From NCBI GenBank assembly GCA_043764415.1, contig JAYUKO010000162.1, forward strand, positions 1 to 53,805: a DNA stretch of 53,805 bases, in the 5' to 3' direction. Shown here piece after piece: positions 1 through 53,805 of the stretch. The DNA comes from Bdellovibrionales bacterium. GTDB lineage: Bacteria > Bdellovibrionota > Bdellovibrionia > Bdellovibrionales > JAGQZY01. A program made the position numbers and the translations under genes. Position 1 is the first letter of the stretch; every line of letters starts with the position of its first letter. The notes beneath the pieces are model-generated. The model saw nothing but the letters and a program-made list of their open reading frames with translations, ran no database searches and was not told the origin of the DNA.

Positions 1-1216
1 GCAAAGCCACCCGCACGTTCGATGGCAGTTGCTGTTGCGAGAAGTTGTCGCGTGTTCCGGCGAATGTCTGGCGCATCATAGAGATACCAAACCATTTGCA
101 TGGTTGGAATTTCGAGAACCTTGGTCCACGCCAAAAAGATCACCAGTTCGCCAACCATGATAAAAACTCCGCCGACGCCGGAGGCGCGCCCAGCTGTGAG
201 TGTGACCCTGACGGCTGTTTTAGCCACCCTGAGTGCTCGTGAGCGACCCATGTAGCGGAGAAGTGCGCTTTGGGAGCCGCGGGCTTCGGAGGGAATATTA
301 TATAGAGAACCTTGATTAACGAGCCACTGAAAGAACTTTTGTGAGCCCGCAGACATCATTGCTCCACCAATCAGCGAAGGAATGCCCGCACCAAAATCGA
401 GCCAAAATTTTTCGGCAGATAAAAAGTGATTAAGAGCAGATTTGCAAAATGTGCTGGAAAAATCTATTTTCGAGAGATCACGGAAGCATTCTTTAAAAGT
501 GGGAATAGTAAGAAGATGCGAAACAACCTGTTGTGCCGCCATACCAAAAGACATCCCCGCATATCCTATAAGAGGTCGCCACTTGCGCATTACTTTTTCG
601 GTGATTGGCTTGCCGCGAAGTTCGGAAGCAAAAATGACAGCATTATTAATATTAGAGGACGCAATACGATTTCCTAAAACAAAGCTAAAAAAGCCAATGT
701 TACCTTCGAGCGTGGTCATCGCCTTTAAAAGATGTTCCGCACAGAGGGGCGTGTTCGAGTTGGTTGCCGGAGCCCATTTCCACTCATTAAAAAGAGAGCC
801 ATTGCCAATTCCATAGCAGCCCACAAGCTCCATGACGATCATGGCCGCATTGAATTTTCCGTACTCTGCGGGAAATCCACGAACAGCGCCGGTGAAGTTT
901 CTGCGAAAGTTTCCGTCCTGTCTCAGTGCCGCATTTAAGTCGCGGGCGGTGGCAATGTCGATGGGAATCAATTTTCGCCCGTTTTCGGTTTCGGTCACCG
1001 TGTAAAAGACTTCTGTAAGACTTCCCGTCATGGGATCAAGACTTCTTTGGATGTACATGTTGGGTGTGGTGGGATGCGGAACTAAATTTGTGGGATGGGA
1101 GCCGTCGACGGTTGTGAGGTTACTTATGTCCACACGAGATTCGTCAACGGGGCCGGCGAAGCTGAAAAGTGGAAACGCAATTATACAAATAAATAGATAA
1201 AAACTTCTTATCGACA
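1..1216 (-). CDS. hypothetical exported protein, partial (C-terminus lies beyond window start)
   Basis: Absent from the ORF track because it has no in-window stop. Manual translation of the minus strand from ATG at 1216-1214 gives an uninterrupted frame down to position 1 (MSIRSFYLFICIIAFPLFSFAGPVDE..., signal-peptide-like N-terminus, hydrophobic segments later). The + strand ORFs listed at 45-938 are short shadow ORFs. Confidence 0.5.
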
Positions 1217-1428
1217 TGGGATTATCCTGAGCAAAGATTGGACCACATTTAAAATCATAAACTGGCTGTAAGCTCTCCTTTAATACGAGATAGGCTCAAA
1301 ATTGCAAGGAGAGTGTATTAAAATTAGACACTGCTGAGCATTAGTTTCAATGAGGGGTATTTGGGGGTGGTTGCTGAGTGGCACTCAAATTGCTCAATAG
1401 GAGATTGGACATGTGACTTGGGGTTTAT

Positions 1429-2064
1429 ATGACAATGAATTTAAAGCTGAAAATACTAATTTTGTGTGTAGTGGGTTGTGGTTTTACGGCCTGTGCAAAC
1501 AAATCTTTCGAATCGGCGTCTCCATCAGTCACTGATGAAGACATTTTCGATCCGCCAACTCCTACTGATGATGACATTATTGTTATTTCAGATCCTGTGG
1601 CTTGCCCACGCTATGATCTGATCGTGGATTCTGTGGACCAACAAACGGCGTATCGCAACTTTCGCTTTAATTTTAATTCCGAAATGAAAATGACGGCCGC
1701 TCAAGGGGATATCGATATCGTATTTCAACTGGACAGTCCTTCGATCAAATACACTCGGTGTTCTGGTGCGTTTAATAATACATCCGTCATGACAGGGCTG
1801 AAGCCTTTAGACATTACTCAAGAACTCACGAAACAAATTTTGATCAGTCACGGTAAAGTGTGTGCGACGCCCGCGGTTGTGCGCTACTCAACCATTCGGG
1901 TGATCGACTCCGCCACCGGACGCACATTGTTTGATGAGCAAGTTTTTCGTCAACAAAATGGAGCCTGCGAATTTGGCTATTCCACATCAGGCCAGGAACT
2001 GCGCCGCCAGTTGATCGACTTCTCGCGCGCCATCGTAGACATCAAAGCCGCTTCCTGCATTTAA
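1429..2064 (+). CDS. hypothetical lipoprotein
   Basis: 211-aa ORF. The N-terminus MTMNLKLKILILCVVGCGFTAC is a signal peptide with lipobox-like Cys. No catalytic motif recognised. Confidence 0.6.
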   Translation: MTMNLKLKILILCVVGCGFTACANKSFESASPSVTDEDIFDPPTPTDDDIIVISDPVACPRYDLIVDSVDQQTAYRNFRFNFNSEMKMTAAQGDIDIVFQLDSPSIKYTRCSGAFNNTSVMTGLKPLDITQELTKQILISHGKVCATPAVVRYSTIRVIDSATGRTLFDEQVFRQQNGACEFGYSTSGQELRRQLIDFSRAIVDIKAASCI

Positions 2065-2072
2065 AAGGTGCT

Positions 2073-3476
2073 CTAGGTATCCGCGTAGTTTTCGACGTCG
2101 AACTCTAGGCTTAATTCATGGGGGAGTGGGCGGCGGATGGCGCGGTAATAAGTTCGCGGCGACATCGACAGCAAGTCTGTCAGAGTGGGCATGTAGATGT
2201 CGGCAAAACGATCCACTTGATACGCAAAATAACTTTCTTCGTTCCCAGCGCGCATCGTCTGCCCCCAGTAGGGATTAAAAATCGCCTGGATCTCTTCGAT
2301 CAGTTTGCTGATCTGCTGATCGATACGGGTGGTCTCATCCTGAATTTTTTTAAGCTCTTCCGTATGGGTTTTTCCAGTTTCGATCTCTTCCGACGCGAGA
2401 CGAACCGCTTCGTGTTCGAGAGGCGATTTTTTTTGCATCAGCTGCTGAATTTGCTGCTGGCAAGGGTTGGCTTTTCGTAAACTTTCGATTTCGCTCTCGA
2501 GCTCATCGATTACAACGGCCGTTCGCCATTTACTATCTTTTTTAAGGCGGACGATATCTCCGTAAATATGATCGCCCACATAGAGAATATCTTCGCCTTT
2601 CACATCCAGGCTTTCTTCAAACAACGGGGCGCAGCCCCCTTGGTAGATACCGGGAACAAGCTTCGCATCGTAATTCGTGAGCGAGCCATCTGTGGGGTTT
2701 ACTTTGAGGAAGTTTTGATTGTCATAAAAAAATCGCGGCTTGCGAGCACTTGTAATAACGTACTCAAAAAGATCCGTCCAAGATTTGTGCTCTTTTAAAA
2801 ACGGAGTCACGGCAAAATCGAGAAGGGCCTTTGAGTAATGGTAATCGGAATTGGTAACAATAAAAAGTCTCTTGCCATGTTTTTTGTAACGCTCCAAACC
2901 CTCGACGAGTTTAGGATCGGCAATGATATATTTTGCGAGATCCTTTCGCACGATGCTTTTTAGTGAGTCATCTCTGTGGGCCATGTCCATGGCTTCGATA
3001 ATGTCGCTTAACAGCTTGGGATACTCGGGCATTTTGTGCTCGGGCGTGGTGTCTTTTACGTCGACCAACTGGCCAAACAAAATGGCAACGGAAAGTGAGA
3101 AGGCTGTGTCTACAGCGACAAAGTTTTTGTCGCTTAAATCCACGTAGGTGCCATGATAATCTTTTTGCTGCTGGCGATAATCGATGCGTTTTGTTCCGTG
3201 ATGGCTCACGCGAATGGCTCCGTGACGACTCACTTTAAGGATATTTCCTTTAGCAGAGTCGATCACCAATCCGCGGATGACGGAGGTGAACTCAAAGGGT
3301 AATTTTAATATTTTTTCGGGGTAACCTTGAACTTCGACAAGTTTTTTTAGAAGGTGTTGGTGAGCCAAAGCTTCGAAGGTGTGGCTGTAGTAGCGCACCA
3401 GTGTGTGATCCATATCAAAACCGATATGTTTAATTTTTCTGAGGTTCAGAGTTCTGTTCGTGAAAACGTAGGCCAT
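2073..3476 (-). CDS. HAD-superfamily 5'-nucleotidase, cytosolic cN-II-like (HAD-IG type)
   Basis: 467-aa ORF. HAD motif I DxDxT in 'IGFDMDHTLVRY', 'FIVTNSDYHYS' and 'YVGDHIYGDI'. Length and pattern match the 5'-nucleotidase-domain family. Confidence 0.75.
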   Translation of the reverse strand: MAYVFTNRTLNLRKIKHIGFDMDHTLVRYYSHTFEALAHQHLLKKLVEVQGYPEKILKLPFEFTSVIRGLVIDSAKGNILKVSRHGAIRVSHHGTKRIDYRQQQKDYHGTYVDLSDKNFVAVDTAFSLSVAILFGQLVDVKDTTPEHKMPEYPKLLSDIIEAMDMAHRDDSLKSIVRKDLAKYIIADPKLVEGLERYKKHGKRLFIVTNSDYHYSKALLDFAVTPFLKEHKSWTDLFEYVITSARKPRFFYDNQNFLKVNPTDGSLTNYDAKLVPGIYQGGCAPLFEESLDVKGEDILYVGDHIYGDIVRLKKDSKWRTAVVIDELESEIESLRKANPCQQQIQQLMQKKSPLEHEAVRLASEEIETGKTHTEELKKIQDETTRIDQQISKLIEEIQAIFNPYWGQTMRAGNEESYFAYQVDRFADIYMPTLTDLLSMSPRTYYRAIRRPLPHELSLEFDVENYADT

Positions 3477-3499
3477 AGGTAAGTCAGCTTTCCTTCTAA

Positions 3500-3901
3500 T
3501 TATTTTTCGATTTTGAGACCGTACTCATTCCAAAGCAACATGCCTCCACGCATATTATAAACCTCGCTAAAGCCACTCTCTAGGGCAAAGCTCGTGGCCT
3601 GCGCCGAGCGACCGCCGCTTCGACAAACAAAAACGATGGTTTTGTCCTTTGGAAGGGAGTCGAGTTGAGCGGGGAGTTGGTCGAGAGTGAGCAGAGTTGC
3701 GCCAGGAATGTGCCCCAGTTCACCAACAAATTCGTCGGGCCGTCGAACATCAATCAGAGTGAGCTCGGCGGTTTTGCTTAGGATCTCTTTTGGGTCTAAA
3801 TCCCACACTTCAGGGAAATGGGGGTTTTCACTTTTCGAAGTAAATTCCATGACTTCCTCCAGAGGACGATTATGGTCGTTAAGAGGGAAGTCGCCTACCA
3901 A
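3500..3901 (-). CDS. rhodanese-like sulfurtransferase domain protein
   Basis: 133-aa ORF with 'LIDVRRPDEF' and the active-site loop 'CRSGGRS'. Confidence 0.8.
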   Translation of the reverse strand: MVGDFPLNDHNRPLEEVMEFTSKSENPHFPEVWDLDPKEILSKTAELTLIDVRRPDEFVGELGHIPGATLLTLDQLPAQLDSLPKDKTIVFVCRSGGRSAQATSFALESGFSEVYNMRGGMLLWNEYGLKIEK

Positions 3902-3999
3902 AATCTGAAAAATGATATGCTGCGCACAACAAGTGCGCCCTGTGATAGACGCAAATGCAAAGATGTGTCATCCATTCTAGTGGTTGCCGAGGAGGACTT

Positions 4000-5031
4000 A
4001 TGGAACTTAATCCCGTTGGATTGAACGGTATGGATTTTATCGAATACTGTGGCCCTAAGGCCCGCGAATTGGAAGCGCTTTTTGTACGGCTGGGAATGAC
4101 CGCGGTGGCTCAGCATAAGAGCAAAAAAATCAAACTTTTCAAACAAGGCGACATTCAGTTTTTTCTTAACGAAGACGCTACCGGCTTTGCCGCGGACTTT
4201 GGTATGTCCCATGGACCAAGTATTTGCTCCACGGGGTTTCGTGTAGAAAATGCGGACAAAGCCTTCAAAACGGCAGTCGAGCGCGGTGCTAAATCATTTG
4301 TCCAAGAAACACAAAAATCTTTCACCGCTCCTGCGATTTACGGCATCGGTGACTCTTTGATTTATTTTATCGATGAAACTGCAAAGCAAAAAATCTATCA
4401 AAGCGAATTTAATTTCAATCCCAGCACCATGGAGCCCAAAGGAAAAGGCTTGTATGTGATCGATCATTTAACCAATAACGTTCCGGTTGGTGAAATGCAA
4501 AAATGGTGTGATTTTTATCAAAATGTATTTAATTTTAAAGAGCGTCGCTTTTTTGATATCAAGGGTGCAAAAACTGGCTTGATCTCCAAAGTGATGCGCT
4601 CGCCCTGCGGAAAAATCACCATTCCCATCAATGAGCCCACCGATCAAAAATCACAGATCCAAGAATACCTCGAAGAGTATGATGGCTCTGGAATTCAACA
4701 CGTGGCTTTGTCCACCGAAGATATTTGTTCGTCTATTTCGCAACTTCGCAAAGATGGAATACCCGTGTTAGATATTCCAGGCACTTACTACGAGATGATT
4801 CCGCAGCGCCTTCCGCAGGTGACGGAAGACATTGAAGAACTGAAGGAGTTGCAAATTCTGGTGGATGGTGATCCCGAGGGATATTTATTACAACTGTTCA
4901 CTAAAAATTTAATTGGTCCTATTTTTTTTGAATTTATCCAGCGTAAAAATCATTTTGGTTTTGGTGAGGGAAATTTTCAGGCTCTGTTTGAAGCCATCGA
5001 ACGCGACCAAGCCCAACGGGGAGTGTTGTAA
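4000..5031 (+). CDS. hppD: 4-hydroxyphenylpyruvate dioxygenase
   Basis: N-terminus 'MELNPVGLNGMDFIEY' and 'GIQHVAL'. C-terminal 'FFEFIQRKNHFGFGEGNFQALFEAIERDQAQRGVL' is characteristic of HppD. I prefer ATG 4000 (GGAGGA 5 nt upstream) to the ORF-track start at 3955. Confidence 0.9.
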   Translation: MELNPVGLNGMDFIEYCGPKARELEALFVRLGMTAVAQHKSKKIKLFKQGDIQFFLNEDATGFAADFGMSHGPSICSTGFRVENADKAFKTAVERGAKSFVQETQKSFTAPAIYGIGDSLIYFIDETAKQKIYQSEFNFNPSTMEPKGKGLYVIDHLTNNVPVGEMQKWCDFYQNVFNFKERRFFDIKGAKTGLISKVMRSPCGKITIPINEPTDQKSQIQEYLEEYDGSGIQHVALSTEDICSSISQLRKDGIPVLDIPGTYYEMIPQRLPQVTEDIEELKELQILVDGDPEGYLLQLFTKNLIGPIFFEFIQRKNHFGFGEGNFQALFEAIERDQAQRGVL

Positions 5032-5033
5032 AC

Positions 5034-6068
5034 ATGCCCGCTAAGGGCGAAGTCCTCTCACCACAGCAAGCCCAGGATTTGGCTCTCAGCGAGGCGAGCA
5101 AAGGAGCTGGTTGGGTCTCTCCAAACCCTCTTGTGGGTTGTGTTGTTGTCGACCAACACCAGCGGTTTTTGGCTTCGGGCTTCCACGGTTATTACGGCGG
5201 GCCCCATGCGGAGCGAGACGCTTTTGCGAAACTCGATCCGGGACTCCTGCAGGGGGCGACGGTGTACGTCACGCTGGAGCCGTGCTCGCATCAAGGCAAA
5301 ACTCCACCGTGTACAGATGTTTTTTTAGCTCAACAGATTAAAAAAGTTGTGGTGGGACAAACGGATCCCAATCCTCTTGTGGCGGGGCGGGGACTCGCTA
5401 TCTTAAAGCGAGAAAATATCGAAATCGCCACCGACGAAGAGTTTTCGAAAAAATCCGCACGACTTGCAGAAATATTTTTGTGGCACATGCAAAATAAAAA
5501 ACCCTATGTGACGTTAAAGGTGGCTCTTTCTGCCGACGGAAAGATTGCGGGCCCGCTGGGATCCGATCCCGCCATCACGTCGGAAGCCGCTCGATTTTGC
5601 GCCCGCGAACTGCGAGCCACCTACGATGCCACGATGATCGGCGCCGAAACCTTTTTGCGCGACAACCCCTTGCTGGATTTTCGCGAAACTCGCTGGTCGG
5701 GAAAAAAGCCACCGAAGGTGGTTATTTTAGACCCTCGCGGACGAGCGCAGGCTTTTTTTGCGCAATCACGGTTGGCAAAAACGGTAAAAAGTGAAAACGT
5801 CTTCTTTGTCGCTTCAGTGGACGAAGCCATGCTTCGGGACCTTTACCTCAAGGGCATTTACTCGCTGTACGTGGAAGGCGGGGCAAAAACCCACCAGCTT
5901 TTTATTGAACAGCAGCTTTTTCAAAAAGTCGTATGCTTTGCATCACCCGCCCACCGGCCCGAAGGCTTGCCGTGGGTGTGGACCTTGGAAAAATTAAGTT
6001 CGGAACTTCAGCACGTGACGACGAGCCAGATCGGCGAAGATCAATGCATCGAGTTTGAGCTAAAATGA
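5034..6068 (+). CDS. ribD: bifunctional riboflavin biosynthesis deaminase/reductase RibD
   Basis: CMP/dCMP-type zinc deaminase motifs 'HAERDAF' and 'LEPCSHQGKTPPC', followed by reductase-domain 'KPYVTLKVALSADGKIA'. Confidence 0.9.
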   Translation: MPAKGEVLSPQQAQDLALSEASKGAGWVSPNPLVGCVVVDQHQRFLASGFHGYYGGPHAERDAFAKLDPGLLQGATVYVTLEPCSHQGKTPPCTDVFLAQQIKKVVVGQTDPNPLVAGRGLAILKRENIEIATDEEFSKKSARLAEIFLWHMQNKKPYVTLKVALSADGKIAGPLGSDPAITSEAARFCARELRATYDATMIGAETFLRDNPLLDFRETRWSGKKPPKVVILDPRGRAQAFFAQSRLAKTVKSENVFFVASVDEAMLRDLYLKGIYSLYVEGGAKTHQLFIEQQLFQKVVCFASPAHRPEGLPWVWTLEKLSSELQHVTTSQIGEDQCIEFELK

Positions 6069-7477
6069 GCCGGAACTTTTTAGACGCTGCATTCACCGCA
6101 AAACTTTTCGATTTTGTAATCACCAAAACCGACGTCTTAAAAAGTCGCGAAGGGCTCTCTGCCGCTATAAACTTTGGCGACTGGAAGATGTGTTATTCGC
6201 CCTTAACTCCGTTAACGACGCATTCCTTTTCGAAAAATGTAGAGTTTTATTTTTTAGGGAGCGTTTTTGAACTCGATCTGCTGATCCCTCGAAACAGTAT
6301 CGGGCATTACTTGGGTGTCGAGTACAACACTGAGAGCAGAACCCTGCGACTTTTTCGAAGTCGAAATAGTTTTTTGGGCGTTTATTACACGGCATCACAA
6401 AAAGTTCCACTTTTTTGGGGAAATTTTTCGCGAACAAAACAGCTTGTAAAACCGGCTATAGATGCCGACAAAATAGAAATGTTTTTTGCCGACGGTCTTA
6501 TTAGTGAGGGCGGCACTCTCTTTTCTGGAATTCACCAGCTGAGATTTCAGAAGCAAGCTTTGATCAAAGAAGATTCCGTTTTTGAGGAATCGGAGCCACT
6601 TCTCAAATCGGATTCCCCAGAAAATTTATCAGCGGGGCAATTTCTCGATTTTACGATGGCGCGGTTTTCCGAATGGTTTAAATACACACCCTATAATTCC
6701 ATGGCGTTGAGTGGTGGCGCCGACAGTCGACTGCTTTTTGCAACCTTGCAAAAATATCCACAGGAAAAAGAATTCTTTTTACATTCGCGTTGTCATCCAC
6801 AAATGGACCCAGAGCAGGATGCGGATGTGGTCATCGCAAAACGAGCGGCAGACATTATCGGCAAAAAACACTGTATTCAATTCAGTCAGGGTTTACCTTC
6901 GGCTTATTTAAGCCAGGAGCCTCCTGCGGTACCGCCTGTGCTAAGTGGTCTTTATGGCGGTGAACTTTTGGGAGGAGAGGTGCTGAACCTTATCTCGAAG
7001 ACACGGCTGCAAAAGGAAAGTGAGTATTCCTTTGCCCAGGCCCTCTCAGCCTGCGCGCAAATGTTTGTGTGCGATTTTTATGCTGGGGCGTGGAGTGTGT
7101 GTTCGTCCCATCATAATTTAACGTTAACTCCTTTTTGGGATTCCTACGTTGTTGCTGCTCTGCTGCAAACACCGACCTCGGTCATCAAAGAGTATTCACT
7201 GTTATCTAAAATGTACGAGCATCTTCCTTCGCCGCTCAGAGAACTGCCCTTTGTTTCCATACTCACCGACTATCAACCGCAGTGGAAAAAACCGTTACCA
7301 GGTGCCAACCCGAAATCACTGAAGGGGAAAACCATGGACCTTGTTTTTCCAAGTTCCTGGTTGCGCCACAAAAAGCAACTCTCCGACGAAGTTTACAATC
7401 GGCGGGCCGTTACGTTGTGGTTTTATTTCAAAGCATTTTATGGAATGGCAGACGAAGAGCTTTTATCGTACTTATAG
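6065..7477 (+). CDS. asparagine synthetase-like PP-loop ATP-pyrophosphatase family protein (no glutaminase nucleophile)
   Basis: 470-aa ORF with PP-loop 'MALSGGADSRLLF'. The N-terminal region keeps an AsnB-like 'LFRSRNSFLGVYY' segment, but the protein starts MSRNF, not MCG. ATGA overlap with the ribD stop. Confidence 0.55.
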   Translation: MSRNFLDAAFTAKLFDFVITKTDVLKSREGLSAAINFGDWKMCYSPLTPLTTHSFSKNVEFYFLGSVFELDLLIPRNSIGHYLGVEYNTESRTLRLFRSRNSFLGVYYTASQKVPLFWGNFSRTKQLVKPAIDADKIEMFFADGLISEGGTLFSGIHQLRFQKQALIKEDSVFEESEPLLKSDSPENLSAGQFLDFTMARFSEWFKYTPYNSMALSGGADSRLLFATLQKYPQEKEFFLHSRCHPQMDPEQDADVVIAKRAADIIGKKHCIQFSQGLPSAYLSQEPPAVPPVLSGLYGGELLGGEVLNLISKTRLQKESEYSFAQALSACAQMFVCDFYAGAWSVCSSHHNLTLTPFWDSYVVAALLQTPTSVIKEYSLLSKMYEHLPSPLRELPFVSILTDYQPQWKKPLPGANPKSLKGKTMDLVFPSSWLRHKKQLSDEVYNRRAVTLWFYFKAFYGMADEELLSYL

Positions 7478-7515
7478 GCAAATAACGCCTCGCATGCATT
7501 GCTCTGAAACGGGGC

Positions 7516-8487
7516 ATGAATTATAGCTTACGCATGTCAAAATATACCGTCGAACACGCCCTGACCCTTTATCGAAAACCCCTCTTCGATTTAATTTATC
7601 ACGCCCATTCTCTGCATAAGGAATTTCAGCCAGAAAACCAAATTCAGAAGTGCAGTTTGTTATCCATCAAAACCGGTGGTTGCCCAGAGGACTGCTCGTA
7701 CTGTCCGCAATCAGCTCATTACAAAACAGGTCTCGATAAACAAGGCCTTATGGATTTGGGCGAAGTGAAATTAGCGGTGGATGATGCCAAGGCTCAAGGC
7801 GCTGAGCGCTTTTGCATGGGCGCCGCTTGGAGAGAAGTGAAGGACGGCGCGCAGTTTGAACAGGTCCTCGAAATGGTTCGCATGGTTAAATCGGCGGGGA
7901 TGGAAGCGTGTGTGACGTTAGGTATGTTGAACGAACAGCAAGCTCAGCGCCTTAAAGAGGCGGGCCTCGATGCTTACAATCACAACCTGGATACCTCGCG
8001 CGAATTTTACGAAAAAATTATTTCCACACGCACTTACGACGACCGTTTAAAAACTTTAAGCAACGTTAGACAAGCTGGAATTACAATTTGCAGCGGCGGC
8101 ATTATCGGCATGGGCGAAACCGACACAGACCGTTGTGCCATGCTAGTGGAGCTCGCGAATTTACAGCCACAGCCAGAGTCCGTTCCCATTAATCTTTTGA
8201 TTCCCGTGGAGGGCACGCCGCTTGCGCAACAACAACCGGTGGATGTATTTGACCTGGTCCGTTGCATTGCGGTTGCCAGAATTTTGATGCCACAATCGAA
8301 GGTACGTTTATCAGCCGGGCGAATCAATTTGTCACGCGAAGGGCAGGCTTTGGCATTTTTCGCTGGAGCAAATTCGATCTTTCTGGGCGAAAAACTGCTC
8401 ACCCGAGACAATCCTGAGTCGCTCGAAGACCAAAAACTTTTTGCCGATCTTGGTGTGCAATTTACCGAATCAGCACCGATGCAGTAG
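7516..8487 (+). CDS. bioB: biotin synthase
   Basis: 'GGCPEDCSYCPQS' radical-SAM motif, 'FCMGAAWR' and 'CSGGIIGMGE'. Typical BioB length. Confidence 0.95.
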   Translation: MNYSLRMSKYTVEHALTLYRKPLFDLIYHAHSLHKEFQPENQIQKCSLLSIKTGGCPEDCSYCPQSAHYKTGLDKQGLMDLGEVKLAVDDAKAQGAERFCMGAAWREVKDGAQFEQVLEMVRMVKSAGMEACVTLGMLNEQQAQRLKEAGLDAYNHNLDTSREFYEKIISTRTYDDRLKTLSNVRQAGITICSGGIIGMGETDTDRCAMLVELANLQPQPESVPINLLIPVEGTPLAQQQPVDVFDLVRCIAVARILMPQSKVRLSAGRINLSREGQALAFFAGANSIFLGEKLLTRDNPESLEDQKLFADLGVQFTESAPMQ

Positions 8488-8504
8488 CTAGGAAACTTTA
8501 GACG

Positions 8505-9620
8505 ATGAATATTCACCTCTTGCAGAAACTCCAGCAGCACGAAGAGCAAAATCTCACGCGCTCGCTGCAAGAACCCGCAGGTATTGATTTTTGCTCCAAT
8601 GATTATTTGTCATTTGTCGCAGATCCGATCTTGCAAAAAAGAATTTACGAAAACTTGGCCACCATCCAAAGCGGCTCCACCAGTTCGCGACTTATCCGTG
8701 GACAGTATCCGCAGTTAACTGATCTGGAGTCGCGCCTTGCGCAGTGGTCGTCGCGGGAAACTGCGATTTACTTTTCGTCGGGCTACCAAGCCAATTTGGC
8801 GGCGATGACGGCCCTGCTCGACGAAGAGACCATGGTTTTTTCGGACGAGAGCAATCATGCCTCACTTGTTGACGGAATTCGTTTGTCGAAAAGCGACAAA
8901 ATTATTTTCAAGCACAACGACCTTTTGGATCTCGAAGAAAAGCTCTCTTTAAAGACGGTTAAAAATAAAATTGTTGTTATCGAAAGTTTGTATAGTATGC
9001 GGGGCGACCGCGCACCGCTCAAGCAAGTGAGCGAGCTGTGCCAAAAGCACAATGCTCTTTTAGTGGTGGATGAGGCCCATGCTACGGGGTTGTACGGAGC
9101 GGGACTGGTTCAGCTCCAGAGCCTCCAATCACGGGTACTGATGACAATTCATTGCGCCGGAAAATCTCTTGGTGTCGGCGGGGCTTGGATTGCCTGTGAT
9201 GCGATCACCAAAGAATATTTGGTTAATTTTTCGCGGCCTCTTATTTATTCCACGGCGCCTTCGCCGTTACTCGCTTCGGCGCTCACCACAGCCTTGGATT
9301 ACTGGGACGACGTTGGTGCTGGCCGTGCGGAGCTGTGTTTACAAAAAATGCGCGAGTTCAAACAGAAGTTAGAACAGTTTATGAATCCCGAGACATTGTC
9401 GGGCGACGGACCCATTCTTTATTTTCAATTGGGTGAAAATTTGCAGGCGCTTCACTGGGCCCAGTATCTTCAGTCCAATGGTTTTGATGTGCGCGCCATT
9501 CGCTATCCAACGGTTCCACAGGGGCAAGCAGGCCTGCGAATTTCGCTGCACGCCAGCCAAGCTCCCGATGATATTCAGAGCCTCATACGCTGCCTGCGTG
9601 AACGGGTGTTGGCGTGTTAA
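8505..9620 (+). CDS. bioF: 8-amino-7-oxononanoate synthase
   Basis: Alpha-oxoamine synthase pattern 'FCSNDYL', 'HASLVDG', 'VVDEAHATG' and 'AGKSLGVGG' (PLP Lys). Sits between bioB and bioD/A. Confidence 0.85.
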   Translation: MNIHLLQKLQQHEEQNLTRSLQEPAGIDFCSNDYLSFVADPILQKRIYENLATIQSGSTSSRLIRGQYPQLTDLESRLAQWSSRETAIYFSSGYQANLAAMTALLDEETMVFSDESNHASLVDGIRLSKSDKIIFKHNDLLDLEEKLSLKTVKNKIVVIESLYSMRGDRAPLKQVSELCQKHNALLVVDEAHATGLYGAGLVQLQSLQSRVLMTIHCAGKSLGVGGAWIACDAITKEYLVNFSRPLIYSTAPSPLLASALTTALDYWDDVGAGRAELCLQKMREFKQKLEQFMNPETLSGDGPILYFQLGENLQALHWAQYLQSNGFDVRAIRYPTVPQGQAGLRISLHASQAPDDIQSLIRCLRERVLAC

Positions 9621-11578
9621 AGCCCCAGGGGATTTTTATTACTGGCACTGACACCGGCGTGGGAAAAACCTTTGTGTCGGCGCTGTTGTGCCAGGTCCTA
9701 AAAAAACATAAAGAGATCTGTTACTGGAAGCCCGTGCAAAGCGGGTATGCGGAGGACGATGATACAACAACTGTTGTTCAACGCGCACAACTCACTGAAG
9801 CCCAGTGGTGTGCGCCCTCGTACCGCTTGCTTGCGCCCCTGTCTCCTGATCGGGCGGCCGTATTAGAGAACACTGTGATCGACGAAAAAAAAATACTCGA
9901 AGATTTTAAGGGGTTGGGAAACCGGTTTTTGATTTTGGAGGGCGCGGGCGGTTTGGAAGTGCCCCTCAATCAAACAACTCGCTTATCGGCTTTGATTAAA
10001 AAAATAAATTTACCTGTAGTGGTGGTGGCCTCCACTCGCTTGGGAACGATCAATCACACTTTGTTAACTGTGCAGCGGGCGCAGAGTTTGGGCCTGCAAG
10101 TTTTAGGTGTTGTTCTCAATGGCCCCGAAGACCCAGGGCTCGAAGAGGTGCTGCAGCGAGAGGGTATTTCGATATTGTTTTCGATTCCCCAGCTTGATGG
10201 CGATGAAGACGACGTCGATGGAAACGCAGCTGTTGTTGTGGATAACTTTCTGCAAACGGTGGAAAATAAAATTTTAAACGTTTTTAAGGTTTCAGAATCG
10301 GAAGATAAAACAAGTCACATCGACCGCGAGCATATTTGGCATCCCTTCACTCAACATGGCTTTGATAACGATTTCCCCGTGGTGGTGTCTGGCGAGGGCA
10401 GCTTGCTCACACTGGCAAGTGGCGAGGAACTTATCGATGGGATCTCTTCCTGGTGGGTCAATATTCACGGTCATGCAAATCCCACGCTGGCAAGTGCACT
10501 CACTCGGCAAGCCAACACCTTAGAGCATGTTATTTTTTCGGGCTACACCCATCAGCCGGCCAGCGATTTAACCCAGCGGCTTGTGGGTAAATTGAAATCC
10601 GTAAATCCTGAGTTGAAGCGCGTGTTTTTTTCGGACAATGGTTCCACGGCCGTGGAAGTGGCGCTGAAAATGGCGTATCAGTATCAAATCCAAAGCGGGC
10701 AAACCGCACGTAAAAAGTTCTTGGCCCTTAAAGGTTCGTACCATGGGGACACCTTGGCAGCCATGTCGGTGAGCGAGCGCGAAGGATTCCATCAGGTGTT
10801 TACACCGTTGATGGCACCCGTGGACTTTGCACAGCCCGATAATTTACAAGAGCTCGAACGATTGGATTTTTCGAAATACGCGGCAGTTATTTTTGAACCC
10901 TTAGTGCAGGGAGCTGGCGGAATGAGGTTTCACTCGGCGGCGTATTTGCAAAAGCTCTGTTCGAAAGCCAGAGAGGCTGGCGTTGTCATCGTGGCCGACG
11001 AGATCTTTACCGGTTTTTACCGAACGGGAAGTTATTTTGCTTGCGAGACAGCGGGAGTTCAGCCCGATGTGATGTGTCTTTCCAAAGGCATTACCGGTGG
11101 TTTTTTACCGCTGGCAGTGACCGTGGCCAGTGAACATATTTTTTCGGCTTTTAAGGCCAACGACATGTCTCAGGCCTTTTTGCACGGCCATTCCTACACT
11201 GGCAATCCTTTGTCCTGCGCGGTGGCTGTGGCGTCCATGGATCTGCTTGAAAACGCGGATGTTGTGCAACAGGTACAAAATATAGTTCGTTGGACGAAGG
11301 ATGAAATTCAGGCCTTGCACGAGCTCCCGATGGTGAGTGGGGCTCGAGCACTGGGGACCATTGGTGCATTTGAAATCAAAGACTCCGGCAATTATTTGCA
11401 TAGCGGGCTGTTTGCTAAGCGCTTTGCCAAAGCCTGTGAGGCCCGGGGTGTATTACTGCGACCCCTCGGCGGCACGGTGTACTGTGTTCCACCGTACTCA
11501 ACAACGCAAACGCAGTTTCAAAAAATTTACACAGCGATTCGCGACACACTTTTTGATGTGGAAAGAGGTTTGATATGA
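9614..11578 (+). CDS. bioDA: fused dethiobiotin synthetase / adenosylmethionine-8-amino-7-oxononanoate aminotransferase (BioD-BioA)
   Basis: N-terminal BioD P-loop 'FITGTDTGVGKTFVSALL' and 'LEGAGGLEVPL'. C-terminal class-III aminotransferase motifs 'IWHPFTQH', 'DNGSTAVEVALKMA', 'ADEIFTGFYRTG' and 'LSKGITGGFLPLA'. GTG start overlaps the bioF stop (GTGTTAA). Confidence 0.9.
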   Translation: MLKPQGIFITGTDTGVGKTFVSALLCQVLKKHKEICYWKPVQSGYAEDDDTTTVVQRAQLTEAQWCAPSYRLLAPLSPDRAAVLENTVIDEKKILEDFKGLGNRFLILEGAGGLEVPLNQTTRLSALIKKINLPVVVVASTRLGTINHTLLTVQRAQSLGLQVLGVVLNGPEDPGLEEVLQREGISILFSIPQLDGDEDDVDGNAAVVVDNFLQTVENKILNVFKVSESEDKTSHIDREHIWHPFTQHGFDNDFPVVVSGEGSLLTLASGEELIDGISSWWVNIHGHANPTLASALTRQANTLEHVIFSGYTHQPASDLTQRLVGKLKSVNPELKRVFFSDNGSTAVEVALKMAYQYQIQSGQTARKKFLALKGSYHGDTLAAMSVSEREGFHQVFTPLMAPVDFAQPDNLQELERLDFSKYAAVIFEPLVQGAGGMRFHSAAYLQKLCSKAREAGVVIVADEIFTGFYRTGSYFACETAGVQPDVMCLSKGITGGFLPLAVTVASEHIFSAFKANDMSQAFLHGHSYTGNPLSCAVAVASMDLLENADVVQQVQNIVRWTKDEIQALHELPMVSGARALGTIGAFEIKDSGNYLHSGLFAKRFAKACEARGVLLRPLGGTVYCVPPYSTTQTQFQKIYTAIRDTLFDVERGLI

Positions 11579-12210
11579 CAGAATGGCGAAAAATTTTAGC
11601 GGACGTCGTGAATCGGCCAGTAATCCACGGCCGATTTTTAAACACACTGAGCCTACTCGAGTACATCGGCGCCCGAAAAATTATGAAAAGCCAGGAAGAG
11701 GCGCGAATCACGCCCCAAACACTGGCCCATATGACCGAAGAAATTCGGCACGCGCAAATTATAAAAAAGCTCGCGCTGAAAATTGGTGGTGACGGGGTAA
11801 AGACGTACGCCGAGGACAGCCTCATTTGCGGTTATGAGGCCCGCGCGTATATTCAAGCAATTGATTCGGCAGCCTCGTCGGTTGTTGGGCCGAAGAATTC
11901 GTGGATTAATTATTTATTAACTACGTTAGTGATTGAGGAGCGTGCCCAGGAGCTGTATCCGTTCTACGACGAGCTTTTGATTCCCCTAGGACTGGGTGGT
12001 CCTTTAAGAGCCATATTTCGTGAGGAAGAAGGCCATCTCGAACAAGTCATCACAGCGCTCAAAGAAAATGGCAGAATTACAGAAACACAGCTTGAGCTGG
12101 TTCGGCAGGAAGAACGGATTTACTTCACTGCATTTTTTGCAGCCGTTGCAGAGAGGATGCTGGAAGCGCCCAGCACCCTTTCTGAAAATAAGACTACGAT
12201 TTTGTCTTGA
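11575..12210 (+). CDS. ferritin-like diiron-carboxylate protein of unknown function (last gene of bio operon)
   Basis: 211-aa ORF, ATGA-coupled to bioDA. Four-helix diiron pattern E...ExxH...E...ExxH: 'LSLLEYIG', 'MTEEIRHAQ', 'LVIEERAQE', 'FREEEGHLE'. Confidence 0.5.
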   Translation: MTEWRKILADVVNRPVIHGRFLNTLSLLEYIGARKIMKSQEEARITPQTLAHMTEEIRHAQIIKKLALKIGGDGVKTYAEDSLICGYEARAYIQAIDSAASSVVGPKNSWINYLLTTLVIEERAQELYPFYDELLIPLGLGGPLRAIFREEEGHLEQVITALKENGRITETQLELVRQEERIYFTAFFAAVAERMLEAPSTLSENKTTILS

Positions 12211-12793
12211 TAGTAAATGCGAGGTCGATGTTATTTTTAATAACTTTGTCTTTGGCTGATTTTACAAGATCAGGAACAAAAGATTTTGAATTATATTTCA
12301 CATCAAACTTCGTGCGATCCAATTCAAGTTTACCACTGGCCATCATTACGGCACCGTCTTTTTTAACAGTGACTGGAATCTTTACGACGTCCGTTTTTCC
12401 ACGGATGGTGGCTTTCCCTTCAAAGATTTGCTCCGTGGCGGATTTTGCAGTCACCTTAGTGATTACAAATTTAGCTTCTTTATGGTTTGCCACATCAAAA
12501 AAATCTGCAGACTTAAGATGACCCACTAACTTTGCATTCATGGCAGCGTCAGTTAAATCTGTATTCTTGATGGAATCCATATCAATCGTAAACTCACCAC
12601 CGGTGATTTTATCGCCATCAACAGTTAAAAAACCATTGGATAAGGCAACAGTTCCCGAGTGCTTATCGCTTAAAAATTCTTTGCCACCAGTCCAATTAAT
12701 TGTGCTGGCTGTGGTATCAATCATTTTTTGTGCAGGTGCCGCCAGGGCAACCGCTGGAACAAACGCTAATAGCGCGACTACTTTTTTAAACAT
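12194..12793 (-). CDS. YceI-family periplasmic (polyisoprenoid-binding) protein
   Basis: Signal peptide MFKKVVALLAFVPAVALAAPA, 'INWTGGK', 'FTIDMDSIKN' and 'LVGHLKSADFFDVANHKEAKF', typical of YceI-like domains. Confidence 0.8.
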   Translation of the reverse strand: MFKKVVALLAFVPAVALAAPAQKMIDTTASTINWTGGKEFLSDKHSGTVALSNGFLTVDGDKITGGEFTIDMDSIKNTDLTDAAMNAKLVGHLKSADFFDVANHKEAKFVITKVTAKSATEQIFEGKATIRGKTDVVKIPVTVKKDGAVMMASGKLELDRTKFDVKYNSKSFVPDLVKSAKDKVIKNNIDLAFTIKTKS

Positions 12794-12828
12794 TACTTTC
12801 TCCTTTTTATCTCTCTAACATCGAGAGG

Positions 12829-13236
12829 TTATTTTTTTAATGAATCACGAATTTCTCTCAAGAGGAGAACGTCCTCAGGAGTTGGTGCCGGGATCGGTGC
12901 CGACGCCGAAGCTTGTGGTGCTTTTTTCATCCGGTTCATCATTTTGATGACGGCGAAGAGGCAAAAAGCCACAATCACAAAATCAAGAACAGTCTGCAGA
13001 AAAAATCCATACCCGATGGCGACTTCGCCTTTGCCATCAGCACCTGCTTCAACGATGACTGCTTTTAAGCTCGTAAAGTCCACGCCGCCCATCAAAACGC
13101 CGATGATTGGCATTAAAATTTTATCGACCATGGAGGAAACAATCTTACCAAAAGCACCACCGATGATAACACCGACAGCAAGGTCCACGACATTGCCCTT
13201 CATCGCAAACTCTTTAAACTCTTTCACTACGCTCAC
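12829..13236 (-). CDS. mscL: large-conductance mechanosensitive channel
   Basis: '[41 protein letters not shown]' is the canonical MscL N-terminus. 135 aa. Confidence 0.95.
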
Positions 13237-13340
13237 GCTGACTCCTTGTTTAGTACTACGGCGAATATACTATGCTAGTATTTTCGTTGAAAGCAAGAAA
13301 TGAGCTCGTTATAGTTGATATGCATATCCAGGAGGATTTC

Positions 13341-16151
13341 ATGGTTCGATTTTTGTGTTTCAGTCTCGTGCTTATTGTTAGTTCATGTTCAATAAGTAAG
13401 CAGCCCAGCGTCAATTCGCAAAATATCAACGGAATGGAATTTTCCTCTCTGGTTTTACCAAACCAATTGGATGTGTTGATCGTGTCTGATGCGCGATTTA
13501 AAAAATCGTCTGCGGCCATGGCCGTCGCGGTGGGCTCCCTCGAGGATCCAGAGAACGCCCAGGGGATGGCGCATTATCTCGAGCACATGTTATTTTTGGG
13601 CACCAAAGAATTTCCAAAATCAGACGAGTACTCAACCTTTATGGAAACCAACGGTGGTTGGGACAACGCCTACACCTCCGATGAAGTAACCAACTACATG
13701 TTCGAAGTGGACAACCAAGCCATTGATGGGGCTCTCCATCGGTTTTCTCGGTTTTTTAGTTCGCCACTTTTTGATGCTACGTATCTTGAGCGGGAAAAAA
13801 ATGCGGTGAATAGCGAATTCGAAAAAAACATCAAACAAGATGGCTGGCGTGTGGACCGGTATATTAACACTCTCGCTGGGCAAAACCACCCGTACCGAAA
13901 ATTTAGTACAGGGAACGTCAAAACACTGAAGTCTGTCAATCGGGACAACGTGATTACTTTTTATAAAAAATACTACTCGGCGAACAATATGAAGCTAGTG
14001 GTCATGAGCTCACTTCCGACCAAGGAAATCCGCGCGCAGGTTACAAAGTATTTTTCCGATGTTCCCAATTTTAATACGACCAAACCGGTTTATGAAGACG
14101 CATATTTCGATGCGAAAATTCAGCAACATTTGCACTTTATTAAAACCATTAACGATAAAGAGGAAATGACGATTCTATTCAATGTTCCCGATGAGACGAA
14201 ATTTTGGAAAACAAAGCCTTTGGCCATTGTTAGCAAGCTTTTGGGTGATGAGGGACCAGGTTCAGTGTTATCGGTTTTGAAAAAGGAGGGCTTAGCTCTC
14301 GAAATGGCCGTGAGTCAAGATTTCTGGCGCACACTTTCTGTGGATGTAACACTCACCCCAAAGGGTCGAAAGCAGTACCAAAGAGTTCTCTCTGTGATCG
14401 AAAAGTACATGCAACATATGCGCGAGCAAAAATATCCTGAATATATTTTTAAAGATGAAAGCGCTGTGCGCAAAATCGCCTTGGACAATCTGGAGCCGTC
14501 GTCTTCGGGTCAGCGGGCAGCAAGTTTTGCAAAAAGCCTTATCGACTTTCCGGCTAAGGATTTTTTAGCGAGAAACTATCTTATTCAAGAATATTCTCCC
14601 AAAGATTTTCAATTATTTTTAGATATGTTGGATTTTAAAAAAGCACACGTTCTTATCCTCGGTAAAAACGAAAAGACCAATCGCAAAGAGTCGATCTTTG
14701 GCGTTGAGTATCAGCAGGCAAAACTTGAGTTTCCGGTTCTAAAAACTGAGTTGGCTTTAAAATACCCAGAGGAAAATAAATATATTCCCACTGATTTTTC
14801 TTTGATTGCCGGGAAACGCCTGGTCGCCGAGCCACAGACGAAAAAAACACCCTCTGGCACCGAAATCTTCGTGCGCACGGACACCGAACTGGGTGTGGCT
14901 AAATCCACCATTCGATTTACAATTCAAGGAGCCGCCGCCACAACGGCCCGCGAGGCGGCGTTGTTGGCTCTCTTTGTTATGGGCAAGGAAGAGGAGCTTC
15001 GTGAGTGGTCCTATCCAATCTCCGAAGCTGGAGCACGCTTTGATATAAGCTCTGGCGAAATTCCCCGCGAAATGGTGATTACGGTTTCGGGGTATAGCCA
15101 AAGATTAAAGGAAATATTTCGCGACGGAGTGGGCAGCGCCAGCACCAATCGTCAACTGCAAGTCATGAACATTAACAAAGCCACTTTTGAAGATATGAAA
15201 CTGCGCTTTGTCCGCGATCTTTCAAATCTCGAAGAGGCCGTGGCCGCCAATCGTTTGGGTGTCGAAGTTAGACACATGCAAAATGCCCAGTCTATCCATT
15301 GGAAAGAGCTTTTAAAAGAAGTTCGCAAGGCACGCATCGACGACGTGAAGGCTTTTGCTAAAAAGTTTTTTTCGAAAATCTCTGTTCGCGCCATAGCCTA
15401 CGGAAACATCGACTTGCAAACCGTTGAGGGCATGCTGAGCTTGTTGCCGCTGGCAGAGGGGGAGCTAGAAAAAATAAAATACCGAGTTGTGCCAGGTCAA
15501 AAAACCTATTCGGGTCCGATCAAGGGTCAGAATAACAACCATGCGATGATCACGATGTACAACATGGCGCCGTGGTCCGTGGAAAATCACGCGCGAGTTC
15601 TTGTGCTGAGTCAGCTTGTGTCTCAACCCTATTTTTCCGAGCTAAGAACAAATCAGCAGCTGGGTTACGTGGCTCGCGCTGGCGGCGTTCATCAAAGTGG
15701 CTTTGTTGGGTTGAGCTCAATGTTGCAATCGCCGAAGGTTGCGTCGGTAACGTTGCAAGAAAAGTCCCATGCGTTTTTAGTGCAGTTCTTGCAACAAAAA
15801 ATAGGAACTTTGACGGATGCGGAGTTGAAGCCGATTTTAAGCTCCATCGAAAATGAACTTTTAATGCAGCCAACCACTCTTCCCGAGCGTGAAGCTGAGT
15901 TTTTTCAGGCAGCGGTAAAATACGAAGGGCGCTTTACGATTCGCAAAGACATCGCGGCGGCGGTCAAAAAAATCAACGCCCAGCAAATGAAGGAGTTTAT
16001 CCAGGCGCACTTTTTAATACAAAAGCCTGCCACGGTATCACTTTTTTATTTTGGAACTGGAACAAATCTGGACAAGAAAAAGTTACCGGGCAATATTTTT
16101 GAAAAGACGGGCGACGTGGCATGGGACGTAGTAAATCCCTACGTGCGCTAA
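13341..16151 (+). CDS. M16-family (insulinase/pitrilysin-like) zinc peptidase, probable lipoprotein
   Basis: Inverted zinc motif 'HYLEHMLF' (HxxEH) with downstream 'EREKNAVNSEF'. ATG at 13341 is preferred (AGGAGGA upstream; MVRFLCFSLVLIVSSC signal/lipobox) over the ORF-track start at 13272. Confidence 0.85.
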   Translation: MVRFLCFSLVLIVSSCSISKQPSVNSQNINGMEFSSLVLPNQLDVLIVSDARFKKSSAAMAVAVGSLEDPENAQGMAHYLEHMLFLGTKEFPKSDEYSTFMETNGGWDNAYTSDEVTNYMFEVDNQAIDGALHRFSRFFSSPLFDATYLEREKNAVNSEFEKNIKQDGWRVDRYINTLAGQNHPYRKFSTGNVKTLKSVNRDNVITFYKKYYSANNMKLVVMSSLPTKEIRAQVTKYFSDVPNFNTTKPVYEDAYFDAKIQQHLHFIKTINDKEEMTILFNVPDETKFWKTKPLAIVSKLLGDEGPGSVLSVLKKEGLALEMAVSQDFWRTLSVDVTLTPKGRKQYQRVLSVIEKYMQHMREQKYPEYIFKDESAVRKIALDNLEPSSSGQRAASFAKSLIDFPAKDFLARNYLIQEYSPKDFQLFLDMLDFKKAHVLILGKNEKTNRKESIFGVEYQQAKLEFPVLKTELALKYPEENKYIPTDFSLIAGKRLVAEPQTKKTPSGTEIFVRTDTELGVAKSTIRFTIQGAAATTAREAALLALFVMGKEEELREWSYPISEAGARFDISSGEIPREMVITVSGYSQRLKEIFRDGVGSASTNRQLQVMNINKATFEDMKLRFVRDLSNLEEAVAANRLGVEVRHMQNAQSIHWKELLKEVRKARIDDVKAFAKKFFSKISVRAIAYGNIDLQTVEGMLSLLPLAEGELEKIKYRVVPGQKTYSGPIKGQNNNHAMITMYNMAPWSVENHARVLVLSQLVSQPYFSELRTNQQLGYVARAGGVHQSGFVGLSSMLQSPKVASVTLQEKSHAFLVQFLQQKIGTLTDAELKPILSSIENELLMQPTTLPEREAEFFQAAVKYEGRFTIRKDIAAAVKKINAQQMKEFIQAHFLIQKPATVSLFYFGTGTNLDKKKLPGNIFEKTGDVAWDVVNPYVR

Positions 16152-16168
16152 GTTTTAATCAAATTAAA

Positions 16169-17002
16169 TCACACAGGCGCGATGGCTTGCGCCTGCATAA
16201 ATGAGTACAGAAAAACAGCGTTGGGATTTTTCTGCGCTTTTTTGAGTTCTAGCATTCCAGCATCCACAACTTCTTGTGTAACGTAGCCCGCTTTCACCAA
16301 CTGATCGGCCGCACTCAAAAGCAACTCAGCCCAGTACTCAATAATTTTTCGCCGCTTCTCGGGCTGTCTGTTATCTAAGTGCCAGGTAATAACCTCGGTT
16401 TTTATCTTCTGAAACCCCACGGCGGATAAAAAGTTGCCAAGCTTTGCACCTACGAAGGGATCCCCGGCGCCATCGAATTGATAGTCGTTAAAAGCCATCC
16501 AGTATTTCCATAAATTTGGAGAGTAGGGATCAAGAAAAAATGAAGAGTTCACAACTTCGGTGATATAAACCACGCCGCCGGGGCGCAAAACACGGCGAAC
16601 TTCGTTCAAGATTTGCAATGGATCTGGTACATGCTCCAGAACCCAACATAAAAAAGCCCCATCAAAAGAGTGCGCAGTAAAATCCATGTTCTGTGCGTCC
16701 ATTTTTTGGATCGTATAGCGTCCTTTAGCAAGAGGCTGCTGTTCGAGACTGGCCTGCGCGGCGACCAACTGTTCTTCATTGAGGTCGATCCCCGTTATTT
16801 TGATTTGTGGAAAACGACGTAGGATAATGGAGGTTTGAGCCCCAACGCCGCAACCCACCTCTAGGAGGTTGCGAACTTCGGTTAAATCGACGTTCTTGTA
16901 AACCGTGTGTTCTGCAAATTCTGCCTGTCGACGTAAACGATCTTGTTCGAGGGGGGAGTAACCATGGAGGTAGGGAAGAGAATTTTGGTCTTTTTTGGCC
17001 AT
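16169..17002 (-). CDS. class I SAM-dependent methyltransferase
   Basis: Motif I 'LLEVGCGVGAQT', 'GIDLNEEQL' and 'LRPGGVVYI'. Confidence 0.8.
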   Translation of the reverse strand: MAKKDQNSLPYLHGYSPLEQDRLRRQAEFAEHTVYKNVDLTEVRNLLEVGCGVGAQTSIILRRFPQIKITGIDLNEEQLVAAQASLEQQPLAKGRYTIQKMDAQNMDFTAHSFDGAFLCWVLEHVPDPLQILNEVRRVLRPGGVVYITEVVNSSFFLDPYSPNLWKYWMAFNDYQFDGAGDPFVGAKLGNFLSAVGFQKIKTEVITWHLDNRQPEKRRKIIEYWAELLLSAADQLVKAGYVTQEVVDAGMLELKKAQKNPNAVFLYSFMQAQAIAPV

Positions 17003-17044
17003 GGGTTATTTTTAAAGGAGAATGGCCGACGCTGCAACTAAAAG

Positions 17045-17072
17045 AAACATGGGTCACGAACGACCCATGTTT
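17045..17072 (-). terminator. rho-independent terminator candidate after the 65-aa gene
   Basis: Perfect 11-bp inverted repeat AAACATGGGTC / GACCCATGTTT with a 6-nt loop. T-rich tracts follow on both strands (minus strand: CTTTTAG; plus strand: TTTTG). Confidence 0.5.
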
Positions 17073-17088
17073 TTGCCCTTAAAAGCGA

Positions 17089-17286
17089 TTAAGCGTTTTC
17101 AGCGGGCGCCGCTTCGGCAGGGGCTTCTTTTTTCTTAGGAGGAGCTTTAAACAAGCCTTCTTTGGTAAGAATCTCAATTTTTTTCTCTGCGTTGATCCAC
17201 TTGTTGTTATGGGCATCTAAAACGCAATAACGGCCACTCGATTTTTTGAATACTTTGTATTCTTTTGTCTCTTTAACCTTTTCCAT
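17089..17286 (-). CDS. small lysine-rich hypothetical protein
   Basis: 65-aa ORF (MEKVKETKEYKVFKKSSGRYCVLDAHNNKWINAEKK...KKKEAPAEAAPAENA). It starts 2 nt after the upstream gene's stop and is followed by a strong hairpin. Confidence 0.5.
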   Translation of the reverse strand: MEKVKETKEYKVFKKSSGRYCVLDAHNNKWINAEKKIEILTKEGLFKAPPKKKEAPAEAAPAENA

Positions 17287-17288
17287 TT

Positions 17289-19703
17289 TTACTCCTTAAT
17301 GGGTTTGAGGCTCGGACTAGAACCCACCAAACGAGTCTTCGTCAAGGCCTTAACGGCGAGAATAAGAAAGACAGCGATATAGCAAAGCAAACCGACTTGG
17401 ATTACAAAGGCAAAGCCAAAAGTCTCAGACAAGTTGGGGGCGTGTAGACCGGCTAAAGTTCCTCCGATTCCGTTGAAAGCCCAAGCCCAGGGAATGAGTT
17501 GAGGTTCGTTTTCGGCGATATCGGTGAGTGCAGGAGCGAACTGATTGCCCATCAAGAATCCAAGGGGAAAAATCACAGCAAAAACAGATAGAATTCTCGC
17601 TAAAAAGCTGAGGCCCAGTATATTTTGCAAGATCAGACTATGAGTAAAGTAAAATACTGAAAGTAATAAAATGAGGGCGGCCAAAAGCCAAAAAGTAGAA
17701 TTCTTGGTATGAAATCGGCTGGAATAGAGACTGCCGATTCCTGTGGAAAGGATAAGACCTGCTACGGCGATCGCAGTTGTCCAGCCGGCTGTTTCTAAAG
17801 CGATGGAAACCACATGAACAATGCCCATTTCAATAAACATAAAGCCAAGTCCTATAAAAGAAAAAAGGAGAGATGACGAAACGACCGACGAGCTCCAAGG
17901 CGAAGGACCCCATATGATAAGGGGTCCAAATGTTGTGATTATGGCGAAGAGAGACAACGCAAAAACAAACATCAGAGGATACCACTTTTTAATGCTACGC
18001 GAAGTTATGCCCTGGAAAACATACTTCCATTCCTCTAGATCAAGCCATTTAAAATGATTACCTAAAAATAAAGAGTACGGAGTGTCATCGGTGCTTACAG
18101 AAAACCTCAGATTGTGGGGGCGACCGATTTCTTGAATTGTCTGGGATAGATTCGAGGTATGTAAAACTTTATAATACGGCCAATTGCTGTCCTCGGGCAT
18201 TGAAGGATCGTAAATAACTTTAAAACTCAAAGTTTTTGAAACTCGTCGTACGTCTTCAATATTTTTTGCTGTAAACCCATCGGGTTTTATTAAGGCGAAA
18301 TTTTCATCGGCAAGATGTAGCCAGTTATTATTTCGGGTAGGATCGTGCACTATCATGACTGTGCTCTCAATATTTTTTATACCGATCTCTTCGAAAGCGG
18401 TTCGAAGGGTCGAAAGTAGATTAACCTTGTTGGAATTCATAACGGCGATAAGCCCGTCTGGGTTTAAACGCTTTACGATGCTTTTGAACGCCTCGGTCGT
18501 AAACATAAACTGTGCTGTATGTCCCACGGCACCTGTAACGTAAGCGATAGTCGAGCCGCTCCAGGAAAGCAGTATAAGATCAAATTTTTTGTCAGTACTT
18601 TCTAAGTAAGCGCGAGCCTCTGTAATTTCCATGTGCACGTTGGGCTTATTAAAAAAGCTTTCTAGATTAAAAGATTTATCTTCGAGAGCTCGCTCGACGA
18701 GCTTTGGGTTTAATTCGATGCCGGTAAAATCACCTTTGCCTTGAGAATATCTGTAAAGATCAATCATGTCGCGAGCAGCGCCCGCAAATAAAACCAGCGA
18801 GCTTTCGGGCGTTTTGTGGGCATTTAAAAGGGGAGCAAGTTTGTCACTGAAATCGCTTTTTAAACTTTCATCAAACGGATAAACATAAGCATGTCCGTAT
18901 CCGTTCCCAATGACCATAATTCGCGCTTCCCAACCAGGTTTATTGACTTGTAGGTACGTTGTCCGTGAATAACTCGTCCAATCGTGCCAGAGTTCGGTCA
19001 CTTTTTTTGACTGATCGTAATTTCTAGCCATCACATTCAATTGCGGGCGTGGTTCAAGATGCCCAGTCTTCAAGCCAAAAATCGTTAAAACCATAATTAT
19101 TAAACTTCCAGCGATATTAGTGCGAGTTCGCAGTTTTGCATCAATAGTGACAGGGAGTATGCAAAAACCCAGCATAAGGAGTACACAACTCGAATAACCG
19201 CCCCAATAATCCACAGACAGCACGGCTAGCACGCACCCTGCAGCCCCGCATATCAATTCAAGAGCGTAAACCTTGGACACTTTATCGGTCGGAATAATTT
19301 GAAAGGTGTATCCGATTAAAACCGAAAATAAAAAGAACGGGACCGAAGACAGCGCTCCCAGCAGCGGGGTCCATAGAGCACTTATTTGCAGAATAGCAGC
19401 CGCCGTTCCCTCCTTGCCCCCTACGATCATCATTTCTTCGATTTGCAAATTAAAAAAGCGTGATACCCAATGGCCTGCAAACAAAACGGTCAAAATCGAA
19501 GTTGGAAATAACAGGAAAAATTTTTCCGGTCGTATCTGAGTTTTAGGTCGCACAGCGAGGTACACCCCACCGGCAGAGAGTCCGATCATCGCGATACCGA
19601 GAACCAAATAGGTGTATTCTGGATTAAAGAAAAAGGCGAGCCAGATGGATAGAAATATCTCGAACATAAACAAAGCAATTGCGGAAGTTGCAATAAAAAC
19701 CAT
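17289..19703 (-). CDS. polytopic membrane protein with central spermidine-synthase-like (class I MTase fold) domain
   Basis: 804 aa. Multiple hydrophobic helices at both ends. The central soluble region has 'SLVLFAGAARDM', 'FTGIELNPKLVERA', 'FDLILLSWSGS' and 'LNPDGLIAV', resembling the aminopropyltransferase/MTase fold. Confidence 0.65.
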   Translation of the reverse strand: MVFIATSAIALFMFEIFLSIWLAFFFNPEYTYLVLGIAMIGLSAGGVYLAVRPKTQIRPEKFFLLFPTSILTVLFAGHWVSRFFNLQIEEMMIVGGKEGTAAAILQISALWTPLLGALSSVPFFLFSVLIGYTFQIIPTDKVSKVYALELICGAAGCVLAVLSVDYWGGYSSCVLLMLGFCILPVTIDAKLRTRTNIAGSLIIMVLTIFGLKTGHLEPRPQLNVMARNYDQSKKVTELWHDWTSYSRTTYLQVNKPGWEARIMVIGNGYGHAYVYPFDESLKSDFSDKLAPLLNAHKTPESSLVLFAGAARDMIDLYRYSQGKGDFTGIELNPKLVERALEDKSFNLESFFNKPNVHMEITEARAYLESTDKKFDLILLSWSGSTIAYVTGAVGHTAQFMFTTEAFKSIVKRLNPDGLIAVMNSNKVNLLSTLRTAFEEIGIKNIESTVMIVHDPTRNNNWLHLADENFALIKPDGFTAKNIEDVRRVSKTLSFKVIYDPSMPEDSNWPYYKVLHTSNLSQTIQEIGRPHNLRFSVSTDDTPYSLFLGNHFKWLDLEEWKYVFQGITSRSIKKWYPLMFVFALSLFAIITTFGPLIIWGPSPWSSSVVSSSLLFSFIGLGFMFIEMGIVHVVSIALETAGWTTAIAVAGLILSTGIGSLYSSRFHTKNSTFWLLAALILLLSVFYFTHSLILQNILGLSFLARILSVFAVIFPLGFLMGNQFAPALTDIAENEPQLIPWAWAFNGIGGTLAGLHAPNLSETFGFAFVIQVGLLCYIAVFLILAVKALTKTRLVGSSPSLKPIKE

Positions 19704-19705
19704 TA

Positions 19706-20950
19706 TTAGCCAACCTTATATTCTGAGAGAAGTTGGCGAAAGGCATCGGGAATAAGGTTAAAAAAATCGTTCTTCCGAACCAAATCGAATTTCTTTGTCT
19801 CCGTAAGAAACTCTCTCCAGAGTACTAGATCTTCGGGGCCCTGAATCCATTGGATCAAATTTTTGTAATGGTGGCCGGGAAGTTGGCTATATTTTTTGAT
19901 TAAGGCTTGTTTTATTTGTTGAGGAAGAATTTGCACCGATAAATGCTTGGGCGAATCGAGAAAATTGAGTCCCAGTGAAACCCCCTTGAGTGCGCACCAC
20001 TCAACAAGTTTTTCGATTTCAAAGATATTATAGATTTGGACTGTGCAGACATCCTTTAAAAAAGCGTTTGGGAGTTTTTCCTTGATCTGGTCAATCGTGG
20101 CGTTTGTTTTTTCCCACTTTGAGGGAGGGCGAATGTACTCGTTGATTTCGGCGTAACCATCGATACTGCAATCGATAACGACCTTTTTGAACTGAGCAGC
20201 CCGGTTGATAAAACGGTCATCAAAAAAGGAAAGATTTGTGCTCCATCGAACTGTCATGTTTTTTGCGGCGTCGGTTTCAATGGCGAAGTCGAGAAGAGAA
20301 AGGTGCGATTCGATGAGGGTGGGTTCCCCACCTAAAAAATAAACCTCTTCCGCAAAAGGAATTATAAGTTTTAGCTCGTTGTAGAAGTCAGGATACTTTA
20401 GCAGGTCACCCGTTGCTTTCGAATAAGCCAGCCCCGCCTCCCTTTCCTCCCAACCTTGCGAAATCGATTCCATCATCAGTGCTGTGCTGGTCACTGAATC
20501 ACACATACGGCATTTTAAGTTGCAATGACTGCCCAGCTTAATATCCCAGGAGAGGGGTTGAAAAGCGACTGAGTCCGTTTTTAATCTTTCCAACGTTTTT
20601 TCAAGGTAACGGTTTCCGTCGTGGAGTCTTTTACTTTGTAATCCCAAAGACTCCAGCTTCCAGCATAAGCTACAGCGTTCATCTTTAATGCCCTTTAACA
20701 AATTGCTGCGAAGAGACTGCATGTATTCCGAATGAAAGGCGTCTTTAAAAGTATGGCCTTTGAGAATATCCAAAGGCTCTCCCTGATTGTCGCAAACAAC
20801 GCCCTCTGAGTGGCAGCAGGCTTTGATTTTCCCATCCATTCGATTGCAAATATGGATAAAGGGCAACGTACAGAAGGTTTTTTCGTTTGCGACTAAAGAC
20901 ATCTCTGGATAATCATATTTTCTTTTTTTTTGAGCAATCGGAGATCGCAC
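19706..20950 (-). CDS. radical SAM protein, N-terminal twitch/SPASM-like Cys motif family (paralog 1)
   Basis: 'FCTLPFIHICNRMDGKIKACC', 'CSLC', core 'CNLKCRMC' and 'FLGGEPTL'. GTG start at 20950; alternative ATG at 20902. Confidence 0.85.
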   Translation of the reverse strand: MRSPIAQKKRKYDYPEMSLVANEKTFCTLPFIHICNRMDGKIKACCHSEGVVCDNQGEPLDILKGHTFKDAFHSEYMQSLRSNLLKGIKDERCSLCWKLESLGLQSKRLHDGNRYLEKTLERLKTDSVAFQPLSWDIKLGSHCNLKCRMCDSVTSTALMMESISQGWEEREAGLAYSKATGDLLKYPDFYNELKLIIPFAEEVYFLGGEPTLIESHLSLLDFAIETDAAKNMTVRWSTNLSFFDDRFINRAAQFKKVVIDCSIDGYAEINEYIRPPSKWEKTNATIDQIKEKLPNAFLKDVCTVQIYNIFEIEKLVEWCALKGVSLGLNFLDSPKHLSVQILPQQIKQALIKKYSQLPGHHYKNLIQWIQGPEDLVLWREFLTETKKFDLVRKNDFFNLIPDAFRQLLSEYKVG

Positions 20951-21021
20951 ATAATGCGAGGCGTTCTTGTTGATGGTTGGTGTAATAGGTAAGAGTCTGT
21001 ATCCTTTAAACAGGAAATAGC

Positions 21022-22278
21022 ATGCGATCCGAATTTTTAAAATTTACCAATGATTCCTTACGAAAATCCAAGGTCGTTTTTGTCGTCTGGGACACCTACG
21101 CCGACGGTCGTCGAGCAGATGCGCAGATGATTGAGCTGTGCTTCTCATTAATCCAGGTGCATCTGTACTTTATGATCGACGGGCAAGACCACAAAGTGCA
21201 CTTGCACCAAAGTGGCGGTCACACTTTTGAGAGAATCCGTAGTTTAGGCTACCAATATGTTGTCTGCCTCCCTCCAAATACGCTCATCAAATGCGAAGGC
21301 TCCGTGGAGGAGTTGCTTTCACAAGCTCAGCAAGAACCTGAGCAGTTTTGCTATGCTTATGAGGAGCTGCACAAACTCAGCGGAATGATTCTCCTAAATT
21401 TACAAAAATGCGAACCAGAGAAGATCGATGAGCTTCTTAAAACAAAGCGAGCTTCAAGCTTAGAGTTTGAGTTTCCGTGCAGCCGTGTGAAGCCACCGTC
21501 AAGAGTGATCTATTCGTATACAGCTGAGCTAGCAGCTTTTGGGTTGCAGCAGGTCATTGCCCAAGAACAGGCGACTCTCCAGGAACATTTGCAAGAGGGG
21601 TTTAATGTCTGCTTTGTTTTTAATACAGAATCTTACGATGATGTTGATAAATTGGGTTGTTTGTCCCGCACCCAGCACGTTGTGGGATTTGCATCTGGAT
21701 TTAAGCTAAATCAAATCGCCTGGAAAAATAAAGAGACCTGTCAGCGAGTGACTTTTATTGATCTCAACGAGAACTCGATAACATTGAAAGAAAAAATGTA
21801 TTTGCAATGGGATGGATACGACCTTCCAAGGTGGTTCCAGACGCACGTTGATAATTCGTCTGCGTTTTACGAAAAAACCCCAGACCACTTTCAAAAAAGC
21901 TGGGAGAGAGAACTTTCGTTGTGGGGAGGACAAGAGAAATTCGCAGAGCACTGGCGCTGGTTTAGAACCCTACCAGTCGATTTTCAAAAGATAGACTTAC
22001 TCTCCGAGCCAGAAAAGTTGAAATTAATACTGCAGCAAAGAACGAATACTTTATTATGGTACAGTAACCTTTGGAACAACGAATACGTGGCACATATCTA
22101 TGGAGTGAGGCAACTGGCCCAACAACAACTGCAGTGGCTAGAAAAAACCATGCCCAGTGAAACCCCCGTTGTCTTATTACAAGATCCAGTGCGAATAGGG
22201 TCAAAAAAAATTCACTTGAGTGGATATGATTCAAACACCGTTAAAAAGATTCTAAGAGAGCAACTTTCTCATTTTTAA
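21022..22278 (+). CDS. hypothetical protein; C-terminal domain shared with the 736-aa protein
   Basis: 418 aa. 'FIDLNENSITLKEKMYLQWDGYD...FQKSWERELSLWGG...LLWYSNLWN' parallels 'YFDVNQSMLEIKKEFYAHWDGKD...FSTKWEQELEIWGS...ALWYSNCFN' in ORF 24963-27173. Confidence 0.6.
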   Translation: MRSEFLKFTNDSLRKSKVVFVVWDTYADGRRADAQMIELCFSLIQVHLYFMIDGQDHKVHLHQSGGHTFERIRSLGYQYVVCLPPNTLIKCEGSVEELLSQAQQEPEQFCYAYEELHKLSGMILLNLQKCEPEKIDELLKTKRASSLEFEFPCSRVKPPSRVIYSYTAELAAFGLQQVIAQEQATLQEHLQEGFNVCFVFNTESYDDVDKLGCLSRTQHVVGFASGFKLNQIAWKNKETCQRVTFIDLNENSITLKEKMYLQWDGYDLPRWFQTHVDNSSAFYEKTPDHFQKSWERELSLWGGQEKFAEHWRWFRTLPVDFQKIDLLSEPEKLKLILQQRTNTLLWYSNLWNNEYVAHIYGVRQLAQQQLQWLEKTMPSETPVVLLQDPVRIGSKKIHLSGYDSNTVKKILREQLSHF

Positions 22279-23001
22279 ATACTGCAAATTAAACCAGCGA
22301 CGCAAGGGATGGGTTTTTTCGTAGGTGTGCAGCAATTTTTTTAAATAGTCTTTATGATGTTTTCCATGCAAACACTCCACTGTGATATGAAACCGATCTT
22401 CATCTGATTGATTCCACACCGAATGCCGATTCGACAGATCCACAAGGTAAAACCCGCCGGCTTTTATGGGTATGGTTCCGTAGCCTTCTATGCCAAAGTG
22501 GCAGTTTTTTGGAGCATTGAGAGCGATGGTCAAAGGGCCAAGACTTTTAGTGTCTCGGTCACGATGGGGCCCCACGTAACCACCAGGTTCCACGAGCATA
22601 AAGCGAATACGTTTGTATGTTTCGGCAGGGAATATACGTTTAAAATAATGAACAGAAACAGGACAGAGTTTTTCGATTTCAGTCCAGTCATAATTTGCCT
22701 CATCTTCCGACAAGTTGTAGTCAGAGTGACACATTGTTTTTTGAGCGGAGATGCCGTGGAGGCAGATGGATTTCCAACCCTTGTGAAGGTTGGCTTCGCG
22801 GTGCTCAACAAAAAGGTGTTTAATATTTTTCGCTTCTTGCAGAATTTCCTCAACAGGAAAATCCTCCATAAAAAACTCGAACCAGGGCATCTGCGACGGT
22901 GGCTTTAATTTAAGAGTCTCGTCAAACGGTAAGTCTACAAACGACGATCGAGACGGCTTTTTATTTAAAAAGAATTCCCCGACCTGTTCAATGGGAGTCA
23001 T
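22252..23001 (-). CDS. aspartyl/asparaginyl beta-hydroxylase-like (AspH/LpxO-type cupin) protein
   Basis: 'GWKSICLHG', 'RFMLVEPGGYVGPHRDRD', 'LTIALNAPKNCHFGIEG' and 'YLVDLSNRHSVWNQSDEDRFHI' follow the order and spacing of the Asp/Asn beta-hydroxylase fold. Confidence 0.6.
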   Translation of the reverse strand: MTPIEQVGEFFLNKKPSRSSFVDLPFDETLKLKPPSQMPWFEFFMEDFPVEEILQEAKNIKHLFVEHREANLHKGWKSICLHGISAQKTMCHSDYNLSEDEANYDWTEIEKLCPVSVHYFKRIFPAETYKRIRFMLVEPGGYVGPHRDRDTKSLGPLTIALNAPKNCHFGIEGYGTIPIKAGGFYLVDLSNRHSVWNQSDEDRFHITVECLHGKHHKDYLKKLLHTYEKTHPLRRWFNLQYLKMRKLLS

Positions 23002-23515
23002 TGAGTTCCCTTGTTAAATCAGCACAATAGAAAAAGACAAGCAGCAGACTTATTAAAAGATAAAACCACTCTAAATAAATAGATACATTTCCATATCTCA
23101 AAACCCCTAAACTGAAAGCCATAAGAAAAAAAAGACATATATAAACCACGTACGTGTGATTCGAGAAAATACACTTCAGTTTGTCCAACCCTCGGATTGT
23201 AAGTTGCGGAGCGAGACTAACCCAAATATGCACAAAAAAGTAGCTAAATTGAATCCAATTCGAGAAAGCAAAGGTTTCTTTCCAAACATAATAGAGGCTT
23301 ACGCAAGAAAATAGTCTCAACAAAAGGCTCGAGGGAAAAAGGGCCACCAAAAAATGACTCACCCAAAAAGAAGTCATCAGAAAACTGAGAATTTTCCAAT
23401 CGAAAGACAATTGCGCCAGATTTCTCCAGTTAACTACGGTGGCCAAGTGCGCATGCCCCGCCAACAGAGAAAAGTAAACCGATAAAAATAAATTGGCTTT
23501 GGTTTTAAATTCCAT
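22988..23515 (-). CDS. hypothetical polytopic membrane protein
   Basis: 175 aa, about 5 hydrophobic helices. Its ends overlap both neighbours (11 and 14 nt). Confidence 0.55.
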   Translation of the reverse strand: MEFKTKANLFLSVYFSLLAGHAHLATVVNWRNLAQLSFDWKILSFLMTSFWVSHFLVALFPSSLLLRLFSCVSLYYVWKETFAFSNWIQFSYFFVHIWVSLAPQLTIRGLDKLKCIFSNHTYVVYICLFFLMAFSLGVLRYGNVSIYLEWFYLLISLLLVFFYCADLTRELNDSH

Positions 23516-24503
23516 ATTTAGGAAATCTTTCTAGCCAAGCAAAGGGCGGTAGCCGAAGTATATGTTTAAAAATTATAAAAGCATTTTTCTGACGGTCGAA
23601 GGGTGAGACCAAGAAAACGAGGGCCACGGGAGCTGCCATGGCTGAAAAGTTGACGCCAAAAAATAAAAAAGTCCCCAAATGAAAGACAAGGCGCAAGACG
23701 CCGAAGGCTGGATGCAAGTTAAGCCGAAAGACAAAATAAAAAGATACAAGGTGAATCCAAATCGTTGCCAGATAAGAAACAAAGCTGAGCCAAGGATATT
23801 TGTAAAATGCATCACGCCAAGGGGCAAACTGGTGATAGAAAATCGCCTCTCTTGCCGAAATGTTCGTGAGAATCCACTGATCCAATTGGCACTGAAGAGT
23901 GGACTCGACGGCGCAGCGAAGAATGCTTGTCACCTTCCACAGACCACTCATGGTATAAAACGTACAGATTATGAGTTGGATAAACCAAACAGAAAGCAAA
24001 ATTTTATGGCGATGGATTCTTTTCCTCGTCGCGAGCGGGCCCGGGCGTGAAAGTGGCAGCAAGCAGAGGAGCATCGACATCCAAAGAAAAGCGTGATGAT
24101 TATTACTAAAATGTCCGTCAGAATTAATGGTAGCGATCATAAAAAAAACGGAAAGAGCCTGAATCGAACGAAAGAAGCGGTTTTCAAAGAAAAAAAACGA
24201 TAAAAGCGAGCTCGTGATCCACAACCAGAGAATCGGAGGCACGAAATAGTGCAACTTTTCGGGTCCTAAATTGCCAAATACCCAAAGCGGTCTATAAAAG
24301 ATTTTATCAGCGTAAAGATCAATAAAGTTATTATACGAGCTCACAGCGATAACAAAAGAGTAGCCGTAAAATGCACGGATCAGAAAAAGTGATTTCAAAA
24401 AGTTTGTAGAGTGGGCAGCGAAAAGACCCTCATGAGGATAAAAAAAAGCTTGGCCTCTTAATGATCGCACAATTCTTTTAAGATACTTATTTGCGCGATT
24501 CAT
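23505..24503 (-). CDS. HTTM-like (VKGC/SdpB-like) polytopic membrane protein, copy 1
   Basis: 332 aa, multi-TM. 'LFLIRAFYGYSFV', 'YTMSGLWKV' and 'VFHLGTFLFFGVNF'. Clearly homologous to ORF 36751-37536. The family label is by pattern only. Confidence 0.5.
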   Translation of the reverse strand: MNRANKYLKRIVRSLRGQAFFYPHEGLFAAHSTNFLKSLFLIRAFYGYSFVIAVSSYNNFIDLYADKIFYRPLWVFGNLGPEKLHYFVPPILWLWITSSLLSFFFFENRFFRSIQALSVFFMIATINSDGHFSNNHHAFLWMSMLLCLLPLSRPGPLATRKRIHRHKILLSVWFIQLIICTFYTMSGLWKVTSILRCAVESTLQCQLDQWILTNISAREAIFYHQFAPWRDAFYKYPWLSFVSYLATIWIHLVSFYFVFRLNLHPAFGVLRLVFHLGTFLFFGVNFSAMAAPVALVFLVSPFDRQKNAFIIFKHILRLPPFAWLERFPKYGI

Positions 24504-24969
24504 GTTTTCCTAAAAACGTCTCTTTGATGAGCTCATTTTTCCAAAAAAAGTCTATCGGGTTAAAGGTCTGCTCACTAATTTCCCAAACGACCACTTCGTG
24601 CGGATGATCTGCGGTAAAAAGCCGATCAAACTCAGAGATGACATAGGTTCGCGAACGGTCGTCGGCCGCATAGTCTTGTAATTTTTTGGCAAAGTCATAA
24701 ATTTTTATTCTGGGAAATGATTTTTCTACGAAAACTGATCCTTTTTTTGGGGGATCGAACTTCGTCGTATCTATTTGATGAATATAGATTTCATGGTTTA
24801 CAAGATATTTATCTGGCTGCGTATGAAAGATTCTCCAAGTGTAAGCGGGATATAGATTAATGCTGCCAGTGGCGAGTTCAAAAAATAGGGAGAAAATCAA
24901 TTGGCCGGTAACAAACAAAATCATAGAATATTTAATCTTTTTAAGTTCTTTCATGAAATGGCCTAACAA
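24487..24969 (-). CDS. small single-TM protein preceding HTTM-like gene (SdpA-position protein), copy 1
   Basis: 160 aa with an N-terminal TM helix (MILFVTGQLIFSLFF). 17-nt overlap with the downstream HTTM-like gene. Confidence 0.5.
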   Translation of the reverse strand: MLGHFMKELKKIKYSMILFVTGQLIFSLFFELATGSINLYPAYTWRIFHTQPDKYLVNHEIYIHQIDTTKFDPPKKGSVFVEKSFPRIKIYDFAKKLQDYAADDRSRTYVISEFDRLFTADHPHEVVVWEISEQTFNPIDFFWKNELIKETFLGKHESRK

Positions 24970-27173
24970 AAGACATCATTGATATCGACACCGAAGCCAG
25001 GAACTTTAAAGCCCTCAACCACGTCTTCGCCGTAGACGGTAATTTTTAAGTTATTTGTCTTCGAGAGTCGAAAAAGTGAATTCATAAAGATAACGCCTGA
25101 GGTACGCAATGCGTCCATGTTCCAATGGAGCATAGCCAAGCTTGGCGTGTAGTTGAAGCAGTTGCTGTACCAAAGGGCGATGTGCAGATTTTTATATTTT
25201 TCTAATTCGGCCATCAAAACATCGGCGGAATTCACGATATTCGTATGGATGAAGGTTTTTTTAAGGGGCTTAATCTGGTTGAATGTTTTCAAAAAAAGAG
25301 CTTCGCTTCCCCAAATTTCCAACTCTTGTTCCCATTTGGTGGAAAACTGCTCTCTATCCACAGTCAAAAGTTTATTTTCTAAAATCTCGGGCCGACGATT
25401 TTCAAGATCCCTCCAAAAAGAGGAAAAGTCTTTTCCATCCCAGTGAGCATAGAATTCTTTTTTAATCTCGAGCATACTTTGATTGACGTCAAAATATATA
25501 AACTGGGCGTTTTCATTGAGCTGGTGCCTTTGAGTGAGATGCATATCCATTTGTCCAGCAGGCAAGCCCAAATACAAATCAAATTTTTTGATACGTCCTT
25601 CTTGGTAGGGGGAGCGAGCTTGTTCCGTGTTAAATAAGAAGATTTTCTTATCGAGCCCGTAGGCTTCCATATGAAGTTCTTCAAAAACGTCCTCTTGGTG
25701 ATGGCTGAGCTGGTTCTTTGCTCTCAAAGTTTCCAAAGGTTGCTGAAAGTCGTCAAATCTTTCGATAAGGGCCGCTTGGTTTTGTTCGGGGTATAAAAAC
25801 TGTTTTTTTGCTCGTAGGTCGCTAGGAAAATTGACCACTTCGTAATTTGCACACAAAGCGGACCGTATCCAATTCCAACCAAAAATTTGCGGATTGAAAA
25901 TCTTCTCGCCAGGTCCTTTGCGCAAAAACATTGGCGTGTAATCATCGTGCACATTTTCAGGGCTCCGATCGACCACAGGTAAGTTTTGTGAGTGAGTGGG
26001 GCCTCCAAAATGCGGACGACCCAATTTTTCCCATAATTCTACATTAATAAAAAACGCCTGCGGATGCAGTCCAAACCATCGTTCGCCGCGATCAAGAAGG
26101 TGTCCGACTAAAAAAACATTTGTTGAAAGCGCTTTTAAAAACGTTCGAGCTCGCGAATAGAACTGATCTTTCAAGATTGTCCCTGGCGTACAAACAAACG
26201 CCCACTGAGTGCCCATATCAGAGCAACGAGTCAGTAGATCTGAAAGCTGAACTCCCGAAGTGAGGCGATGGTGTCGATTTGCCTTAAGTCGCATAAAATG
26301 CTCAGTGATATTTGTGCAATGATTAAAAAGCGTAGGGTTTGAAATTTCGGAATTGTATTTCCAAAGGATATTGGCGAAAGCGGTAGGGTCTGATTTTTTT
26401 TCGCTAACAAGCGGAGCTTCCACAGCCAACTGTCGACGCTGACCACTGACACTTTCGGCGATTTTATTATAATATTTAGCGCCATAGCGTCCATGCAGAA
26501 TAAGATGCACGCGGGTTTCTTTCGAAAAGTTCCATACGCCGTGCTGGTTGGAGATATCGACGGCATACCCGCTGCCGGGTTCAAAAGGGACAGTCCCCCA
26601 ATTTTTAAAAACCCAGTAGCATGAGCTGGGCATGTTTAAAGCAATGTTCAGTGGACCTAAAGACTTATTATGGTCATCGCGATCTTGATGGAAGTGAATT
26701 CGACCGCCGGGCTCAAGATACATAAAGCGAACTCTGTAAAACTTCTCGAAATACCCAGTATCCAAAAGCTCCTGCAAAAACCGCTTTGCCTCTGGACATC
26801 GATTGACGATCTCTGTCCACCGATACGGCGTCTCAAGTTCTGATGCGTAGCCATATCGATCAGACGACAGCGTTTTATCTGAGTCAATGCCGTGCAAGCA
26901 CAGGCTCTTCCAACCGTAATTGTCTTTTGAGCGATGGCTCACGGCCTGAGGCTCGAGCGCCAAGGCTTCGGATAACATTTGCTGATGGTCAAAGGCGGGC
27001 AGAGGAAGCTTTAAAAACGGAATGTGCAATTTCTTGTGAAGTTCTTGACCAGAAATTCCAGCGGCAAAAAGCTTTACACGGCCCCTTATAAAGGCCTGTG
27101 TCGTAGAGTTTAGCTTTGAGTAGGTATCCACCACGAATTGTTCGTTGGCGGAATCATTCAGAATTTCTGGCAT
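24963..27173 (-). CDS. multidomain protein: N-terminal AspH/LpxO-type cupin domain + unknown middle + C-terminal Rossmann-like domain
   Basis: 736 aa. 'GWKSLCLHG', 'RFMYLEPGGRIHFHQDRD', 'LNIALNMPSSCYWVF' and 'YAVDISNQHGVWNFSKETRVHLI' are paralogous to ORF 22252-23001. The C-terminal domain is paralogous to ORF 21022-22278. Confidence 0.65.
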   Translation of the reverse strand: MPEILNDSANEQFVVDTYSKLNSTTQAFIRGRVKLFAAGISGQELHKKLHIPFLKLPLPAFDHQQMLSEALALEPQAVSHRSKDNYGWKSLCLHGIDSDKTLSSDRYGYASELETPYRWTEIVNRCPEAKRFLQELLDTGYFEKFYRVRFMYLEPGGRIHFHQDRDDHNKSLGPLNIALNMPSSCYWVFKNWGTVPFEPGSGYAVDISNQHGVWNFSKETRVHLILHGRYGAKYYNKIAESVSGQRRQLAVEAPLVSEKKSDPTAFANILWKYNSEISNPTLFNHCTNITEHFMRLKANRHHRLTSGVQLSDLLTRCSDMGTQWAFVCTPGTILKDQFYSRARTFLKALSTNVFLVGHLLDRGERWFGLHPQAFFINVELWEKLGRPHFGGPTHSQNLPVVDRSPENVHDDYTPMFLRKGPGEKIFNPQIFGWNWIRSALCANYEVVNFPSDLRAKKQFLYPEQNQAALIERFDDFQQPLETLRAKNQLSHHQEDVFEELHMEAYGLDKKIFLFNTEQARSPYQEGRIKKFDLYLGLPAGQMDMHLTQRHQLNENAQFIYFDVNQSMLEIKKEFYAHWDGKDFSSFWRDLENRRPEILENKLLTVDREQFSTKWEQELEIWGSEALFLKTFNQIKPLKKTFIHTNIVNSADVLMAELEKYKNLHIALWYSNCFNYTPSLAMLHWNMDALRTSGVIFMNSLFRLSKTNNLKITVYGEDVVEGFKVPGFGVDINDVFC

Positions 27174-27252
27174 TGACGTCTTCCCCGTGTTTCAGTGAAA
27201 AATAGTAGAGCGATTTTGAAAAAAATGATATCCAAATTTAAGGGGGAAATCC

Positions 27253-28137
27253 TTGCTCAGTCAGTTTTCGTTAAACCCAAACCTGAAGAACCCCTTCGTC
27301 GAGTACGATTTGACTCCCTCAGACATTTTGGCGCCGAGTCGAGATCTGATCGAAAGCTTACAAAATAACTTCGAAGACGGAAAAATTCTTGTCATTGAGG
27401 GGTTGGTTCCAGATTCGTTAGATTACTTTTTGGATCAACCGGCAGTGCAATTTCCCGAATGGGTTCCTCCGGTGGAAGACCACGAAATTTTAAACGACAA
27501 CATCAATGCGACCCACTCCTTTTGGCCGTTTTATCCTGATGAGCCAACGATTCGCCGTTTTCAGCATCACCTGCGGCGCTTCCAGGAGAGTTGGGAGCCG
27601 TTGCAAAAAAACCTGTTCCCTCGCTATGAATATAAAAAGCGCTACTGGAGCTGGCGTATGAATCAAATGGAACTGGGCTACCTTCATCTTGACGTACCAC
27701 CTGTGTATTCTGAGCACCAAATGCGAAGTTTTATGAATTTGAGTCGTAGACCGCGAATTATCGACGTGGGACCTACTTTAGAAAGTCTAATAGCAAAATA
27801 TTATGGCTCCGAAAAACTACATGAGCTAAGTCACCTTAATGCGACAGACTATTTACAGGAAATTAAGAACCGTCTCTTCAAAAAACTAAAGTTCGAGGAC
27901 CAACATCTGCCCCGTCATGTTTTGCGCCTCGCCCCGGGCGCTATTTGGATCAGCCATTCGTCTCTTATCACACACGGAATTGTCTACGGCGAGAAAACTG
28001 TCTGTCTAGAAACACGAATACCGACCGATCAAATTCGTAAAAAAGAACGCTCCTTTAACAGAATTTTAGAAGATGTTAAGCACCAACGAGCTTCGAAGAC
28101 CGAAGATTTTAAGGTGTATGAATCGTTTTTTCGTTAA
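27253..28137 (+). CDS. Fe(II)/2-oxoglutarate dioxygenase-like protein, possibly Kdo-hydroxylase (KdoO) family
   Basis: 294 aa. HxD in 'LGYLHLDVPP' and distal His in 'WISHSSLITHG'. Size and motif spacing fit a facial-triad dioxygenase. TTG start with AGGGGG 7 nt upstream. Confidence 0.4.
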   Translation: MLSQFSLNPNLKNPFVEYDLTPSDILAPSRDLIESLQNNFEDGKILVIEGLVPDSLDYFLDQPAVQFPEWVPPVEDHEILNDNINATHSFWPFYPDEPTIRRFQHHLRRFQESWEPLQKNLFPRYEYKKRYWSWRMNQMELGYLHLDVPPVYSEHQMRSFMNLSRRPRIIDVGPTLESLIAKYYGSEKLHELSHLNATDYLQEIKNRLFKKLKFEDQHLPRHVLRLAPGAIWISHSSLITHGIVYGEKTVCLETRIPTDQIRKKERSFNRILEDVKHQRASKTEDFKVYESFFR

Positions 28138-29374
28138 TTTGAAATAAAGGTGTCAGCTCGGGAACAACCTTGAGCAACGACGTCCCGCGCATTCTGTCGA
28201 GCTCCGTATTAAACTCGCAAAACTGCGAAACTAATAAAGACTTTTTTTCGGAGCTAAAAACTTCTTTTTTCAAACTCGCGCGAATCAACTGTTTTCCCGA
28301 GTCACCCAATAGGCGCCGACCAGAATGGTGGGGGCCCTCAAGGATTCTAGAATTTTCCAGTCTTTGCAGAGCGAGTTCTTTCATTCTCTGCGGTAAAATT
28401 TGAAAGTTAAGGTAAGCTGGACGTACAACAGCATTCGAAAAAGTGATTTCGTCGTGCGGCTGATAGACTTTTTCAAACCAGTCCCAGAGTTCATCAAGCT
28501 TAAATATATTATAAATGGAAACCGCCGCGGTAAACATCACAGTCAGTTGCGGAATTTTGCGAAACTGAAGCAAATTTCTCTCAAGCTCTTCGATTGAAAA
28601 TTTATCGCCGCCGCGGATGTAACGATAAAGCTCTCCCGCGCCGTCGACACTCACGTATAAGTCGATCTGTTTAAAGTGAGACATCAGCTTGAGCAACTGT
28701 GGAGAGACCATGGTGCCGTTGGTAGAGATATCCAAAATAACCTGTGGTGCGATCTGCCATTCCACAAGTTGCTCAAGCACCTTTATTCCTTCCGCTTCGA
28801 GCAAAGGTTCTCCTCCACGAAGGGCCACATACTGTAAATTCTTAAAAAGTTCACGATTGCTAAAGATTTTTAAAATACTTTGCAGCTCGATTTTTTCTGC
28901 TCGCAGACCCTCAGGTCTGTTGAGACGCGAGCCAAATTTTTGCACCAATTCTCGATCTTCGGCAAGCCACGACGTCGACGAAACCGAATTACACATGCGG
29001 CACTTTAAATTGCATTTATTTGAGAGATTTAGATCGAGGTATTGCAGATTTATCTCTCCATCATTTTTTTGTGGCAGTTCTAAATTAAATCTGCGAAGGG
29101 TGTGTTCGAAAAATATCCGTCGAGAATGGCCAAGGGTGCTTTCCTTGGTGGCGCAGTTCACGCAAGCTGTGGCAAATTTTTGCTGCTGCATTTCTGTGCG
29201 CAGGGTTCGAAATTCACCACCAGATAGAATTTCTTCAAGGGACTGGGTTAAAATATTGCCGTAAGATTTTGCGTACTGCGCATCTGGGCCCACATCACCA
29301 TTTGGTTTAACGGACAACGCAAGCCAGGGAGCTAAACAGGGGTGAGAGTTATGATCAAGAGGTGTAATCTTCAA
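28109..29374 (-). CDS. radical SAM protein, N-terminal twitch-like family (paralog 2, degenerate N-motif)
   Basis: 'PCLAPWLALSVKPNGDVGPDA' (CC replaced by DA), 'CVNC', 'CNLKCRMC' and 'LRGGEPLL'. The ORF-track start at 29470 would overlap the amidinotransferase by 116 nt, so I prefer TTG at 29374. The start remains uncertain. Confidence 0.8.
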   Translation of the reverse strand: MKITPLDHNSHPCLAPWLALSVKPNGDVGPDAQYAKSYGNILTQSLEEILSGGEFRTLRTEMQQQKFATACVNCATKESTLGHSRRIFFEHTLRRFNLELPQKNDGEINLQYLDLNLSNKCNLKCRMCNSVSSTSWLAEDRELVQKFGSRLNRPEGLRAEKIELQSILKIFSNRELFKNLQYVALRGGEPLLEAEGIKVLEQLVEWQIAPQVILDISTNGTMVSPQLLKLMSHFKQIDLYVSVDGAGELYRYIRGGDKFSIEELERNLLQFRKIPQLTVMFTAAVSIYNIFKLDELWDWFEKVYQPHDEITFSNAVVRPAYLNFQILPQRMKELALQRLENSRILEGPHHSGRRLLGDSGKQLIRASLKKEVFSSEKKSLLVSQFCEFNTELDRMRGTSLLKVVPELTPLFQINEKTIHTP

Positions 29375-30437
29375 GCCCCCCGGTGCGGCGAATGTCGAGC
29401 GTAACACAATGAATGGCACCATCCCAAAAATACTGATGACGAAAGTTCCAGGGAATGGCTTCGACTCCATGGTGTTTTAATTGGTCGAAAACAGTCTTGT
29501 TGTAGCCATTGGTGATGACACATTTTTCAGAAACACTAAACATATTTACATCAAAAACCGTTTCATCCACGTAACCGATCCATTCTTTAAGCCACTGTTG
29601 AACAAAGTCTTTGTAAAAGCGTTGTTTTTTAATCTTTTGAAAGTATTCAGGAAATGGATTGGGGCTGTTTACCTGAATGATGTCCCACTTGGAGAGGGCT
29701 GCTGGAATATGTTTTGGACTCCAAGTAATTACGAGGCCGGGTTTTAGGAGAGCAATCTTTCCGTCGAGATGACCCGCGCACGGCGCCGCATGAAAACGGT
29801 AAGTGTCTCCCAACTCTTGTTGCAGCCACTTGATTCCGCTGGAAGTGCCTTTTCCTTTTTCGCTCCACTCGCCTTCACCAGGTTGACTGTAAAAAATGTC
29901 TTTCCCACACTTCAAAAGATTCGCGGCATGAAATAGAATTTTTTTATCCTCGAAAAGATCATAAGTCTTTGGGTGTTCGGTAAAAAACGGGGCGGGCATG
30001 GACGTCCAGCGAGCACCTTGGTCAAAATACTCTTTAAAGAGAGAATAGTACGCCCAGTTTTCCAAATAGCGATTGGCGCTCTTTGTGTACGTTTGGATCA
30101 ATTGATTTCCGGCCACGACTACAGTGTCTCTCGGCATCAGCGGATGATTTGGAAAGGTAAAATTAAATAGGTTGAAATCCAGTGTTCTAGCTTCACCATT
30201 CGAGGTTCCCAATTCAAACAAGGTGGATGGGCGCCGAACTTTTACGCCAAAGCTCTCAAATAGCCCAACGAGCTTTTGTAGATCCTCTTCGGTTTCACTC
30301 AGAATGCGATCGATCCCATCACGCAACTCGCTATCGTGGGAGTAAGCAAAGGAACCGGGAGGATACGCTTGGCCGACGAGAACTTCCTCCAGCGGCTGAA
30401 ATTCCGAATAAGTGGAGACGGGGCAGTTCGCGATCAT
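29355..30437 (-). CDS. amidinotransferase (glycine / inosamine-phosphate amidinotransferase family)
   Basis: The N-terminus 'VSTYSEFQPLEEVLVGQAYP' parallels the 'NEWDPLEEVIVG' start of StrB1/AGAT. The C-terminus 'WDGAIHCVTLDIRRTG' carries the catalytic Cys motif. Confidence 0.85.
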   Translation of the reverse strand: MIANCPVSTYSEFQPLEEVLVGQAYPPGSFAYSHDSELRDGIDRILSETEEDLQKLVGLFESFGVKVRRPSTLFELGTSNGEARTLDFNLFNFTFPNHPLMPRDTVVVAGNQLIQTYTKSANRYLENWAYYSLFKEYFDQGARWTSMPAPFFTEHPKTYDLFEDKKILFHAANLLKCGKDIFYSQPGEGEWSEKGKGTSSGIKWLQQELGDTYRFHAAPCAGHLDGKIALLKPGLVITWSPKHIPAALSKWDIIQVNSPNPFPEYFQKIKKQRFYKDFVQQWLKEWIGYVDETVFDVNMFSVSEKCVITNGYNKTVFDQLKHHGVEAIPWNFRHQYFWDGAIHCVTLDIRRTGGLEDYTS

Positions 30438-30994
30438 GGTGAAAGCGCATTCGTTGCGGCGGGCCCAGTCAAGTAACGTTGGTAGTAATCCGCTCTTTTA
30501 CCAACCACCTCGTTATAATAATCGCGGGGCCAATGATCATAGTAGCCACGGGTTTTGAGCTCGTTGGATGCCGCAACAAGAACCGAAAGTCGCTGGATCA
30601 TAAAGATAAGAAACTGCCCATGATTCAACGAAAAACCATCGATGATCTCAGGGAGTGCAGGATGATCGTAAAGAGTCCAAAGATCCTGACTGTAATATTT
30701 TTCGCGCAAGTTCGAAACGATGATTTGCACATCAGTGGGGTTACAATTTTGCCAATCAGTCACAGCGAGAATAGATATTTCCGTTGTGCTGTCCTTATGA
30801 AAGTCGCGCAGCTGCTGGTTGAGGGCACCTTCGTAAGTTTGTGAAGAAACTTCGACAAGCTGAATTTTATTTTTTAAAAAAGCATCGCGCGCAAACGGGC
30901 AAGGAGGAATGTTACCTAGAAAAGAGACGGGTGAAGAAAGTTTTGTCTCAATCCAAATTCTGATAGAATTATTTAAATCCAAATCCGTCCCCAC
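30434..30994 (-). CDS. hypothetical protein (first gene of amidinotransferase operon)
   Basis: 186-aa ORF with a GTG start. 4-nt overlap with the amidinotransferase start. No recognisable motif ('NIPPCPFARDAF' noted). Confidence 0.45.
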   Translation of the reverse strand: MGTDLDLNNSIRIWIETKLSSPVSFLGNIPPCPFARDAFLKNKIQLVEVSSQTYEGALNQQLRDFHKDSTTEISILAVTDWQNCNPTDVQIIVSNLREKYYSQDLWTLYDHPALPEIIDGFSLNHGQFLIFMIQRLSVLVAASNELKTRGYYDHWPRDYYNEVVGKRADYYQRYLTGPAATNALSP

Positions 30995-31032
30995 CGGTTG
31001 AAAAGTAACAACAGTATGCTAATTTAAGTCCC

Positions 31033-31995
31033 ATGATAAGATCACCAGAACAACGCTTGACCTCGAGCGTTACTGAGCCACTCAACGAGCGCCTCCTTAC
31101 TAAAACAGGTAACGCTGTTTATAACGATGATGTTCGAGTGTTCCTCGGCAAAAATATTGCAAACTGGTTTTCCGACGAAGTGCAGTTTGGCTCCATGGTG
31201 GACACCGAGGGCTATATTTGCGAAATGAAGAAGTGGATTCGTTCAAGCCACGCGTGTTCTGTTCTTGGTCTTGAAGACTTTGAGGTGGCCTGCGTTAGTC
31301 TCGGCGTCACCCAAGCTCTGGATCAATTTCATTATGATATTTTACAAAGTGGGCGTCGCTTGCGCATGTTGCGAGGCGAGTACCCTTACCACCGTGATGT
31401 GCACCCATTCTGCATCGAAAAAGATTTTATTGATGATGCGCCTCTCACTCCAGGGGATGCGGTGATCATCAGTTATCCTTTCAGTGCCAGCGGAAACGAA
31501 CCACCGCGGCTCACTGAAACTCTTGATAGCTGTTTGCGTCTGCAGGTGCCGGTGTTTTTAGATCTGGCCTGGTTTGGAACCTGCGGTGGTCTGGTTTTCG
31601 ATTTGCGGCACCCGGCCATCACCCATGTCGCATTTTCGCTCACCAAAGGTCTGACCTGTGGCAACTATCGTTCAGGTGTTCGATGGACTCGAAAAAAAAC
31701 CGACCTTTCCGCCACAGATCGCTTATTGCTGCAACAGGATTGGAATCACAGCATTCATCTCAATTTAAAGATTGGCCGCGAGTTGATGAAAAAGTTTGGA
31801 CCAGATACCCAGTTTCATAAATATCGAACGGCGCAATTGAAAGTGTGCGAGCGTTTTTCCATAGAACCCAGCCCCTGTGTGCATATTGCCACATCCAAAG
31901 AGGAGCACTGGCGGGATTTTAGTCGCGATGGAGTGATTCAGCGAATTAATTTGCGCGACGCGATTAAGTTGCTGAATCGCACACAAGCTGAATAA
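31033..31995 (+). CDS. PLP-dependent aminotransferase-fold (class I/II-like) protein, short form
   Basis: Motifs in the order expected for fold-type I: 'ISYPFSASGNEP' (cf. NPxNPTG), 'VFLDLAWFG' (Asp) and 'SLTKGLTCGNYRSG' (cf. SxSKxxxxxGxRxG, PLP Lys). Only 320 aa. Confidence 0.45.
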   Translation: MIRSPEQRLTSSVTEPLNERLLTKTGNAVYNDDVRVFLGKNIANWFSDEVQFGSMVDTEGYICEMKKWIRSSHACSVLGLEDFEVACVSLGVTQALDQFHYDILQSGRRLRMLRGEYPYHRDVHPFCIEKDFIDDAPLTPGDAVIISYPFSASGNEPPRLTETLDSCLRLQVPVFLDLAWFGTCGGLVFDLRHPAITHVAFSLTKGLTCGNYRSGVRWTRKKTDLSATDRLLLQQDWNHSIHLNLKIGRELMKKFGPDTQFHKYRTAQLKVCERFSIEPSPCVHIATSKEEHWRDFSRDGVIQRINLRDAIKLLNRTQAE

Positions 31996-33192
31996 ATGAA
32001 AGCCATGCAGGTCACTCGTCAAACCAGCCCCACAATATGTCCGTTACCGTTTATGCATACTTACATCACGGCAAATGGTTCTGCTGTCGCCTGTTGTGAG
32101 TCCCAGGAAAGTATTTTATCGCCGTCAAAAAGCAACTTTCAGTCAATGTGGAACTCGCAGAATTATAAAAATTTGCGCCAAGCTCTTTTGCGCGGCGAAA
32201 AACCCGAACTGTGCCGTAAATGCTGGTCAAACGAAGAGATCGGAATGCCATCCAATCGAGAGGACATGTGGCGCGATCTAGAAACTGGTCTTTTTGGTGA
32301 TCCGAATCTCGCAGTGCACGAGGATTTTTTGGTGAGTGAAACTCCGGCGGCCATCGAAATCAAAACCAATAACCTCTGCAATTTGAAGTGCCGAATGTGC
32401 CATCCCGAAAGCAGTCATCGCGTGGGAGAAGATAAAGAAATCATTGTGAAGTACAGAAAAAACCTACCTTGGTCGCAAACAGTGTTGAGCTCCGGTCAAA
32501 CTGTGGGAGCTCTATTTTCTGAAGGGGATGCATTTTTCAAAAAGTTATCGGTGGTTCAATATTCGGGTGGTGAACCGCTCATCAGCGATGAGCAGCTCGA
32601 ATTGACACAAAAATTAATGCAATTTGAACCTGGGAAAATTCATTTGCGCTACTCAACAAATTTGACACATCTGAGTTATAAGAAAACAAGCTATCCAGAC
32701 ATCTGGAGGAATTTCAAAAAAGTACATGTAAAAGTGAGCATCGATGGCGTGAACGACGTCTACGACTATATTCGTGTTGGTGGTCATTTCGAAAAAGTTG
32801 TGGAAAATATTAAGCGACTGCAAGATTTTCAGCTACCAAACCTGCAGCTGAGTATTGGTTTTACGACTCAAGCGTACAACGTATTCCAGCTGCCAGAATT
32901 CCTCGAGTATTTCGAAAAGATAGTGCCGCGCAACTCGATCACCACCCATCTACTGCATTCACCCAAAATGATGATGGTGGATGTTTTTCCGCCAGCGATT
33001 CGAGAACGTCTGATCCACAAGCTCCAGAGCCGGAGAACCGACATCAACAACGTGATTGCCGTTCTACAAAAGTCTACATCAGAGGCGTCGTATTGGACCG
33101 CACTTTGTAATTATACCCAAGAATTGGAAACCAAATATTCGATCAGTTTCGGCTTCCGTTCTTTGCTCGACAAGTACTTAGCAGGTTATTGA
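31996..33192 (+). CDS. radical SAM protein, N-terminal twitch-like family (paralog 3)
   Basis: 'ICPLPFMHTYITANGSAVACC', 'CRKC', 'CNLKCRMC' and 'YSGGEPLI'. Starts immediately after the upstream stop (TAAATG). Confidence 0.85.
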   Translation: MKAMQVTRQTSPTICPLPFMHTYITANGSAVACCESQESILSPSKSNFQSMWNSQNYKNLRQALLRGEKPELCRKCWSNEEIGMPSNREDMWRDLETGLFGDPNLAVHEDFLVSETPAAIEIKTNNLCNLKCRMCHPESSHRVGEDKEIIVKYRKNLPWSQTVLSSGQTVGALFSEGDAFFKKLSVVQYSGGEPLISDEQLELTQKLMQFEPGKIHLRYSTNLTHLSYKKTSYPDIWRNFKKVHVKVSIDGVNDVYDYIRVGGHFEKVVENIKRLQDFQLPNLQLSIGFTTQAYNVFQLPEFLEYFEKIVPRNSITTHLLHSPKMMMVDVFPPAIRERLIHKLQSRRTDINNVIAVLQKSTSEASYWTALCNYTQELETKYSISFGFRSLLDKYLAGY

Positions 33193-33193
33193 C

Positions 33194-34408
33194 ATGTCGA
33201 AAAATTATTCCTGTCAGTATTTAGAAAAGTCTTTAACTCTCTTGCCCACTTCCGAGGTGCGTCCGTGCTGTCGTTTTGATGTGAGTCGCTATGATGTTAA
33301 AGATTTTACCTGGGATCATAAAACACCCCTCGAGGAATTTTACACAAGCGCGCAATACAAAATGATTCGACAACAAAGCCGAAGCGGCCTGCCCGTGGCC
33401 GGTTGCCATCGTTGCTACCGCGAGGAGGATTTAGGTATCAAAAGCATGCGGCAAAAAGATTTTCCTGGGGATGCCGCGAGTTGCGATGATGAAACCCTAA
33501 AAATTTCTATGATCGAGCTCGGTGTGGGTCGCATTTGTAATTTAAAATGTCGAACCTGTGATCCTTACTTTAGTACAAAGTGGGAGACCGATGCTTTGAT
33601 TGCCAACAAGCCAATCCCCGATAAGGGATTGGATGTGGATCTCGATGCGCTGGACGTGCAATTTTTTCGAAATACTCGATTTTTGAAGATCACTGGCGGT
33701 GAGCCTTTTTATCATTCGGCCTTTGAAACGTTAATTCATCGCCTGGTTCAAGAGGGACTTTCCGCAAACATTGACATCGAAATATTCAGCAACGCGACGA
33801 AATTACCGGACGAGGTGTTTGTCGAAGCCTTAAAAGGTTTTCGCACAGTAACGATGACTCTCAGCATCGATGGTTTAGGAGCTACGAATACGTATCTTCG
33901 CCATCCGAGTCGGTGGAAGGATATCGAAAAGAGCGTCGATTTTTGGCTGGGTCTCAGGGCAAGCCAGATAGCACTCAAAGTCCAATTTGCGGTCACGGTT
34001 TCGGTATTTAATATTTTAAGTCTCTTCGATTTATTAGATTGGCTCTACAAGCTCGAAACAAACGAACCTGGAATTATTATTCAAAATGTGCAGGACCCAA
34101 CTCACTTAAATGTGTCTCATTGGCCGTTGCAAATTCGACAAGCTATTCAGTCGAAATTTTTACAGCAAAAAGAAGCCTTCTTGGAGACTCATGTTGTAAA
34201 TACAACGCTTGTTAAAAGGATCGGGAACATCGAAAAAATGCTAGACTCTGTTATCGAACAAAAAGACGTGAGCGAACAGTTTTGGCGAGAAACCCTTGCA
34301 TTAGATAAAGCCAGGAACGAAACCTTTTCTAAGGTATTCCCAGAGCTTTTTCAAATTGTCTCGAGCTCGCTAAATAAAGAGTTCACCGAGTTCCGGAGCG
34401 GCATTTAA
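33194..34408 (+). CDS. radical SAM protein, N-terminal twitch-like family (paralog 4)
   Basis: 'SCQYLEKSLTLLPTSEVRPCC', 'CHRC', 'CNLKCRTC' and 'ITGGEPFY'. Confidence 0.85.
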   Translation: MSKNYSCQYLEKSLTLLPTSEVRPCCRFDVSRYDVKDFTWDHKTPLEEFYTSAQYKMIRQQSRSGLPVAGCHRCYREEDLGIKSMRQKDFPGDAASCDDETLKISMIELGVGRICNLKCRTCDPYFSTKWETDALIANKPIPDKGLDVDLDALDVQFFRNTRFLKITGGEPFYHSAFETLIHRLVQEGLSANIDIEIFSNATKLPDEVFVEALKGFRTVTMTLSIDGLGATNTYLRHPSRWKDIEKSVDFWLGLRASQIALKVQFAVTVSVFNILSLFDLLDWLYKLETNEPGIIIQNVQDPTHLNVSHWPLQIRQAIQSKFLQQKEAFLETHVVNTTLVKRIGNIEKMLDSVIEQKDVSEQFWRETLALDKARNETFSKVFPELFQIVSSSLNKEFTEFRSGI

Positions 34409-35689
34409 AAGACGTGTCTGTCGTTTTCGATCGAGCCTGTCGGTGTAGTCCCGTAGGGCAGGAAGAAGGTGCGACCAATCCCTGCCTTGCATATGTTGCA
34501 GGTGATCTTTTATATGATTCTGAATATTGTTGAGAGTCGCCTGGGGCCATTTCTTTTCGGAAAGCATCTTTTCCTGATAATCGAGAATTTCCGACTCGGC
34601 CTGATTTTTTAAATTTTGCGGAAGGACCTGCGCATTTAAAAACGCCGGCGCGGTGACTCTGTGGGAGTGGAACCGAACACCTCTGTTGGTAAAGTAGTCG
34701 ATAATTTTGGGGAGTTGAAAAACATTGTAGACCTGAATCGTGCAGGCCACGGCAATCTCTTCAAAGACAATATCGCGTCGTGATTGGACTTCATCAAGGT
34801 TCTTCTCAATGGTGGAAAACTGCGCACCCGTGCGGATGTAATTATAAACATCGTGAATGCCATCAATGCTTGCGTAAATCGAAACCGATTTAAAGTTCTT
34901 CCAATAGTCAAAAACCGAGACCCCTTTAAAATTTAACGTGGTTAAATTTGTACTATATTTTAAGCGGATGTGGGGTGCGCGTTCCGAAAGTAGGTCTAAA
35001 ATGCGGTAATGCAGGGGATCCATCAGTGGTTCTCCACCAGCAAATTCTATCAGATCCAATGACTCTGCCATTTTTGCAAAATCAATCCACCATTGTTCTT
35101 GATCCTGAAAACCAGAAATGAGTGGTTTTTTAGTTACATTTTGTTTCTCAGCCGACGTGTAGGCCCACTGGTTGTATTTTTTCATGAGATCAGAAACTTC
35201 ATTCCATTCCGAGGCCCAGGAACTTGAGTCCACGGGGTGACACATTCGACACTTGAGGTTACACAAATTACTCAGTTTGAGCTCGATGGTTTTAGGCAGG
35301 TAGGGAACATGTCCAGAGGGATCCACTTGATTTAGCAAATGCGAATAATTGGACCAACGACTTCCTGGAAATGTGCGCAAAGCTCGCTGTCGCATGGAGC
35401 GTGTGCCCATACTTTCCAGTGTCCAGCAGTCTTGGCACGCCTCGGGCTTTTCTCCGTTCAAAAGCTTCTTTCTAATTTCCTTGTACTGCGGGCTGTTCCA
35501 TAACTCCACAGCCGAAGAGTCCTGCACATTGGAGATGGGTTCACTGCGGCAGCACAGTTTAAAGGTGCCCTCTGTTTTAGTAGCAAGGTGCGTGAAGGGA
35601 TAAATGCAAAAGGTGGCGCTTTTTTCAGCGTCCTTCAAAACCGAATTCACTTCTGTAACAGTGGCGTTTGGTATTTGCAGCATCCCCAA
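34370..35689 (-). CDS. radical SAM protein, N-terminal twitch-like family (paralog 5)
   Basis: 'FCIYPFTHLATKTEGTFKLCC', 'CQDC', 'CNLKCRMC' and 'FAGGEPLM'. TTG at 35689 or ATG at 35683. Confidence 0.85.
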   Translation of the reverse strand: MGMLQIPNATVTEVNSVLKDAEKSATFCIYPFTHLATKTEGTFKLCCRSEPISNVQDSSAVELWNSPQYKEIRKKLLNGEKPEACQDCWTLESMGTRSMRQRALRTFPGSRWSNYSHLLNQVDPSGHVPYLPKTIELKLSNLCNLKCRMCHPVDSSSWASEWNEVSDLMKKYNQWAYTSAEKQNVTKKPLISGFQDQEQWWIDFAKMAESLDLIEFAGGEPLMDPLHYRILDLLSERAPHIRLKYSTNLTTLNFKGVSVFDYWKNFKSVSIYASIDGIHDVYNYIRTGAQFSTIEKNLDEVQSRRDIVFEEIAVACTIQVYNVFQLPKIIDYFTNRGVRFHSHRVTAPAFLNAQVLPQNLKNQAESEILDYQEKMLSEKKWPQATLNNIQNHIKDHLQHMQGRDWSHLLPALRDYTDRLDRKRQTRLLNAAPELGELFI

Positions 35690-35783
35690 AAAGTCTCAGC
35701 TTTCCGAAGCCCTGACAAGGAGTTTACTCGACATCTCCTTTTTAGATGCATGGAGCCAGCTCACGATATAGAACGGAAAAGGT

Positions 35784-36809
35784 ATGAAAAAGCATTTAAT
35801 GCGAGCGTTTCTGTTCTTGGTATCATTGGCCTTAGCCATTGCTTTGGTCGAAAGCTATCTCAGAGTTTTTGGTAAAGATAGATTTGATATCGCGATGCAC
35901 TTAAAGCGTCCTTCACAGTTCGAAGACTTGCGTGTTCATTTCGAAAAAAAAGCACACCATAAATTTGACTTTATTCACGAGGGCAAACTTATTTATCGGC
36001 AGGAGATCGAAACGGATGAGTGGGGGCGACGAAAAACCTATGGACCCAGTTTTTCAAAAACACTCATCATGTTCTTTGGCTGCTCCTATACCTTTGGGTC
36101 GGGCCTTCAGCAGCACGAAACTTTACCATATCAATTTAGCAAAACGACGCAAATTGATTCTCTGAATTACGCCTTGCCGGCATATGGTCCCCATGGCCTG
36201 CTTCGCCAAGCAGAAGTTTTGCCCTTTGGTGAGCAAATTTCTTCGACCTACTCGTCGGTCTATGCGGCCTATATATTTTATGGCTTTCAATGGCGCCGAG
36301 CCACGGGAGGAATTGGGTGGATTGCAAAAATGGGAGGAAATCACCCGTTTTATAAATTGGATTCAAAAACCAATACCATTTCCTATCAAGGTCGTTTTTC
36401 AGACGCGCAACCCATTAAGATGTGGTTTATAAAATCGTTTAACAAGTTTCATTTGCTGCATTACCTACCTCAGATTTGGGATCACGAAAGTGCAACAAAG
36501 GCTGATCAGCTTCTTTTTTGCGGAATGATGAACAAAACCCAGGAACTTTTACGAAAAAAAATAGGCAGTCCCTTTAAAGGCTTAAAAATAATACATCCTT
36601 ATTTTGATCACGACAAACTATGGAATGAATTTTTATTGGGCGCAAGGAAATGTTTTTCCTCTGAGGTCGAGCTGGTAGAATTTAAAATGCCAGGGAGCAG
36701 AGAGAAATGGGCCATCGACAGTGTTTTGGAGGACCATCCCAATATTCATTTCAATAAGCTGTTGAGCGATCTTCTTGCGCGAAGATGGCAGGAACAACTA
36801 GAAAAATAA
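35784..36809 (+). CDS. membrane-anchored SGNH/GDSL-like hydrolase/acyltransferase family protein (copy 1)
   Basis: N-terminal TM plus 'ESYLRVF'. Block-I-like 'FFGCSYTFGSGLQQHETLP'. C-terminal 'EDHPNIHFNKLLSDLL' (Asp/His block). Confidence 0.55.
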   Translation: MKKHLMRAFLFLVSLALAIALVESYLRVFGKDRFDIAMHLKRPSQFEDLRVHFEKKAHHKFDFIHEGKLIYRQEIETDEWGRRKTYGPSFSKTLIMFFGCSYTFGSGLQQHETLPYQFSKTTQIDSLNYALPAYGPHGLLRQAEVLPFGEQISSTYSSVYAAYIFYGFQWRRATGGIGWIAKMGGNHPFYKLDSKTNTISYQGRFSDAQPIKMWFIKSFNKFHLLHYLPQIWDHESATKADQLLFCGMMNKTQELLRKKIGSPFKGLKIIHPYFDHDKLWNEFLLGARKCFSSEVELVEFKMPGSREKWAIDSVLEDHPNIHFNKLLSDLLARRWQEQLEK

Positions 36810-37536
36810 ATAAAATTAACTGAAGGTGCATTTGGAAGTCGATCCCCAAAATAAAGGCTGTTCCCAGATGAAAAAAGATAAGCAGCCACCCCCAAAAAAA
36901 ATCGAACTTGGGCATAAGTAAAATGATAATTGACGAAAGCTGCATCCCGATGAGTGCCAGCCAAAGAATTCCCGAAAGATAATAATGATGTTGTAAAAAT
37001 ATCATAAGTTCTGTGTTTGCGATGACATCCTCACAGTAGGTGCGAGCGATATGGCTGGGCAGCGTAGAGGAAACATCTTGCCACCAGTGGTCGGCATGAT
37101 TCAAAAAAAGGCCTCTCAGTTTCCACAAGCCAGAGTTGCAATAAATACTTAAGCAGAAAGCACGCAGACATAAAAAAATCTGTCCAGAATTTAAAACCGA
37201 AGTTGGTATTATCAAAATAAAGTGCGCCGCCAGCCAGCCAAAGTTATTATGGCTAAAGTCGCCAAACGAATACGTCGAGTAGATCAAAAGCCACCAAGCA
37301 TAGGCAGTCACCGCACGAAAAATGAGGGGTCTCGGAAAAAAAGCAGTTATGAGCTGCAGGCTCAGTGCAAAAAAATAAAAAAGATTTAAATTCCATTCAC
37401 CGGACCCTGTCATTTGGGCTTTTTCATAAATTTGCGTGCGTAAAGTTAGCAAAACTAAAAACCCTGAGGTGTAAAATATCGACAAGCAACGCTCGTGCAA
37501 ATTTTTGGTTTTAAAATTTAAAAATTTCTTCAACAT
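36751..37536 (-). CDS. HTTM-like polytopic membrane protein, copy 2
   Basis: 261 aa. 'SFGDFSHNNFGWLAAHFIL', 'YCNSGLWKL' and 'FFHLGTAFILGIDF' match motifs of ORF 23505-24503. Confidence 0.5.
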   Translation of the reverse strand: MLKKFLNFKTKNLHERCLSIFYTSGFLVLLTLRTQIYEKAQMTGSGEWNLNLFYFFALSLQLITAFFPRPLIFRAVTAYAWWLLIYSTYSFGDFSHNNFGWLAAHFILIIPTSVLNSGQIFLCLRAFCLSIYCNSGLWKLRGLFLNHADHWWQDVSSTLPSHIARTYCEDVIANTELMIFLQHHYYLSGILWLALIGMQLSSIIILLMPKFDFFWGWLLIFFHLGTAFILGIDFQMHLQLILFIFLVVPAIFAQEDRSTAY

Positions 37537-37936
37537 TTTCGTATTTCTCTTTTTGATTTAGAATGATATATTTTGCGAGTGGTAAATTTATCTTATAGAT
37601 TTTTAACGGCATAAGACTCTGGTTCTGAAGGTGGGAAAATAGAAAATCTTTTTCGGCGACGGGTTCCCCTCGGGAAACTTGCGACGCCAATCTTTGCAGG
37701 TTGTACCAAGTCTCCGATTTTTTTAAGGACGAAGAACTGTAGAGCTCGCGTCCGTTGGGGCTCTGTACTTCTAAATCGTAAAAATTCCAATGAACGGAAC
37801 TTTTGGAAAATAAAGACCAATCAAAGAATGGCCCCCACTCTGAGGTATTTTTCCACGGCAGAACAACTTGTGCCATGAAAACAAAAATTATAAAAGTTAA
37901 TACAGGAGAAATTTGTCGAAAGTTCCAATTTTTCAT
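37511..37936 (-). CDS. small single-TM protein preceding HTTM-like gene, copy 2
   Basis: 141 aa with an N-terminal TM helix (VLTFIIFVFMAQVV). 26-nt overlap with the downstream HTTM-like gene. Same position and size class as ORF 24487-24969. Confidence 0.45.
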   Translation of the reverse strand: MKNWNFRQISPVLTFIIFVFMAQVVLPWKNTSEWGPFFDWSLFSKSSVHWNFYDLEVQSPNGRELYSSSSLKKSETWYNLQRLASQVSRGEPVAEKDFLFSHLQNQSLMPLKIYKINLPLAKYIILNQKEKYENVEEIFKF

Positions 37937-39180
37937 TTCCGATTTACTTTCTCTGCAGTTAGTTGAGCTAAGTGCTCCAATAGCAACGTATGGCCCCTAT
38001 CGTTGAGGTGACAACAACCATCTCTAAAAACGGATTCTGTTGTATTTTTAAAGAGTGACGCAAGGTTAACAATTGGCAAACCAGCTTGTTGAAGCTCCCG
38101 TGCTTTCTGATGCAATAATAAGTAGTTGGTTTTTCTTTCTCTGAGTTCATTGGGATCAATTTTGGCTAAAAAGCCCAGCTCTTCTGTAGTCAATTTTTTT
38201 TCAACAAGATAAGGCGCGGGCTGTAGGGCGTAAATGGAGGTCACATTCATCGATCGAGCCATGGTTTCTTGTTGGCGAATAAATTTAGACCACATCTGTA
38301 TGTTGGTCTCTTTTAATTCAGACGAATTTCCAGATTTCCATAGCCCGTCCTTAGGTTTGTCAATTTCTTGCAGGATGGCAAAAATTCTTTGCCAGCGATT
38401 CAAAATTTGTGTTTTGAGAATTGTGCTTACAACAGAAATCCCTGCGCCGAAGTTTTGAAGTGTTTTCTTTTTTTGGGAAATTTCTAAATAGTCGGTAAAA
38501 AGATGCAGCTGTTTCTTTTTTGTCTCGTAGATATCTTGCGAAAAATAAAGACCTGAAACCAAGGATGTTGGAAAATAGGGCGGATAAACGGACGAAGCTC
38601 TGGGATGTGCTTCATTGACACCTTCGATATTGATCGAAACATCGAGCTTATCCAAAAAAAACGAAGCTATGACAAACTGTTGAGGCTGTCTGTAGCCGGA
38701 ATACGCAAAATTGAGGACTCGAATTTTTTTAGAACGTTTGAGCTGTCGATTCAGATTTTTTTTAAAAACACTATTTTTTTCCTCAAAGTAGTGAGCTTGA
38801 GTCGCCACAGAACCGCCAAAAATCCCCACGTAGAGAGTATCGGGTTGTTTTTCAAGGTTCCAAAGTTCGGGTCGTTCCACAAAGCCGTAAACGAGGGTTT
38901 CTAAAGATTGATTTTCTTGAGTTAGCGGACGGGAATACCCGAAAAAAGGATGTGGATACTTAGGACTGAGGAGATTCAAATTCGTAGCGTCTCCCAATTT
39001 ATCAAAAAGCTCCTCCGCCGGACTGCCTTCGTTCAGATCACTCAGTAGCAGCTGTAACTTTTTGTCCAGTCGAGGCTCTAAAAAAAACCGACAAAAAAAC
39101 TCGGCCACAAAAGCACAAAGACATAACGAAAGACAAAATAAAAAGATCTTACGACTTAACGATCGCACACCGTGGTCCAT
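37933..39180 (-). CDS. membrane-anchored SGNH/GDSL- or DltD-like protein (copy 2)
   Basis: N-terminal TM plus 'AEFFCRFF', 'YVGIFGGSVATQ' and C-terminal 'FRDGCCHLNDRGHTLLLEHLA' (D..H block). Confidence 0.5.
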   Translation of the reverse strand: MDHGVRSLSRKIFLFCLSLCLCAFVAEFFCRFFLEPRLDKKLQLLLSDLNEGSPAEELFDKLGDATNLNLLSPKYPHPFFGYSRPLTQENQSLETLVYGFVERPELWNLEKQPDTLYVGIFGGSVATQAHYFEEKNSVFKKNLNRQLKRSKKIRVLNFAYSGYRQPQQFVIASFFLDKLDVSINIEGVNEAHPRASSVYPPYFPTSLVSGLYFSQDIYETKKKQLHLFTDYLEISQKKKTLQNFGAGISVVSTILKTQILNRWQRIFAILQEIDKPKDGLWKSGNSSELKETNIQMWSKFIRQQETMARSMNVTSIYALQPAPYLVEKKLTTEELGFLAKIDPNELRERKTNYLLLHQKARELQQAGLPIVNLASLFKNTTESVFRDGCCHLNDRGHTLLLEHLAQLTAEKVNRK

Positions 39181-39263
39181 ATTTCATCTTACTGAAAGGA
39201 CGATGGGGGGAGCAAGATATCTTGAACGTTGCCACCTTGCGCTGATTCAGCTAGGATTCCCCC

Positions 39264-40478
39264 ATGGCGACTCAGCAGTCTTCTACATTTTGTTCCGTGC
39301 CCTGGACGCAGCTTGCGACAAACTCGTCTGGTTACTATCGAGTCTGTTGCAACGCGCTGCCCGTTAAGAATCTTGTTCGCGATGCGCAGGGAAAAGTTTT
39401 AACAGTATACAAAAACACCGTAGAAGAAGCATGGAGTGCACCAACGTACCTTCAGATTCGCGAAGAAATGCAGTCCTCCGTTCGTCCAGAAATGTGCACC
39501 CGTTGTTTTCGCGAAGAGGATGCCGGTGTTGAAAGTGCGCGACAAAGATGGAACCGCCGCTGGCCCGAGACTTCGCTTCAGCAGGACGCAGAAGGGGCAT
39601 TCCCTTTAGTTAAGTACGTGGATTTGCGCTTAGGAAATTTGTGTAACTTAAAGTGCCGAATGTGCAATCCCTACTCCAGCAGTAAGTGGGTCGAAGAGTG
39701 GAACTCGGTGGTAGGAACGAAAGGCTTAGTGCCAGAAAGCTCGCTGTCTCCAGGAGAAGCGCAGCGCCTGCAAAAAATGGATTGGCCCGAGGACGAAAAA
39801 ACATGGGCCCATTTACTGCCAATTCTCAACACCGTCGAAGAAATATACCTTACTGGAGGGGAGCCTTTTTTATCTTTAAAGCAAACGGACCTGCTGCAAA
39901 AATTGGTTGATAGCGGGCGTTCTAGCGAAGTGGTTATTAAATACAATACCAACGTGACGGTCTATCCGGAAAAAATCATCGCTCTTTGGGCGAAATTCAA
40001 GACGGTTCGGCTCAATTTAAGTATTGATGGGGTGGGCGCTACCAATGACTATATCCGTTTTCCTGCAAAATGGGCCTCTGTAGAAAAGAACTTGCAAGGG
40101 TTTTTTGAATTAAAAAAAGCGGGCGTTCCCTTGGAAATCAGTGTGCATACAACAGTGCAAATCTATAATATTTTAGAGCTTCCAAAAATTATTCAATACT
40201 TTAGAGACAACTACACTCTGACTCCATATTTTAACATTCTCAATCACCCAGCGTGTTTAAATATACGCTCCATGCCGCAGTCCTTAAAAGACGTGGCGCT
40301 GCGAAGACTGCAGCCTTGGGCCAATGAAAAGGGAGTGGGCGAAGTAATTTCGTATATGCTAGCCGAAGATTGGTCGAAGTCCTACTGGCCAGAGTTTATT
40401 AGATACACGTCGCAACTCGATGCAAACCGCAGTCAAAAATATATGGTCAGTGACGTAGATTTACAGCTTGTGGACTGA
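39264..40478 (+). CDS. radical SAM protein, N-terminal twitch-like family (paralog 6)
   Basis: 'FCSVPWTQLATNSSGYYRVCC', 'CTRC', 'CNLKCRMC' and 'LTGGEPFL'. Confidence 0.85.
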   Translation: MATQQSSTFCSVPWTQLATNSSGYYRVCCNALPVKNLVRDAQGKVLTVYKNTVEEAWSAPTYLQIREEMQSSVRPEMCTRCFREEDAGVESARQRWNRRWPETSLQQDAEGAFPLVKYVDLRLGNLCNLKCRMCNPYSSSKWVEEWNSVVGTKGLVPESSLSPGEAQRLQKMDWPEDEKTWAHLLPILNTVEEIYLTGGEPFLSLKQTDLLQKLVDSGRSSEVVIKYNTNVTVYPEKIIALWAKFKTVRLNLSIDGVGATNDYIRFPAKWASVEKNLQGFFELKKAGVPLEISVHTTVQIYNILELPKIIQYFRDNYTLTPYFNILNHPACLNIRSMPQSLKDVALRRLQPWANEKGVGEVISYMLAEDWSKSYWPEFIRYTSQLDANRSQKYMVSDVDLQLVD

Positions 40479-40504
40479 TGGGGACTTAGATATGTAATTA
40501 GGGT

Positions 40505-41650
40505 ATGGCTAATCACTGGTCCTCTTATGATTTCACCAAAATCCCCTTTGCAGATATTGAATCGGTAGGGCAGAGAACCCTCCTTTATCGAGATTTGTTT
40601 TGCGTTAGTTGGCTGCTGGGTCGTTTTTGCAATTATAAATGCTCTTATTGTTGGCCCTACGCTCGCTCCGACACAAGAGATCACCGTCCCACAGAATTGG
40701 TTTTAAAAACGCTCAGCGAAATCAAGCGTCAGGCACGGGAACGAAATTTTAATTCTTTTCATTTTTCGTTCAGTGGCGGCGAACCAACACTTCACCCGGG
40801 ATATCTGGAAATATTAAAAACATATTCAGAGGATCAGCCGAATTGTAATTATCAATCACTGCACATGACGAGTAATGTTAGTGCTGGTTTGGGTTACTTT
40901 AAAAAATATGCCGAAGTTACCAAAAATATAAACCGCGTGAGTATCACAGCCAGTTATCACAAAGAGATGACAACCAAAGAGCCTTTTGCAGAAAAATTAA
41001 TCTTCTTACAAGAGCAAGACATCAACGTCACCATCAACATGGTCATGGTTCCTGAGCGCTTTGAGCTTTTGTGGGAAGAGGCTCTCTATTTTCACGAGCA
41101 GGGTATTAACGTTACCCTCAAGCCGCAAAGCAATCCAACGGCTACGGCGGTAGTTTCAGGATATTCTGATGAGATGTTAAAACGTTTACGCAACGGAATG
41201 CCACAAAGGGATTACACGACAAAACGGTTAGAGTCGAAAATGAAAACATCGCAAAGACCAAAGCCGCGTCTCGCAGCGCTGCCAGAAAAAGATGAAACTG
41301 GCGATGATATTCCTCAGATCATGCAAGTGGAGTTTAATGATAAACTGGGCAAGAAGTGGTTTATGGACCAAGCCGAACGCTTTAACGCCTTTAATTTTAA
41401 TCAATTCCTTGGCTGGGAATGTAGCGCGGGTTATCGCAGTATTATCATTCGTGAGCCTGATGGCGCAATTAAAAGAAGTTACAGCTGTAACGACAAGCCG
41501 CTTGGCTTTATTGATAGTGGATTCGAACTTTTTCCAACGGCAAAGCCATGTGTAACTAAGAGCTGCGTAAGTAGTGCGGACAGTAAAATTCCAAAACGTA
41601 AAGCGGGGTCCAAGTGGCCTCTATGGCCTGGGGACACCACGAGTGTATAA
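40505..41650 (+). CDS. radical SAM protein with C-terminal twitch/SPASM-like domain (type B, copy 1)
   Basis: 'CNYKCSYC', 'FSGGEPTL' and C-terminal 'GWECSAGYRSIIIREPDGAIKRSYSC...PCVTKSC'. Paralogous to ORF 48890-49978. Confidence 0.8.
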   Translation: MANHWSSYDFTKIPFADIESVGQRTLLYRDLFCVSWLLGRFCNYKCSYCWPYARSDTRDHRPTELVLKTLSEIKRQARERNFNSFHFSFSGGEPTLHPGYLEILKTYSEDQPNCNYQSLHMTSNVSAGLGYFKKYAEVTKNINRVSITASYHKEMTTKEPFAEKLIFLQEQDINVTINMVMVPERFELLWEEALYFHEQGINVTLKPQSNPTATAVVSGYSDEMLKRLRNGMPQRDYTTKRLESKMKTSQRPKPRLAALPEKDETGDDIPQIMQVEFNDKLGKKWFMDQAERFNAFNFNQFLGWECSAGYRSIIIREPDGAIKRSYSCNDKPLGFIDSGFELFPTAKPCVTKSCVSSADSKIPKRKAGSKWPLWPGDTTSV

Positions 41651-42719
41651 GGCGCACGAAATACGAGTCGTTCACCTCGAAATCACAAGCAAATGCAATG
41701 CTTCTTGCCCCATGTGTTTGCGAAATGTATGTGGTGGGAAGGTAAACCCGCAGCTCCCCCTCACAGAACTTTCGATTTTGGATATCAAAAAAATCTTCAC
41801 CACTGATTTCGTTCAGCAGCTCGACAGAGTTTATTTATGTGGAAATTATGGGGATCCTGTTGCAGCACGAGATACGCTAGAGTCTCTAAAATATTTTAAG
41901 GAGACCAAGCCGCAAATCCAACTGTCACTGTTTTCGAATGCGTCGGCACGTCCTGCGGTTTGGTGGCAAGAGCTCGCGACGCTGACCAAGGATGTGCATT
42001 TTGCAATTGATGGCCTTGCGGATACCAATGCGATTTACCGTCGGGGCACGCAATTCGAGGTCATTATGCGAAATGCGCAGGCTTTTATTGATGCCGGCGG
42101 CCGAGCTATTTGGGATTATATTGTTTTTAGACATAACGAACACCAAATAGAAGAAGCACAAGAGCTTGCAAAAAAAATGGGCTTTTATAAATTTAATTTA
42201 AAAAAAACTGGAAGATTTTTTAGCAACACCAAAACAGAGGTAAAATCGCAGCAAGCCGTCTACAACTTGGACGGTGAGATTGATTATTTGTTAGAGCTGC
42301 CTCTCAATCCAAAATATCACAACGCAGCGCTAGTGAAAGAGGACGAACTAGTTAAGAAGTACGGGCATCTCGAAAAATATTTAGATCAAACGCTTGTCGA
42401 TTGCAAGGTAGACGCAGAAAAAAGCGTCTATGTCTCCGCGGAAGGATTCGTTTTTCCTTGTTGTTGGACGGCCAACCAGTTGTACCCATGGTATCTGGAA
42501 CCGCGTTCCTCTCAGATGTGGAAATTGATACAATCTTTGTCGGGTCAAGAACAGGATATTTCTGCTCTTAAGCGGCCGTTTATTTCGATCGTCGAAGGAG
42601 ATTTTTTTACTTCGATCGAAAAGAGCTGGTCGTTGCCATCAACTCAACTAGGTAAACTTAAGCCTTGTGCCAAAACCTGTGGCCGAGAGTTTGACCCATT
42701 TCGAGAACAGTTTCGTTAA
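41643..42719 (+). CDS. radical SAM protein (type C) with C-terminal Cys-rich region
   Basis: 'HLEITSKCNASCPMC', 'LCGNYGDP', 'FAIDGLADTN', 'FVFPCCW' and 'CAKTCG'. I prefer GTG at 41643 (GTGTATAA overlap with the upstream stop). The ORF-track GTG at 41574 would overlap by 77 nt. Confidence 0.75.
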   Translation: MYKAHEIRVVHLEITSKCNASCPMCLRNVCGGKVNPQLPLTELSILDIKKIFTTDFVQQLDRVYLCGNYGDPVAARDTLESLKYFKETKPQIQLSLFSNASARPAVWWQELATLTKDVHFAIDGLADTNAIYRRGTQFEVIMRNAQAFIDAGGRAIWDYIVFRHNEHQIEEAQELAKKMGFYKFNLKKTGRFFSNTKTEVKSQQAVYNLDGEIDYLLELPLNPKYHNAALVKEDELVKKYGHLEKYLDQTLVDCKVDAEKSVYVSAEGFVFPCCWTANQLYPWYLEPRSSQMWKLIQSLSGQEQDISALKRPFISIVEGDFFTSIEKSWSLPSTQLGKLKPCAKTCGREFDPFREQFR

Positions 42720-43885
42720 TGAAAATAGCACTTTCGTTTTTTGCAATAGCGCTAACCCCAATTGTATTGTTTCTTTCATTGGAATTGTCGGTACGCATGT
42801 TCAACGTAATCTCAACTGCAAACCGTAAAGTTGAAGCGCAAAATCATGGCTGTGAACTCCGGACCGGCGAAAACTATCGCTTGTTGGTCACCGACAGCGG
42901 TCAAAAGAAAACAAAATTTTCCCAACACCAATTTGAGCTCAAAAGTTTGGTTAAGAACTACGATTTTTTCGCCACGGACGATGTGGGCTACGTTTTTCAC
43001 AAAGAGAAGCAAAGCTTTCGCCAGCAAGCAAGGATCGCTGGAACAGACGAATTATTGTATGATGTGACTTATGGTTTTGGTGAAGGCGGACGACGAAAAG
43101 TTCCCGGGGGAGAAAATATTTCGGCCCAGTCGCATTTGGCGATCAGTGGGTGCTCCGTGGTTTTTGGAGAGGGCCTCGATGACAACCAGACACTTCCGGC
43201 ATTTATGCAAAAACACTTTCAAGAGACCCAGGTTTACAACCTAGGGCGAGTTGGTGGTTCGGTTGTTGATGCAGTCTCAACCTTGCAAACGACCAATATG
43301 TGGAAAAATATTAGTCCTTCCAATGGACTTTTACTCGTCTACCACGCTCAACACACCCATGTTCCTCGATTCCTAGGAGCCATGATGACCATTGGAGCTT
43401 GGAGGGGACAAGCTGCGTTCCTAGAGGAAAGTAAATCTTCGGGGGAGTTTAAATTTGGAGGGGTATATTACCGCGACAAGCTTGCTTGGACGCGGCTAAG
43501 TCAATGGGCGGTAAAATCTGAATTGTTAAAAATGATCGCCTTTGATTGGCCGCCACAAACAGACTCCGCCCTCGACAGCTATACCCGTGCGTTAGTTTTT
43601 TTGCGGAAGGAGTACCAGCGAATGACTTCCCAAGACAATCCCATGGTCGTTTATTTGAAGCCCGGGGATAAGGAATCATGTAAAATTATTCCATTTTTAG
43701 AAAAACACCAAATTTACTATCTGGACTATACAAACTGGCACCTAACCGACTATGCAACGGAACAATTAATCATAAAATATGACGGCCACCCCACCGAAGA
43801 GTACAACAAAATTTTTTCAATTCAGTTGTCGCAGGACTTAAAATCCCAAAAAAATCAAAACAAAATCAGGCGTAAATTTTTCTGA
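42719..43885 (+). CDS. membrane-anchored SGNH/GDSL-like hydrolase/acyltransferase family protein (copy 3)
   Basis: N-terminal TM plus 'ELSVRMF', 'LAISGCSVVFGEGLDDNQTLP' and C-terminal 'KYDGHPTEEYNKIF'. TAATG overlap with the upstream radical SAM gene. Confidence 0.55.
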   Translation: MKIALSFFAIALTPIVLFLSLELSVRMFNVISTANRKVEAQNHGCELRTGENYRLLVTDSGQKKTKFSQHQFELKSLVKNYDFFATDDVGYVFHKEKQSFRQQARIAGTDELLYDVTYGFGEGGRRKVPGGENISAQSHLAISGCSVVFGEGLDDNQTLPAFMQKHFQETQVYNLGRVGGSVVDAVSTLQTTNMWKNISPSNGLLLVYHAQHTHVPRFLGAMMTIGAWRGQAAFLEESKSSGEFKFGGVYYRDKLAWTRLSQWAVKSELLKMIAFDWPPQTDSALDSYTRALVFLRKEYQRMTSQDNPMVVYLKPGDKESCKIIPFLEKHQIYYLDYTNWHLTDYATEQLIIKYDGHPTEEYNKIFSIQLSQDLKSQKNQNKIRRKFF

Positions 43886-43895
43886 TTAAAGAATT

Positions 43896-44045
43896 CTAAA
43901 AGATAGTGTAGATGAACGGGGTGGCGACCGTCCCACTGCCTAAGTAGAGAAGTGCTGAAAGTGAAAGGAGAACTAGAAAAAATGGAATCATCCACCATTT
44001 TTTATTTTCCACAGCAAACTGCCAAAGTTCCAAAACTAGCTTCAT
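43896..44045 (-). CDS. small membrane protein, SxtK/'DUF5989'-like (not in ORF track, 49 aa)
   Basis: Manual translation gives MKLVLELWQFAVENKKWWMIPFFLVLLSLSALLYLGSGTVATPFIYTIF*. Its ATG (44045-44043) overlaps the carbamoyltransferase TGA (ATGA). From memory, the sequence type (ELWxF..xxKKWWxxP, one TM, ...APFIYTxF end) matches the ~50-aa proteins that accompany carbamoyltransferase/SxtJ pairs. Confidence 0.6.
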   Translation of the reverse strand: MKLVLELWQFAVENKKWWMIPFFLVLLSLSALLYLGSGTVATPFIYTIF

Positions 44046-45859
44046 TTTTTTGCCTCTGATTTTATAAGTTTATGCATATTTTTTTTCTTTTCCAAGACAA
44101 AGTTTCCCAAGACTAGCAAATCCAGGTCCGTTTTTAAAAAACATGATATCGCATCATGGGGGGACTCCACAATCGGTTCGTCACGAACATTAAAACTCGT
44201 GTTCACTAGCATTGGCACACCGGTGCGTTGTTCAAACACGTTTAGAAGCTGGTGGAGTAACGGGTTTTGTTCTTTTGTCACTGTCTGAACTCGAGCGGAG
44301 TAGTCCAAATGGGTCACCGCGGGAACCGAGGACCTCACAGCCTTAATTCGTTCTTGAGAAGTGGAAAAATGACCTGAAGGTTCACGATGATGAGTTGGCA
44401 AAAGATCTGCTACAAACAACATATATGGACTCTCCAAGGGACATCCGGAAAACCACTCGTGTATTCTTTCTGCCATAATAATGGGTGCAAACGGACGAAA
44501 GGATTCGCGAAATTTAATTTTTAAATTTAGTTTTTCCTGCATCTTCGGAAAACGGCAGTCCGCAAGAATCGAACGCGATCCTAGAGCTCTTGGACCATAC
44601 TCCGATCGCCCCTGAAACCAACCCACCGCATCTCCGCTGATGAACGCGTCGCAGGTTTTTTCTAAAAGAGAGGTCTCTTCGCAAATTTCATAAACGAGGT
44701 GCATCTCGTCGAGAAATTTTTGAATTTCAACATTACTAAATTCAGTGCCCAAATAAGCGTAGGACATGCTGTCTCTATTTTTAAAGCTGTGTCGAGGCTT
44801 TTGAAAATGCAAGGAATGGGCCGCCAAAGCGGCTCCCAGAGCACTCCCGGCATCTCCCGCCGCCGGCTGAATCCATATCTCTTTAAAAGCTCCATCGCGG
44901 AGGATTTGGCTATTACTCACACAGTTAAGAGCCACACCACCAGAGAGACACAGTGAGGGAATCGAAAATTCTTTATGCAAAGAACGCGTTAAGCAAAGCA
45001 AAAGATGATTGAGCGCAGCCTGTGTGGAGGCGGCAATATCCATGTAAACCGGCTCGATAAAAGATTCTGGAACTCTTGGTGGTACGCCAAAAAGCTCAGA
45101 AAGTTTTTCACTGAACATATTCCGTGTTGAGGCAAAGTCAAAATACTTAAGATTGAGTTCAAAGGAACCGTCATCTTTCATGGAGACAAGATTTTTTAGA
45201 ATCGTATCAAAAAATCTTGGTTGGCCGTAGGGCGCAAGCCCCATAAGTTTGTATTCACCCGAGTTCACTTTGAATCCACAAAAAGTTGTCATCGCAGAAA
45301 AATAGAGGCCAAGGGAGTGTGGAAAATGGATTTCTTTTTGCATTTCGATATGATTATTCCGTCCGATAGAAACCGTCGAAGTCGACCATTCCCCAAGACC
45401 ATCCAAGGTGAGAATCACAGCCTCAGAAAAAGGCGACGGATAGAAAGCACTGGCCGCATGACTCAGGTGATGCTCCGAAAAGAGCAGCTTCTTTTCGTCA
45501 AATCCAGCGTCAATCTTGCGCAAGGCCTTTAGAAGATCATTTCGTAGAAACAAAGTTTTGGTGAAAGATTCTGAAAAGGTTTCAACGAACGAGATAGGTT
45601 TCCAGGGCGCATCGCGGAGAAAGCTTTCGAGCTGACGGTCTAATTTTAAAAGCGGTTTTTCATAAAAGACAATAGCATCGAGCTCTCGCAGTTTTAGTTT
45701 TCTGTGGGCTAGGCCTGCCAAAATGGAGTGACGCGGGAATTGAGAATCATTTTTTAATCTCGAAAAACGCTCTTCCTGCATCGCAAACACCGGTTTGCCA
45801 TTTTGAATGAAGGCGGCAGCACTATCGTGATAGTAACAAGAGACACCAAGTATATTCAT
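44042..45859 (-). CDS. carbamoyltransferase (NodU/CmcH/TobZ family)
   Basis: 'MNILGVSCYYHDSAAAFIQNGKPVFAMQEERFSRLKND', 'LCLSGGVALNC' and 'NTSFNVRDEPIV'. 605 aa is a typical length. Confidence 0.9.
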   Translation of the reverse strand: MNILGVSCYYHDSAAAFIQNGKPVFAMQEERFSRLKNDSQFPRHSILAGLAHRKLKLRELDAIVFYEKPLLKLDRQLESFLRDAPWKPISFVETFSESFTKTLFLRNDLLKALRKIDAGFDEKKLLFSEHHLSHAASAFYPSPFSEAVILTLDGLGEWSTSTVSIGRNNHIEMQKEIHFPHSLGLYFSAMTTFCGFKVNSGEYKLMGLAPYGQPRFFDTILKNLVSMKDDGSFELNLKYFDFASTRNMFSEKLSELFGVPPRVPESFIEPVYMDIAASTQAALNHLLLCLTRSLHKEFSIPSLCLSGGVALNCVSNSQILRDGAFKEIWIQPAAGDAGSALGAALAAHSLHFQKPRHSFKNRDSMSYAYLGTEFSNVEIQKFLDEMHLVYEICEETSLLEKTCDAFISGDAVGWFQGRSEYGPRALGSRSILADCRFPKMQEKLNLKIKFRESFRPFAPIIMAERIHEWFSGCPLESPYMLFVADLLPTHHREPSGHFSTSQERIKAVRSSVPAVTHLDYSARVQTVTKEQNPLLHQLLNVFEQRTGVPMLVNTSFNVRDEPIVESPHDAISCFLKTDLDLLVLGNFVLEKKKNMHKLIKSEAKK

Positions 45860-45865
45860 CTCGCC

Positions 45866-46255
45866 TCAAAACATTCGATCGAAGCGTTGATTATTGCGGC
45901 TCTTATGCCACCCATGGGTCGGAGTTCTCGATCGCACAAGACGTAAACACAAACCCAGGGGCGTAATGATGAAAAAATAAAAAAGAATTAAAAAAACGGG
46001 CTGAATCAACCAAGCTAAGCCAATTCCGACATAAAACCAAACGGTGTTCAAAAAAGACGAGTAGCTTTGGTGGAAAACAGTTGGGATAAACAGTAAGCAA
46101 GTGAGTCGCCACGGGTGAGGAGCAAGGCAAAAGATAACGGTTGATAAAATGGCAGCAAAATAAGAAAAACTTTTCGGCGATGGACGCGGCGAATTTTTGA
46201 GGCGACGAAAATTAAATCGAGTCCACATAGAGTTCTGATCGGGTCGAAGAACCAT
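45866..46255 (-). CDS. SxtJ-like small membrane protein
   Basis: 129 aa with two or three TM helices. 'KSFSYFAAILSTVIF' and 'FIITPLGLCLRLV' resemble the SxtJ-type proteins found beside carbamoyltransferases (recognised from memory). Alternative ATG at 46228. Confidence 0.55.
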   Translation of the reverse strand: MVLRPDQNSMWTRFNFRRLKNSPRPSPKSFSYFAAILSTVIFCLAPHPWRLTCLLFIPTVFHQSYSSFLNTVWFYVGIGLAWLIQPVFLILFYFFIITPLGLCLRLVRSRTPTHGWHKSRNNQRFDRMF

Positions 46256-47630
46256 CTTGGTTTAAAAGCTCACCCATTTCGGGGAAAACTGAAGCGAACG
46301 ACGTCCCCCTTATGGAATCCATACGCGCGATGTACTCACGGAATTGCGGCATTCTGTTGGACCAGTCTTCGGATTCCATAAACTTCAGCATTCCTTCAAG
46401 GCGTTTAATTCCATAATCGCTATTTACGAATTCCTGGTCATTTCGGTAATTTTTCAGGAGCCATGAATAAAATCCTTCGTATTTGCAGCGAATTTTTCGT
46501 TTAAACTCTTTCGGAAAAACTTTTACGTTCAAATGAGCGGGGTGATAGACAAAATGGTAATTAATAAGCCCAGCTCCAAGAGGCCAAGCATTTATTTTTT
46601 TAAAATTTTGTTCAAGTTTCCAGCGGATAAAGTCGGGTAAGTAATACATGTTCAGCATCTGCACAGCGCAAGCGATGGTGACTTCCACATGGTCTGGAGT
46701 TTCATCGAGCAGACGCAAATGTTTTTCGATGGTTTCCCAGTTAGCGGGATAACGAATGTAGGAATTCATTTCGTGGACGCTATCGATACTGAAGTGAAAC
46801 CGGACACGGCGAAATTTTTCCCACAACGTGAACAGTCTTTCGGGAAGTTCAATGCCGTTGCTGTTGTAACGAAGCTCAATATTTTTTGCATAGCCTCTTC
46901 GTACACACTCCTCGAGAAGCTCGTAATGCTCTTCGATGATGGTGCTTTCGCCGCCAGCAAAGTACAATTGTTGCATATGCGGAATTTGCTCGTAGAGCTC
47001 TTCCCAAAAAATGGGATTGTCGCGATGCCAATCGTAACTGGCGCCATCCACGCGACCGCTATTATCCCAAACCATCACTTGCTTCAGCTCAGCATTTTGG
47101 ATCTGTGGGTAAAGCTTTTTCCAATCAGAAACCCATAGCGAACTGTCGTGAGGTGAACACATGATACATTTCAAATTACATTTTGTACCGAGGCGTAAAT
47201 CCACATAATAAATTCGCGCGGGCACAGACCCGTCTTCCGAGGTCTCATCGATCAATTGTTGTAAATCAATGCGCGAACTCCAGTATTCGGTCTCCCAATT
47301 TCTTTTCGAGCGATGGCCTGCAGCCTCCTCTTTAAAACACTTCGTACACGACGCAGGGACTTCACCAGCAAGCATTTTGAGTCGCACATCACGCATGTAT
47401 CCGTTGTTCCAGGCTTCTAAAAGGGGAGTATGGTTCAGGTTGGCGGGTTTTCCGTTATCGTTTTTTAAAATACCCACTTCTCCTCCCCAAATTTTGTCGT
47501 TGGTGGCTCCGGCTGAAGACGCGTTGGCCGTGCAGCACACGCGCATGTGCCCGTTGGGGCGCGTAGAGAGGTGAATCCACGGTAGGGCGCAGTAGGTTTT
47601 ACTGGGGGCAACGAAAGTTCTTTTATCCAT
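46212..47630 (-). CDS. radical SAM protein, N-terminal twitch-like family (paralog 7)
   Basis: 'YCALPWIHLSTRPNGHMRVCC', 'CTKC', 'CNLKCIMC' and 'FAGGESTI'. I prefer ATG at 47630 (14 aa before the first Cys, as in the paralogs) to TTG at 47687. Confidence 0.85.
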   Translation of the reverse strand: MDKRTFVAPSKTYCALPWIHLSTRPNGHMRVCCTANASSAGATNDKIWGGEVGILKNDNGKPANLNHTPLLEAWNNGYMRDVRLKMLAGEVPASCTKCFKEEAAGHRSKRNWETEYWSSRIDLQQLIDETSEDGSVPARIYYVDLRLGTKCNLKCIMCSPHDSSLWVSDWKKLYPQIQNAELKQVMVWDNSGRVDGASYDWHRDNPIFWEELYEQIPHMQQLYFAGGESTIIEEHYELLEECVRRGYAKNIELRYNSNGIELPERLFTLWEKFRRVRFHFSIDSVHEMNSYIRYPANWETIEKHLRLLDETPDHVEVTIACAVQMLNMYYLPDFIRWKLEQNFKKINAWPLGAGLINYHFVYHPAHLNVKVFPKEFKRKIRCKYEGFYSWLLKNYRNDQEFVNSDYGIKRLEGMLKFMESEDWSNRMPQFREYIARMDSIRGTSFASVFPEMGELLNQDGSSTRSELYVDSI

Positions 47631-47748
47631 GCGCAAAGAATATGTCAGAGACGTAAGAACAGGCAAAGGGAGAGACGCACTTAACAAGCTGAGTTAGTTG
47701 ATATCAATGCAACTTCACATCTGTTTAGGAATCGAGTAAAGCCATCCC

Positions 47749-48912
47749 ATGGAAGCGAGCGAGTACAAAACCAAAGTCATCAACCAAGAAGCCATGCATT
47801 TTTGTTTAAATGTGGTGGAATTTTTTGAGGCTTTGCCAGACGACCGAGAGTTTTTTAGAAGAGCTGCTCTTGATGGTCTTACATTTTGCCAATCGCTGCA
47901 AGAGGTTGGGTTTTACATATCAAGTTGTAAGGAATTGGCACTCCTTCATCCAAGCGTTGATAAAGAGCAGTTTTTAAATGTGGCTCACCGAGTTGGATCC
48001 GACACGCGACATTTTTTTGCCTTCTTACTAACAACAAAGCTCTTGGTAGAAAAAAAAGATTTCCAATCATGGGATCAGTTTTTGAGCGCCACAATGGTTG
48101 CTCTGCAGACCGAGGAAACCATGGCCGACTATTTGACAACGGTGCGGCACCTTACAGAGAAATTAAATTTCACACAATGGCCCGATTTTTTTACAATGGT
48201 AAAGCGTCTCAAGGAGCAGTCTTCACGCCAGGAGTCCGACGTCTTTTCTGCCGTGCGCCACGCCATTCAGTACTTCGACGATGCGGAATCGATCAAAGGG
48301 GTATTTCGAATTCTTGCAGAGACGCCGCAGTTTTCTGGAGCTTTTGCCTATGGGCAGCTCGACAGCAAAAAGTGGCTCATCGAGGAAGCGCAAAAAGTGT
48401 GGGGCCCTAGTTGGGGGACCGTTTTCGTTCTTGCGGGCTGGATTGGCGTACTGCCTCGGATGATCTACGACAAAAAAATCACAACCACAAAAATATGCTC
48501 TTTTGACATCGACGAGAGTGCGAATAGAGCCTCTGAATTTCTCAATCAAACAGAAGTGCAAAACGACTGGTCTTTTAAATCCTCCTCGCGAGACATTACG
48601 ACGATGCAGTATCCAACGACGTACCAGGTGCTTCGAAAAGATGGAAGTTCTTGCGAGCTTGTTGCATTGCCAGATGTCGTCATAAATACAAGCTGCGAAC
48701 ACATCCAAGATATCAAATCATGGTGGTGGCAAATTCCCTTCGGCACGAAGGTGATTTTGCAATCGAACGACGGGTTTCACATTCCTGAACATGTCGCTTG
48801 TTTCAAAAGTCTCGAAGACTTTGCGAAGACAATGAAACTGTCTCGAACAGATTACATGGGAGAAAAAGCTTTGCCGGAGTTCAATCGTTTTATGTTGATT
48901 GGTGTAAAGTAG
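47749..48912 (+). CDS. hypothetical protein with C-terminal class I methyltransferase-like Rossmann pattern
   Basis: 387 aa. 'VFVLAGWIGVL', 'ICSFDIDESA' and 'DVVINTSCEHIQD' resemble motifs I/II/IV. The N-terminal ~200 aa are unknown. Confidence 0.4.
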   Translation: MEASEYKTKVINQEAMHFCLNVVEFFEALPDDREFFRRAALDGLTFCQSLQEVGFYISSCKELALLHPSVDKEQFLNVAHRVGSDTRHFFAFLLTTKLLVEKKDFQSWDQFLSATMVALQTEETMADYLTTVRHLTEKLNFTQWPDFFTMVKRLKEQSSRQESDVFSAVRHAIQYFDDAESIKGVFRILAETPQFSGAFAYGQLDSKKWLIEEAQKVWGPSWGTVFVLAGWIGVLPRMIYDKKITTTKICSFDIDESANRASEFLNQTEVQNDWSFKSSSRDITTMQYPTTYQVLRKDGSSCELVALPDVVINTSCEHIQDIKSWWWQIPFGTKVILQSNDGFHIPEHVACFKSLEDFAKTMKLSRTDYMGEKALPEFNRFMLIGVK

Positions 48913-49978
48913 TTTCTTTTCGAGCCTTAAAATCATGGGAACAATAACAACTCTTATGGGGACAAATTACAGGAGTCGTTGGCCACCGCACAGAGTCTAA
49001 GTTTTCTACCTTTTCAAGCTGGTCAACCCGTCGCCACGAACCTAACGGTGGGCTCACTCCGCACATAACAGATCTTTTAATGTCTCCGTTTTGTTCAAGG
49101 TAAAGAGTGTCGATACCAACATAGCAGTTCCAACCTTGCCAATTATTTAAATTATTTGTTGTTAAAAACGAGTTCGACATCATTCCCGATGCCTTTTTCG
49201 TATTTCGTTTAAAGAACTGATTTTTTAATTCTTTGGCTCGTTTCCCTGTCAACAGAGTGAGCCAGGGCAACTTGTTGGCGTGAATTGAATTCGATTTCAT
49301 CCATGCAAGTTGCTCATCAAGATAGGGCCAGTCTTGATTCACTTTTGCATCCGGCGCGGCTTCTTGAGCAAACTTCGACGACGGTAGGAGTGTGAGTTTT
49401 TGTAAGGAAATTGTGTTCGCTTTACTAAATTTTTTAAAATAAGCGTGGGCAGCGACGCAGTCATCCCATTTTTTCGAATACATCAAAAGGAGGAGGCAAA
49501 CCGACACTCCCTTGCGAGAAAGAATGTTTGAAACCTCAGTTAAATGCTTAGGGTCGGCAAATTCTGGGTGATAACTTAAGGTCACATGATGAAAGTATTC
49601 CGCATGTCGTTCCCACCAATCGAGGGTGCGAATGCCGTTGGTGACCAGCATCACTTTATTTTTTGTTTGATGAATGGCATCGATGAGTCCCTCGAAGTCT
49701 TTCCAAAGCGTCACTTCCCCTCCGAGAAGTTCAAAAAAGATGGTCTTTTTTTTGTGCAGAGTTTTAAAGATCCTGTCGATTGTATTTACGGTTTTTACAG
49801 CCTCGCCAAGCGTGGGCCAAGAGAAACTCCCATCGTGGCATTCTTTGGCACAATAAGAGCATTTGTAAGTGCAATGATTGCCTAAGTTCCAATTCACAAA
49901 TAGCAATGGATTTTCAAACGTGGTTTGGTTGGTAAGAGATGGCCCGAATCCATCAAATTTTTCAAAAGCTGTGGACAT
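48890..49978 (-). CDS. radical SAM protein with C-terminal twitch/SPASM-like domain (type B, copy 2)
   Basis: 'CTYKCSYC', 'LLGGEVTL' and 'GWNCYVGIDTLYLEQNGDIKRSVMC...CPHKSCYC'. Paralogous to ORF 40505-41650. Confidence 0.8.
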   Translation of the reverse strand: MSTAFEKFDGFGPSLTNQTTFENPLLFVNWNLGNHCTYKCSYCAKECHDGSFSWPTLGEAVKTVNTIDRIFKTLHKKKTIFFELLGGEVTLWKDFEGLIDAIHQTKNKVMLVTNGIRTLDWWERHAEYFHHVTLSYHPEFADPKHLTEVSNILSRKGVSVCLLLLMYSKKWDDCVAAHAYFKKFSKANTISLQKLTLLPSSKFAQEAAPDAKVNQDWPYLDEQLAWMKSNSIHANKLPWLTLLTGKRAKELKNQFFKRNTKKASGMMSNSFLTTNNLNNWQGWNCYVGIDTLYLEQNGDIKRSVMCGVSPPLGSWRRVDQLEKVENLDSVRWPTTPVICPHKSCYCSHDFKARKETTLHQST

Positions 49979-50031
49979 GCCCTAAATCTATTGTTGTTCT
50001 ACTTTGTCGGCTAGTTTATTCTCGAAGGCAT

Positions 50032-51162
50032 ATGGCACTGGGCGGCAACTCACGATTCTGTTCTCTTCCTTTTGTTCGACGAGTTGTTGCGCCGTCGGGC
50101 ATGCTCCGGCCCTGTTGTGATTTTTCGGCACCGTACAGCTACAGCGACGAGGATTTTAAAAGTTTGCAAGTCGCGTTATTAGCAAATATTCCCCATCCCC
50201 ACTGCAAGGTCTGCTGGGAAAAAGAAGCGGTAGGTGTGGAGTCCCTGCGCTCCGAAAAAAGCTATGATAATTTAAATCGAATTCGAGTTCTCGAGTTGAA
50301 CTTATCAAACCTCTGTAATCTGAAATGTAGAATGTGCGGGTCAGATTCCAGCAGCGCGTGGATTGAGGATGAGATTTTCCTTAGGGAAAAAATCATCGAT
50401 GATCCGTTTCGGCCAAAACAAATTGAAAAGCTTGAGCGGGCTTTTAATACTAAAAAAGATCTTTTTGATTTTTTAAATTCTTTAAATTTGCAGGATCTCG
50501 AACACATTACATTTTTTGGCGGTGAGCCTTTTCTTCAGCCACTCTTTGCTGAGGTGCTGGAGTATTTAATCCATAGTAAAAAAACCAAAATTTCGCTTCG
50601 TGTGACAACAAATGGGACAATTGTTTTAGATAAACATTTGTCCCTACTAAAACAGTTTGAGCGCGTTGATTACCGACTGAGCATAGAGGCTGCGGGGAGT
50701 TTGTATAAATACATCCGGGGCGGAGAAAAGTTTTCCTTAGCAGACATCGAAAAAAATCTCCACAATATCAAGAAGACCACCCACTTTCAGGTCTCTGCAA
50801 ACTGCGCCCTTAGCGCATACAGCGCCTTTGGAATTGCAGATCTTTACATTTGGCTGAACGAAAATCTTGGTGGCGCCGTTGGAAAGCTGCATTGGTATGA
50901 TGTTTTTGACCCCCCGTACTTAGCGCCAAAAGTGCTTCCTTTAGCAATCCGCTCGCGAGCACGAGAGCATAATATTGAGATTCTTAAAAAGAATGGGCTT
51001 TTATCAAAACACCTAGAACAAGAAGTAAGTAGATTACTGCAAATGCAAATACCCACGAGGCCCGATGAAACTGCGCAATTTTTAAAATTTACTCGGGTAC
51101 TGGATGAAAAAAGGAATGAAAACTTTTTTTCGTTCTTACCAAAGGATATCGATTTTATTTAA
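50032..51162 (+). CDS. radical SAM protein, N-terminal twitch-like family (paralog 8)
   Basis: 'FCSLPFVRRVVAPSGMLRPCC', 'CKVC', 'CNLKCRMC' and 'FFGGEPFL'. I prefer ATG at 50032 (GAAGG upstream) to the ORF-track start at 49939, which overlaps the divergent gene. Confidence 0.85.
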   Translation: MALGGNSRFCSLPFVRRVVAPSGMLRPCCDFSAPYSYSDEDFKSLQVALLANIPHPHCKVCWEKEAVGVESLRSEKSYDNLNRIRVLELNLSNLCNLKCRMCGSDSSSAWIEDEIFLREKIIDDPFRPKQIEKLERAFNTKKDLFDFLNSLNLQDLEHITFFGGEPFLQPLFAEVLEYLIHSKKTKISLRVTTNGTIVLDKHLSLLKQFERVDYRLSIEAAGSLYKYIRGGEKFSLADIEKNLHNIKKTTHFQVSANCALSAYSAFGIADLYIWLNENLGGAVGKLHWYDVFDPPYLAPKVLPLAIRSRAREHNIEILKKNGLLSKHLEQEVSRLLQMQIPTRPDETAQFLKFTRVLDEKRNENFFSFLPKDIDFI

Positions 51163-51506
51163 ATTTCAGTATTGTCGGTATCGCCGGCCGCATCGCTGTC
51201 TTGCGAGGGTTTGGAATTTCCACTCAGCTGGAGTTGGGCATTGTCTTTAGAAACATCACTGGTTGCGGGATCGAGCGTTGGTACTCCCGGACCGCCGCTA
51301 TTCAAAGAGGCGGCAATGGCCACAAAATTTGCAACTTGATCGGCAAACGAGGGTGTGGACGCCCCGCCAGCGCGCAGGTTCGGATCGTCAGCAGAATTTA
51401 AACGAGCGAGTGCAACGGATGCCGCAAGAGCGCTCATTGAAACAAAAAGAACATATTTTTTTATCACGAAATTCCCCTGAAAAAATCTTAACATACCTAT
51501 CGACAC
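51159..51506 (-). CDS. hypothetical secreted low-complexity acidic protein
   Basis: 115-aa ORF with a hydrophobic signal-like segment (YVLFVSMSALAASVALA). Ala/Gly/Ser/Asp-rich with an acidic tail. Confidence 0.4.
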   Translation of the reverse strand: MSIGMLRFFQGNFVIKKYVLFVSMSALAASVALARLNSADDPNLRAGGASTPSFADQVANFVAIAASLNSGGPGVPTLDPATSDVSKDNAQLQLSGNSKPSQDSDAAGDTDNTEI

Positions 51507-51594
51507 ATTCTACATGTGATTCAAATTTTTTGTAAAAAAGTCTCGTTTTGAGACATTGCCAATAGTGCCACGATCAATGGCCAGGTGTTTGCCC

Positions 51595-52515
51595 TTATGG
51601 GCAAGGCCGAAAGACACTTCCGTTTAAGTCCAGATTAAAAAAAACAGTGGAAAACTTTAAGGTTTTGGCCCGCGTACAAATCGCAGCCGAATAGGCGCTG
51701 TATTCGGCATTCAAAACAGCTTTGTTTTGTGCAATAAACGGCGAGTAGGCGTCACATTCGTTGTATTTAAAGCATTCCTCAACAACCGCAAAGTCAAAAG
51801 TCGAGACCAAATCTGCGACCAAATCTGTGGCATTCTTAAGGGCAATGGTCATTCCGCGTTTGTGGGATTCATTGGCTAAAAAAGTCAGGAAATTAATTTG
51901 ATCCTGTTTGCTAAGATTAAACCCGCTGTTGTTTGCATAGCCGTCCACGTTGTCGGGTTCCACGCCATCACAGCCTTTACTTTTTGCTAAGTCTAAGCGA
52001 GTGAGCATGATATTTCGCACGGTTTGGTTTCGCACATCCAACCATTTCTCACCGGGCCAACCCAAACCGTTGCCTAAGGTGTTTACGGGGAATTGTTTTT
52101 CGTCGGGACGCCAGTTTTCGTAAGTGCCCGCCGAAAAATAACAGATCACAAGGTGTTGAGCAGTTTTTAACGCACTAAAGGTTGCCGCGGTTTGATCAAA
52201 GAGATCCACGTCGTACACTTTTGCCGTTGGATTTAAATTTAAGGCTCCTTGGAGTTGCCAATACCAACTCGTGCCAGCTGGGATGCTTTTCAGCGAGGCC
52301 GCGGGAGGTGTTACCTGAGGAGGCGTCGCGGTCGGTGGCATCTCGGCGGGTGGTGTGGCGGGAGGGGGGGTGCCTTCTTCAGTTTGGTCATCTGCTGGAA
52401 TCTGAGAGGCTGCGACTTGCGCTCCACTCAAACTTTTTGCACTGCCGCAGTTTTGATAAAGCACACAAGTCACAGTCAAAAACAGCATTAAAAAAATGGA
52501 TCTCAACTTTGTCAT
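51595..52515 (-). CDS. GH114-family endo-alpha-1,4-polygalactosaminidase-like lipoprotein
   Basis: Lipoprotein signal (LFLTVTCVLYQNCGS). 'WYWQLQG', 'VICYFSAGTYENWRPD', 'GCDGVEPDNVDGY' and 'FDFAVVEECFKYNEC' match the GH114 TIM-barrel pattern. Confidence 0.85.
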   Translation of the reverse strand: MTKLRSIFLMLFLTVTCVLYQNCGSAKSLSGAQVAASQIPADDQTEEGTPPPATPPAEMPPTATPPQVTPPAASLKSIPAGTSWYWQLQGALNLNPTAKVYDVDLFDQTAATFSALKTAQHLVICYFSAGTYENWRPDEKQFPVNTLGNGLGWPGEKWLDVRNQTVRNIMLTRLDLAKSKGCDGVEPDNVDGYANNSGFNLSKQDQINFLTFLANESHKRGMTIALKNATDLVADLVSTFDFAVVEECFKYNECDAYSPFIAQNKAVLNAEYSAYSAAICTRAKTLKFSTVFFNLDLNGSVFRPCP

Positions 52516-52592
52516 TTAGCCCCCAAGAACATTTACAGAATATCAAATCTGCACTCGAAACTCCACTTGCGAAGACGATTCGTCTCAGTAAA

Positions 52593-52607
52593 ACTCTCTG
52601 TGAGAGT
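52593..52607 (-). terminator. weak hairpin, possible tadA terminator
   Basis: ACTCTC-TGT-GAGAGT (6-bp stem) flanked by AAAA on one side and CTTTTT on the other. It lies 29 nt after the tadA stop. The stem is short. Confidence 0.3.
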
Positions 52608-52635
52608 CTTTTTGAGACAGATGATGGGACATCAG

Positions 52636-53103
52636 CTAAGACCGCTTCTTTTTAAAGAAATCTTTTAAAACCAAAGCGCCTTCGGGCTCGAGAATGCCGC
52701 TGACCACATCCACCTGATGGTTGTGCTTGCGGTTTGTTAGAAGACCAAAAACACTTTCGGCCCCACCTTTAGGATCAGAAGCGCCGTAAACCAAGGTTTT
52801 AATCCGCGCCTGAATCAGCGCCCCCGCGCACATCGCACAAGGCTCAAGGGTGGTCACCAACACACAGTCCACCAATCGCCACGATCCCAGGCGCTGACTG
52901 GCCTCTTGCAGGGCGAGGAGTTCGGCATGGGCGGAGGGCAATTGTAGGGCCTCGCGTAAATTATGGGCACGTGCAATAACCTGGTCATCCTTGATCACCA
53001 GGGCGCCTACCGGAACTTCGTCTTTGCCAGCGGCAATACGGGCCTCATCGAGGGCCAAACGCATCCAGTTTTCATATTTTTCGGCAAGTTTCGCGGCATC
53101 CAT
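52636..53103 (-). CDS. tadA: tRNA adenosine(34) deaminase
   Basis: 'HAELLALQ' and 'LEPCAMCAGAL' zinc-binding motifs. 155 aa. Confidence 0.9.
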   Translation of the reverse strand: MDAAKLAEKYENWMRLALDEARIAAGKDEVPVGALVIKDDQVIARAHNLREALQLPSAHAELLALQEASQRLGSWRLVDCVLVTTLEPCAMCAGALIQARIKTLVYGASDPKGGAESVFGLLTNRKHNHQVDVVSGILEPEGALVLKDFFKKKRS

Positions 53104-53201
53104 AGCCCGCCAATTTAAAAGGCGTTTCGCCCAATGTCATTAAAGATGACAGCCCAAAGTACTTTTGTTAAGACCATCCGTTGAAGGGCAGGTGATTGAC
53201 T

Positions 53202-53402
53202 ATGTCATTAGTAAGATTGCGCGATGGCGAGAGCTTTGAACAGGCTTTCCGTCGTTTTAAGAAATCCTGCGAAAAATCAGGCGTATTATCCGAAGTTAAA
53301 AAGCGCGAACATTACGAAAAACCTGGCGTTCGAAAAAAGAAAAAATCGATGTCGGCTCGTAAACGTTCGTTAAAAAAAGTACGACGCTTTGGAGATTACT
53401 AG
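53202..53402 (+). CDS. rpsU: 30S ribosomal protein S21
   Basis: '[40 protein letters not shown]' is the S21 pattern. I prefer ATG at 53202 (AGGTGA 6 nt upstream) to TTG at 53196. Confidence 0.9.
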
Positions 53403-53434
53403 CTCGAAGATTACTCATTTGGAGATTTTTAGTC

Positions 53435-53805
53435 ATGTCGCTTAAGCAACAGATATCAGATGACACCAAAGATGCTATGAAGGCGAGGGATGCTGACAAG
53501 GTCAGCACTCTTCGCTTTTTACAAGCAGCTGTTAAAAATAAGGAAATCGAACTCCGTCCCAACGCTTTAACCGATGAAGACGTTGTGACTGTCCTTAGGA
53601 AGTCCGTCAAACAAAGACAGGATTCAATCGAACAGTATGTGTCTGCGGGTCGAACAGACCTCGCCGACAAAGAAAAAATGGAGTTATCGATTATCGAGGG
53701 GTACTTGCCCAAGCAAATGAGCGCAGATCAAATCGAGGCTGTTGTAAAACAGGCTATCAAAGATGTCGGTGCCACGTCGCCCAAGGAAATGGGAGCCGTG
53801 ATGAA
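53435..53805 (+). CDS. GatB/YqeY domain-containing protein, partial (3' end beyond window)
   Basis: Manual translation from ATG at 53435 gives MSLKQQISDDTKDAMKARDADKVSTLRFLQAAVKNKEIELR...IIEGYLPKQM..., the YqeY-like pattern. It follows rpsU, as in many bacteria. No stop within the window. Confidence 0.8.
   Translation, partial: MSLKQQISDDTKDAMKARDADKVSTLRFLQAAVKNKEIELRPNALTDEDVVTVLRKSVKQRQDSIEQYVSAGRTDLADKEKMELSIIEGYLPKQMSADQIEAVVKQAIKDVGATSPKEMGAVM

Follow-up and report, generated by a model that had tools for sequence, protein, structure and literature searches.

A flexible radical-SAM island around a conserved four-gene core in a Bdellovibrionales genome, with relatives in large aquatic phages and a possible role in tailoring a sugar-type surface decoration

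The window, the whole stretch of 53,805 nucleotides that was analysed, comes from a MAG of Bdellovibrionales, a predatory bacterium. It contains an island flanked by an M16 peptidase on one side and a tadA-like deaminase on the other. An earlier note on this DNA had delimited the island to 19706-51162; the island itself was borne out, while the flexible region proved wider (~16.2-52.6 kb, about 35 kb). It encodes 11 radical-SAM (rSAM) enzymes, eight of which are paralogs of one family (Table 1). The genes fall into ~14 short blocks of alternating orientation, as had been described, and all ORFs are intact, closely packed and frequently translationally coupled. Intergenic gaps are no longer than ~120 nt and therefore leave no space for an unannotated precursor gene, in line with the claimed absence of a RiPP-like precursor. 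The claimed absence of PKS, NRPS, glycosyltransferase, transporter and regulator genes was likewise upheld, as Pfam/NCBIfam profile searches of all island proteins detected none of these domains.

Table 1. Genes of the island, with positions in the window
Feature	Position	Strand	Basis or remark
804-aa membrane protein: 6 TM, polyamine-aminopropyltransferase-like core, 6 TM	17289..19703	-	Methyltransf_31 E 3e-8; PDB 1uir E 3.9e-5; TM profile
N-twitch rSAM paralog 1	19706..20950	-	NF033640 319 bits; Radical_SAM
418-aa protein	21022..22278	+	no Pfam/NCBIfam match; ortholog in L021
AspH/LpxO-type cupin dioxygenase	22252..23001	-	Asp_Arg_Hydrox E 9e-14
175-aa protein, 3 TM segments	22988..23515	-	hydropathy; no family match
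Polytopic membrane protein	23505..24503	-	paralog of 36751-37536 (BLASTP E 4e-5); no Pfam match
160-aa single-TM protein	24487..24969	-	hydropathy; no family match
736-aa protein: N-terminal AspH-type cupin, two domains without assignment	24963..27173	-	Asp_Arg_Hydrox E 7e-12
KdoO-like dioxygenase	27253..28137	+	Kdo_hydroxy 34 vs 25 bits
N-twitch rSAM paralog 2	28109..29374	-	NF033640 256 bits
Amidinotransferase, StrB1/SxtG/AGAT type	29355..30437	-	catalytic HC-T-D-RR tail aligned
186-aa protein, no family match	30434..30994	-	ortholog adjoins amidinotransferase in L006
PLP-fold-like protein, family K2	31033..31995	+	borderline Aminotran_1_2 match for a family member
N-twitch rSAM paralog 3	31996..33192	+	NF033640 287 bits
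N-twitch rSAM paralog 4	33194..34408	+	NF033640 252 bits
N-twitch rSAM paralog 5	34370..35689	-	NF033640 377 bits
SGNH-like protein, membrane-anchored	35784..36809	+	N-terminal TM; GCS, DHP motifs; NF047474 E 0.0014
Polytopic membrane protein (earlier called HTTM-like)	36751..37536	-	4 homologs in 5.8e9 proteins
141-aa single-TM protein	37511..37936	-	ortholog in L002
SGNH-like protein, membrane-anchored	37933..39180	-	N-terminal TM; GGS...DxxxH; Lipase_GDSL_2 E 0.27
N-twitch rSAM paralog 6	39264..40478	+	NF033640 349 bits; <=49% identity in viral loci
rS_A (core), radical SAM with C-terminal 4-Cys domain	40505..41650	+	very high conservation
rS_B (core), radical SAM with C-terminal Cys-rich (SPASM-like) region	41643..42719	+	
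SGNH-like protein, membrane-anchored	42719..43885	+	N-terminal TM; GCS, DGHP motifs; cluster K35
DUF5989 membrane peptide, 49 aa, carbamoyltransferase partner	43896..44045	-	PF19451 on identical gene in L001
NodU/CmcH-type carbamoyltransferase	44042..45859	-	Carbam_trans_N E 1e-85; Carbam_trans_C E 1e-67
129-aa two-TM protein	45866..46255	-	kept with carbamoyltransferase in L001-L004
Core N-twitch rSAM, conserved ortholog	46212..47630	-	NF033640 431 bits
Core MTase-fold protein: helical N-domain, class I methyltransferase fold	47749..48912	+	AlphaFold pLDDT 95.4
rS_A paralog, divergent	48890..49978	-	Radical_SAM; clusters with rS_A
N-twitch rSAM paralog 8	50032..51162	+	NF033640 234 bits
115-aa secreted/anchored Ser/Thr/Pro/Asp-rich protein	51159..51506	-	conserved beside core

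All 11 ORFs put forward as radical-SAM genes were found to have exactly one CxxxCxxC motif and a Pfam Radical_SAM match, the gathering score being passed by ten (rS_B reaches 28.5 against 29.5 bits). The accompanying GGEP-type motif is canonical in eight and a variant (GDP, GGES or GGEV) in three. Eight of the enzymes match NCBIfam NF033640 (N_Twi_rSAM) over their full length at 234-431 bits (cut-off 170), a named but uncharacterised family of N-terminal twitch radical-SAM proteins; in the alignment, paralog 2 is without the CC pair of the twitch motif. Auxiliary-cluster Cys motifs are present in all three rSAM families of the island. None of the three has a close solved structure; among solved structures rS_A comes nearest to anSME, a protein-modifying enzyme, and matches it in the N-terminal core only.

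Among the accessory enzymes, the amidinotransferase was confirmed, with PDB matches to StrB1 (1bwd, E 2.6e-35), SxtG (6u1r, E 1.6e-32) and AGAT (5e-25). Its orthologs occur in loci L006 and L021 and in viral loci L051, L053 and L054, where the cassette of amidinotransferase, N-twitch rSAM and PLP-like protein recurs, and the adjoining 186-aa protein is co-inherited with it. No other non-rSAM partner is as frequent in viral arrays as the PLP-like family K2, which occurs in 45 viral and 4 Bdellovibrionales loci; the PLP fold claimed for it is suggested by a borderline Aminotran_1_2 match of a viral member (19.9 vs 19.7 bits). The carbamoyltransferase is secure from both of its Pfam domains, and scores 151 bits with the NCBIfam NodU model, far under the equivalog cut-off. 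Downstream of it lies the DUF5989 gene. The SxtJ-like call for the 129-aa protein was not confirmed, as this protein has no HMM match and resembles SxtJ only in size, two TM segments and position. Of three AspH-type cupin domains reported, Pfam recovers two (22252-23001 and the N-terminus of 24963-27173) and not the third. The family of the 736-aa protein (K25) is found in viral arrays too, and the C-terminal domain of the 418-aa protein recurs in the 736-aa protein (BLASTP E 3e-11). The KdoO-like dioxygenase exceeds the Kdo_hydroxy threshold as proposed, a family-level match only (NCBIfam KdoO 25 bits vs a cut-off of 300). The MTase-like description holds for the core protein, whose predicted class I fold gave Foldseek matches to SgvM, NodS and TehB. 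This protein has invariant Cys/His residues and homologs in uncultured Caudovirales (TM 0.90); no Pfam domain was found in 120 homologs among the matches listed.

The 804-aa membrane protein lies outside the earlier interval and is absent from the minimal locus L260. Its gene starts 3 nt beyond the stop codon of N-twitch paralog 1, to which it is translationally coupled. For the polytopic protein called HTTM-like, no Pfam match, a poor AlphaFold model (pLDDT 56) and no fold match were obtained, and the call was not confirmed. The SGNH-like call is partly borne out: GxS (block I) and DxxH (block V) motifs can be read in the three proteins, and the HMM matches are weak (E 0.0014-0.27). The small Ser/Thr/Pro/Asp-rich protein has a 119-aa counterpart in L260.

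Comparison with relatives showed a flexible genomic island that has expanded around a conserved core of four genes (rS_A, rS_B, the core N-twitch rSAM and the MTase-fold protein) at a fixed chromosomal site. At the same site a related genome has only four to five genes (rS_A, rS_B, the MTase-fold protein and one N-twitch rSAM). In L260, bioF, bioDA, YceI and the M16 peptidase precede rS_A and rS_B, followed by X and an N-twitch rSAM and then by tadA, S21, dnaG and rpoD; the core alone lies between the flanks. The window therefore represents the core plus ~30 kb of added cassettes: seven further N-twitch paralogs, a second rS_A, the amidinotransferase with the PLP-like protein, cupin dioxygenases, the carbamoyltransferase with small membrane partners, anchored SGNH-like and polytopic proteins, and the membrane aminopropyltransferase-like protein. 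Locus L018, with ~12 genes, is intermediate. The core co-occurs in 40/49 Bdellovibrionota loci and in ~74/85 marine or viral loci, and rS_B accompanies rS_A in 40/49 and 65/85, respectively; bare rS_A-rS_B pairs occur in L262 and L034. Identity of rS_A is 63-97% across Bdellovibrionota and viral contigs, and that of the core N-twitch rSAM 66-97% in 28 Bdellovibrionales species.

The many short blocks of alternating orientation, the differing content and the lack of a regulator would also suit a chance or decaying aggregation, in which unrelated or non-functional genes without a shared pathway collect at a recombination hot spot. This is highly improbable and already contradicted by the co-conservation data: the ORFs are intact and often coupled, and dozens of genomes and viral contigs, other Bdellovibrionota among them, have the core and sub-cassettes together. 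Moreover, the nearest relative has retained the island, at 79-97% protein identity, rightwards from at least 30.4 kb; the exceptions are one SGNH-like gene (46%) and the missing GH114. Nor was a syntenic cluster with an assigned product found in the genomes, phages, plasmids and literature searched, which agrees with the statement that no described pathway is present.

The core and several cassettes are common to large aquatic phages. At least 186 IMG/VR viral contigs carry the core, with 58-68% identity to the bacterial proteins for its rS_A and N-twitch rSAM (rS_A 63-68% between bacteria and phages; the N-twitch rSAM a median of 58% in 74 viral loci), and viral arrays reach 12 rSAM genes. 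Such arrays were remarked upon without explanation in papers of 2010, 2017 and 2020. This sharing, the eight paralogs of one family and the expansion of a core at a fixed site go beyond the earlier note.

A nucleotide substrate for the rS_A/rS_B pair, with either a modified nucleoside or base as the product or a viperin-like analogue that acts in host or prey takeover, is very unlikely. It would account for the very high conservation of rS_A, which suits a universal substrate, for the position of rS_A-rS_B directly after purF in L262, and for viral arrays with QueC-like proteins and with thyA and DHFR nearby. In the defence library, the rSAM cores of rS_A and its paralog match viperins of prokaryotes best, at E 3e-11 and 3e-14, over the N-terminal ~100 residues only. 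However, the viperin and MoaA matches span a generic cluster-binding segment only and fall far under family cut-offs, there is no nucleic-acid-binding, transglycosylase or kinase partner, and membrane-anchored tailoring enzymes and lipid A/Kdo-type cupins make no sense for DNA/RNA modification. Other genes have been assigned to the known 7-deazaguanine pathway of Campylobacter phages.

It is rather unlikely that the SPASM/twitch rSAMs and AspH-type hydroxylases modify proteins or peptides whose genes lie elsewhere, with adhesion fibres, S/T/P-rich secreted proteins and the virion or receptor-binding proteins of phages as candidates. SPASM/twitch rSAMs are best known for peptide and protein maturation, and all three families carry auxiliary-cluster motifs. 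The anSME relationship, the membership of AspH in a protein hydroxylase family and the small S/T/P-rich protein beside the core point the same way. This idea still stands because some phage arrays adjoin tail genes and homologs of cyanomyophage structural/baseplate proteins. It is nevertheless the least supported of the three hypotheses first offered, since no precursor, RRE or HTTM evidence emerged; neither RRE/PqqD domain, leader peptidase nor export ABC was found in the island. Furthermore, the twitch domain is N-terminal, unlike that of known RiPP maturases, the M16 peptidase is a conserved flank rather than part of the module, which is sited elsewhere in other genomes, and three island proteins, the amidinotransferase, the PLP-like protein and the carbamoyltransferase of NodU type, come from enzyme families that act on small molecules or sugars.

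Genomic contexts that indicate sugars also speak against protein modification and favour the tailoring of a sugar or glycan. A GT2 gene lies within 10 kb of rS_A in 14/49 Bdellovibrionota loci, and directly downstream of or overlapping it in at least eight, including cultured Bdellovibrio sp. HCB2-146; one ORF is an rS_A-GT2 fusion. The statement that no glycosyltransferase is present is true of the window; for the system it is misleading, as GT2 comes straight after rS_A in many orthologous loci. Poseidonocella sedimentorum has two N-twitch rSAMs and two B12-rSAMs with an NDP-hexose 2,3-dehydratase (E 3.5e-119) and a GT1, and one operon of cyanophage S-SCSM2R combines an amidinotransferase, an rSAM, a DegT-like aminotransferase and five glycosyltransferases. 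Within the island, a sugar link is suggested by the NodU/CmcH-type carbamoyltransferase, by the KdoO-like and AspH/LpxO-type cupins, and by the amidinotransferase, whose nearest relative of solved structure is StrB1, an enzyme that uses an inosamine phosphate as substrate.

The same enzymes could instead produce a soluble, diffusible secondary metabolite that bears guanidino and carbamoyl groups (an aminocyclitol, an amino-sugar or a compound derived from an amino acid), akin to an aminoglycoside or a guanidine toxin, which predator and phages would use against prey or competitors. This is rather unlikely. Besides the StrB1 (streptomycin) and SxtG (saxitoxin) matches, it draws on the carbamoyltransferase with its DUF5989 partner, like sxt-type trios, on the PLP-like protein, on BtrN, which belongs among the twitch-type rSAMs, and on SgvM, a keto-acid C-methyltransferase, as top fold match of the core protein. 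Viral arrays also hold QueC-like, SDR-like, nitroreductase, TauD and B12-rSAM enzymes, and no glycosyltransferase was detected among 20 recurrent viral-array families scanned with Pfam, a result that also fits protein modification and counts against a sugar. The authors of the S-SCSM2R paper term the equivalent genes 'antibiotic synthesis genes' (PMC12801897). On the other hand, domain searches gave no scaffold enzyme (inosose or inositol-phosphate synthase, PKS, NRPS), exporter, resistance gene or regulator, the anchored SGNH-like proteins with polytopic partners indicate an envelope-bound substrate, and a single locus whose gene content differs between species is more characteristic of surface structures.

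We infer, at somewhat less than even confidence, that the island serves to tailor a sugar-type unit, nucleotide-activated or lipid-linked, the most likely product being a heavily modified sugar-type surface decoration. Several observations count against a sugar: domain searches found no flippase, polymerase, exporter, NDP-sugar synthesis gene or glycosyltransferase in the window; the Bdellovibrionales GT2 gave no homolog in the 85 marine/viral array loci; no sugar gene lies near the L260 core or the bare pairs in L262 and L034; about half of the island proteins have no detectable family; no rSAM family here has a demonstrated substrate, and SPASM/twitch rSAMs are best known as maturases of peptides and proteins. 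The identity of rS_A between bacteria and phages would also be less expected for a variable glycan than for a universal substrate.

In the sugar-tailoring scheme, auxiliary-cluster rSAMs would perform C-H chemistry in the cytoplasm (epimerisation, oxidation, deoxygenation, C-C bond formation) and the MTase-fold protein would methylate. An amine may be introduced by the PLP-like enzyme and converted to a guanidine by the amidinotransferase, with hydroxylation by cupins and O-carbamoylation by the NodU-type enzyme. After export, the anchored SGNH-like proteins and membrane partners might O-acylate or de-acylate the unit, yielding a glycoconjugate decoration of the cell surface that would vary by strain; genes beyond the window would supply the transferases and exporter. 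Two proposals of the earlier note, a guanidinylated and carbamoylated small molecule and envelope remodelling, remain compatible with these data and are probably two ends of one pathway, with sugar-type chemistry and a surface destination. This destination is suggested by the three anchored SGNH-like and two polytopic membrane proteins, by the content that varies at a fixed locus, and by some phage arrays beside structural/baseplate homologs. It is further suggested by a pelagimyophage study, in which the hypervariable host-recognition cluster holds radical-SAM cassettes and glycosyltransferases (PMC7029224).

Orthologs of the radical-SAM (rSAM) protein at 46212-47630, 66-97% identical to it, were found in 28 species-level genomes, which are without exception MAGs of Bdellovibrionales or Pseudobdellovibrionaceae, and the window is therefore a stretch of predatory-bacterium chromosome. 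Gene-by-gene comparison of the ortholog loci revealed that nearly all genes are variable except two further rSAM families, rS_A and rS_B, and the 46212-type rSAM itself; in the window's own lineage a methyltransferase (MTase)-fold protein also belongs to this invariant core. A minimal version is found on the 838-kb contig L260, whose rS_A is 77% identical to that of the window. L260 has the same left flank (bioF, fused bioD-bioA, YceI, MscL and an M16 peptidase) and the same right flank, a tadA-like deaminase, followed in L260 by S21, dnaG and rpoD. Between these flanks it holds only rS_A, rS_B, the MTase-fold protein, one rSAM of the N-terminal-twitch kind and a small secreted protein rich in Ser, Thr and Pro. 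From the M16 peptidase to the deaminase there are about 33 genes in the window, about 12 in the related locus L018 and 4-5 in L260. The nearest relative, 97% identical in the core, shares the right-hand part of the island, at least from 30.4 kb onwards, with 79-97% identity; one SGNH-like gene is replaced in it and the GH114 gene is missing. The island is thus an expanded module, consisting of a conserved set of 4-5 genes and about 30 kb of accreted cassettes. Its true extent is about 16.2-52.6 kb, which includes the gene at 17289-19703. The interpretation of the island as a conserved core that expanded in place is new, and in predatory Bdellovibrionota this core occurs at a defined site in every state from 4 genes to more than 30.

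It had been proposed earlier that homologs never co-localised in other genomes would mark the island as a chance aggregation of unrelated genes. Dozens of genomes and viral contigs were found to carry these homologs together. This co-conservation contradicts chance aggregation, which is scarcely credible; the observation is confirmed far beyond chance, and the locus is classed as a flexible tailoring island. A mobile element or prophage was rejected, as the window contains no tRNA, Rfam match, integrase or transposase domain and its only repeats are conserved coding motifs of paralogs. No plasmid match was found for the core 46212-type rSAM. The M16 peptidase was also dismissed as a PqqF-like partner, being a conserved-flank gene, with the module sitting elsewhere in other genomes.

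Features of the window and of compared loci (positions refer to the window unless another locus is named)
Position	Strand	Feature	Details
9614-11578	+	Fused BioD-BioA, AAA_26 + Aminotran_3	654 aa; biotin operon of left flank; same fusion in L260
17289-19703	-	Membrane protein with polyamine-aminopropyltransferase-like core	804 aa; 6 TM, core, 6 further TM; start 3 nt after stop of first N-twitch rSAM gene, translationally coupled; not in L260
19706-20950		N-twitch rSAM	No Pfam SPASM match
28109-29374	-	N-twitch rSAM	CC pair of N-terminal cluster motif missing
29355-30437		Amidinotransferase	StrB1 (PDB 1bwd) E 2.6e-35; SxtG E 1.6e-32; catalytic C-terminal motif aligned
31033-31995		PLP-like protein
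33194-34408		N-twitch rSAM	SPASM score 21.4, just under gathering score
40505-41650		rS_A rSAM, core
41643-42719		rS_B rSAM, core	1 bit short of Pfam Radical_SAM gathering score
44042-45859		Carbamoyltransferase, NodU/CmcH-type	49-aa DUF5989 gene downstream
46212-47630		N-twitch rSAM, core	SPASM score 20.8, just under gathering score
47749-48912	+	MTase-fold protein, core	C316, E317, H318, H348, C351 invariant across 55 homologs
48890-49978		rS_A rSAM, divergent paralog
50032-51162		N-twitch rSAM	No Pfam SPASM match
51159-51506	-	Small protein	Signal/anchor + Ser/Thr/Pro/Asp-rich tail
51595-52515	-	GH114-family lipoprotein (endo-alpha-1,4-polygalactosaminidase-type)	Between island and tadA-like deaminase; in L001, L003, L004; not in L002, L260
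L182 7717-8403		228-aa protein (u228)	Not in window; no Pfam or PDB relative
L260 15027-15386		Small protein	As 51159-51506
L262 10001-12235		rS_A-rS_B pair	In another Bdellovibrionales contig; begins 12 nt after purF, end of purine-biosynthesis operon; no N-twitch rSAM in ~9 kb after pair
L265 109957-121688		Module of Campylobacter phage vB_CjeM_WX1	Six short rSAMs, amidinotransferase, class I/II aminotransferase, PAP2 phosphatase; between baseplate and tail genes

The long ORFs of the window were translated and then scanned with Pfam and NCBIfam. All eleven ORFs that the earlier note had called radical-SAM proteins have one CxxxCxxC motif and a Pfam Radical_SAM match, which passes the gathering score in ten. 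Eight of the eleven match NCBIfam NF033640 (twitch domain-containing radical SAM protein) at full length (model positions ~1-397) with 234-431 bits, the curated cut-off being 170 bits, while the other three are non-members at 20-38 bits. In these eight N-twitch proteins a Cys-rich, SPASM/twitch-like auxiliary-cluster domain precedes the CxxxCxxC rSAM core. Pfam SPASM matches residues ~7-117, N-terminal to Radical_SAM, in six of them and reaches its gathering score of 21.5 in four. C10, CC and CxxC are conserved across the N-twitch alignment, except for the CC pair in 28109-29374, which, judging from this loss, may not bind an auxiliary cluster. Eight divergent paralogs at one locus, with pairwise identities of 25-34% in the alignment, are an expansion rather than a single member, and the dominance of one uncharacterised rSAM family over the island is a new finding. 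NF033640 is only a named subfamily, whose N-terminal twitch layout the island's members share; no member with a known substrate was found in the literature or among solved structures. The remaining three rSAMs make up rS_A (two paralogs) and rS_B, both below every curated family cut-off in NCBIfam. No close solved structure was found for the three rSAM families. Paired-rSAM cofactor pathways (PQQ, mycofactocin, heme d1, MoaA, QueE and others) were rejected, with NCBIfam matches far under cut-off. A defence system was rejected as well, since PADLOC gave only partial viperin-core matches: those to prokaryotic viperin (pVip) cover ~2-100 of 257 profile positions, and the NCBIfam viperin model, whose cut-off is 180 bits, gives 20-51.

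Database searches with rS_A returned 4,868 proteins at E<=1e-5, and the best 120 of these 4,868 are all at least 64% identical. In one-genome-per-species data rS_A is nearly confined to Bdellovibrionota, with carriers in Bdellovibrionales, Bacteriovoracaceae, Halobacteriovoraceae and Oligoflexia, including the cultured Bdellovibrio sp. HCB2-146. Among 49 Bdellovibrionota loci, rS_B and an N-twitch rSAM each lie within 10 kb of rS_A in 40, and the three families together contribute 1 to 10 rSAMs per locus. In 21 of the 49, and also in some viral contigs, a member of the 228-aa family u228 separates the core N-twitch rSAM from rS_A or a GT2 gene. A few CPR-labelled contigs and marine MAG contigs also carry rS_A, and at least one of the marine contigs and an IMG/VR viral contig are one and the same record. 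MAGs labelled Parcubacteria (L143) and Dojkabacteria (L163) contain rS_A arrays of 10 and 4 rSAM genes, respectively; if their binning is right, the module is also present in CPR episymbionts.

Further searches revealed rS_A on at least 186 IMG/VR viral contigs, of which 80 were retrieved (GC 31-40%, up to 342 kb) and combined with five metagenome contigs into 85 marine/viral loci. rS_A is present in all 85 (median identity to the window protein 65%), an ortholog of the core N-twitch rSAM in 74 (median 58%) and rS_B in 65. The rSAM genes of these arrays number 7 at the median and 12 at most, in 21 kb. Their partners include families that also occur in the window, namely the PLP-like protein, the amidinotransferase, AspH-type cupins, the 24963-type protein and the MTase-fold protein, and in addition QueC-like, SDR-like, nitroreductase, TauD, desaturase-like and B12-rSAM proteins. 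The flanks are phage-like: thyA, DHFR, HNH, a DUF2201 protein 43% identical to jumbo-phage proteins, and large proteins with 40-78% identity to cyanomyophage virion or baseplate proteins. rS_A identity between phages and bacteria is 63-68%. The core and cassettes are common to predatory bacteria and large phages, which had not been described before. rS_A was absent from 50,697 isolated-phage records; isolated jumbo phages do have N-twitch arrays, with at least four members in Vibrio phage K566. A more distant analogue comes from Campylobacter phages, where 5-6 short rSAM genes are grouped with amidinotransferase and aminotransferase genes beside tail genes; these rSAMs (266-319 aa) are only distant relatives of those in the window. 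The module in vB_CjeM_WX1 is the same as the one swapped between CP220 and CPt10.

Large-phage rSAM arrays have been noted since 2010, with no function ever assigned (PMC2853527, PMC5332604, PMC7029224). The CP220/CPt10 module was described as interchangeable, with five rSAM genes and an amidinotransferase, its role unknown (Timms et al., PMC2853527). A T4-like marine viral genome was later found to have 12 rSAM genes (Nishimura et al., PMC5332604), and 'radical SAM cassettes' distinguish the host-recognition clusters of two pelagimyophages (Zaragoza-Solas et al., PMC7029224). In cyanophage S-SCSM2R, an amidinotransferase, an rSAM and a PLP enzyme were termed 'antibiotic synthesis genes' of unclear purpose (PMC12801897). 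The window shares with such modules many rSAM genes in a hypervariable set interchangeable between close relatives. The phage modules often include an amidinotransferase and a class I/II aminotransferase-like protein and lie close to tail/baseplate genes. However, they are viral, whereas the window is a bacterial chromosome locus that adds membrane-anchored proteins and a carbamoyltransferase cassette. The IMG/VR contigs encode direct orthologs of the window core, and the phage arrays are now linked to a bacterial counterpart. The literature yielded no substrate for these rSAM families, no description of a Bdellovibrionota locus, and nothing relevant on a characterised N-terminal-twitch rSAM or on rSAM expansions in Bdellovibrio, although such absence proves little; the claim that no described pathway matches the island holds.

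Several independent contexts, from which we infer a link to sugar chemistry, were found for these families. A GT2 gene lies within 10 kb of rS_A in 14 of the 49 Bdellovibrionota loci, directly downstream or overlapping in at least eight, and a single ORF has an rS_A-GT2 fusion, possibly a frameshift artefact. The minimal locus L182 consists of an N-twitch rSAM, the 228-aa protein and GT2, then divergent rS_A and rS_B; in the cultured Bdellovibrio sp. HCB2-146, where the locus lies on contig NZ_JBLEQP010000001 at about 1.873-1.894 Mb, the GT2 was confirmed by Pfam. Poseidonocella sedimentorum, the only high-GC N-twitch locus outside Bdellovibrionota that was used because simple ORF calling was noisy elsewhere, combines two N-twitch rSAMs and two B12-rSAMs with an NDP-hexose 2,3-dehydratase (E 3.5e-119) and a GT1. 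In S-SCSM2R, amidinotransferase, rSAM and DegT-like genes form an operon with five glycosyltransferases. The enzymes of the window fit this picture: an amidinotransferase, whose closest solved relative acts on an inosamine phosphate, a NodU-type carbamoyltransferase, KdoO-like and LpxO/AspH cupins, and anchored SGNH-like proteins with polytopic partners. SGNH-type enzymes (PatA/PatB, AlgI/J/X, OatA) acylate or de-acylate exported polymers. On the strength of these contexts and this enzyme set, our tentatively favoured reading, which falls somewhat short of an even chance, is that the island tailors a sugar-type unit of a surface glycoconjugate. Radical tailoring by the rSAMs would come first, in the cytoplasm, followed by amination, guanidinylation, hydroxylation and carbamoylation of the unit, and extracytoplasmic acyl chemistry on the glycoconjugate would come last. 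Such a surface decoration would bear on how predators and phages vary their own or their hosts' surfaces.

Surface-glycan islands typically vary in gene content while their chromosomal position stays fixed. O-antigen/capsule loci and the 'LPS gene clusters' of large cyanophages share this property with the window, together with conserved flanks and LPS-type tailoring (KdoO-like, LpxO/AspH-type, and carbamoyl- and acyl-transfer candidates). Although GT2 genes occur in orthologous loci, the window has no glycosyltransferase (GT), NDP-sugar pathway or exporter, which argues against sugar tailoring. No Wzx/Wzy, ABC or synthase export machinery and no transporter domain was found in the island with Pfam and NCBIfam, and to our knowledge rSAM dominance is a feature of no characterised O-antigen or capsule locus. 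Moreover, no GT was detected in the viral arrays, and the minimal core and bare rS_A-rS_B pairs, one of them right after purF, have no sugar genes nearby. The very high conservation of rS_A between phages and bacteria would also suit a universal substrate. That the enzymes act on nucleotides is considered very unlikely.

The island might instead make a soluble aminoglycoside-like or guanidine-type metabolite, a new natural-product class if so. With the sets for such compounds (StrB1, BtrN, TobZ, SxtG/SxtI/SxtJ/SxtK) it shares an amidinotransferase homologous to StrB1/SxtG, twitch-type rSAMs, a PLP-like protein and a carbamoyltransferase that belongs to their Pfam family and has a DUF5989 partner. 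However, the window lacks the GT, resistance gene and exporter of these sets. Neither a 2-deoxy-scyllo-inosose synthase, inositol-phosphate synthase or glycosyltransferase, as in an aminoglycoside-type cluster, nor an SxtA-type PKS, ACP or AONS architecture, as in an sxt cluster, was found in it. The twitch domain is C-terminal in BtrN and N-terminal in the window proteins, and the trio of carbamoyltransferase, DUF5989 and SxtJ-type proteins is widespread outside sxt clusters. A soluble product is given a low probability.

Equally doubtful is the modification of proteins encoded elsewhere. In its favour are rSAMs of auxiliary-cluster type, AspH, the location of phage arrays next to structural genes and a conserved secreted neighbour rich in S/T/P. 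SPASM/twitch maturases (anSME, PqqE, MftC, sactisynthases) share the rSAM core and auxiliary Fe-S Cys motifs, but the domain order is inverted in N-twitch proteins. RiPP and protein-maturase families gave only weak, partial HMM matches to the core, far under cut-offs, along with a PDB match to anSME. Against protein modification stands the lack of a precursor, RRE or peptidase. No RiPP precursor gene was found beside a maturase, the small ORFs being TM proteins or the S/T/P-rich secreted protein, and island proteins had no RRE/PqqD-like domain, leader peptidase or export ABC in Pfam or NCBIfam. Intergenic gaps of at most ~120 nt leave no room for a hidden precursor gene. A 64-aa ORF beside rS_A in L260 was rejected as a precursor, as it encodes a basic, not precursor-like protein. 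The S/T/P/D-rich small protein accompanies the core even where the locus is reduced to 4-5 genes; it may serve as a carrier or a substrate, or may simply be a neighbour.

A bolder reading, of similarly low but real probability, is that the core and its swappable rSAM cassettes represent an unrecognised type of pathway that serves host or prey interaction rather than ordinary glycan tailoring. If true, a new pathway would be exchanged horizontally among attackers of bacteria (large phages, Bdellovibrionota and possibly CPR episymbionts). Its product would be a hypervariable, radically modified molecule, made with no canonical scaffold synthase and acting directly in the interaction, either as a decoration of adhesion/receptor-binding structures or as a takeover metabolite. 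The cultured carrier Bdellovibrio HCB2-146 offers a route to the genetics and biochemistry of the three rSAM families and their Pfam-less partners.

The core MTase-fold protein was modelled with AlphaFold (pLDDT 95.4), giving a class I methyltransferase fold with a helical N-domain. Its Foldseek matches to SgvM, NodS and TehB have a probability of 1.0, and their TM scores on the target reach 0.65. The family has invariant G230-W231 and D253, in line with the glycine-rich motif I and the acidic residue after strand 2 of class I SAM-dependent MTases, whose Rossmann-like fold the model shows, with SAM binding as a prediction. The invariant Cys, Glu and His residues suggest a metal site; the top structural match, SgvM, is a Zn-dependent keto-acid C-methyltransferase. 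Among the 120 homolog matches listed none has a Pfam domain, and profiles of this family and of u228 found no match in PDB sequences.

Other assignments of the earlier note fared variously. The amidinotransferase and the carbamoyltransferase were borne out, as was the lack of any PKS, NRPS, glycosyltransferase, sugar-nucleotide enzyme, transporter or regulator domain in the island (Pfam, NCBIfam), and its 14 blocks of alternating orientation are as described. Of the proposed SxtJ/SxtK-like partners, the DUF5989 gene is present, but the 129-aa upstream protein has no SxtJ HMM match. Two of three claimed AspH-type cupins were recovered at Pfam family level. The KdoO-like protein is supported by a Pfam family-level match; no equivalog-level match to KdoO or LpxO was obtained (NCBIfam KdoO 25 bits, cut-off 300). 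All three SGNH-like proteins have the N-terminal anchor and block I and block V motifs, but their GDSL matches are only weak. The two polytopic membrane proteins called HTTM-like are paralogs of each other with no HTTM match in Pfam even at E up to 10. The HTTM candidate has 4 homologs in 5.8 billion proteins and an alignment only 5 sequences deep, hence a poor model (pLDDT 56), with which Foldseek found nothing below E = 2.

About 15 island proteins have no detectable family in Pfam or NCBIfam, and permissive Pfam scans of ten unannotated proteins (nine from the window and u228 from L182) gave noise only. The protein at 17289-19703 adjoins the first N-twitch rSAM gene, and in another compared locus, L261, a SpeE-type gene lies two genes away from the core N-twitch rSAM. 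As both are near an N-twitch rSAM, an aminopropyl or polyamine link may be a recurring one.

Follow-up and report, generated by a model that had tools for sequence, protein, structure and literature searches.

What does a gene resembling amidinotransferases do among the radical SAM genes of a Bdellovibrionales bacterium? Amidinotransferases are known from few pathways, namely those of creatine, streptomycin, saxitoxin, cylindrospermopsin and phaseolotoxin. The window (the whole stretch of DNA that was analysed, 53,805 nucleotides) contains an island with many SPASM/twitch radical SAM enzymes and dioxygenases of the Asp/Asn-beta-hydroxylase type. The genes considered here are as follows.

27253..28137, plus strand: KdoO-family-like Fe/2OG dioxygenase (PF11004), convergent with Tw28 (29-nt 3' overlap)
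28109..29374, minus strand: Tw28, N-terminal-twitch (N-twitch) radical SAM enzyme; longest ORF extends to 29470; overlaps the AT stop
29355..30437, minus strand: AT, amidinotransferase-like pentein enzyme, 360 aa, assigned by homology, alignment, tree and dN/dS
30434..30994, minus strand: U186, 186 aa, overlapping the AT start as ATGA; probable miniature thiolate-heme oxygenase
31033..31995, plus strand: P320, 320-aa fold-type-I PLP enzyme, aminotransferase-like, divergent from U186 across a 38-bp spacer
31996..34408, plus strand: two more N-twitch radical SAM genes after P320 (31996-33192 and 33194-34408; NF033640 287 and 252 bits)

The translated AT protein begins MIANCPVSTYSEFQPLEEV... and ends ...WDGAIHCVTLDIRRTGGLEDYTS. 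An earlier note on this DNA had quoted both ends; they are present, but the quoted start is residue 7 and the quoted end falls 7 residues short of the C-terminus. The coupling it described is as stated: the AT start and the stop of the upstream 186-aa gene (ORF 30434-30994) share ATGA, a 4-nt overlap, and AT also overlaps the downstream radical SAM gene. In phmmer searches against the PDB, AT matched StrB1 (2.6e-35), SxtG (1.6e-32), AGAT (5e-25) and HsvA (9e-25) over nearly its full length, and structures of this AGAT family were the only ones matched by either phmmer or profile search (E-values 3e-35 to 1e-23 with the single sequence, 9e-43 to 3e-33 with the profile). Judged by sequence, the resemblance to amidinotransferases is far above chance, and 29355-30437 does encode a true relative of these enzymes, as first proposed. 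The N-terminal motif pairs with 'NEWDPLEEVIVG' of StrB1, and the C-terminal 'IHCVTLDIRR' pairs with 'FHCATLDVRR'. The context claimed for the cysteine, G-x-H-C-x-T, is real but misspelled by one position: AT reads G-A-I-H-C-V-T, and the motif is therefore G-x-x-H-C-x-T. A scan against Pfam and NCBIfam returned 0 matches, and so AT is named by no model of either collection. Comparison with the orthologue in another Bdellovibrionales MAG gave a dN/dS of 0.04, and AT is under strong purifying selection.

The catalytic residues of AT are those of an amidinotransferase with one exception. Cys344 (the nucleophile) and His223 align with C407 and H303 of AGAT and are invariant in an alignment of 30 close relatives, and both guanidinium-binding aspartates are kept (Asp104 in P-R-D and Asp225 in H-L-D, corresponding to AGAT D170 and D305). 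Loss of the Cys/His/Asp triad, which the earlier note had named as grounds for rejecting its call, is thus seen in part: the first two members are present, but the third has become a histidine: His170, also invariant among the 30 relatives, fills the column that holds the triad Asp in all four solved enzymes (AGAT D254, StrB1 D179). Asp occupied this position in 8/8 annotated cellular amidinotransferases that were fetched, and it is conserved in AGAT, StrB1, CyrA, AoaA and Amt1 (PMC3684758). The set D104, H223, D225 and C344 is retained in all but two of 87 fetched homologues; of the nearest cluster representatives, 138 in number, about 132 keep it as well. Across the wider radiation of AT, about 1,000 clusters at 50% identity, the third triad position holds almost any residue, and the chemistry of the AT clade may therefore differ from classical amidino transfer.

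We built a tree of AT and its relatives (quick search, LG+G4) with reference amidinotransferases taken from plasmid annotations. A branch with SH-aLRT 100 separates a 12-row canonical clade from an 82-row clade that contains AT. In this sequence tree the AT clade is sister to all sampled annotated cellular amidinotransferases, to which AT is 24-32% identical. With AT outside their clade and His170 in place of the triad Asp, the earlier label 'StrB1/AGAT-type' is not supported. The sister clade consists mostly of viral contigs (more than 583 matches) with a few Bdellovibrionota, and no close AT homologue was found in nine genomes of the same family. ORF266 of cyanophage S-SCSM2R falls in this clade as well; ORF309 of the same phage and gp086 of Campylobacter phage CP220 retain the triad Asp and belong to the canonical clade. 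The AT clade is an until now uncharacterised, mainly phage-borne sister group of the AGAT/StrB1/SxtG/HsvA enzymes.

The gene downstream of AT, Tw28, matches NF033640 with 256 bits (cut-off 170) as well as Pfam Radical_SAM and SPASM, contains the CxxxCxxC motif as CNLKCRMC, and is distinguished by the N-terminal location of its auxiliary-cluster domain. Its overlap with AT would be 116 nt from the first ATG (29470) and 20 nt from a TTG at 29374. The NF033640 match starts at residue 44 of the longest ORF, the 20-nt overlap resembles the short overlaps in homologous loci, and the TTG is the likely start. The KdoO-like dioxygenase gene (PF11004, 34 bits; cut-off 25) has counterparts in 22 of 96 AT loci, directly upstream of AT in many phage cassettes. 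Orthologues of the two radical SAM genes at 31996-33192 and 33194-34408 also follow P320 in phage cassettes, in the order P320, Tw33, Tw31.

For the product of the upstream gene, 186 aa long and previously described as unknown, an identity can now be put forward tentatively. When the AF2 model of U186 (pLDDT 87) was compared with 48,161 chains in a VIA-align wide search, the top match was AglA (9ub3; Z 7.0, middling because below 8; rmsd 4.3; 157/186 residues), which leads the next match by 1.7 Z; Foldseek with the same model gave nothing significant. AglA is a guanidine N-hydroxylase (PMC12866846). Cys32 is invariant in the 34 family members within the motif P-C-P-F-A (Cys32-Pro33-x-Ala35) and falls at about Cys44 of AglA when placed by range offset (model 2 = chain 15). 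In AglA the heme propionates are bound by basic residues; the U186 alignment showed no invariant equivalent of these. Weak Pfam matches were obtained across the family, all scoring under the Pfam cut-offs: DUF6875 in 15/34 members (best E-value 3.5e-4), DUF1415 in 10/34 (2.8e-5) and YqcI_YcgG in 1/34 (0.17). The U186 of the window itself scores about 12 bits against gathering thresholds of 26-27, and its Atlas neighbours bear DUF6875 or DUF1415. DUF6875 is the thiolate-heme P422 family (bioRxiv 10.64898/2025.12.11.692455). Tentatively, the model points for U186 to a probable thiolate-heme oxygenase of miniature size, with YqcI/YcgG, DUF6875 (cytochrome P422) and DUF1415 as its relatives.

For P320, a Pfam scan gave no match. 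Foldseek with its AF2 model (pLDDT 87) retrieved CobD, HisC and TyrAT with E-values of 5e-9 to 1e-7 and probability 1.00. Asp177, Ser202-x-x-Lys205 and Arg213 are invariant and represent the PLP Asp, the Schiff-base Lys and the phosphate-binding Arg; in a profile match to the PDB, D-x-A-W and S-x-x-K (with R213) align to D-x-A-Y and S-x-S-K...R of an aromatic aminotransferase. The predicted structure makes P320 a fold-type-I PLP enzyme whose PLP-binding Asp, Lys and Arg are all intact, in agreement with the 'PLP-fold' call made for 31033-31995. Since P320 is a PLP enzyme and also a conserved syntenic partner of AT, the suggestion that it supplies the acceptor amine is strengthened.

This partnership was seen from both genes. 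P320 is found in 42 of 96 loci seeded with AT, usually in the order AT, N-twitch radical SAM, P320, and AT is found in 33 of 66 loci seeded with P320. P320 is missing from over half of the AT loci, and its tightest partner is the radical SAM gene, not AT. The best-hit orthologue of Tw28 occurs in 33/96 AT-seeded loci, and about 30 of these place it immediately after AT or one gene further downstream. U186 is present in just 23/96, and the order U186, AT, radical SAM holds in 6/6 loci seeded with U186. A class-III aminotransferase gene overlaps the AT start in one locus (L088), and the same order is seen in two others (L093, L095). Dozens of viral loci repeat the arrangement AT, N-twitch radical SAM, P320, and the AT module belongs mainly to phages, a point missing from the earlier note. 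Among the core cassettes sampled, none showed a glycosyltransferase or scaffold gene. In the window, an M16 (PqqF-like) peptidase gene lies near the AT island.

We favour, tentatively and at a little under even confidence, the reading that AT is a pentein-fold enzyme transferring guanidino groups which, with its partners, forms a mobile tailoring cassette shared by large phages and some Bdellovibrionota. Cys344 would attack a guanidino donor, of which arginine is the simplest candidate, and give a covalent S-amidino intermediate, with His223 as acid/base supported by His170 instead of Asp, and the amidino group would then be moved onto a primary amine. The amine would be provided by the co-conserved N-twitch radical SAM enzyme, converting an alcohol to a carbonyl, and by the fold-type-I PLP enzyme, transaminating that carbonyl. 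An oxidation of either product or donor by U186 may follow, N-hydroxylation of the guanidine being one example, so that the cassette as a whole would lead from alcohol to ketone to amine to (N-hydroxy)guanidine. Candidate scaffolds are a sugar or ulosonic acid, a cyclitol or a peptide. The dehydrogenase role of the radical SAM enzyme is proposed by pure analogy. Oxidation followed by transamination is the route to amino sugars and aminocyclitols in the BtrN/BtrS and StsC/StrB1 systems. An oxidase and an aminotransferase, KdnB/KdnA, act likewise on Kdo to give Kdo8N (Gattis 2013, listed in PMC5125639). It is a decidedly unlikely further step that U186, the Cys-His-His AT, the N-twitch radical SAM enzyme and P320 constitute a self-contained mobile pathway of large phages and predatory Bdellovibrionota, adding guanidino or N-hydroxyguanidino groups to a surface glycan (perhaps a Kdo-type sugar) or to a protein used in attack on Gram-negative bacteria.

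Alternatively, AT could be a guanidino-group hydrolase (a deiminase, an amidinohydrolase or a DDAH-like enzyme), in which water resolves the Cys344 thiouronium and a guanidino group is removed or converted. The Cys/His and two-Asp core is common to all pentein enzymes, hydrolases included, and the residue that marks the classical amidinotransferase triad is altered in AT. Many AT relatives are also named 'N-dimethylarginine dimethylaminohydrolase' by JGI, but this is probably a generic automatic label, as glycine amidinotransferase names appear in the same list. Grouping with ADI- or DDAH-type enzymes was a concern already raised for this protein; AT matched no structure of ADI, DDAH, agmatine deiminase or PAD in the PDB, and not the pentein hydrolase family model PF02274, at E<=10. 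Sequence evidence thus supports placing AT with the amidinotransferases within the pentein superfamily, and the sister position of the AT clade and its recurrent pairing with aminotransferases, which suits consumption of an amine better than hydrolysis, render a hydrolase unlikely.

It also seems improbable that AT, in a RiPP-like cassette, acts on a peptide or protein, either amidinating Lys or Orn side chains or working on Arg residues in a ribosomal peptide or in proteins on the surface of the phage or predator. The island's SPASM/twitch radical SAM enzymes and its dioxygenases of the Asp/Asn-beta-hydroxylase type are of kinds typical of peptide modification, and the M16 (PqqF-like) peptidase is nearby; the PLP aminotransferases and the KdoO-like and glycosyltransferase neighbours in related phages, however, indicate sugar-like substrates. 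ORF266 of S-SCSM2R, the AT-clade protein, was detected in the purified virion proteome with a prolyl-hydroxylase-like protein, but the authors of that study suggested carry-over of abundant proteins (PMC12801897).

That AT is a StrB1/AGAT orthologue producing a guanidino metabolite of the classical sort, whether an aminocyclitol, guanidinoacetate or a precursor resembling those of saxitoxin and cylindrospermopsin, is very hard to credit. StrB1 is its best single PDB match, but AT lies outside the canonical clade (SH-aLRT 100) at 24-32% identity, has lost the triad Asp and carries a clade-specific conserved insert of about 30 residues (W286...E292...D296) absent from the solved enzymes, and the scanned parts of the window showed no scaffold gene (inositol, PKS or other).

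The preferred reading, guanidino-group transfer within a mobile tailoring cassette, brings several new elements. A large sister clade of amidinotransferases, present on hundreds of viral contigs, has retained the nucleophile machinery while freely swapping the third triad residue. Its recurrent partners (the N-twitch radical SAM enzyme, the PLP enzyme and the thiolate-heme-like protein) give a concrete and testable four-enzyme hypothesis, covering one step of the long-puzzling radical SAM-rich cassettes of large phages such as CP220-type Campylobacter phages and marine T4-like phages; the same cassette also resides in predatory bacteria. We offer tentative annotations for phrog_25854, phrog_28122 and the P320 family, which previously had no functional annotation. 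If true, a pathway guanidinating glycans or proteins would represent phage-encoded chemistry of a new class, and AT a new catalytic form of the amidinotransferase fold.

Compared with StrB1 (L-arginine:inosamine-phosphate amidinotransferase, PDB 1BWD), AGAT, SxtG and HsvA, AT shares the fold and a full-length alignment. In common with the StrB1/AGAT family it has the N-terminal E-[WF]-x-P-L-E-E-V, the nucleophile Cys in H-C-x-T-x-D-x-R-R, the His-x-Asp motif (GHLDG against H-[IV]-D) and the guanidinium-binding Asp in P-R-D. It differs in reading FHAAN where the family has FDAA[ND], in the clade motifs GKGT (195-198), the insert of about 30 residues 'RFYKDFV..WL.EWIGYVDETVFDVN' and 'FRHQYFWDG' before the Cys, in its phage-dominated distribution and in matching no Pfam or NCBIfam model.

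The predicted alpha/beta sandwich of U186, with a four-stranded sheet and five helices, may be that of AglA, YqcI/YcgG and DUF6875, and its invariant Cys before helix 2 lies at about the position of the heme thiolate Cys44 of AglA (PMC12866846). U186 is shorter by about 60 residues, so that loops like those gating the substrate in AglA are probably missing from it.

At the gene level the cassette resembles BtrN/BtrS, StsC/StrB1 and KdnB/KdnA, in which an oxidase is followed by a PLP aminotransferase (and, in streptomycin, by an amidinotransferase), taking C-OH to C-NH2 to guanidine. Its enzymes are not orthologues of those proteins, and P320 belongs to a short unannotated family. Similar in composition are phage loci. 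Campylobacter phages CP220 and CPt10 carry radical-SAM/amidinotransferase modules (Timms 2010, PMC2853527), and a cluster in cyanophage S-SCSM2R combines an AHBA_syn/DegT-type gene with radical SAM and amidinotransferase genes (PMC12801897). These cassettes, known from annotation alone, carry glycosyltransferases, unlike the AT core cassettes sampled; like the AT module, they are phage-borne and bring together several radical SAM enzymes, an amidinotransferase homologue, dioxygenases and an aminotransferase.

The amidinotransferase-like gene and the neighboring genes discussed with it are located as follows.

27253-28137, plus strand, a KdoO-like Fe/2OG dioxygenase
28109-29374, minus strand, Tw28, an N-twitch radical SAM (rSAM) protein
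29355-30437, minus strand, AT, an amidinotransferase-like pentein enzyme, 360-aa ORF
30434-30994, minus strand, U186, a 186-aa protein
31033-31995, plus strand, P320, a 320-aa protein

The AT protein starts with MIANCP and ends seven residues beyond the C-terminus quoted in an earlier note on this DNA, whose N-terminal string runs from residue 7. That note described AT as coupled to the 186-aa ORF and as overlapping the downstream radical SAM gene, and both descriptions hold: the AT start codon and the U186 stop codon overlap as ATGA, and the overlap with the Tw28 gene is 116 nt if the latter begins at its first ATG and 20 nt if it begins at the TTG at 29374. The shorter overlap is comparable to those in homologous loci, and the NF033640 match in the Tw28 ORF begins only at residue 44. 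AT, U186 and P320 have no family-model match in Pfam or NCBIfam. A sequence search of PDB with AT returned StrB1 (2.6e-35), SxtG (1.6e-32), AGAT (5e-25) and HsvA (9e-25), with matches spanning nearly the full length, and nothing notable beyond these four solved amidinotransferase types. Comparison with the orthologue from another Bdellovibrionales MAG (L002, 92% amino-acid identity) gives a dN/dS of 0.04. Judging from these sequence comparisons, we conclude that AT is a real gene and that its assignment to the amidinotransferase family is far beyond chance.

We aligned AT with StrB1, SxtG, AGAT and HsvA, both as a single sequence and as a 30-member profile. Asp104 (P-R-D) aligns with AGAT Asp170, His223 and Asp225 (G-H-L-D-G) align with AGAT His303 and Asp305, and Cys344 (I-H-C-V-T) aligns with AGAT Cys407. 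An Asp/His/Cys triad is conserved across AGAT, CyrA, AoaA, Amt1 and StrB1 (PMC3684758). The earlier note looked to an alignment of this triad as a check on its call: Cys344 and His223 are present, but the Asp (AGAT Asp254 or StrB1 Asp179, F-D-A-A-[ND]) is replaced by His170 in AT (F-H-A-A-N), the StrB1 column being confirmed by counting StrB1 numbering along the alignment. Asp occupies this position in all eight annotated cellular amidinotransferases fetched from plasmids, and His170 is invariant among 30 AT relatives of 42-78% identity. Among 87 fetched homologues only two lack the full set Asp104, His223, Asp225 and Cys344, and approximately 132 of the 138 nearest 50%-cluster representatives also have it; position 170 is plastic among the latter (D 40, H 15, S 14, N 13, E 11 and many others). 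Since the four residues are near-universal and position 170 is plastic, constraint acts on the nucleophile machinery and on the guanidinium pocket but not on the classical third residue. AT is an enzyme of the amidinotransferase fold in which the Cys/His nucleophile pair and the pocket for the guanidinium group are intact, and its gene is under purifying selection.

A phylogenetic tree of 94 sequences was built by an IQ-TREE quick search under LG+G4. It included 86 fetched homologues, among them CP220 gp086 and S-SCSM2R ORF309, and eight annotated amidinotransferases, including StrB1-like and glycine-amidinotransferase-like proteins (Streptomyces, Planktothrix, Dolichospermum) and a Pantoea enzyme annotated simply as amidinotransferase. 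A branch with SH-aLRT 100 splits the tree into two groups, its deep topology being provisional owing to long branches and the quick search. The 12-row group contains all eight references, CP220 gp086, S-SCSM2R ORF309 and two viral sequences, and every row carries Asp at the triad position. AT belongs to the 82-row group, where position 170 is H (64), N (8), S (5), E (2) or D (3). Motifs of the AT clade without counterpart in solved enzymes are GKGT (195-198), a conserved insert, some 30 residues long, at W286/E292/D296, and R-H-Q-x-F-W-D preceding the Cys. Placement outside the reference group, together with these clade-specific motifs, means that, phylogenetically, AT is of neither the StrB1 nor the AGAT type; of the "StrB1/AGAT-type" label given by the earlier note, the family stands by the PDB matches (StrB1 above all) but the clade does not.

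ORFs were called in 96 AT-seeded loci and labeled by best BLAST match to window genes. The common order is AT, an N-twitch rSAM orthologous to Tw28, P320, and two further N-twitch rSAMs, often with a KdoO-like dioxygenase just upstream of AT. P320 is found in 42 of the 96 loci, a Tw28-type rSAM in 33, U186 in 23 and a KdoO-like gene in 22, these counts depending on crude gene calls and on best-hit labels among paralogous rSAMs. In the reciprocal test, seeding on P320 gave 66 viral loci; AT lies within 5 kb in 33 of these, and an N-twitch rSAM almost always directly precedes P320. The order U186, AT, rSAM is present in all six loci seeded on a single narrow U186 subclade. AT is embedded in a conserved module with radical SAM and PLP enzymes and, often, a thiolate-heme-like protein. 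Ten recurrent unannotated neighbors gave no clue to a scaffold in Pfam (matches to DUF6071, EF-G, DNA methylase and aldehyde dehydrogenase), and a sequence search of PDB with the rSAM gave one match, uncharacterised.

In the window the U186-AT-rSAM block is inverted relative to P320, and for this reason P320 is a divergent neighbor behind a 38-bp spacer. These 38 bp (30995-31032) separate the starts of U186 (GTG 30994) and P320 (ATG 31033), so either any promoters sit within the coding sequences or the starts have been wrongly assigned. The convergent rSAM and KdoO-like genes share 29 nt at their 3' ends (28109-28137), and a terminator could not fit between the two. P320 (31033-31995) is 92% identical in DNA to L002:6443-7405, with dS 0.23; for its neighbors U186, AT, the rSAM and the KdoO-like gene, identity between the window and L002 is 77-85% and dS is about 1 or more. 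The lower dS suggests recent exchange or conversion of P320 alone. Two or three diverged AT-like paralogues per locus are found in the viral loci L094, L029, L031, L032, L036, L055, L056 and L059, and the triad residue sometimes differs between copies in one locus (H with S, D or N). Like the radical SAM genes, they make up a paralogous tailoring set.

The "PLP-fold" assignment of P320 in the earlier note was confirmed. The predicted fold (pLDDT 87) matches fold-type-I PLP enzymes in Foldseek, including CobD, HisC and tyrosine/aromatic aminotransferases (E 5e-9 to 1e-7), and the invariant Asp177, Ser202-x-x-Lys205 and Arg213 align with D-x-A-Y, S-x-S-K and the Arg of an aromatic aminotransferase.

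The predicted fold of U186 (pLDDT 87) is a sandwich in which five helices accompany a four-stranded sheet. For U186, PDB searches yielded no significant Foldseek match and only chance-level profile matches, and 5.8 billion proteins searched with a profile yielded 71 clusters, none with a Pfam domain. In an exhaustive structural comparison the best match was AglA, with Z 7.0 over 157 of 186 residues and a lead of 1.7 Z on the next. This enzyme, the prototype of the YqcI/YcgG guanidine N-hydroxylases, shares the sandwich topology of the U186 prediction and uses Cys44 as heme thiolate (PMC12866846). The single invariant Cys of the U186 family, Cys32 (P-C-P-F-A), is roughly equivalent in position to AglA Cys44. 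The basic AglA residues that bind the heme propionates are not conserved in this family. Weak recurrent Pfam matches in the U186 family are to DUF6875 (15 of 34, best 3.5e-4), DUF1415 (10 of 34, best 2.8e-5) and YqcI_YcgG (1), and Atlas neighbors of U186 also bear DUF6875/DUF1415. DUF6875 is reported to be the thiolate-heme family "cytochrome P422", whose four-stranded arrangement resembles a sandwich (bioRxiv 10.64898/2025.12.11.692455). Combining these individually weak lines, we consider U186 a fairly probable small thiolate-heme oxygenase. The small gene upstream of the CP220 amidinotransferase, gp085, was considered as a U186 counterpart and is not homologous.

Within this module, Cys344 would take the amidino group from a guanidino donor, giving an S-amidino intermediate, and pass it to an amine. 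The acceptor amine would be made by the rSAM (alcohol to carbonyl) and then P320 (carbonyl to amine), and U186 may oxidise the guanidine or the donor. The idea of amine supply draws on more than P320, since AT relatives in other phages adjoin non-homologous aminotransferases. At L088:1819-3992, beside replication genes (DnaB, primase), a class-III aminotransferase (Pfam Aminotran_3, 9e-33) precedes a His170-type AT with a 4-nt overlap, and the order is the same in the viral loci L093 and L095; these pairs are a minimal two-gene version of the module. The S-SCSM2R cluster includes an AHBA_syn/DegT-type gene (PMC12801897). We consider the proposed amine-to-guanidine chemistry plausible. One precedent is streptomycin biosynthesis, which follows the order oxidation, transamination, amidination. 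Another is the conversion of Kdo to Kdo8N by an oxidase and an aminotransferase, attributed to Gattis 2013 as listed in PMC5125639.

A rival explanation is that AT acts on a peptide or protein substrate, as suggested by the SPASM/twitch rSAMs, Asp/Asn hydroxylases and M16 peptidase of the island and by the presence of S-SCSM2R ORF266 in the virion proteome. True orthology to StrB1 or AGAT is disfavoured by the tree placement. A hydrolase is likewise disfavoured, because AT matches only transferase structures and is paired with aminotransferases. For the scaffold of the amine-to-guanidine route, a Kdo-type sugar is a lead only, from the KdoO-like neighbor and from ORF266 of the Synechococcus phage S-SCSM2R (L184:3854-4747), an AT-clade member with Cys at the triad position whose gene adjoins kdsA and kdsB and is close to a GT24 gene and 2OG oxygenases. 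Homologues of these flanking KdsA, KdsB, GT24 and 2OG oxygenase proteins are absent from the roughly 160 loci fetched and from the window.

With one genome per prokaryotic species, the AT clade is found in about ten Bdellovibrionota MAGs and a few short MAG contigs, and essentially nowhere else; the viral collection yielded at least 583 confirmed matches. Locus L060 is clearly phage (T4-type large terminase, gp32, RecA/UvsX-like recombinase), as is L088 by its DnaB and primase. An IMG/VR "viral" contig (L018:2709-4772) carries the cassette with a full-length EF-G, so some viral-collection matches may be cellular fragments. Bdellovibrionota AT sequences fall at three or more places among viral ones in the 94-sequence tree, and PHROGs lists both AT and U186 as families of unknown function. 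No close AT homologue was found in 400 other genomes of the phylum, including nine of the same family (completeness at least 96%); relatives of 33-38% identity occur in 11 of the 400. AT is the sole copy found in its genome, which is 81% complete. The single copy and the lack of a close homologue in the nine same-family genomes fit an accessory, horizontally moving island (19706-51162).

Related phage cassettes are known. A 2010 paper on CP220/CPt10 pointed out several radical SAM genes together with a "possible glycine amidinotransferase" (PMC2853527), and an aminotransferase, an rSAM and an amidinotransferase of S-SCSM2R were listed in 2025 as "antibiotic synthesis genes" (PMC12801897); both are annotation-level cassettes, function being tested in neither study. 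ORF266 was reported in the purified S-SCSM2R virion proteome (PMC12801897), the sole protein-level datum for the AT clade. New relative to the compared literature are the separate clade with its replaced triad residue, the dominance of this clade in viral contigs together with its occurrence in islands of Bdellovibrionota, the conservation of the AT-rSAM-PLP order, and a tentative identity for the partner U186.

Follow-up and report, generated by a model that had tools for sequence, protein, structure and literature searches.

In 53,805 nucleotides of DNA (the window) belonging to a predatory Bdellovibrionales bacterium, eight open reading frames (ORFs) are members of the NCBIfam family NF033640, 'N_Twi_rSAM, twitch domain-containing radical SAM protein', and lie inside a large tailoring gene cluster. 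Each paralog is predicted to be a two-cluster radical SAM enzyme. Membership was taken as a score above the curated NCBI cutoff of 170 bits with end-to-end coverage; the whole-protein HMM scores all eight at 234-431 bits (E 2e-69 to 5e-129), each covering profile positions ~1-397 of 398, values far removed from chance. The preliminary description had reported eight ORFs aligning with one another along their full length, and an ORF check and alignment confirm them as follows.

19706-20950, minus strand: N_Twi_rSAM paralog, 414 aa (319 bits)
28109-29374 (ORF to 29470), minus strand: N_Twi_rSAM paralog, 421 aa (257 bits)
31996-33192, plus strand: N_Twi_rSAM paralog, 398 aa (287 bits)
33194-34408, plus strand: N_Twi_rSAM paralog, 404 aa (252 bits; alignment)
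34370-35689, minus strand: N_Twi_rSAM paralog, 439 aa (377 bits)
39264-40478, plus strand: N_Twi_rSAM paralog, 404 aa (349 bits)
46212-47630, minus strand: N_Twi_rSAM paralog, 472 aa (431 bits)
50032-51162 (ORF from 49939), plus strand: N_Twi_rSAM paralog, 376 aa (~235 bits)

Searched with an HMM built from the eight paralogs, the window yields eight copies and no more at E<1e-10. Three start codons are uncertain, the ORFs reaching 29470, 47687 and 49939, and the 50032 copy, as called automatically on another contig, begins at an internal Met and loses the first twitch Cys. The NCBI twitch radical SAM family mentioned earlier exists and is NF033640, a name that database homologs with the same domain order already carry. 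As the family is already catalogued, the N-terminal-twitch architecture is not a new discovery, and the window paralogs are new members of a known, uncharacterised family: literature and PDB searches returned no paper, solved structure or assigned function for any NF033640 member.

Domain architecture

The paralogs have the features of the radical SAM superfamily, namely the C-x3-C-x2-C loop, the GGE motif and PF04055 above its gathering score (33-52 bits, cutoff 29.5). By sequence, the loop, placed after the first barrel strand, and GGE make up the canonical [4Fe-4S]/SAM site. Of the core motifs first described, CNLKC(R/I)(M/T)C and GGE occur in all eight, GGEP being kept in seven and replaced by GGES in 46212-47630. 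The N-terminal motif C-x12-(G/S)-x4-CC had been ascribed to each paralog, which was slightly too strong, since 28109-29374 ('CLAPWLALSVKPNGDVGPDA') has Asp-Ala instead of Cys-Cys; the other seven carry it, with the hairpin Gly replaced by Ser in 33194-34408. The later CxxC followed by SxR is present in all eight in the alignment.

That these N-terminal cysteines belong to a twitch domain ahead of the barrel is borne out by Pfam and by alignment to BtrN. PF13186 (SPASM) matches six of the eight paralogs at residues ~7-98, before PF04055, and the remaining two share these columns in the alignment. When the N-terminal ~100 residues alone served as a profile, the C-terminal twitch of BtrN was the sole match in the PDB, with four Cys aligned, and the N-terminal ~75 residues of the paralogs likewise align to this domain only, the four Cys in register. 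In paralog 31996-33192 the twitch Cys are residues 15, 33, 73 and 76 and the core is C128-x3-C132-x2-C135 (Pfam: SPASM 15-77, Radical_SAM 124-288). The AF2 model of this protein (pLDDT 94.3, pTM 0.91), confident for both N-terminal domain and barrel, places a hairpin at 21-31 and lets the CxxC open a helix, an arrangement that fits a twitch domain. Foldseek matched the N_Twi_rSAM model to generic radical SAM cores only (TM <=0.41), SkfB first and AprD4, BlsE, DesII, anSME, MoaA and GDGT-MAS/Tes besides.

Conservation of the N-terminal cysteines in wider homologs, fixed beforehand as a test of the idea, holds across 185 homologs from many phyla. The first twitch Cys is found in 183 and the CxxC in all 185, and the second ligand is Cys in 181 and Asp in the other four, a column shared by 28109-29374 and its closest relatives; the three core Cys, as well as CNLKCxxC and GGE, are kept in 184-185 of the 185. 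No further conserved Cys beyond the four twitch and the core ones, and none after the barrel, was found in the eight paralogs and these homologs. The paralogs show the C-x9-15-G-x4-C hairpin and later Cys of a single-cluster twitch domain, with Asp as second ligand in 28109-29374. We take the domain to be a beta-hairpin bearing C-x12-G-x4-C plus helices bearing CxxC, whose four predicted ligands would hold a second [4Fe-4S] cluster, like those of the C-terminal twitch in BtrN.

Divergence of the copies

Judged by identity, the eight copies are anciently diverged lineages and not local duplicates, as pairwise identity within the window is 27-33% while orthologs elsewhere reach 35-77%. The earlier question of local duplication versus assembly of old lineages is thereby answered for seven copies, for which duplication is excluded, 50032-51162 being without a closer relative or close ortholog among the sampled loci. 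The closest sampled relatives of five copies (35-54% identity) sit together in one Pseudobdellovibrionaceae locus (L043), which holds a 49% identical ortholog of 19706-20950. The most conserved type is 46212-47630, with identities of 66-85% among Bdellovibrionota and, in phages, of as much as 59%; 34370-35689, among the three types with clear phage orthologs, reaches 43% there, and 39264-40478 up to 48%. An array of this size is typical of the family (2-10 copies), in which ~30 tandem multi-domain fusions of two- and three-domain form also occur. These fusions and the identity values were counted as favouring different roles of the copies. Chemistry carried out sequentially or combinatorially on one scaffold, as suggested at the outset, would be compatible with the old divergence, the co-location in L043 and the tandem fusions.

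Genomic context

The remainder of the cluster comprises the following genes.

16169-17002, minus strand: SAM methyltransferase, left cluster edge (Pfam)
17289-19703, minus strand: multi-pass membrane protein, 804 aa, with a methyltransferase/spermidine-synthase-like domain, left edge (Pfam)
21022-28137, mixed strands: oxygenase block (Pfam PF05118, PF11004)
21022-22278, plus strand: ORF in the same BLAST cluster as the next two
22252-23001 and N-terminus of 24963-27173, both minus strand: 2OG oxygenases, Asp/Arg-hydroxylase-type (Pfam)
27253-28137, plus strand: Kdo-hydroxylase-like (Pfam)
29355-30437, minus strand: amidinotransferase, StrB1/SxtG type (PDB 1bwd, E 2.6e-35; 6u1r, E 1.6e-32)
31033-31995, plus strand: PLP-like partner (alignment; weak PDB profile match)
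40505-41650 and 41574-42719, plus strand: two radical SAM genes of other families (PF04055)
43896-44045, minus strand: DUF5989 ORF, 49 aa, after the carbamoyltransferase (DUF5989 annotated on a matching contig)
44042-45859, minus strand: carbamoyltransferase (PF02543, PF16861)
47749-48912, plus strand: methyltransferase-fold partner without Pfam match (AF2 pLDDT 95.3; Foldseek)
48890-49978, minus strand: third other-family radical SAM gene (PF04055)

Membrane ORFs and ORFs without assignment lie between the oxygenase-block genes. The three other-family radical SAM proteins match NF033640 in the core only (~20-38 bits), and the best NCBIfam matches of 40505-41650 and 41574-42719 fall far below their cutoffs. 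The product of 31033-31995, directly 5' of the three adjacent paralogs, is apparently a fold-type-I PLP enzyme, with Asp177 and the Lys205 of 'FSLxK' invariant in the alignment and the PLP lysine aligned in a weak PDB profile match to aminotransferase 3if2 (E 0.005). The 47749-48912 protein, transcribed divergently from 46212-47630, is modelled by AF2 as a class I SAM-methyltransferase fold after an N-terminal helical domain; its C316, H318, H348 and C351 are invariant, and Foldseek matches it to SgvM, Fur6, PsoF, NodS and TehB.

The module recurs in hundreds of tailed-phage contigs, where N_Twi_rSAM loci have T4-like flanks, and in the cultured jumbo phage RsoM2USA, as a set of N_Twi_rSAMs, other radical SAMs, the methyltransferase-fold partner, 2OG oxygenases, the PLP-like protein, the amidinotransferase and the carbamoyltransferase. 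The last three of these are co-inherited with N_Twi_rSAM in both phage and bacterial loci, the PLP-like family occurring in 18 viral and 11 bacterial loci and the amidinotransferase family in 14 and 5. Corresponding counts are 61 and 11 for the 47749-48912 family, 80 and 27 for that of 40505-41650 and 41574-42719, 44 and 11 for the hydroxylase-type cluster, and 10 and 4 for the Kdo-hydroxylase-like family. Twelve radical SAM genes have been noted in one marine T4-like phage genome (Nishimura 2017, PMC5332604), and pelagimyophages carry radical SAM cassettes in a tail-fibre/LPS-glycosyltransferase 'host recognition cluster' (Zaragoza-Solas 2020, PMC7029224); both studies leave the family unnamed, and the cassettes are likened to the phage loci here by make-up and T4-like flanks.

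Fusions in other genomes join N_Twi_rSAM to further activities: a sulfotransferase together with a class-III aminotransferase (L067), a Wzt O-antigen ABC-exporter ATPase with carbohydrate-binding domain (L024), the methyltransferase-fold partner N-terminal to a 46212-type ortholog, and a hydroxylase-type (2OG-oxygenase-type) protein joined to two N_Twi_rSAM domains (P0368). Neighbours in Bdellovibrionota and other bacteria include GT2, GT4 and WbsX glycosyltransferases.

Proposed chemistry and alternatives

Our preferred reading, to which we give a probability of roughly 0.4, is BtrN-like radical oxidation at several positions of a sugar-like surface scaffold. The 5'-deoxyadenosyl radical would abstract a substrate hydrogen atom and the fully ligated auxiliary cluster would then accept an electron, for a net two-electron oxidation whose simplest form would be the CH-OH to C=O conversion seen in BtrN and anSME. 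Each paralog would serve its own position or intermediate of one glycan, ulosonic-acid or cyclitol-type scaffold, and the carbonyls would pass to the co-inherited partners 31033-31995, 29355-30437, 44042-45859 and 47749-48912 and the 2OG oxygenases. Such a pathway would probably yield an extensively tailored surface glycoconjugate, of the cell in Bdellovibrionota and of the virion or infected host in phages. The paralogs may be BtrN-type dehydrogenases, as their twitch homology, ligation by four Cys and the enzymes that accompany them suggest. Closed auxiliary clusters are said to have been described in the dehydrogenases BtrN and anSME by Grell, Goldman and Drennan in 2015, and four Cys ligands would give a closed cluster here as well. 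We counted the L067, L024, methyltransferase and hydroxylase fusions, along with the co-inherited PLP-like, amidinotransferase and carbamoyltransferase genes, in favour of a sugar pathway, and the GT2/GT4/WbsX neighbours and pelagimyophage cassettes in favour of a surface sugar. Counted against this reading were the generic Foldseek cores, the weak match behind the PLP assignment, the absence of glycosyltransferases and nucleotide-sugar enzymes from the window cluster (Pfam) and from the 144 nearest neighbours in phage loci, mixed neighbourhoods outside Bdellovibrionota, and the lack of any reported substrate, product or activity found for NF033640 members; an identity of up to 85% in the 46212 type would also be more in keeping with a small metabolite of universal occurrence than with a glycan that varies.

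Among the alternatives, maturation of a ribosomal product (a RiPP or structural/fibre protein) by cross-linking, epimerisation or side-chain oxidation, with the hydroxylase-type oxygenases and methyltransferases acting on the same polypeptide, fares best and is still unlikely. Most characterised SPASM/twitch enzymes are peptide maturases, as are the strongest secondary NCBIfam matches of the paralogs (W_rSAM_matur, PapB, WgkB, YhhB, all far below cutoffs), SkfB is the top Foldseek match, and PF05118 is best known from protein beta-hydroxylation. Proteusin clusters combine B12-rSAM, rSAM, 2OG oxygenase and methyltransferase in a mix resembling this one. The RsoM2USA module adjoins virion proteins confirmed by MS, and one Bdellovibrio locus adjoins a Peptidase_S74 fibre gene (1959 aa), but this adjacency was not seen again in the sampled loci. 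No RiPP-recognition element was detected in the paralogs, which begin with the twitch domain itself. In the window cluster the genes are tightly packed, with little room and no obvious ORF for a precursor, though a distant or unrecognised substrate gene may exist. The amidinotransferase and the carbamoyltransferase, as well as the aminotransferase and Wzt fusions, point to small-molecule or sugar chemistry.

Rather less probable is that the same sugar-like substrate undergoes other chemistry, by radical epimerases, dehydratases or C-C bond-forming enzymes. Epimerases and the diol dehydratase AprD4 have twitch-type clusters too, AprD4 being matched by Foldseek along with BlsE and DesII, and the Asp ligand of one related set could open a coordination site; four Cys in 181 of 185 members nonetheless argue for a closed electron-relay cluster, and the aminotransferase and amidinotransferase partners would need a carbonyl intermediate.

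We regard as quite improbable the making of a hypermodified base or nucleotide that protects phage, and possibly predator, DNA from nucleases. N_Twi_rSAM is very common in tailed phages, whose modules include many methyltransferase-fold proteins, small 2OG oxygenases and a QueC-like PP-loop ATPase, and a universal small substrate would fit the conservation of the 46212 type. However, the QueC match is weak and under the Pfam cutoff, no transglycosylase, DNA-binding protein or nucleotide kinase turned up among the partners, and in bacteria the clusters include membrane proteins as well as glycosyltransferases, one member being fused to the O-antigen exporter.

Tailoring of envelope lipids, lipid A included, by radical C-H chemistry on their acyl or isoprenoid chains is just as improbable: PF05118 and PF11004, the families of LpxO and KdoO respectively, both acting on Kdo2-lipid A, the GDGT-MAS/Tes sequence and structure matches, HTTM and other membrane proteins in bacterial loci, and Firmicute contexts (Paenibacillus/Eubacterium) with ketosynthases, AMP-binding enzymes and carrier-protein domains speak for it, but the structural likeness to GDGT-MAS/Tes is only that of a generic barrel, no lipid-synthesis genes were found in the phage modules, and amidino-, carbamoyl- and aminotransferases do not act on lipid tails.

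A wider proposal, which we consider unlikely, is that N_Twi_rSAM arrays form the heart of a tailoring module that is conserved and horizontally mobile. With a number of radical SAM families and of 2OG oxygenases, a metal-site methyltransferase, a PLP enzyme and both amidino- and carbamoyltransferases, the module would build a hitherto undescribed, heavily oxidised, aminated and guanidinylated surface structure for host or prey recognition or self-protection. If so, T4-like and jumbo phages and predatory Bdellovibrionota, all attackers of Gram-negative cells, would share one tailoring module.

Comparison with known radical SAM enzymes

Two clusters, as predicted for the paralogs, are found in the radical SAM enzyme BtrN, the 2-deoxy-scyllo-inosamine dehydrogenase of butirosin biosynthesis (PDB 4M7S/4M7T). 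Its twitch follows the barrel, whereas theirs precedes it, and it has ~250 aa against their 376-472, of which ~150 form a family-specific C-terminal region; the barrels are alike only generically. As domain order and size differ, the paralogs are not filed in the BtrN family. Aminocyclitol pathways combine an aminotransferase-like protein with a StrB1-type amidinotransferase, and both accompany the enzyme in the window too.

anSME (anaerobic sulfatase maturase) and other SPASM enzymes dehydrogenate their substrates by radical chemistry while their auxiliary clusters relay electrons, and the proposed chemistry is likened to this; Pfam recognises the N-terminal domain of the paralogs as SPASM, and anSME is among the Foldseek matches. 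A SPASM-domain assignment was nevertheless rejected: such domains have seven or eight Cys including C-x2-C-x5-C-x3-C and hold two auxiliary clusters C-terminal to the barrel, whereas the paralogs have only four conserved Cys, N-terminal of it, so that one auxiliary cluster is expected. Unlike for anSME, no peptide substrate is evident for them. MoaA (GTP 3',8-cyclase), a weak HMM and structure match, has a single auxiliary cluster, as predicted here; that cluster is C-terminal and held by three Cys, its open iron binding GTP, in contrast to the four N-terminal Cys of the paralogs.

Family membership of the eight paralogs

Eight open reading frames in the window align with one another along their full length (alignment A1):

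19706-20950, minus strand, radical SAM paralog
28109-29374, minus strand, radical SAM paralog
31996-33192, plus strand, radical SAM paralog
33194-34408, plus strand, radical SAM paralog
34370-35689, minus strand, radical SAM paralog
39264-40478, plus strand, radical SAM paralog
46212-47630, minus strand, radical SAM paralog
50032-51162, plus strand, radical SAM paralog

All eight match the NCBIfam family NF033640, 'N_Twi_rSAM: twitch domain-containing radical SAM protein', from end to end with 234-431 bits (E 2e-69 to 5e-129), the curated cutoff being 170 bits. The preliminary description had mentioned an NCBI family with its twitch domain N-terminal to the barrel; that family exists and its name is already carried by database homologs. 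The permuted architecture is already catalogued by NCBI, and the paralogs are additional members of a known family, not a new kind of enzyme. A search of the window with an HMM built from them yields eight copies and no more at E<1e-10, the likeness of three further radical SAM genes (40505-41650, 41574-42719 and 48890-49978) being confined to the core barrel. The motifs described earlier were also recovered, with CxxC followed by SxR, CNLKC(R/I)(M/T)C, and GGE each invariant in all eight; the N-terminal C-x12-(G/S)-x4-CC that had been ascribed to every copy holds for seven, 28109-29374 having Asp-Ala in place of Cys-Cys.

Relatives of NF033640 are numerous: of 1.84 billion cluster representatives scanned, 7,812, each a distinct 50%-identity cluster, reach E<=1e-30, and 18,355 reach E<=1e-10. 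A PDB sequence search found no solved structure for any member, and a literature search found no publication on NF033640, an N-terminal twitch, or a Bdellovibrio radical SAM enzyme of this family.

The N-terminal twitch domain

The Pfam SPASM model PF13186 matches residues ~7-98, ahead of the radical SAM domain PF04055, in six of the eight paralogs. When only the N-terminal ~100 residues were profiled (alignment A9) and compared with the PDB, the single significant relative was the C-terminal twitch of BtrN (4m7s residues 164-236, E 8e-4), the first Cys, hairpin Gly, second Cys, and CxxC standing in register with BtrN and its Cys 169, 187, 232, and 235, as counted off the printed alignment. 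Both results agree with the earlier proposal that the N-terminal cysteines mark a twitch domain preceding the barrel. A two-cluster SPASM reading was rejected, since the domain has just four conserved Cys, as expected for one auxiliary cluster (twitch) rather than two. Each paralog shows two predicted cluster-binding sites, one of them the canonical SAM-cleaving site. A model of 31996-33192 that AlphaFold2 derived from 125 aligned sequences scores pLDDT 94.3 and pTM 0.91, with high confidence over its whole length; it places a hairpin at residues 21-31 and has the CxxC at the opening of a helix. Foldseek against the PDB returned only generic radical SAM barrels at TM <=0.41 (SkfB, GDGT-MAS, BlsE, anSME, viperin, and MoaA).

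The cysteines are kept well beyond the window, as the preliminary description would have them. Among 185 non-identical homologs from 78 genomic loci in several phyla, the first twitch Cys is conserved in 183, the CxxC in 185, the three core Cys in 184-185, and the second Cys of 'CC' in 167, with the second twitch ligand being Cys in 181 and Asp in the remaining four. These four, namely window gene 28109-29374 and its closest relatives L003:6120-7514, L016:247-1497, and L043:13640-14839 from other genomes, read 'GPDA' where others have 'xxCC', a substitution that could leave the auxiliary cluster Asp-ligated or with an open site. The public call of the 50032-51162 gene (L001:2687-3748) starts at an internal Met, giving 353 aa and losing the first twitch Cys; automated annotation can therefore conceal the N-terminal domain.

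Age and array habit of the copies

Identity among the window paralogs is 27-33%, compared with 35-77% to the closer relatives that seven of the eight have in other Bdellovibrionota genomes. Recent local duplication was rejected because these orthologs elsewhere are closer than any paralog in the window, and of the two origins left open by the preliminary description the sequence comparison settles on old lineages for seven of the eight. Across Bdellovibrionaceae and Halobacteriovoraceae, the 46212-47630 orthologs show 66-85% identity, and one Pseudobdellovibrionaceae locus (L043) holds the closest sampled relatives of five of the eight at 35-54% identity. The nearest public contig to the window, which is from a Bdellovibrionales genome, is JANPLN010000015.1, at 86-96% amino-acid identity. 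Arrays are usual for NF033640, with 2-10 copies per 21 kb in many loci, including those of Gammaproteobacteria and Porticoccaceae, and some 30 database proteins consist of two or three N_Twi_rSAM domains fused in tandem.

The tailoring cluster and its flanks

The paralogs lie within a tailoring cluster that spans about 16-51 kb of the window and contains the following further genes:

16169-17002, methyltransferase
17289-19703, membrane protein with methyltransferase-like domain
22252-23001 and 24963-27173, Asp/Arg-hydroxylase-type 2OG oxygenases
27253-28137, Kdo-hydroxylase-like protein
29355-30437, StrB1/SxtG-type amidinotransferase (PDB 1bwd, E 2.6e-35)
31033-31995, PLP-like protein with invariant Asp and 'FSLxK' Lys (weak aminotransferase match, E 0.005)
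40505-41650, 41574-42719, and 48890-49978, radical SAM enzymes outside NF033640
44042-45859, carbamoyltransferase, then DUF5989 ORF
47749-48912, plus strand, methyltransferase-fold partner

Most accessory ORFs of the cluster have no match in Pfam or NCBIfam, and this includes 47749-48912, in the model of which (pLDDT 95.3) a helical domain at the N-terminus is joined to a class I SAM-methyltransferase fold. Its nearest structures are SgvM, Fur6, PsoF, NodS, and TehB, the closest being SgvM, a metal-dependent alpha-keto-acid C-methyltransferase. The residues C316, H318, H348, and C351 do not vary among 89 homologs and possibly make up a metal site.

Three proteins, 35784-36809(+), 42719-43885(+), and 37933-39180(-), each have an N-terminal membrane anchor and are candidates for SGNH-like acyl- or esterases with a Cys nucleophile; the first two have a 'GCSxxFGxGL' motif in common, and the single NCBIfam match among the three is a weak one, of 35784-36809 to the SGNH/GDSL esterase family LA_2486 of Leptospira (E 0.0014). 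The multi-pass membrane proteins 23505-24503(-) and 36751-37536(-) have no family match, and a small unassigned ORF follows each. Six related bacterial loci (e.g. L054:3281-4621) contain membrane proteins with an HTTM domain, separately from any homology claim to window proteins. As listed, the radical SAM genes 40505-41650(+) and 41574-42719(+) overlap by 77 bases, the true start of the second probably lying downstream.

On the left flank, 7516-11578(+) carries a biotin operon, bioB-bioF followed by a single 654-aa ORF that in translation reads as a BioD-BioA fusion, and the 470-aa ORF 6065-7477(+), which lies between ribD and bioB, contains a PP-loop-like motif, 'SGGADSRLL', and has no Pfam match at E<=0.01. 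On the right lies 51595-53103(-), a GH114 glycoside hydrolase whose N-terminus resembles a signal peptide and which has a Pro-rich linker; a MafB19/Bd3614-type deaminase adjoins it. GC is slightly lower in the cluster (0.41-0.47) than in the biotin region (0.47-0.50). A prophage origin of the cluster is not supported, because phage structural genes are absent and the flanks are housekeeping.

Fusions and bacterial neighbourhoods

Fusions name the partners of the family. Six orthologs of 46212-47630 with 713-744 aa (including P0041 and P0045) carry the 47749-type methyltransferase domain as their N-terminal ~230 residues, at 48-51% identity, and in P0368 a 24963-type hydroxylase-family protein is joined to two N_Twi_rSAM domains. 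A Zetaproteobacteria ORF (L024:6094-8658) combines the O-antigen exporter ATPase Wzt, together with its carbohydrate-binding C-terminal domain, and N_Twi_rSAM, and a cyanobacterial ORF (L067:1376-6196) combines a sulfotransferase, N_Twi_rSAM, and a class-III aminotransferase. GT2, GT4, and WbsX glycosyltransferases surround NF033640 genes in Bdellovibrio sp. HCB2-146 and other genomes. A Peptidase_S74 neighbour was seen in one Bdellovibrio locus; adjacency to fibre genes was dismissed as a pattern, as it did not recur in other loci.

A module shared with tailed phages

Hundreds of tailed-phage contigs, sampled as IMG/VR loci L084-L162, carry N_Twi_rSAM genes together with the accessory families of the window. 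An IMG/VR scan gave at least 591 confirmed relatives, the matches listed coming from contigs no longer than 364 kb (29-41% GC), on which each 21-kb locus has 2-10 copies, and flanking ORFs match PHROGs for virion structural, tail, endolysin, thymidylate synthase, and endonuclease V proteins. In BFVD, about 20 full-length structural matches (TM 0.7-0.8) belong to 'uncultured Caudovirales phage', and Vibrio phages KVP40 and phi-pp2 give weaker matches. Clustering of all neighbouring ORFs showed that the accessory families recur in both phage and bacterial loci.

Loci holding each accessory family, from ORF clustering; viral loci drawn from the IMG/VR matches listed
Other radical SAMs: at least 80 viral, 27 bacterial
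47749-type methyltransferase fold: at least 61 viral, 11 bacterial
Hydroxylase-type oxygenase: at least 44 viral, 11 bacterial
PLP-like protein: at least 18 viral, 11 bacterial
Amidinotransferase: at least 14 viral, 5 bacterial
Kdo-hydroxylase-like: at least 10 viral, 4 bacterial
Carbamoyltransferase: at least 3 viral, 4 bacterial

QueC-like PP-loop ATPases are also frequent in the phage modules. Three paralogs have clear phage orthologs among the matches listed: 46212-47630 (<=59% identity), 39264-40478 (<=48%), and 34370-35689 (<=43%). Among cultured phages, tblastn found only the Ralstonia jumbo phage RsoM2USA, two Vibrio phages, and a marine single-cell virus. In RsoM2USA, the one cultured phage with the module, gp349 is an NF033640 member flanked by three 47749-type genes, and the block gp347-355 (L163:10109-17713) adjoins virion proteins, which mass spectrometry has confirmed (PMC8504454).

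The cyanophage S-SCSM2R, described with an aminotransferase, a radical SAM enzyme, and an amidinotransferase (PMC12801897), was rejected as a supporting case because its amidinotransferase region holds no N_Twi_rSAM. The related amidinotransferase of this cultured Synechococcus phage (L164, 213353-214246 and neighbours) lies beside kdsA, kdsB, a glycosyltransferase, and two 2OG oxygenases, a neighbourhood which hints that ulosonic acids may be a substrate class of the amidinotransferase.

Proposed function

The Wzt fusion, along with the glycosyltransferase neighbours, makes a surface glycan the candidate target. We tentatively propose, at a probability of about 40%, that the eight old, co-inherited, sometimes fused paralogs represent one enzyme per position or intermediate in radical oxidation toward such a glycan. 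Hydrogen would be abstracted from the substrate by the 5'-deoxyadenosyl radical formed at the canonical SAM-cleaving site, and the substrate radical would then be oxidised, e.g. CH-OH to C=O, with the fully Cys-ligated auxiliary cluster as electron sink, a role that we infer from BtrN and anSME. An aminotransferase could convert the carbonyl to an amine and the amidinotransferase the amine to a guanidine, and other positions would be modified by carbamoyl-, methyl-, and sulfotransferases as well as by 2OG hydroxylases; the partner enzymes fit carbonyl chemistry on a polyol.

Against radical oxidation of a surface glycan, however, stand the lack of any glycosyltransferase in the window cluster or among 144 phage-locus neighbours, the mixed context in non-Bdellovibrionota loci, where Pfam counts over 143 neighbours show no dominant partner, and the extreme conservation of the 46212 type (homologs of 46212-47630), which is unexpected for a variable glycan. 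Maturation of a protein or peptide by the paralogs is the next reading to weigh and appears unlikely, and the same substrate undergoing other radical chemistry is rather doubtful. Nucleotide or DNA hypermodification and tailoring of lipid or lipid A are both improbable.

Significance and comparison with known systems

NF033640 is among the commonest radical SAM families of uncultured tailed phages, where radical SAM cassettes have been noted but never explained. A marine T4-like phage has 12 radical SAM genes in one genome (PMC5332604), and in phages of this kind cassettes occur in a hypervariable 'host recognition cluster' with tail fibres and LPS-type glycosyltransferases (PMC7029224); these are radical SAM genes by description, which does not imply N_Twi_rSAM identity. 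What is added here is that the paralogs are ancient on sequence grounds, that the whole module is shared with tailed phages, and that its partners are named by fusions. This makes a large, little-explored family more tractable, the handles being the co-inherited or fused partners (methyltransferase-fold protein, hydroxylase-type 2OG oxygenase, PLP-like protein, amidinotransferase, and Wzt), the most-conserved pair of 46212 and 47749 types, and gp347-355 of RsoM2USA as a cultured system. One solved member would annotate thousands of genes and would also reveal how the N-terminal placement of the twitch bears on substrate access, the domain being C-terminal in BtrN and N-terminal in the NF033640 paralogs.
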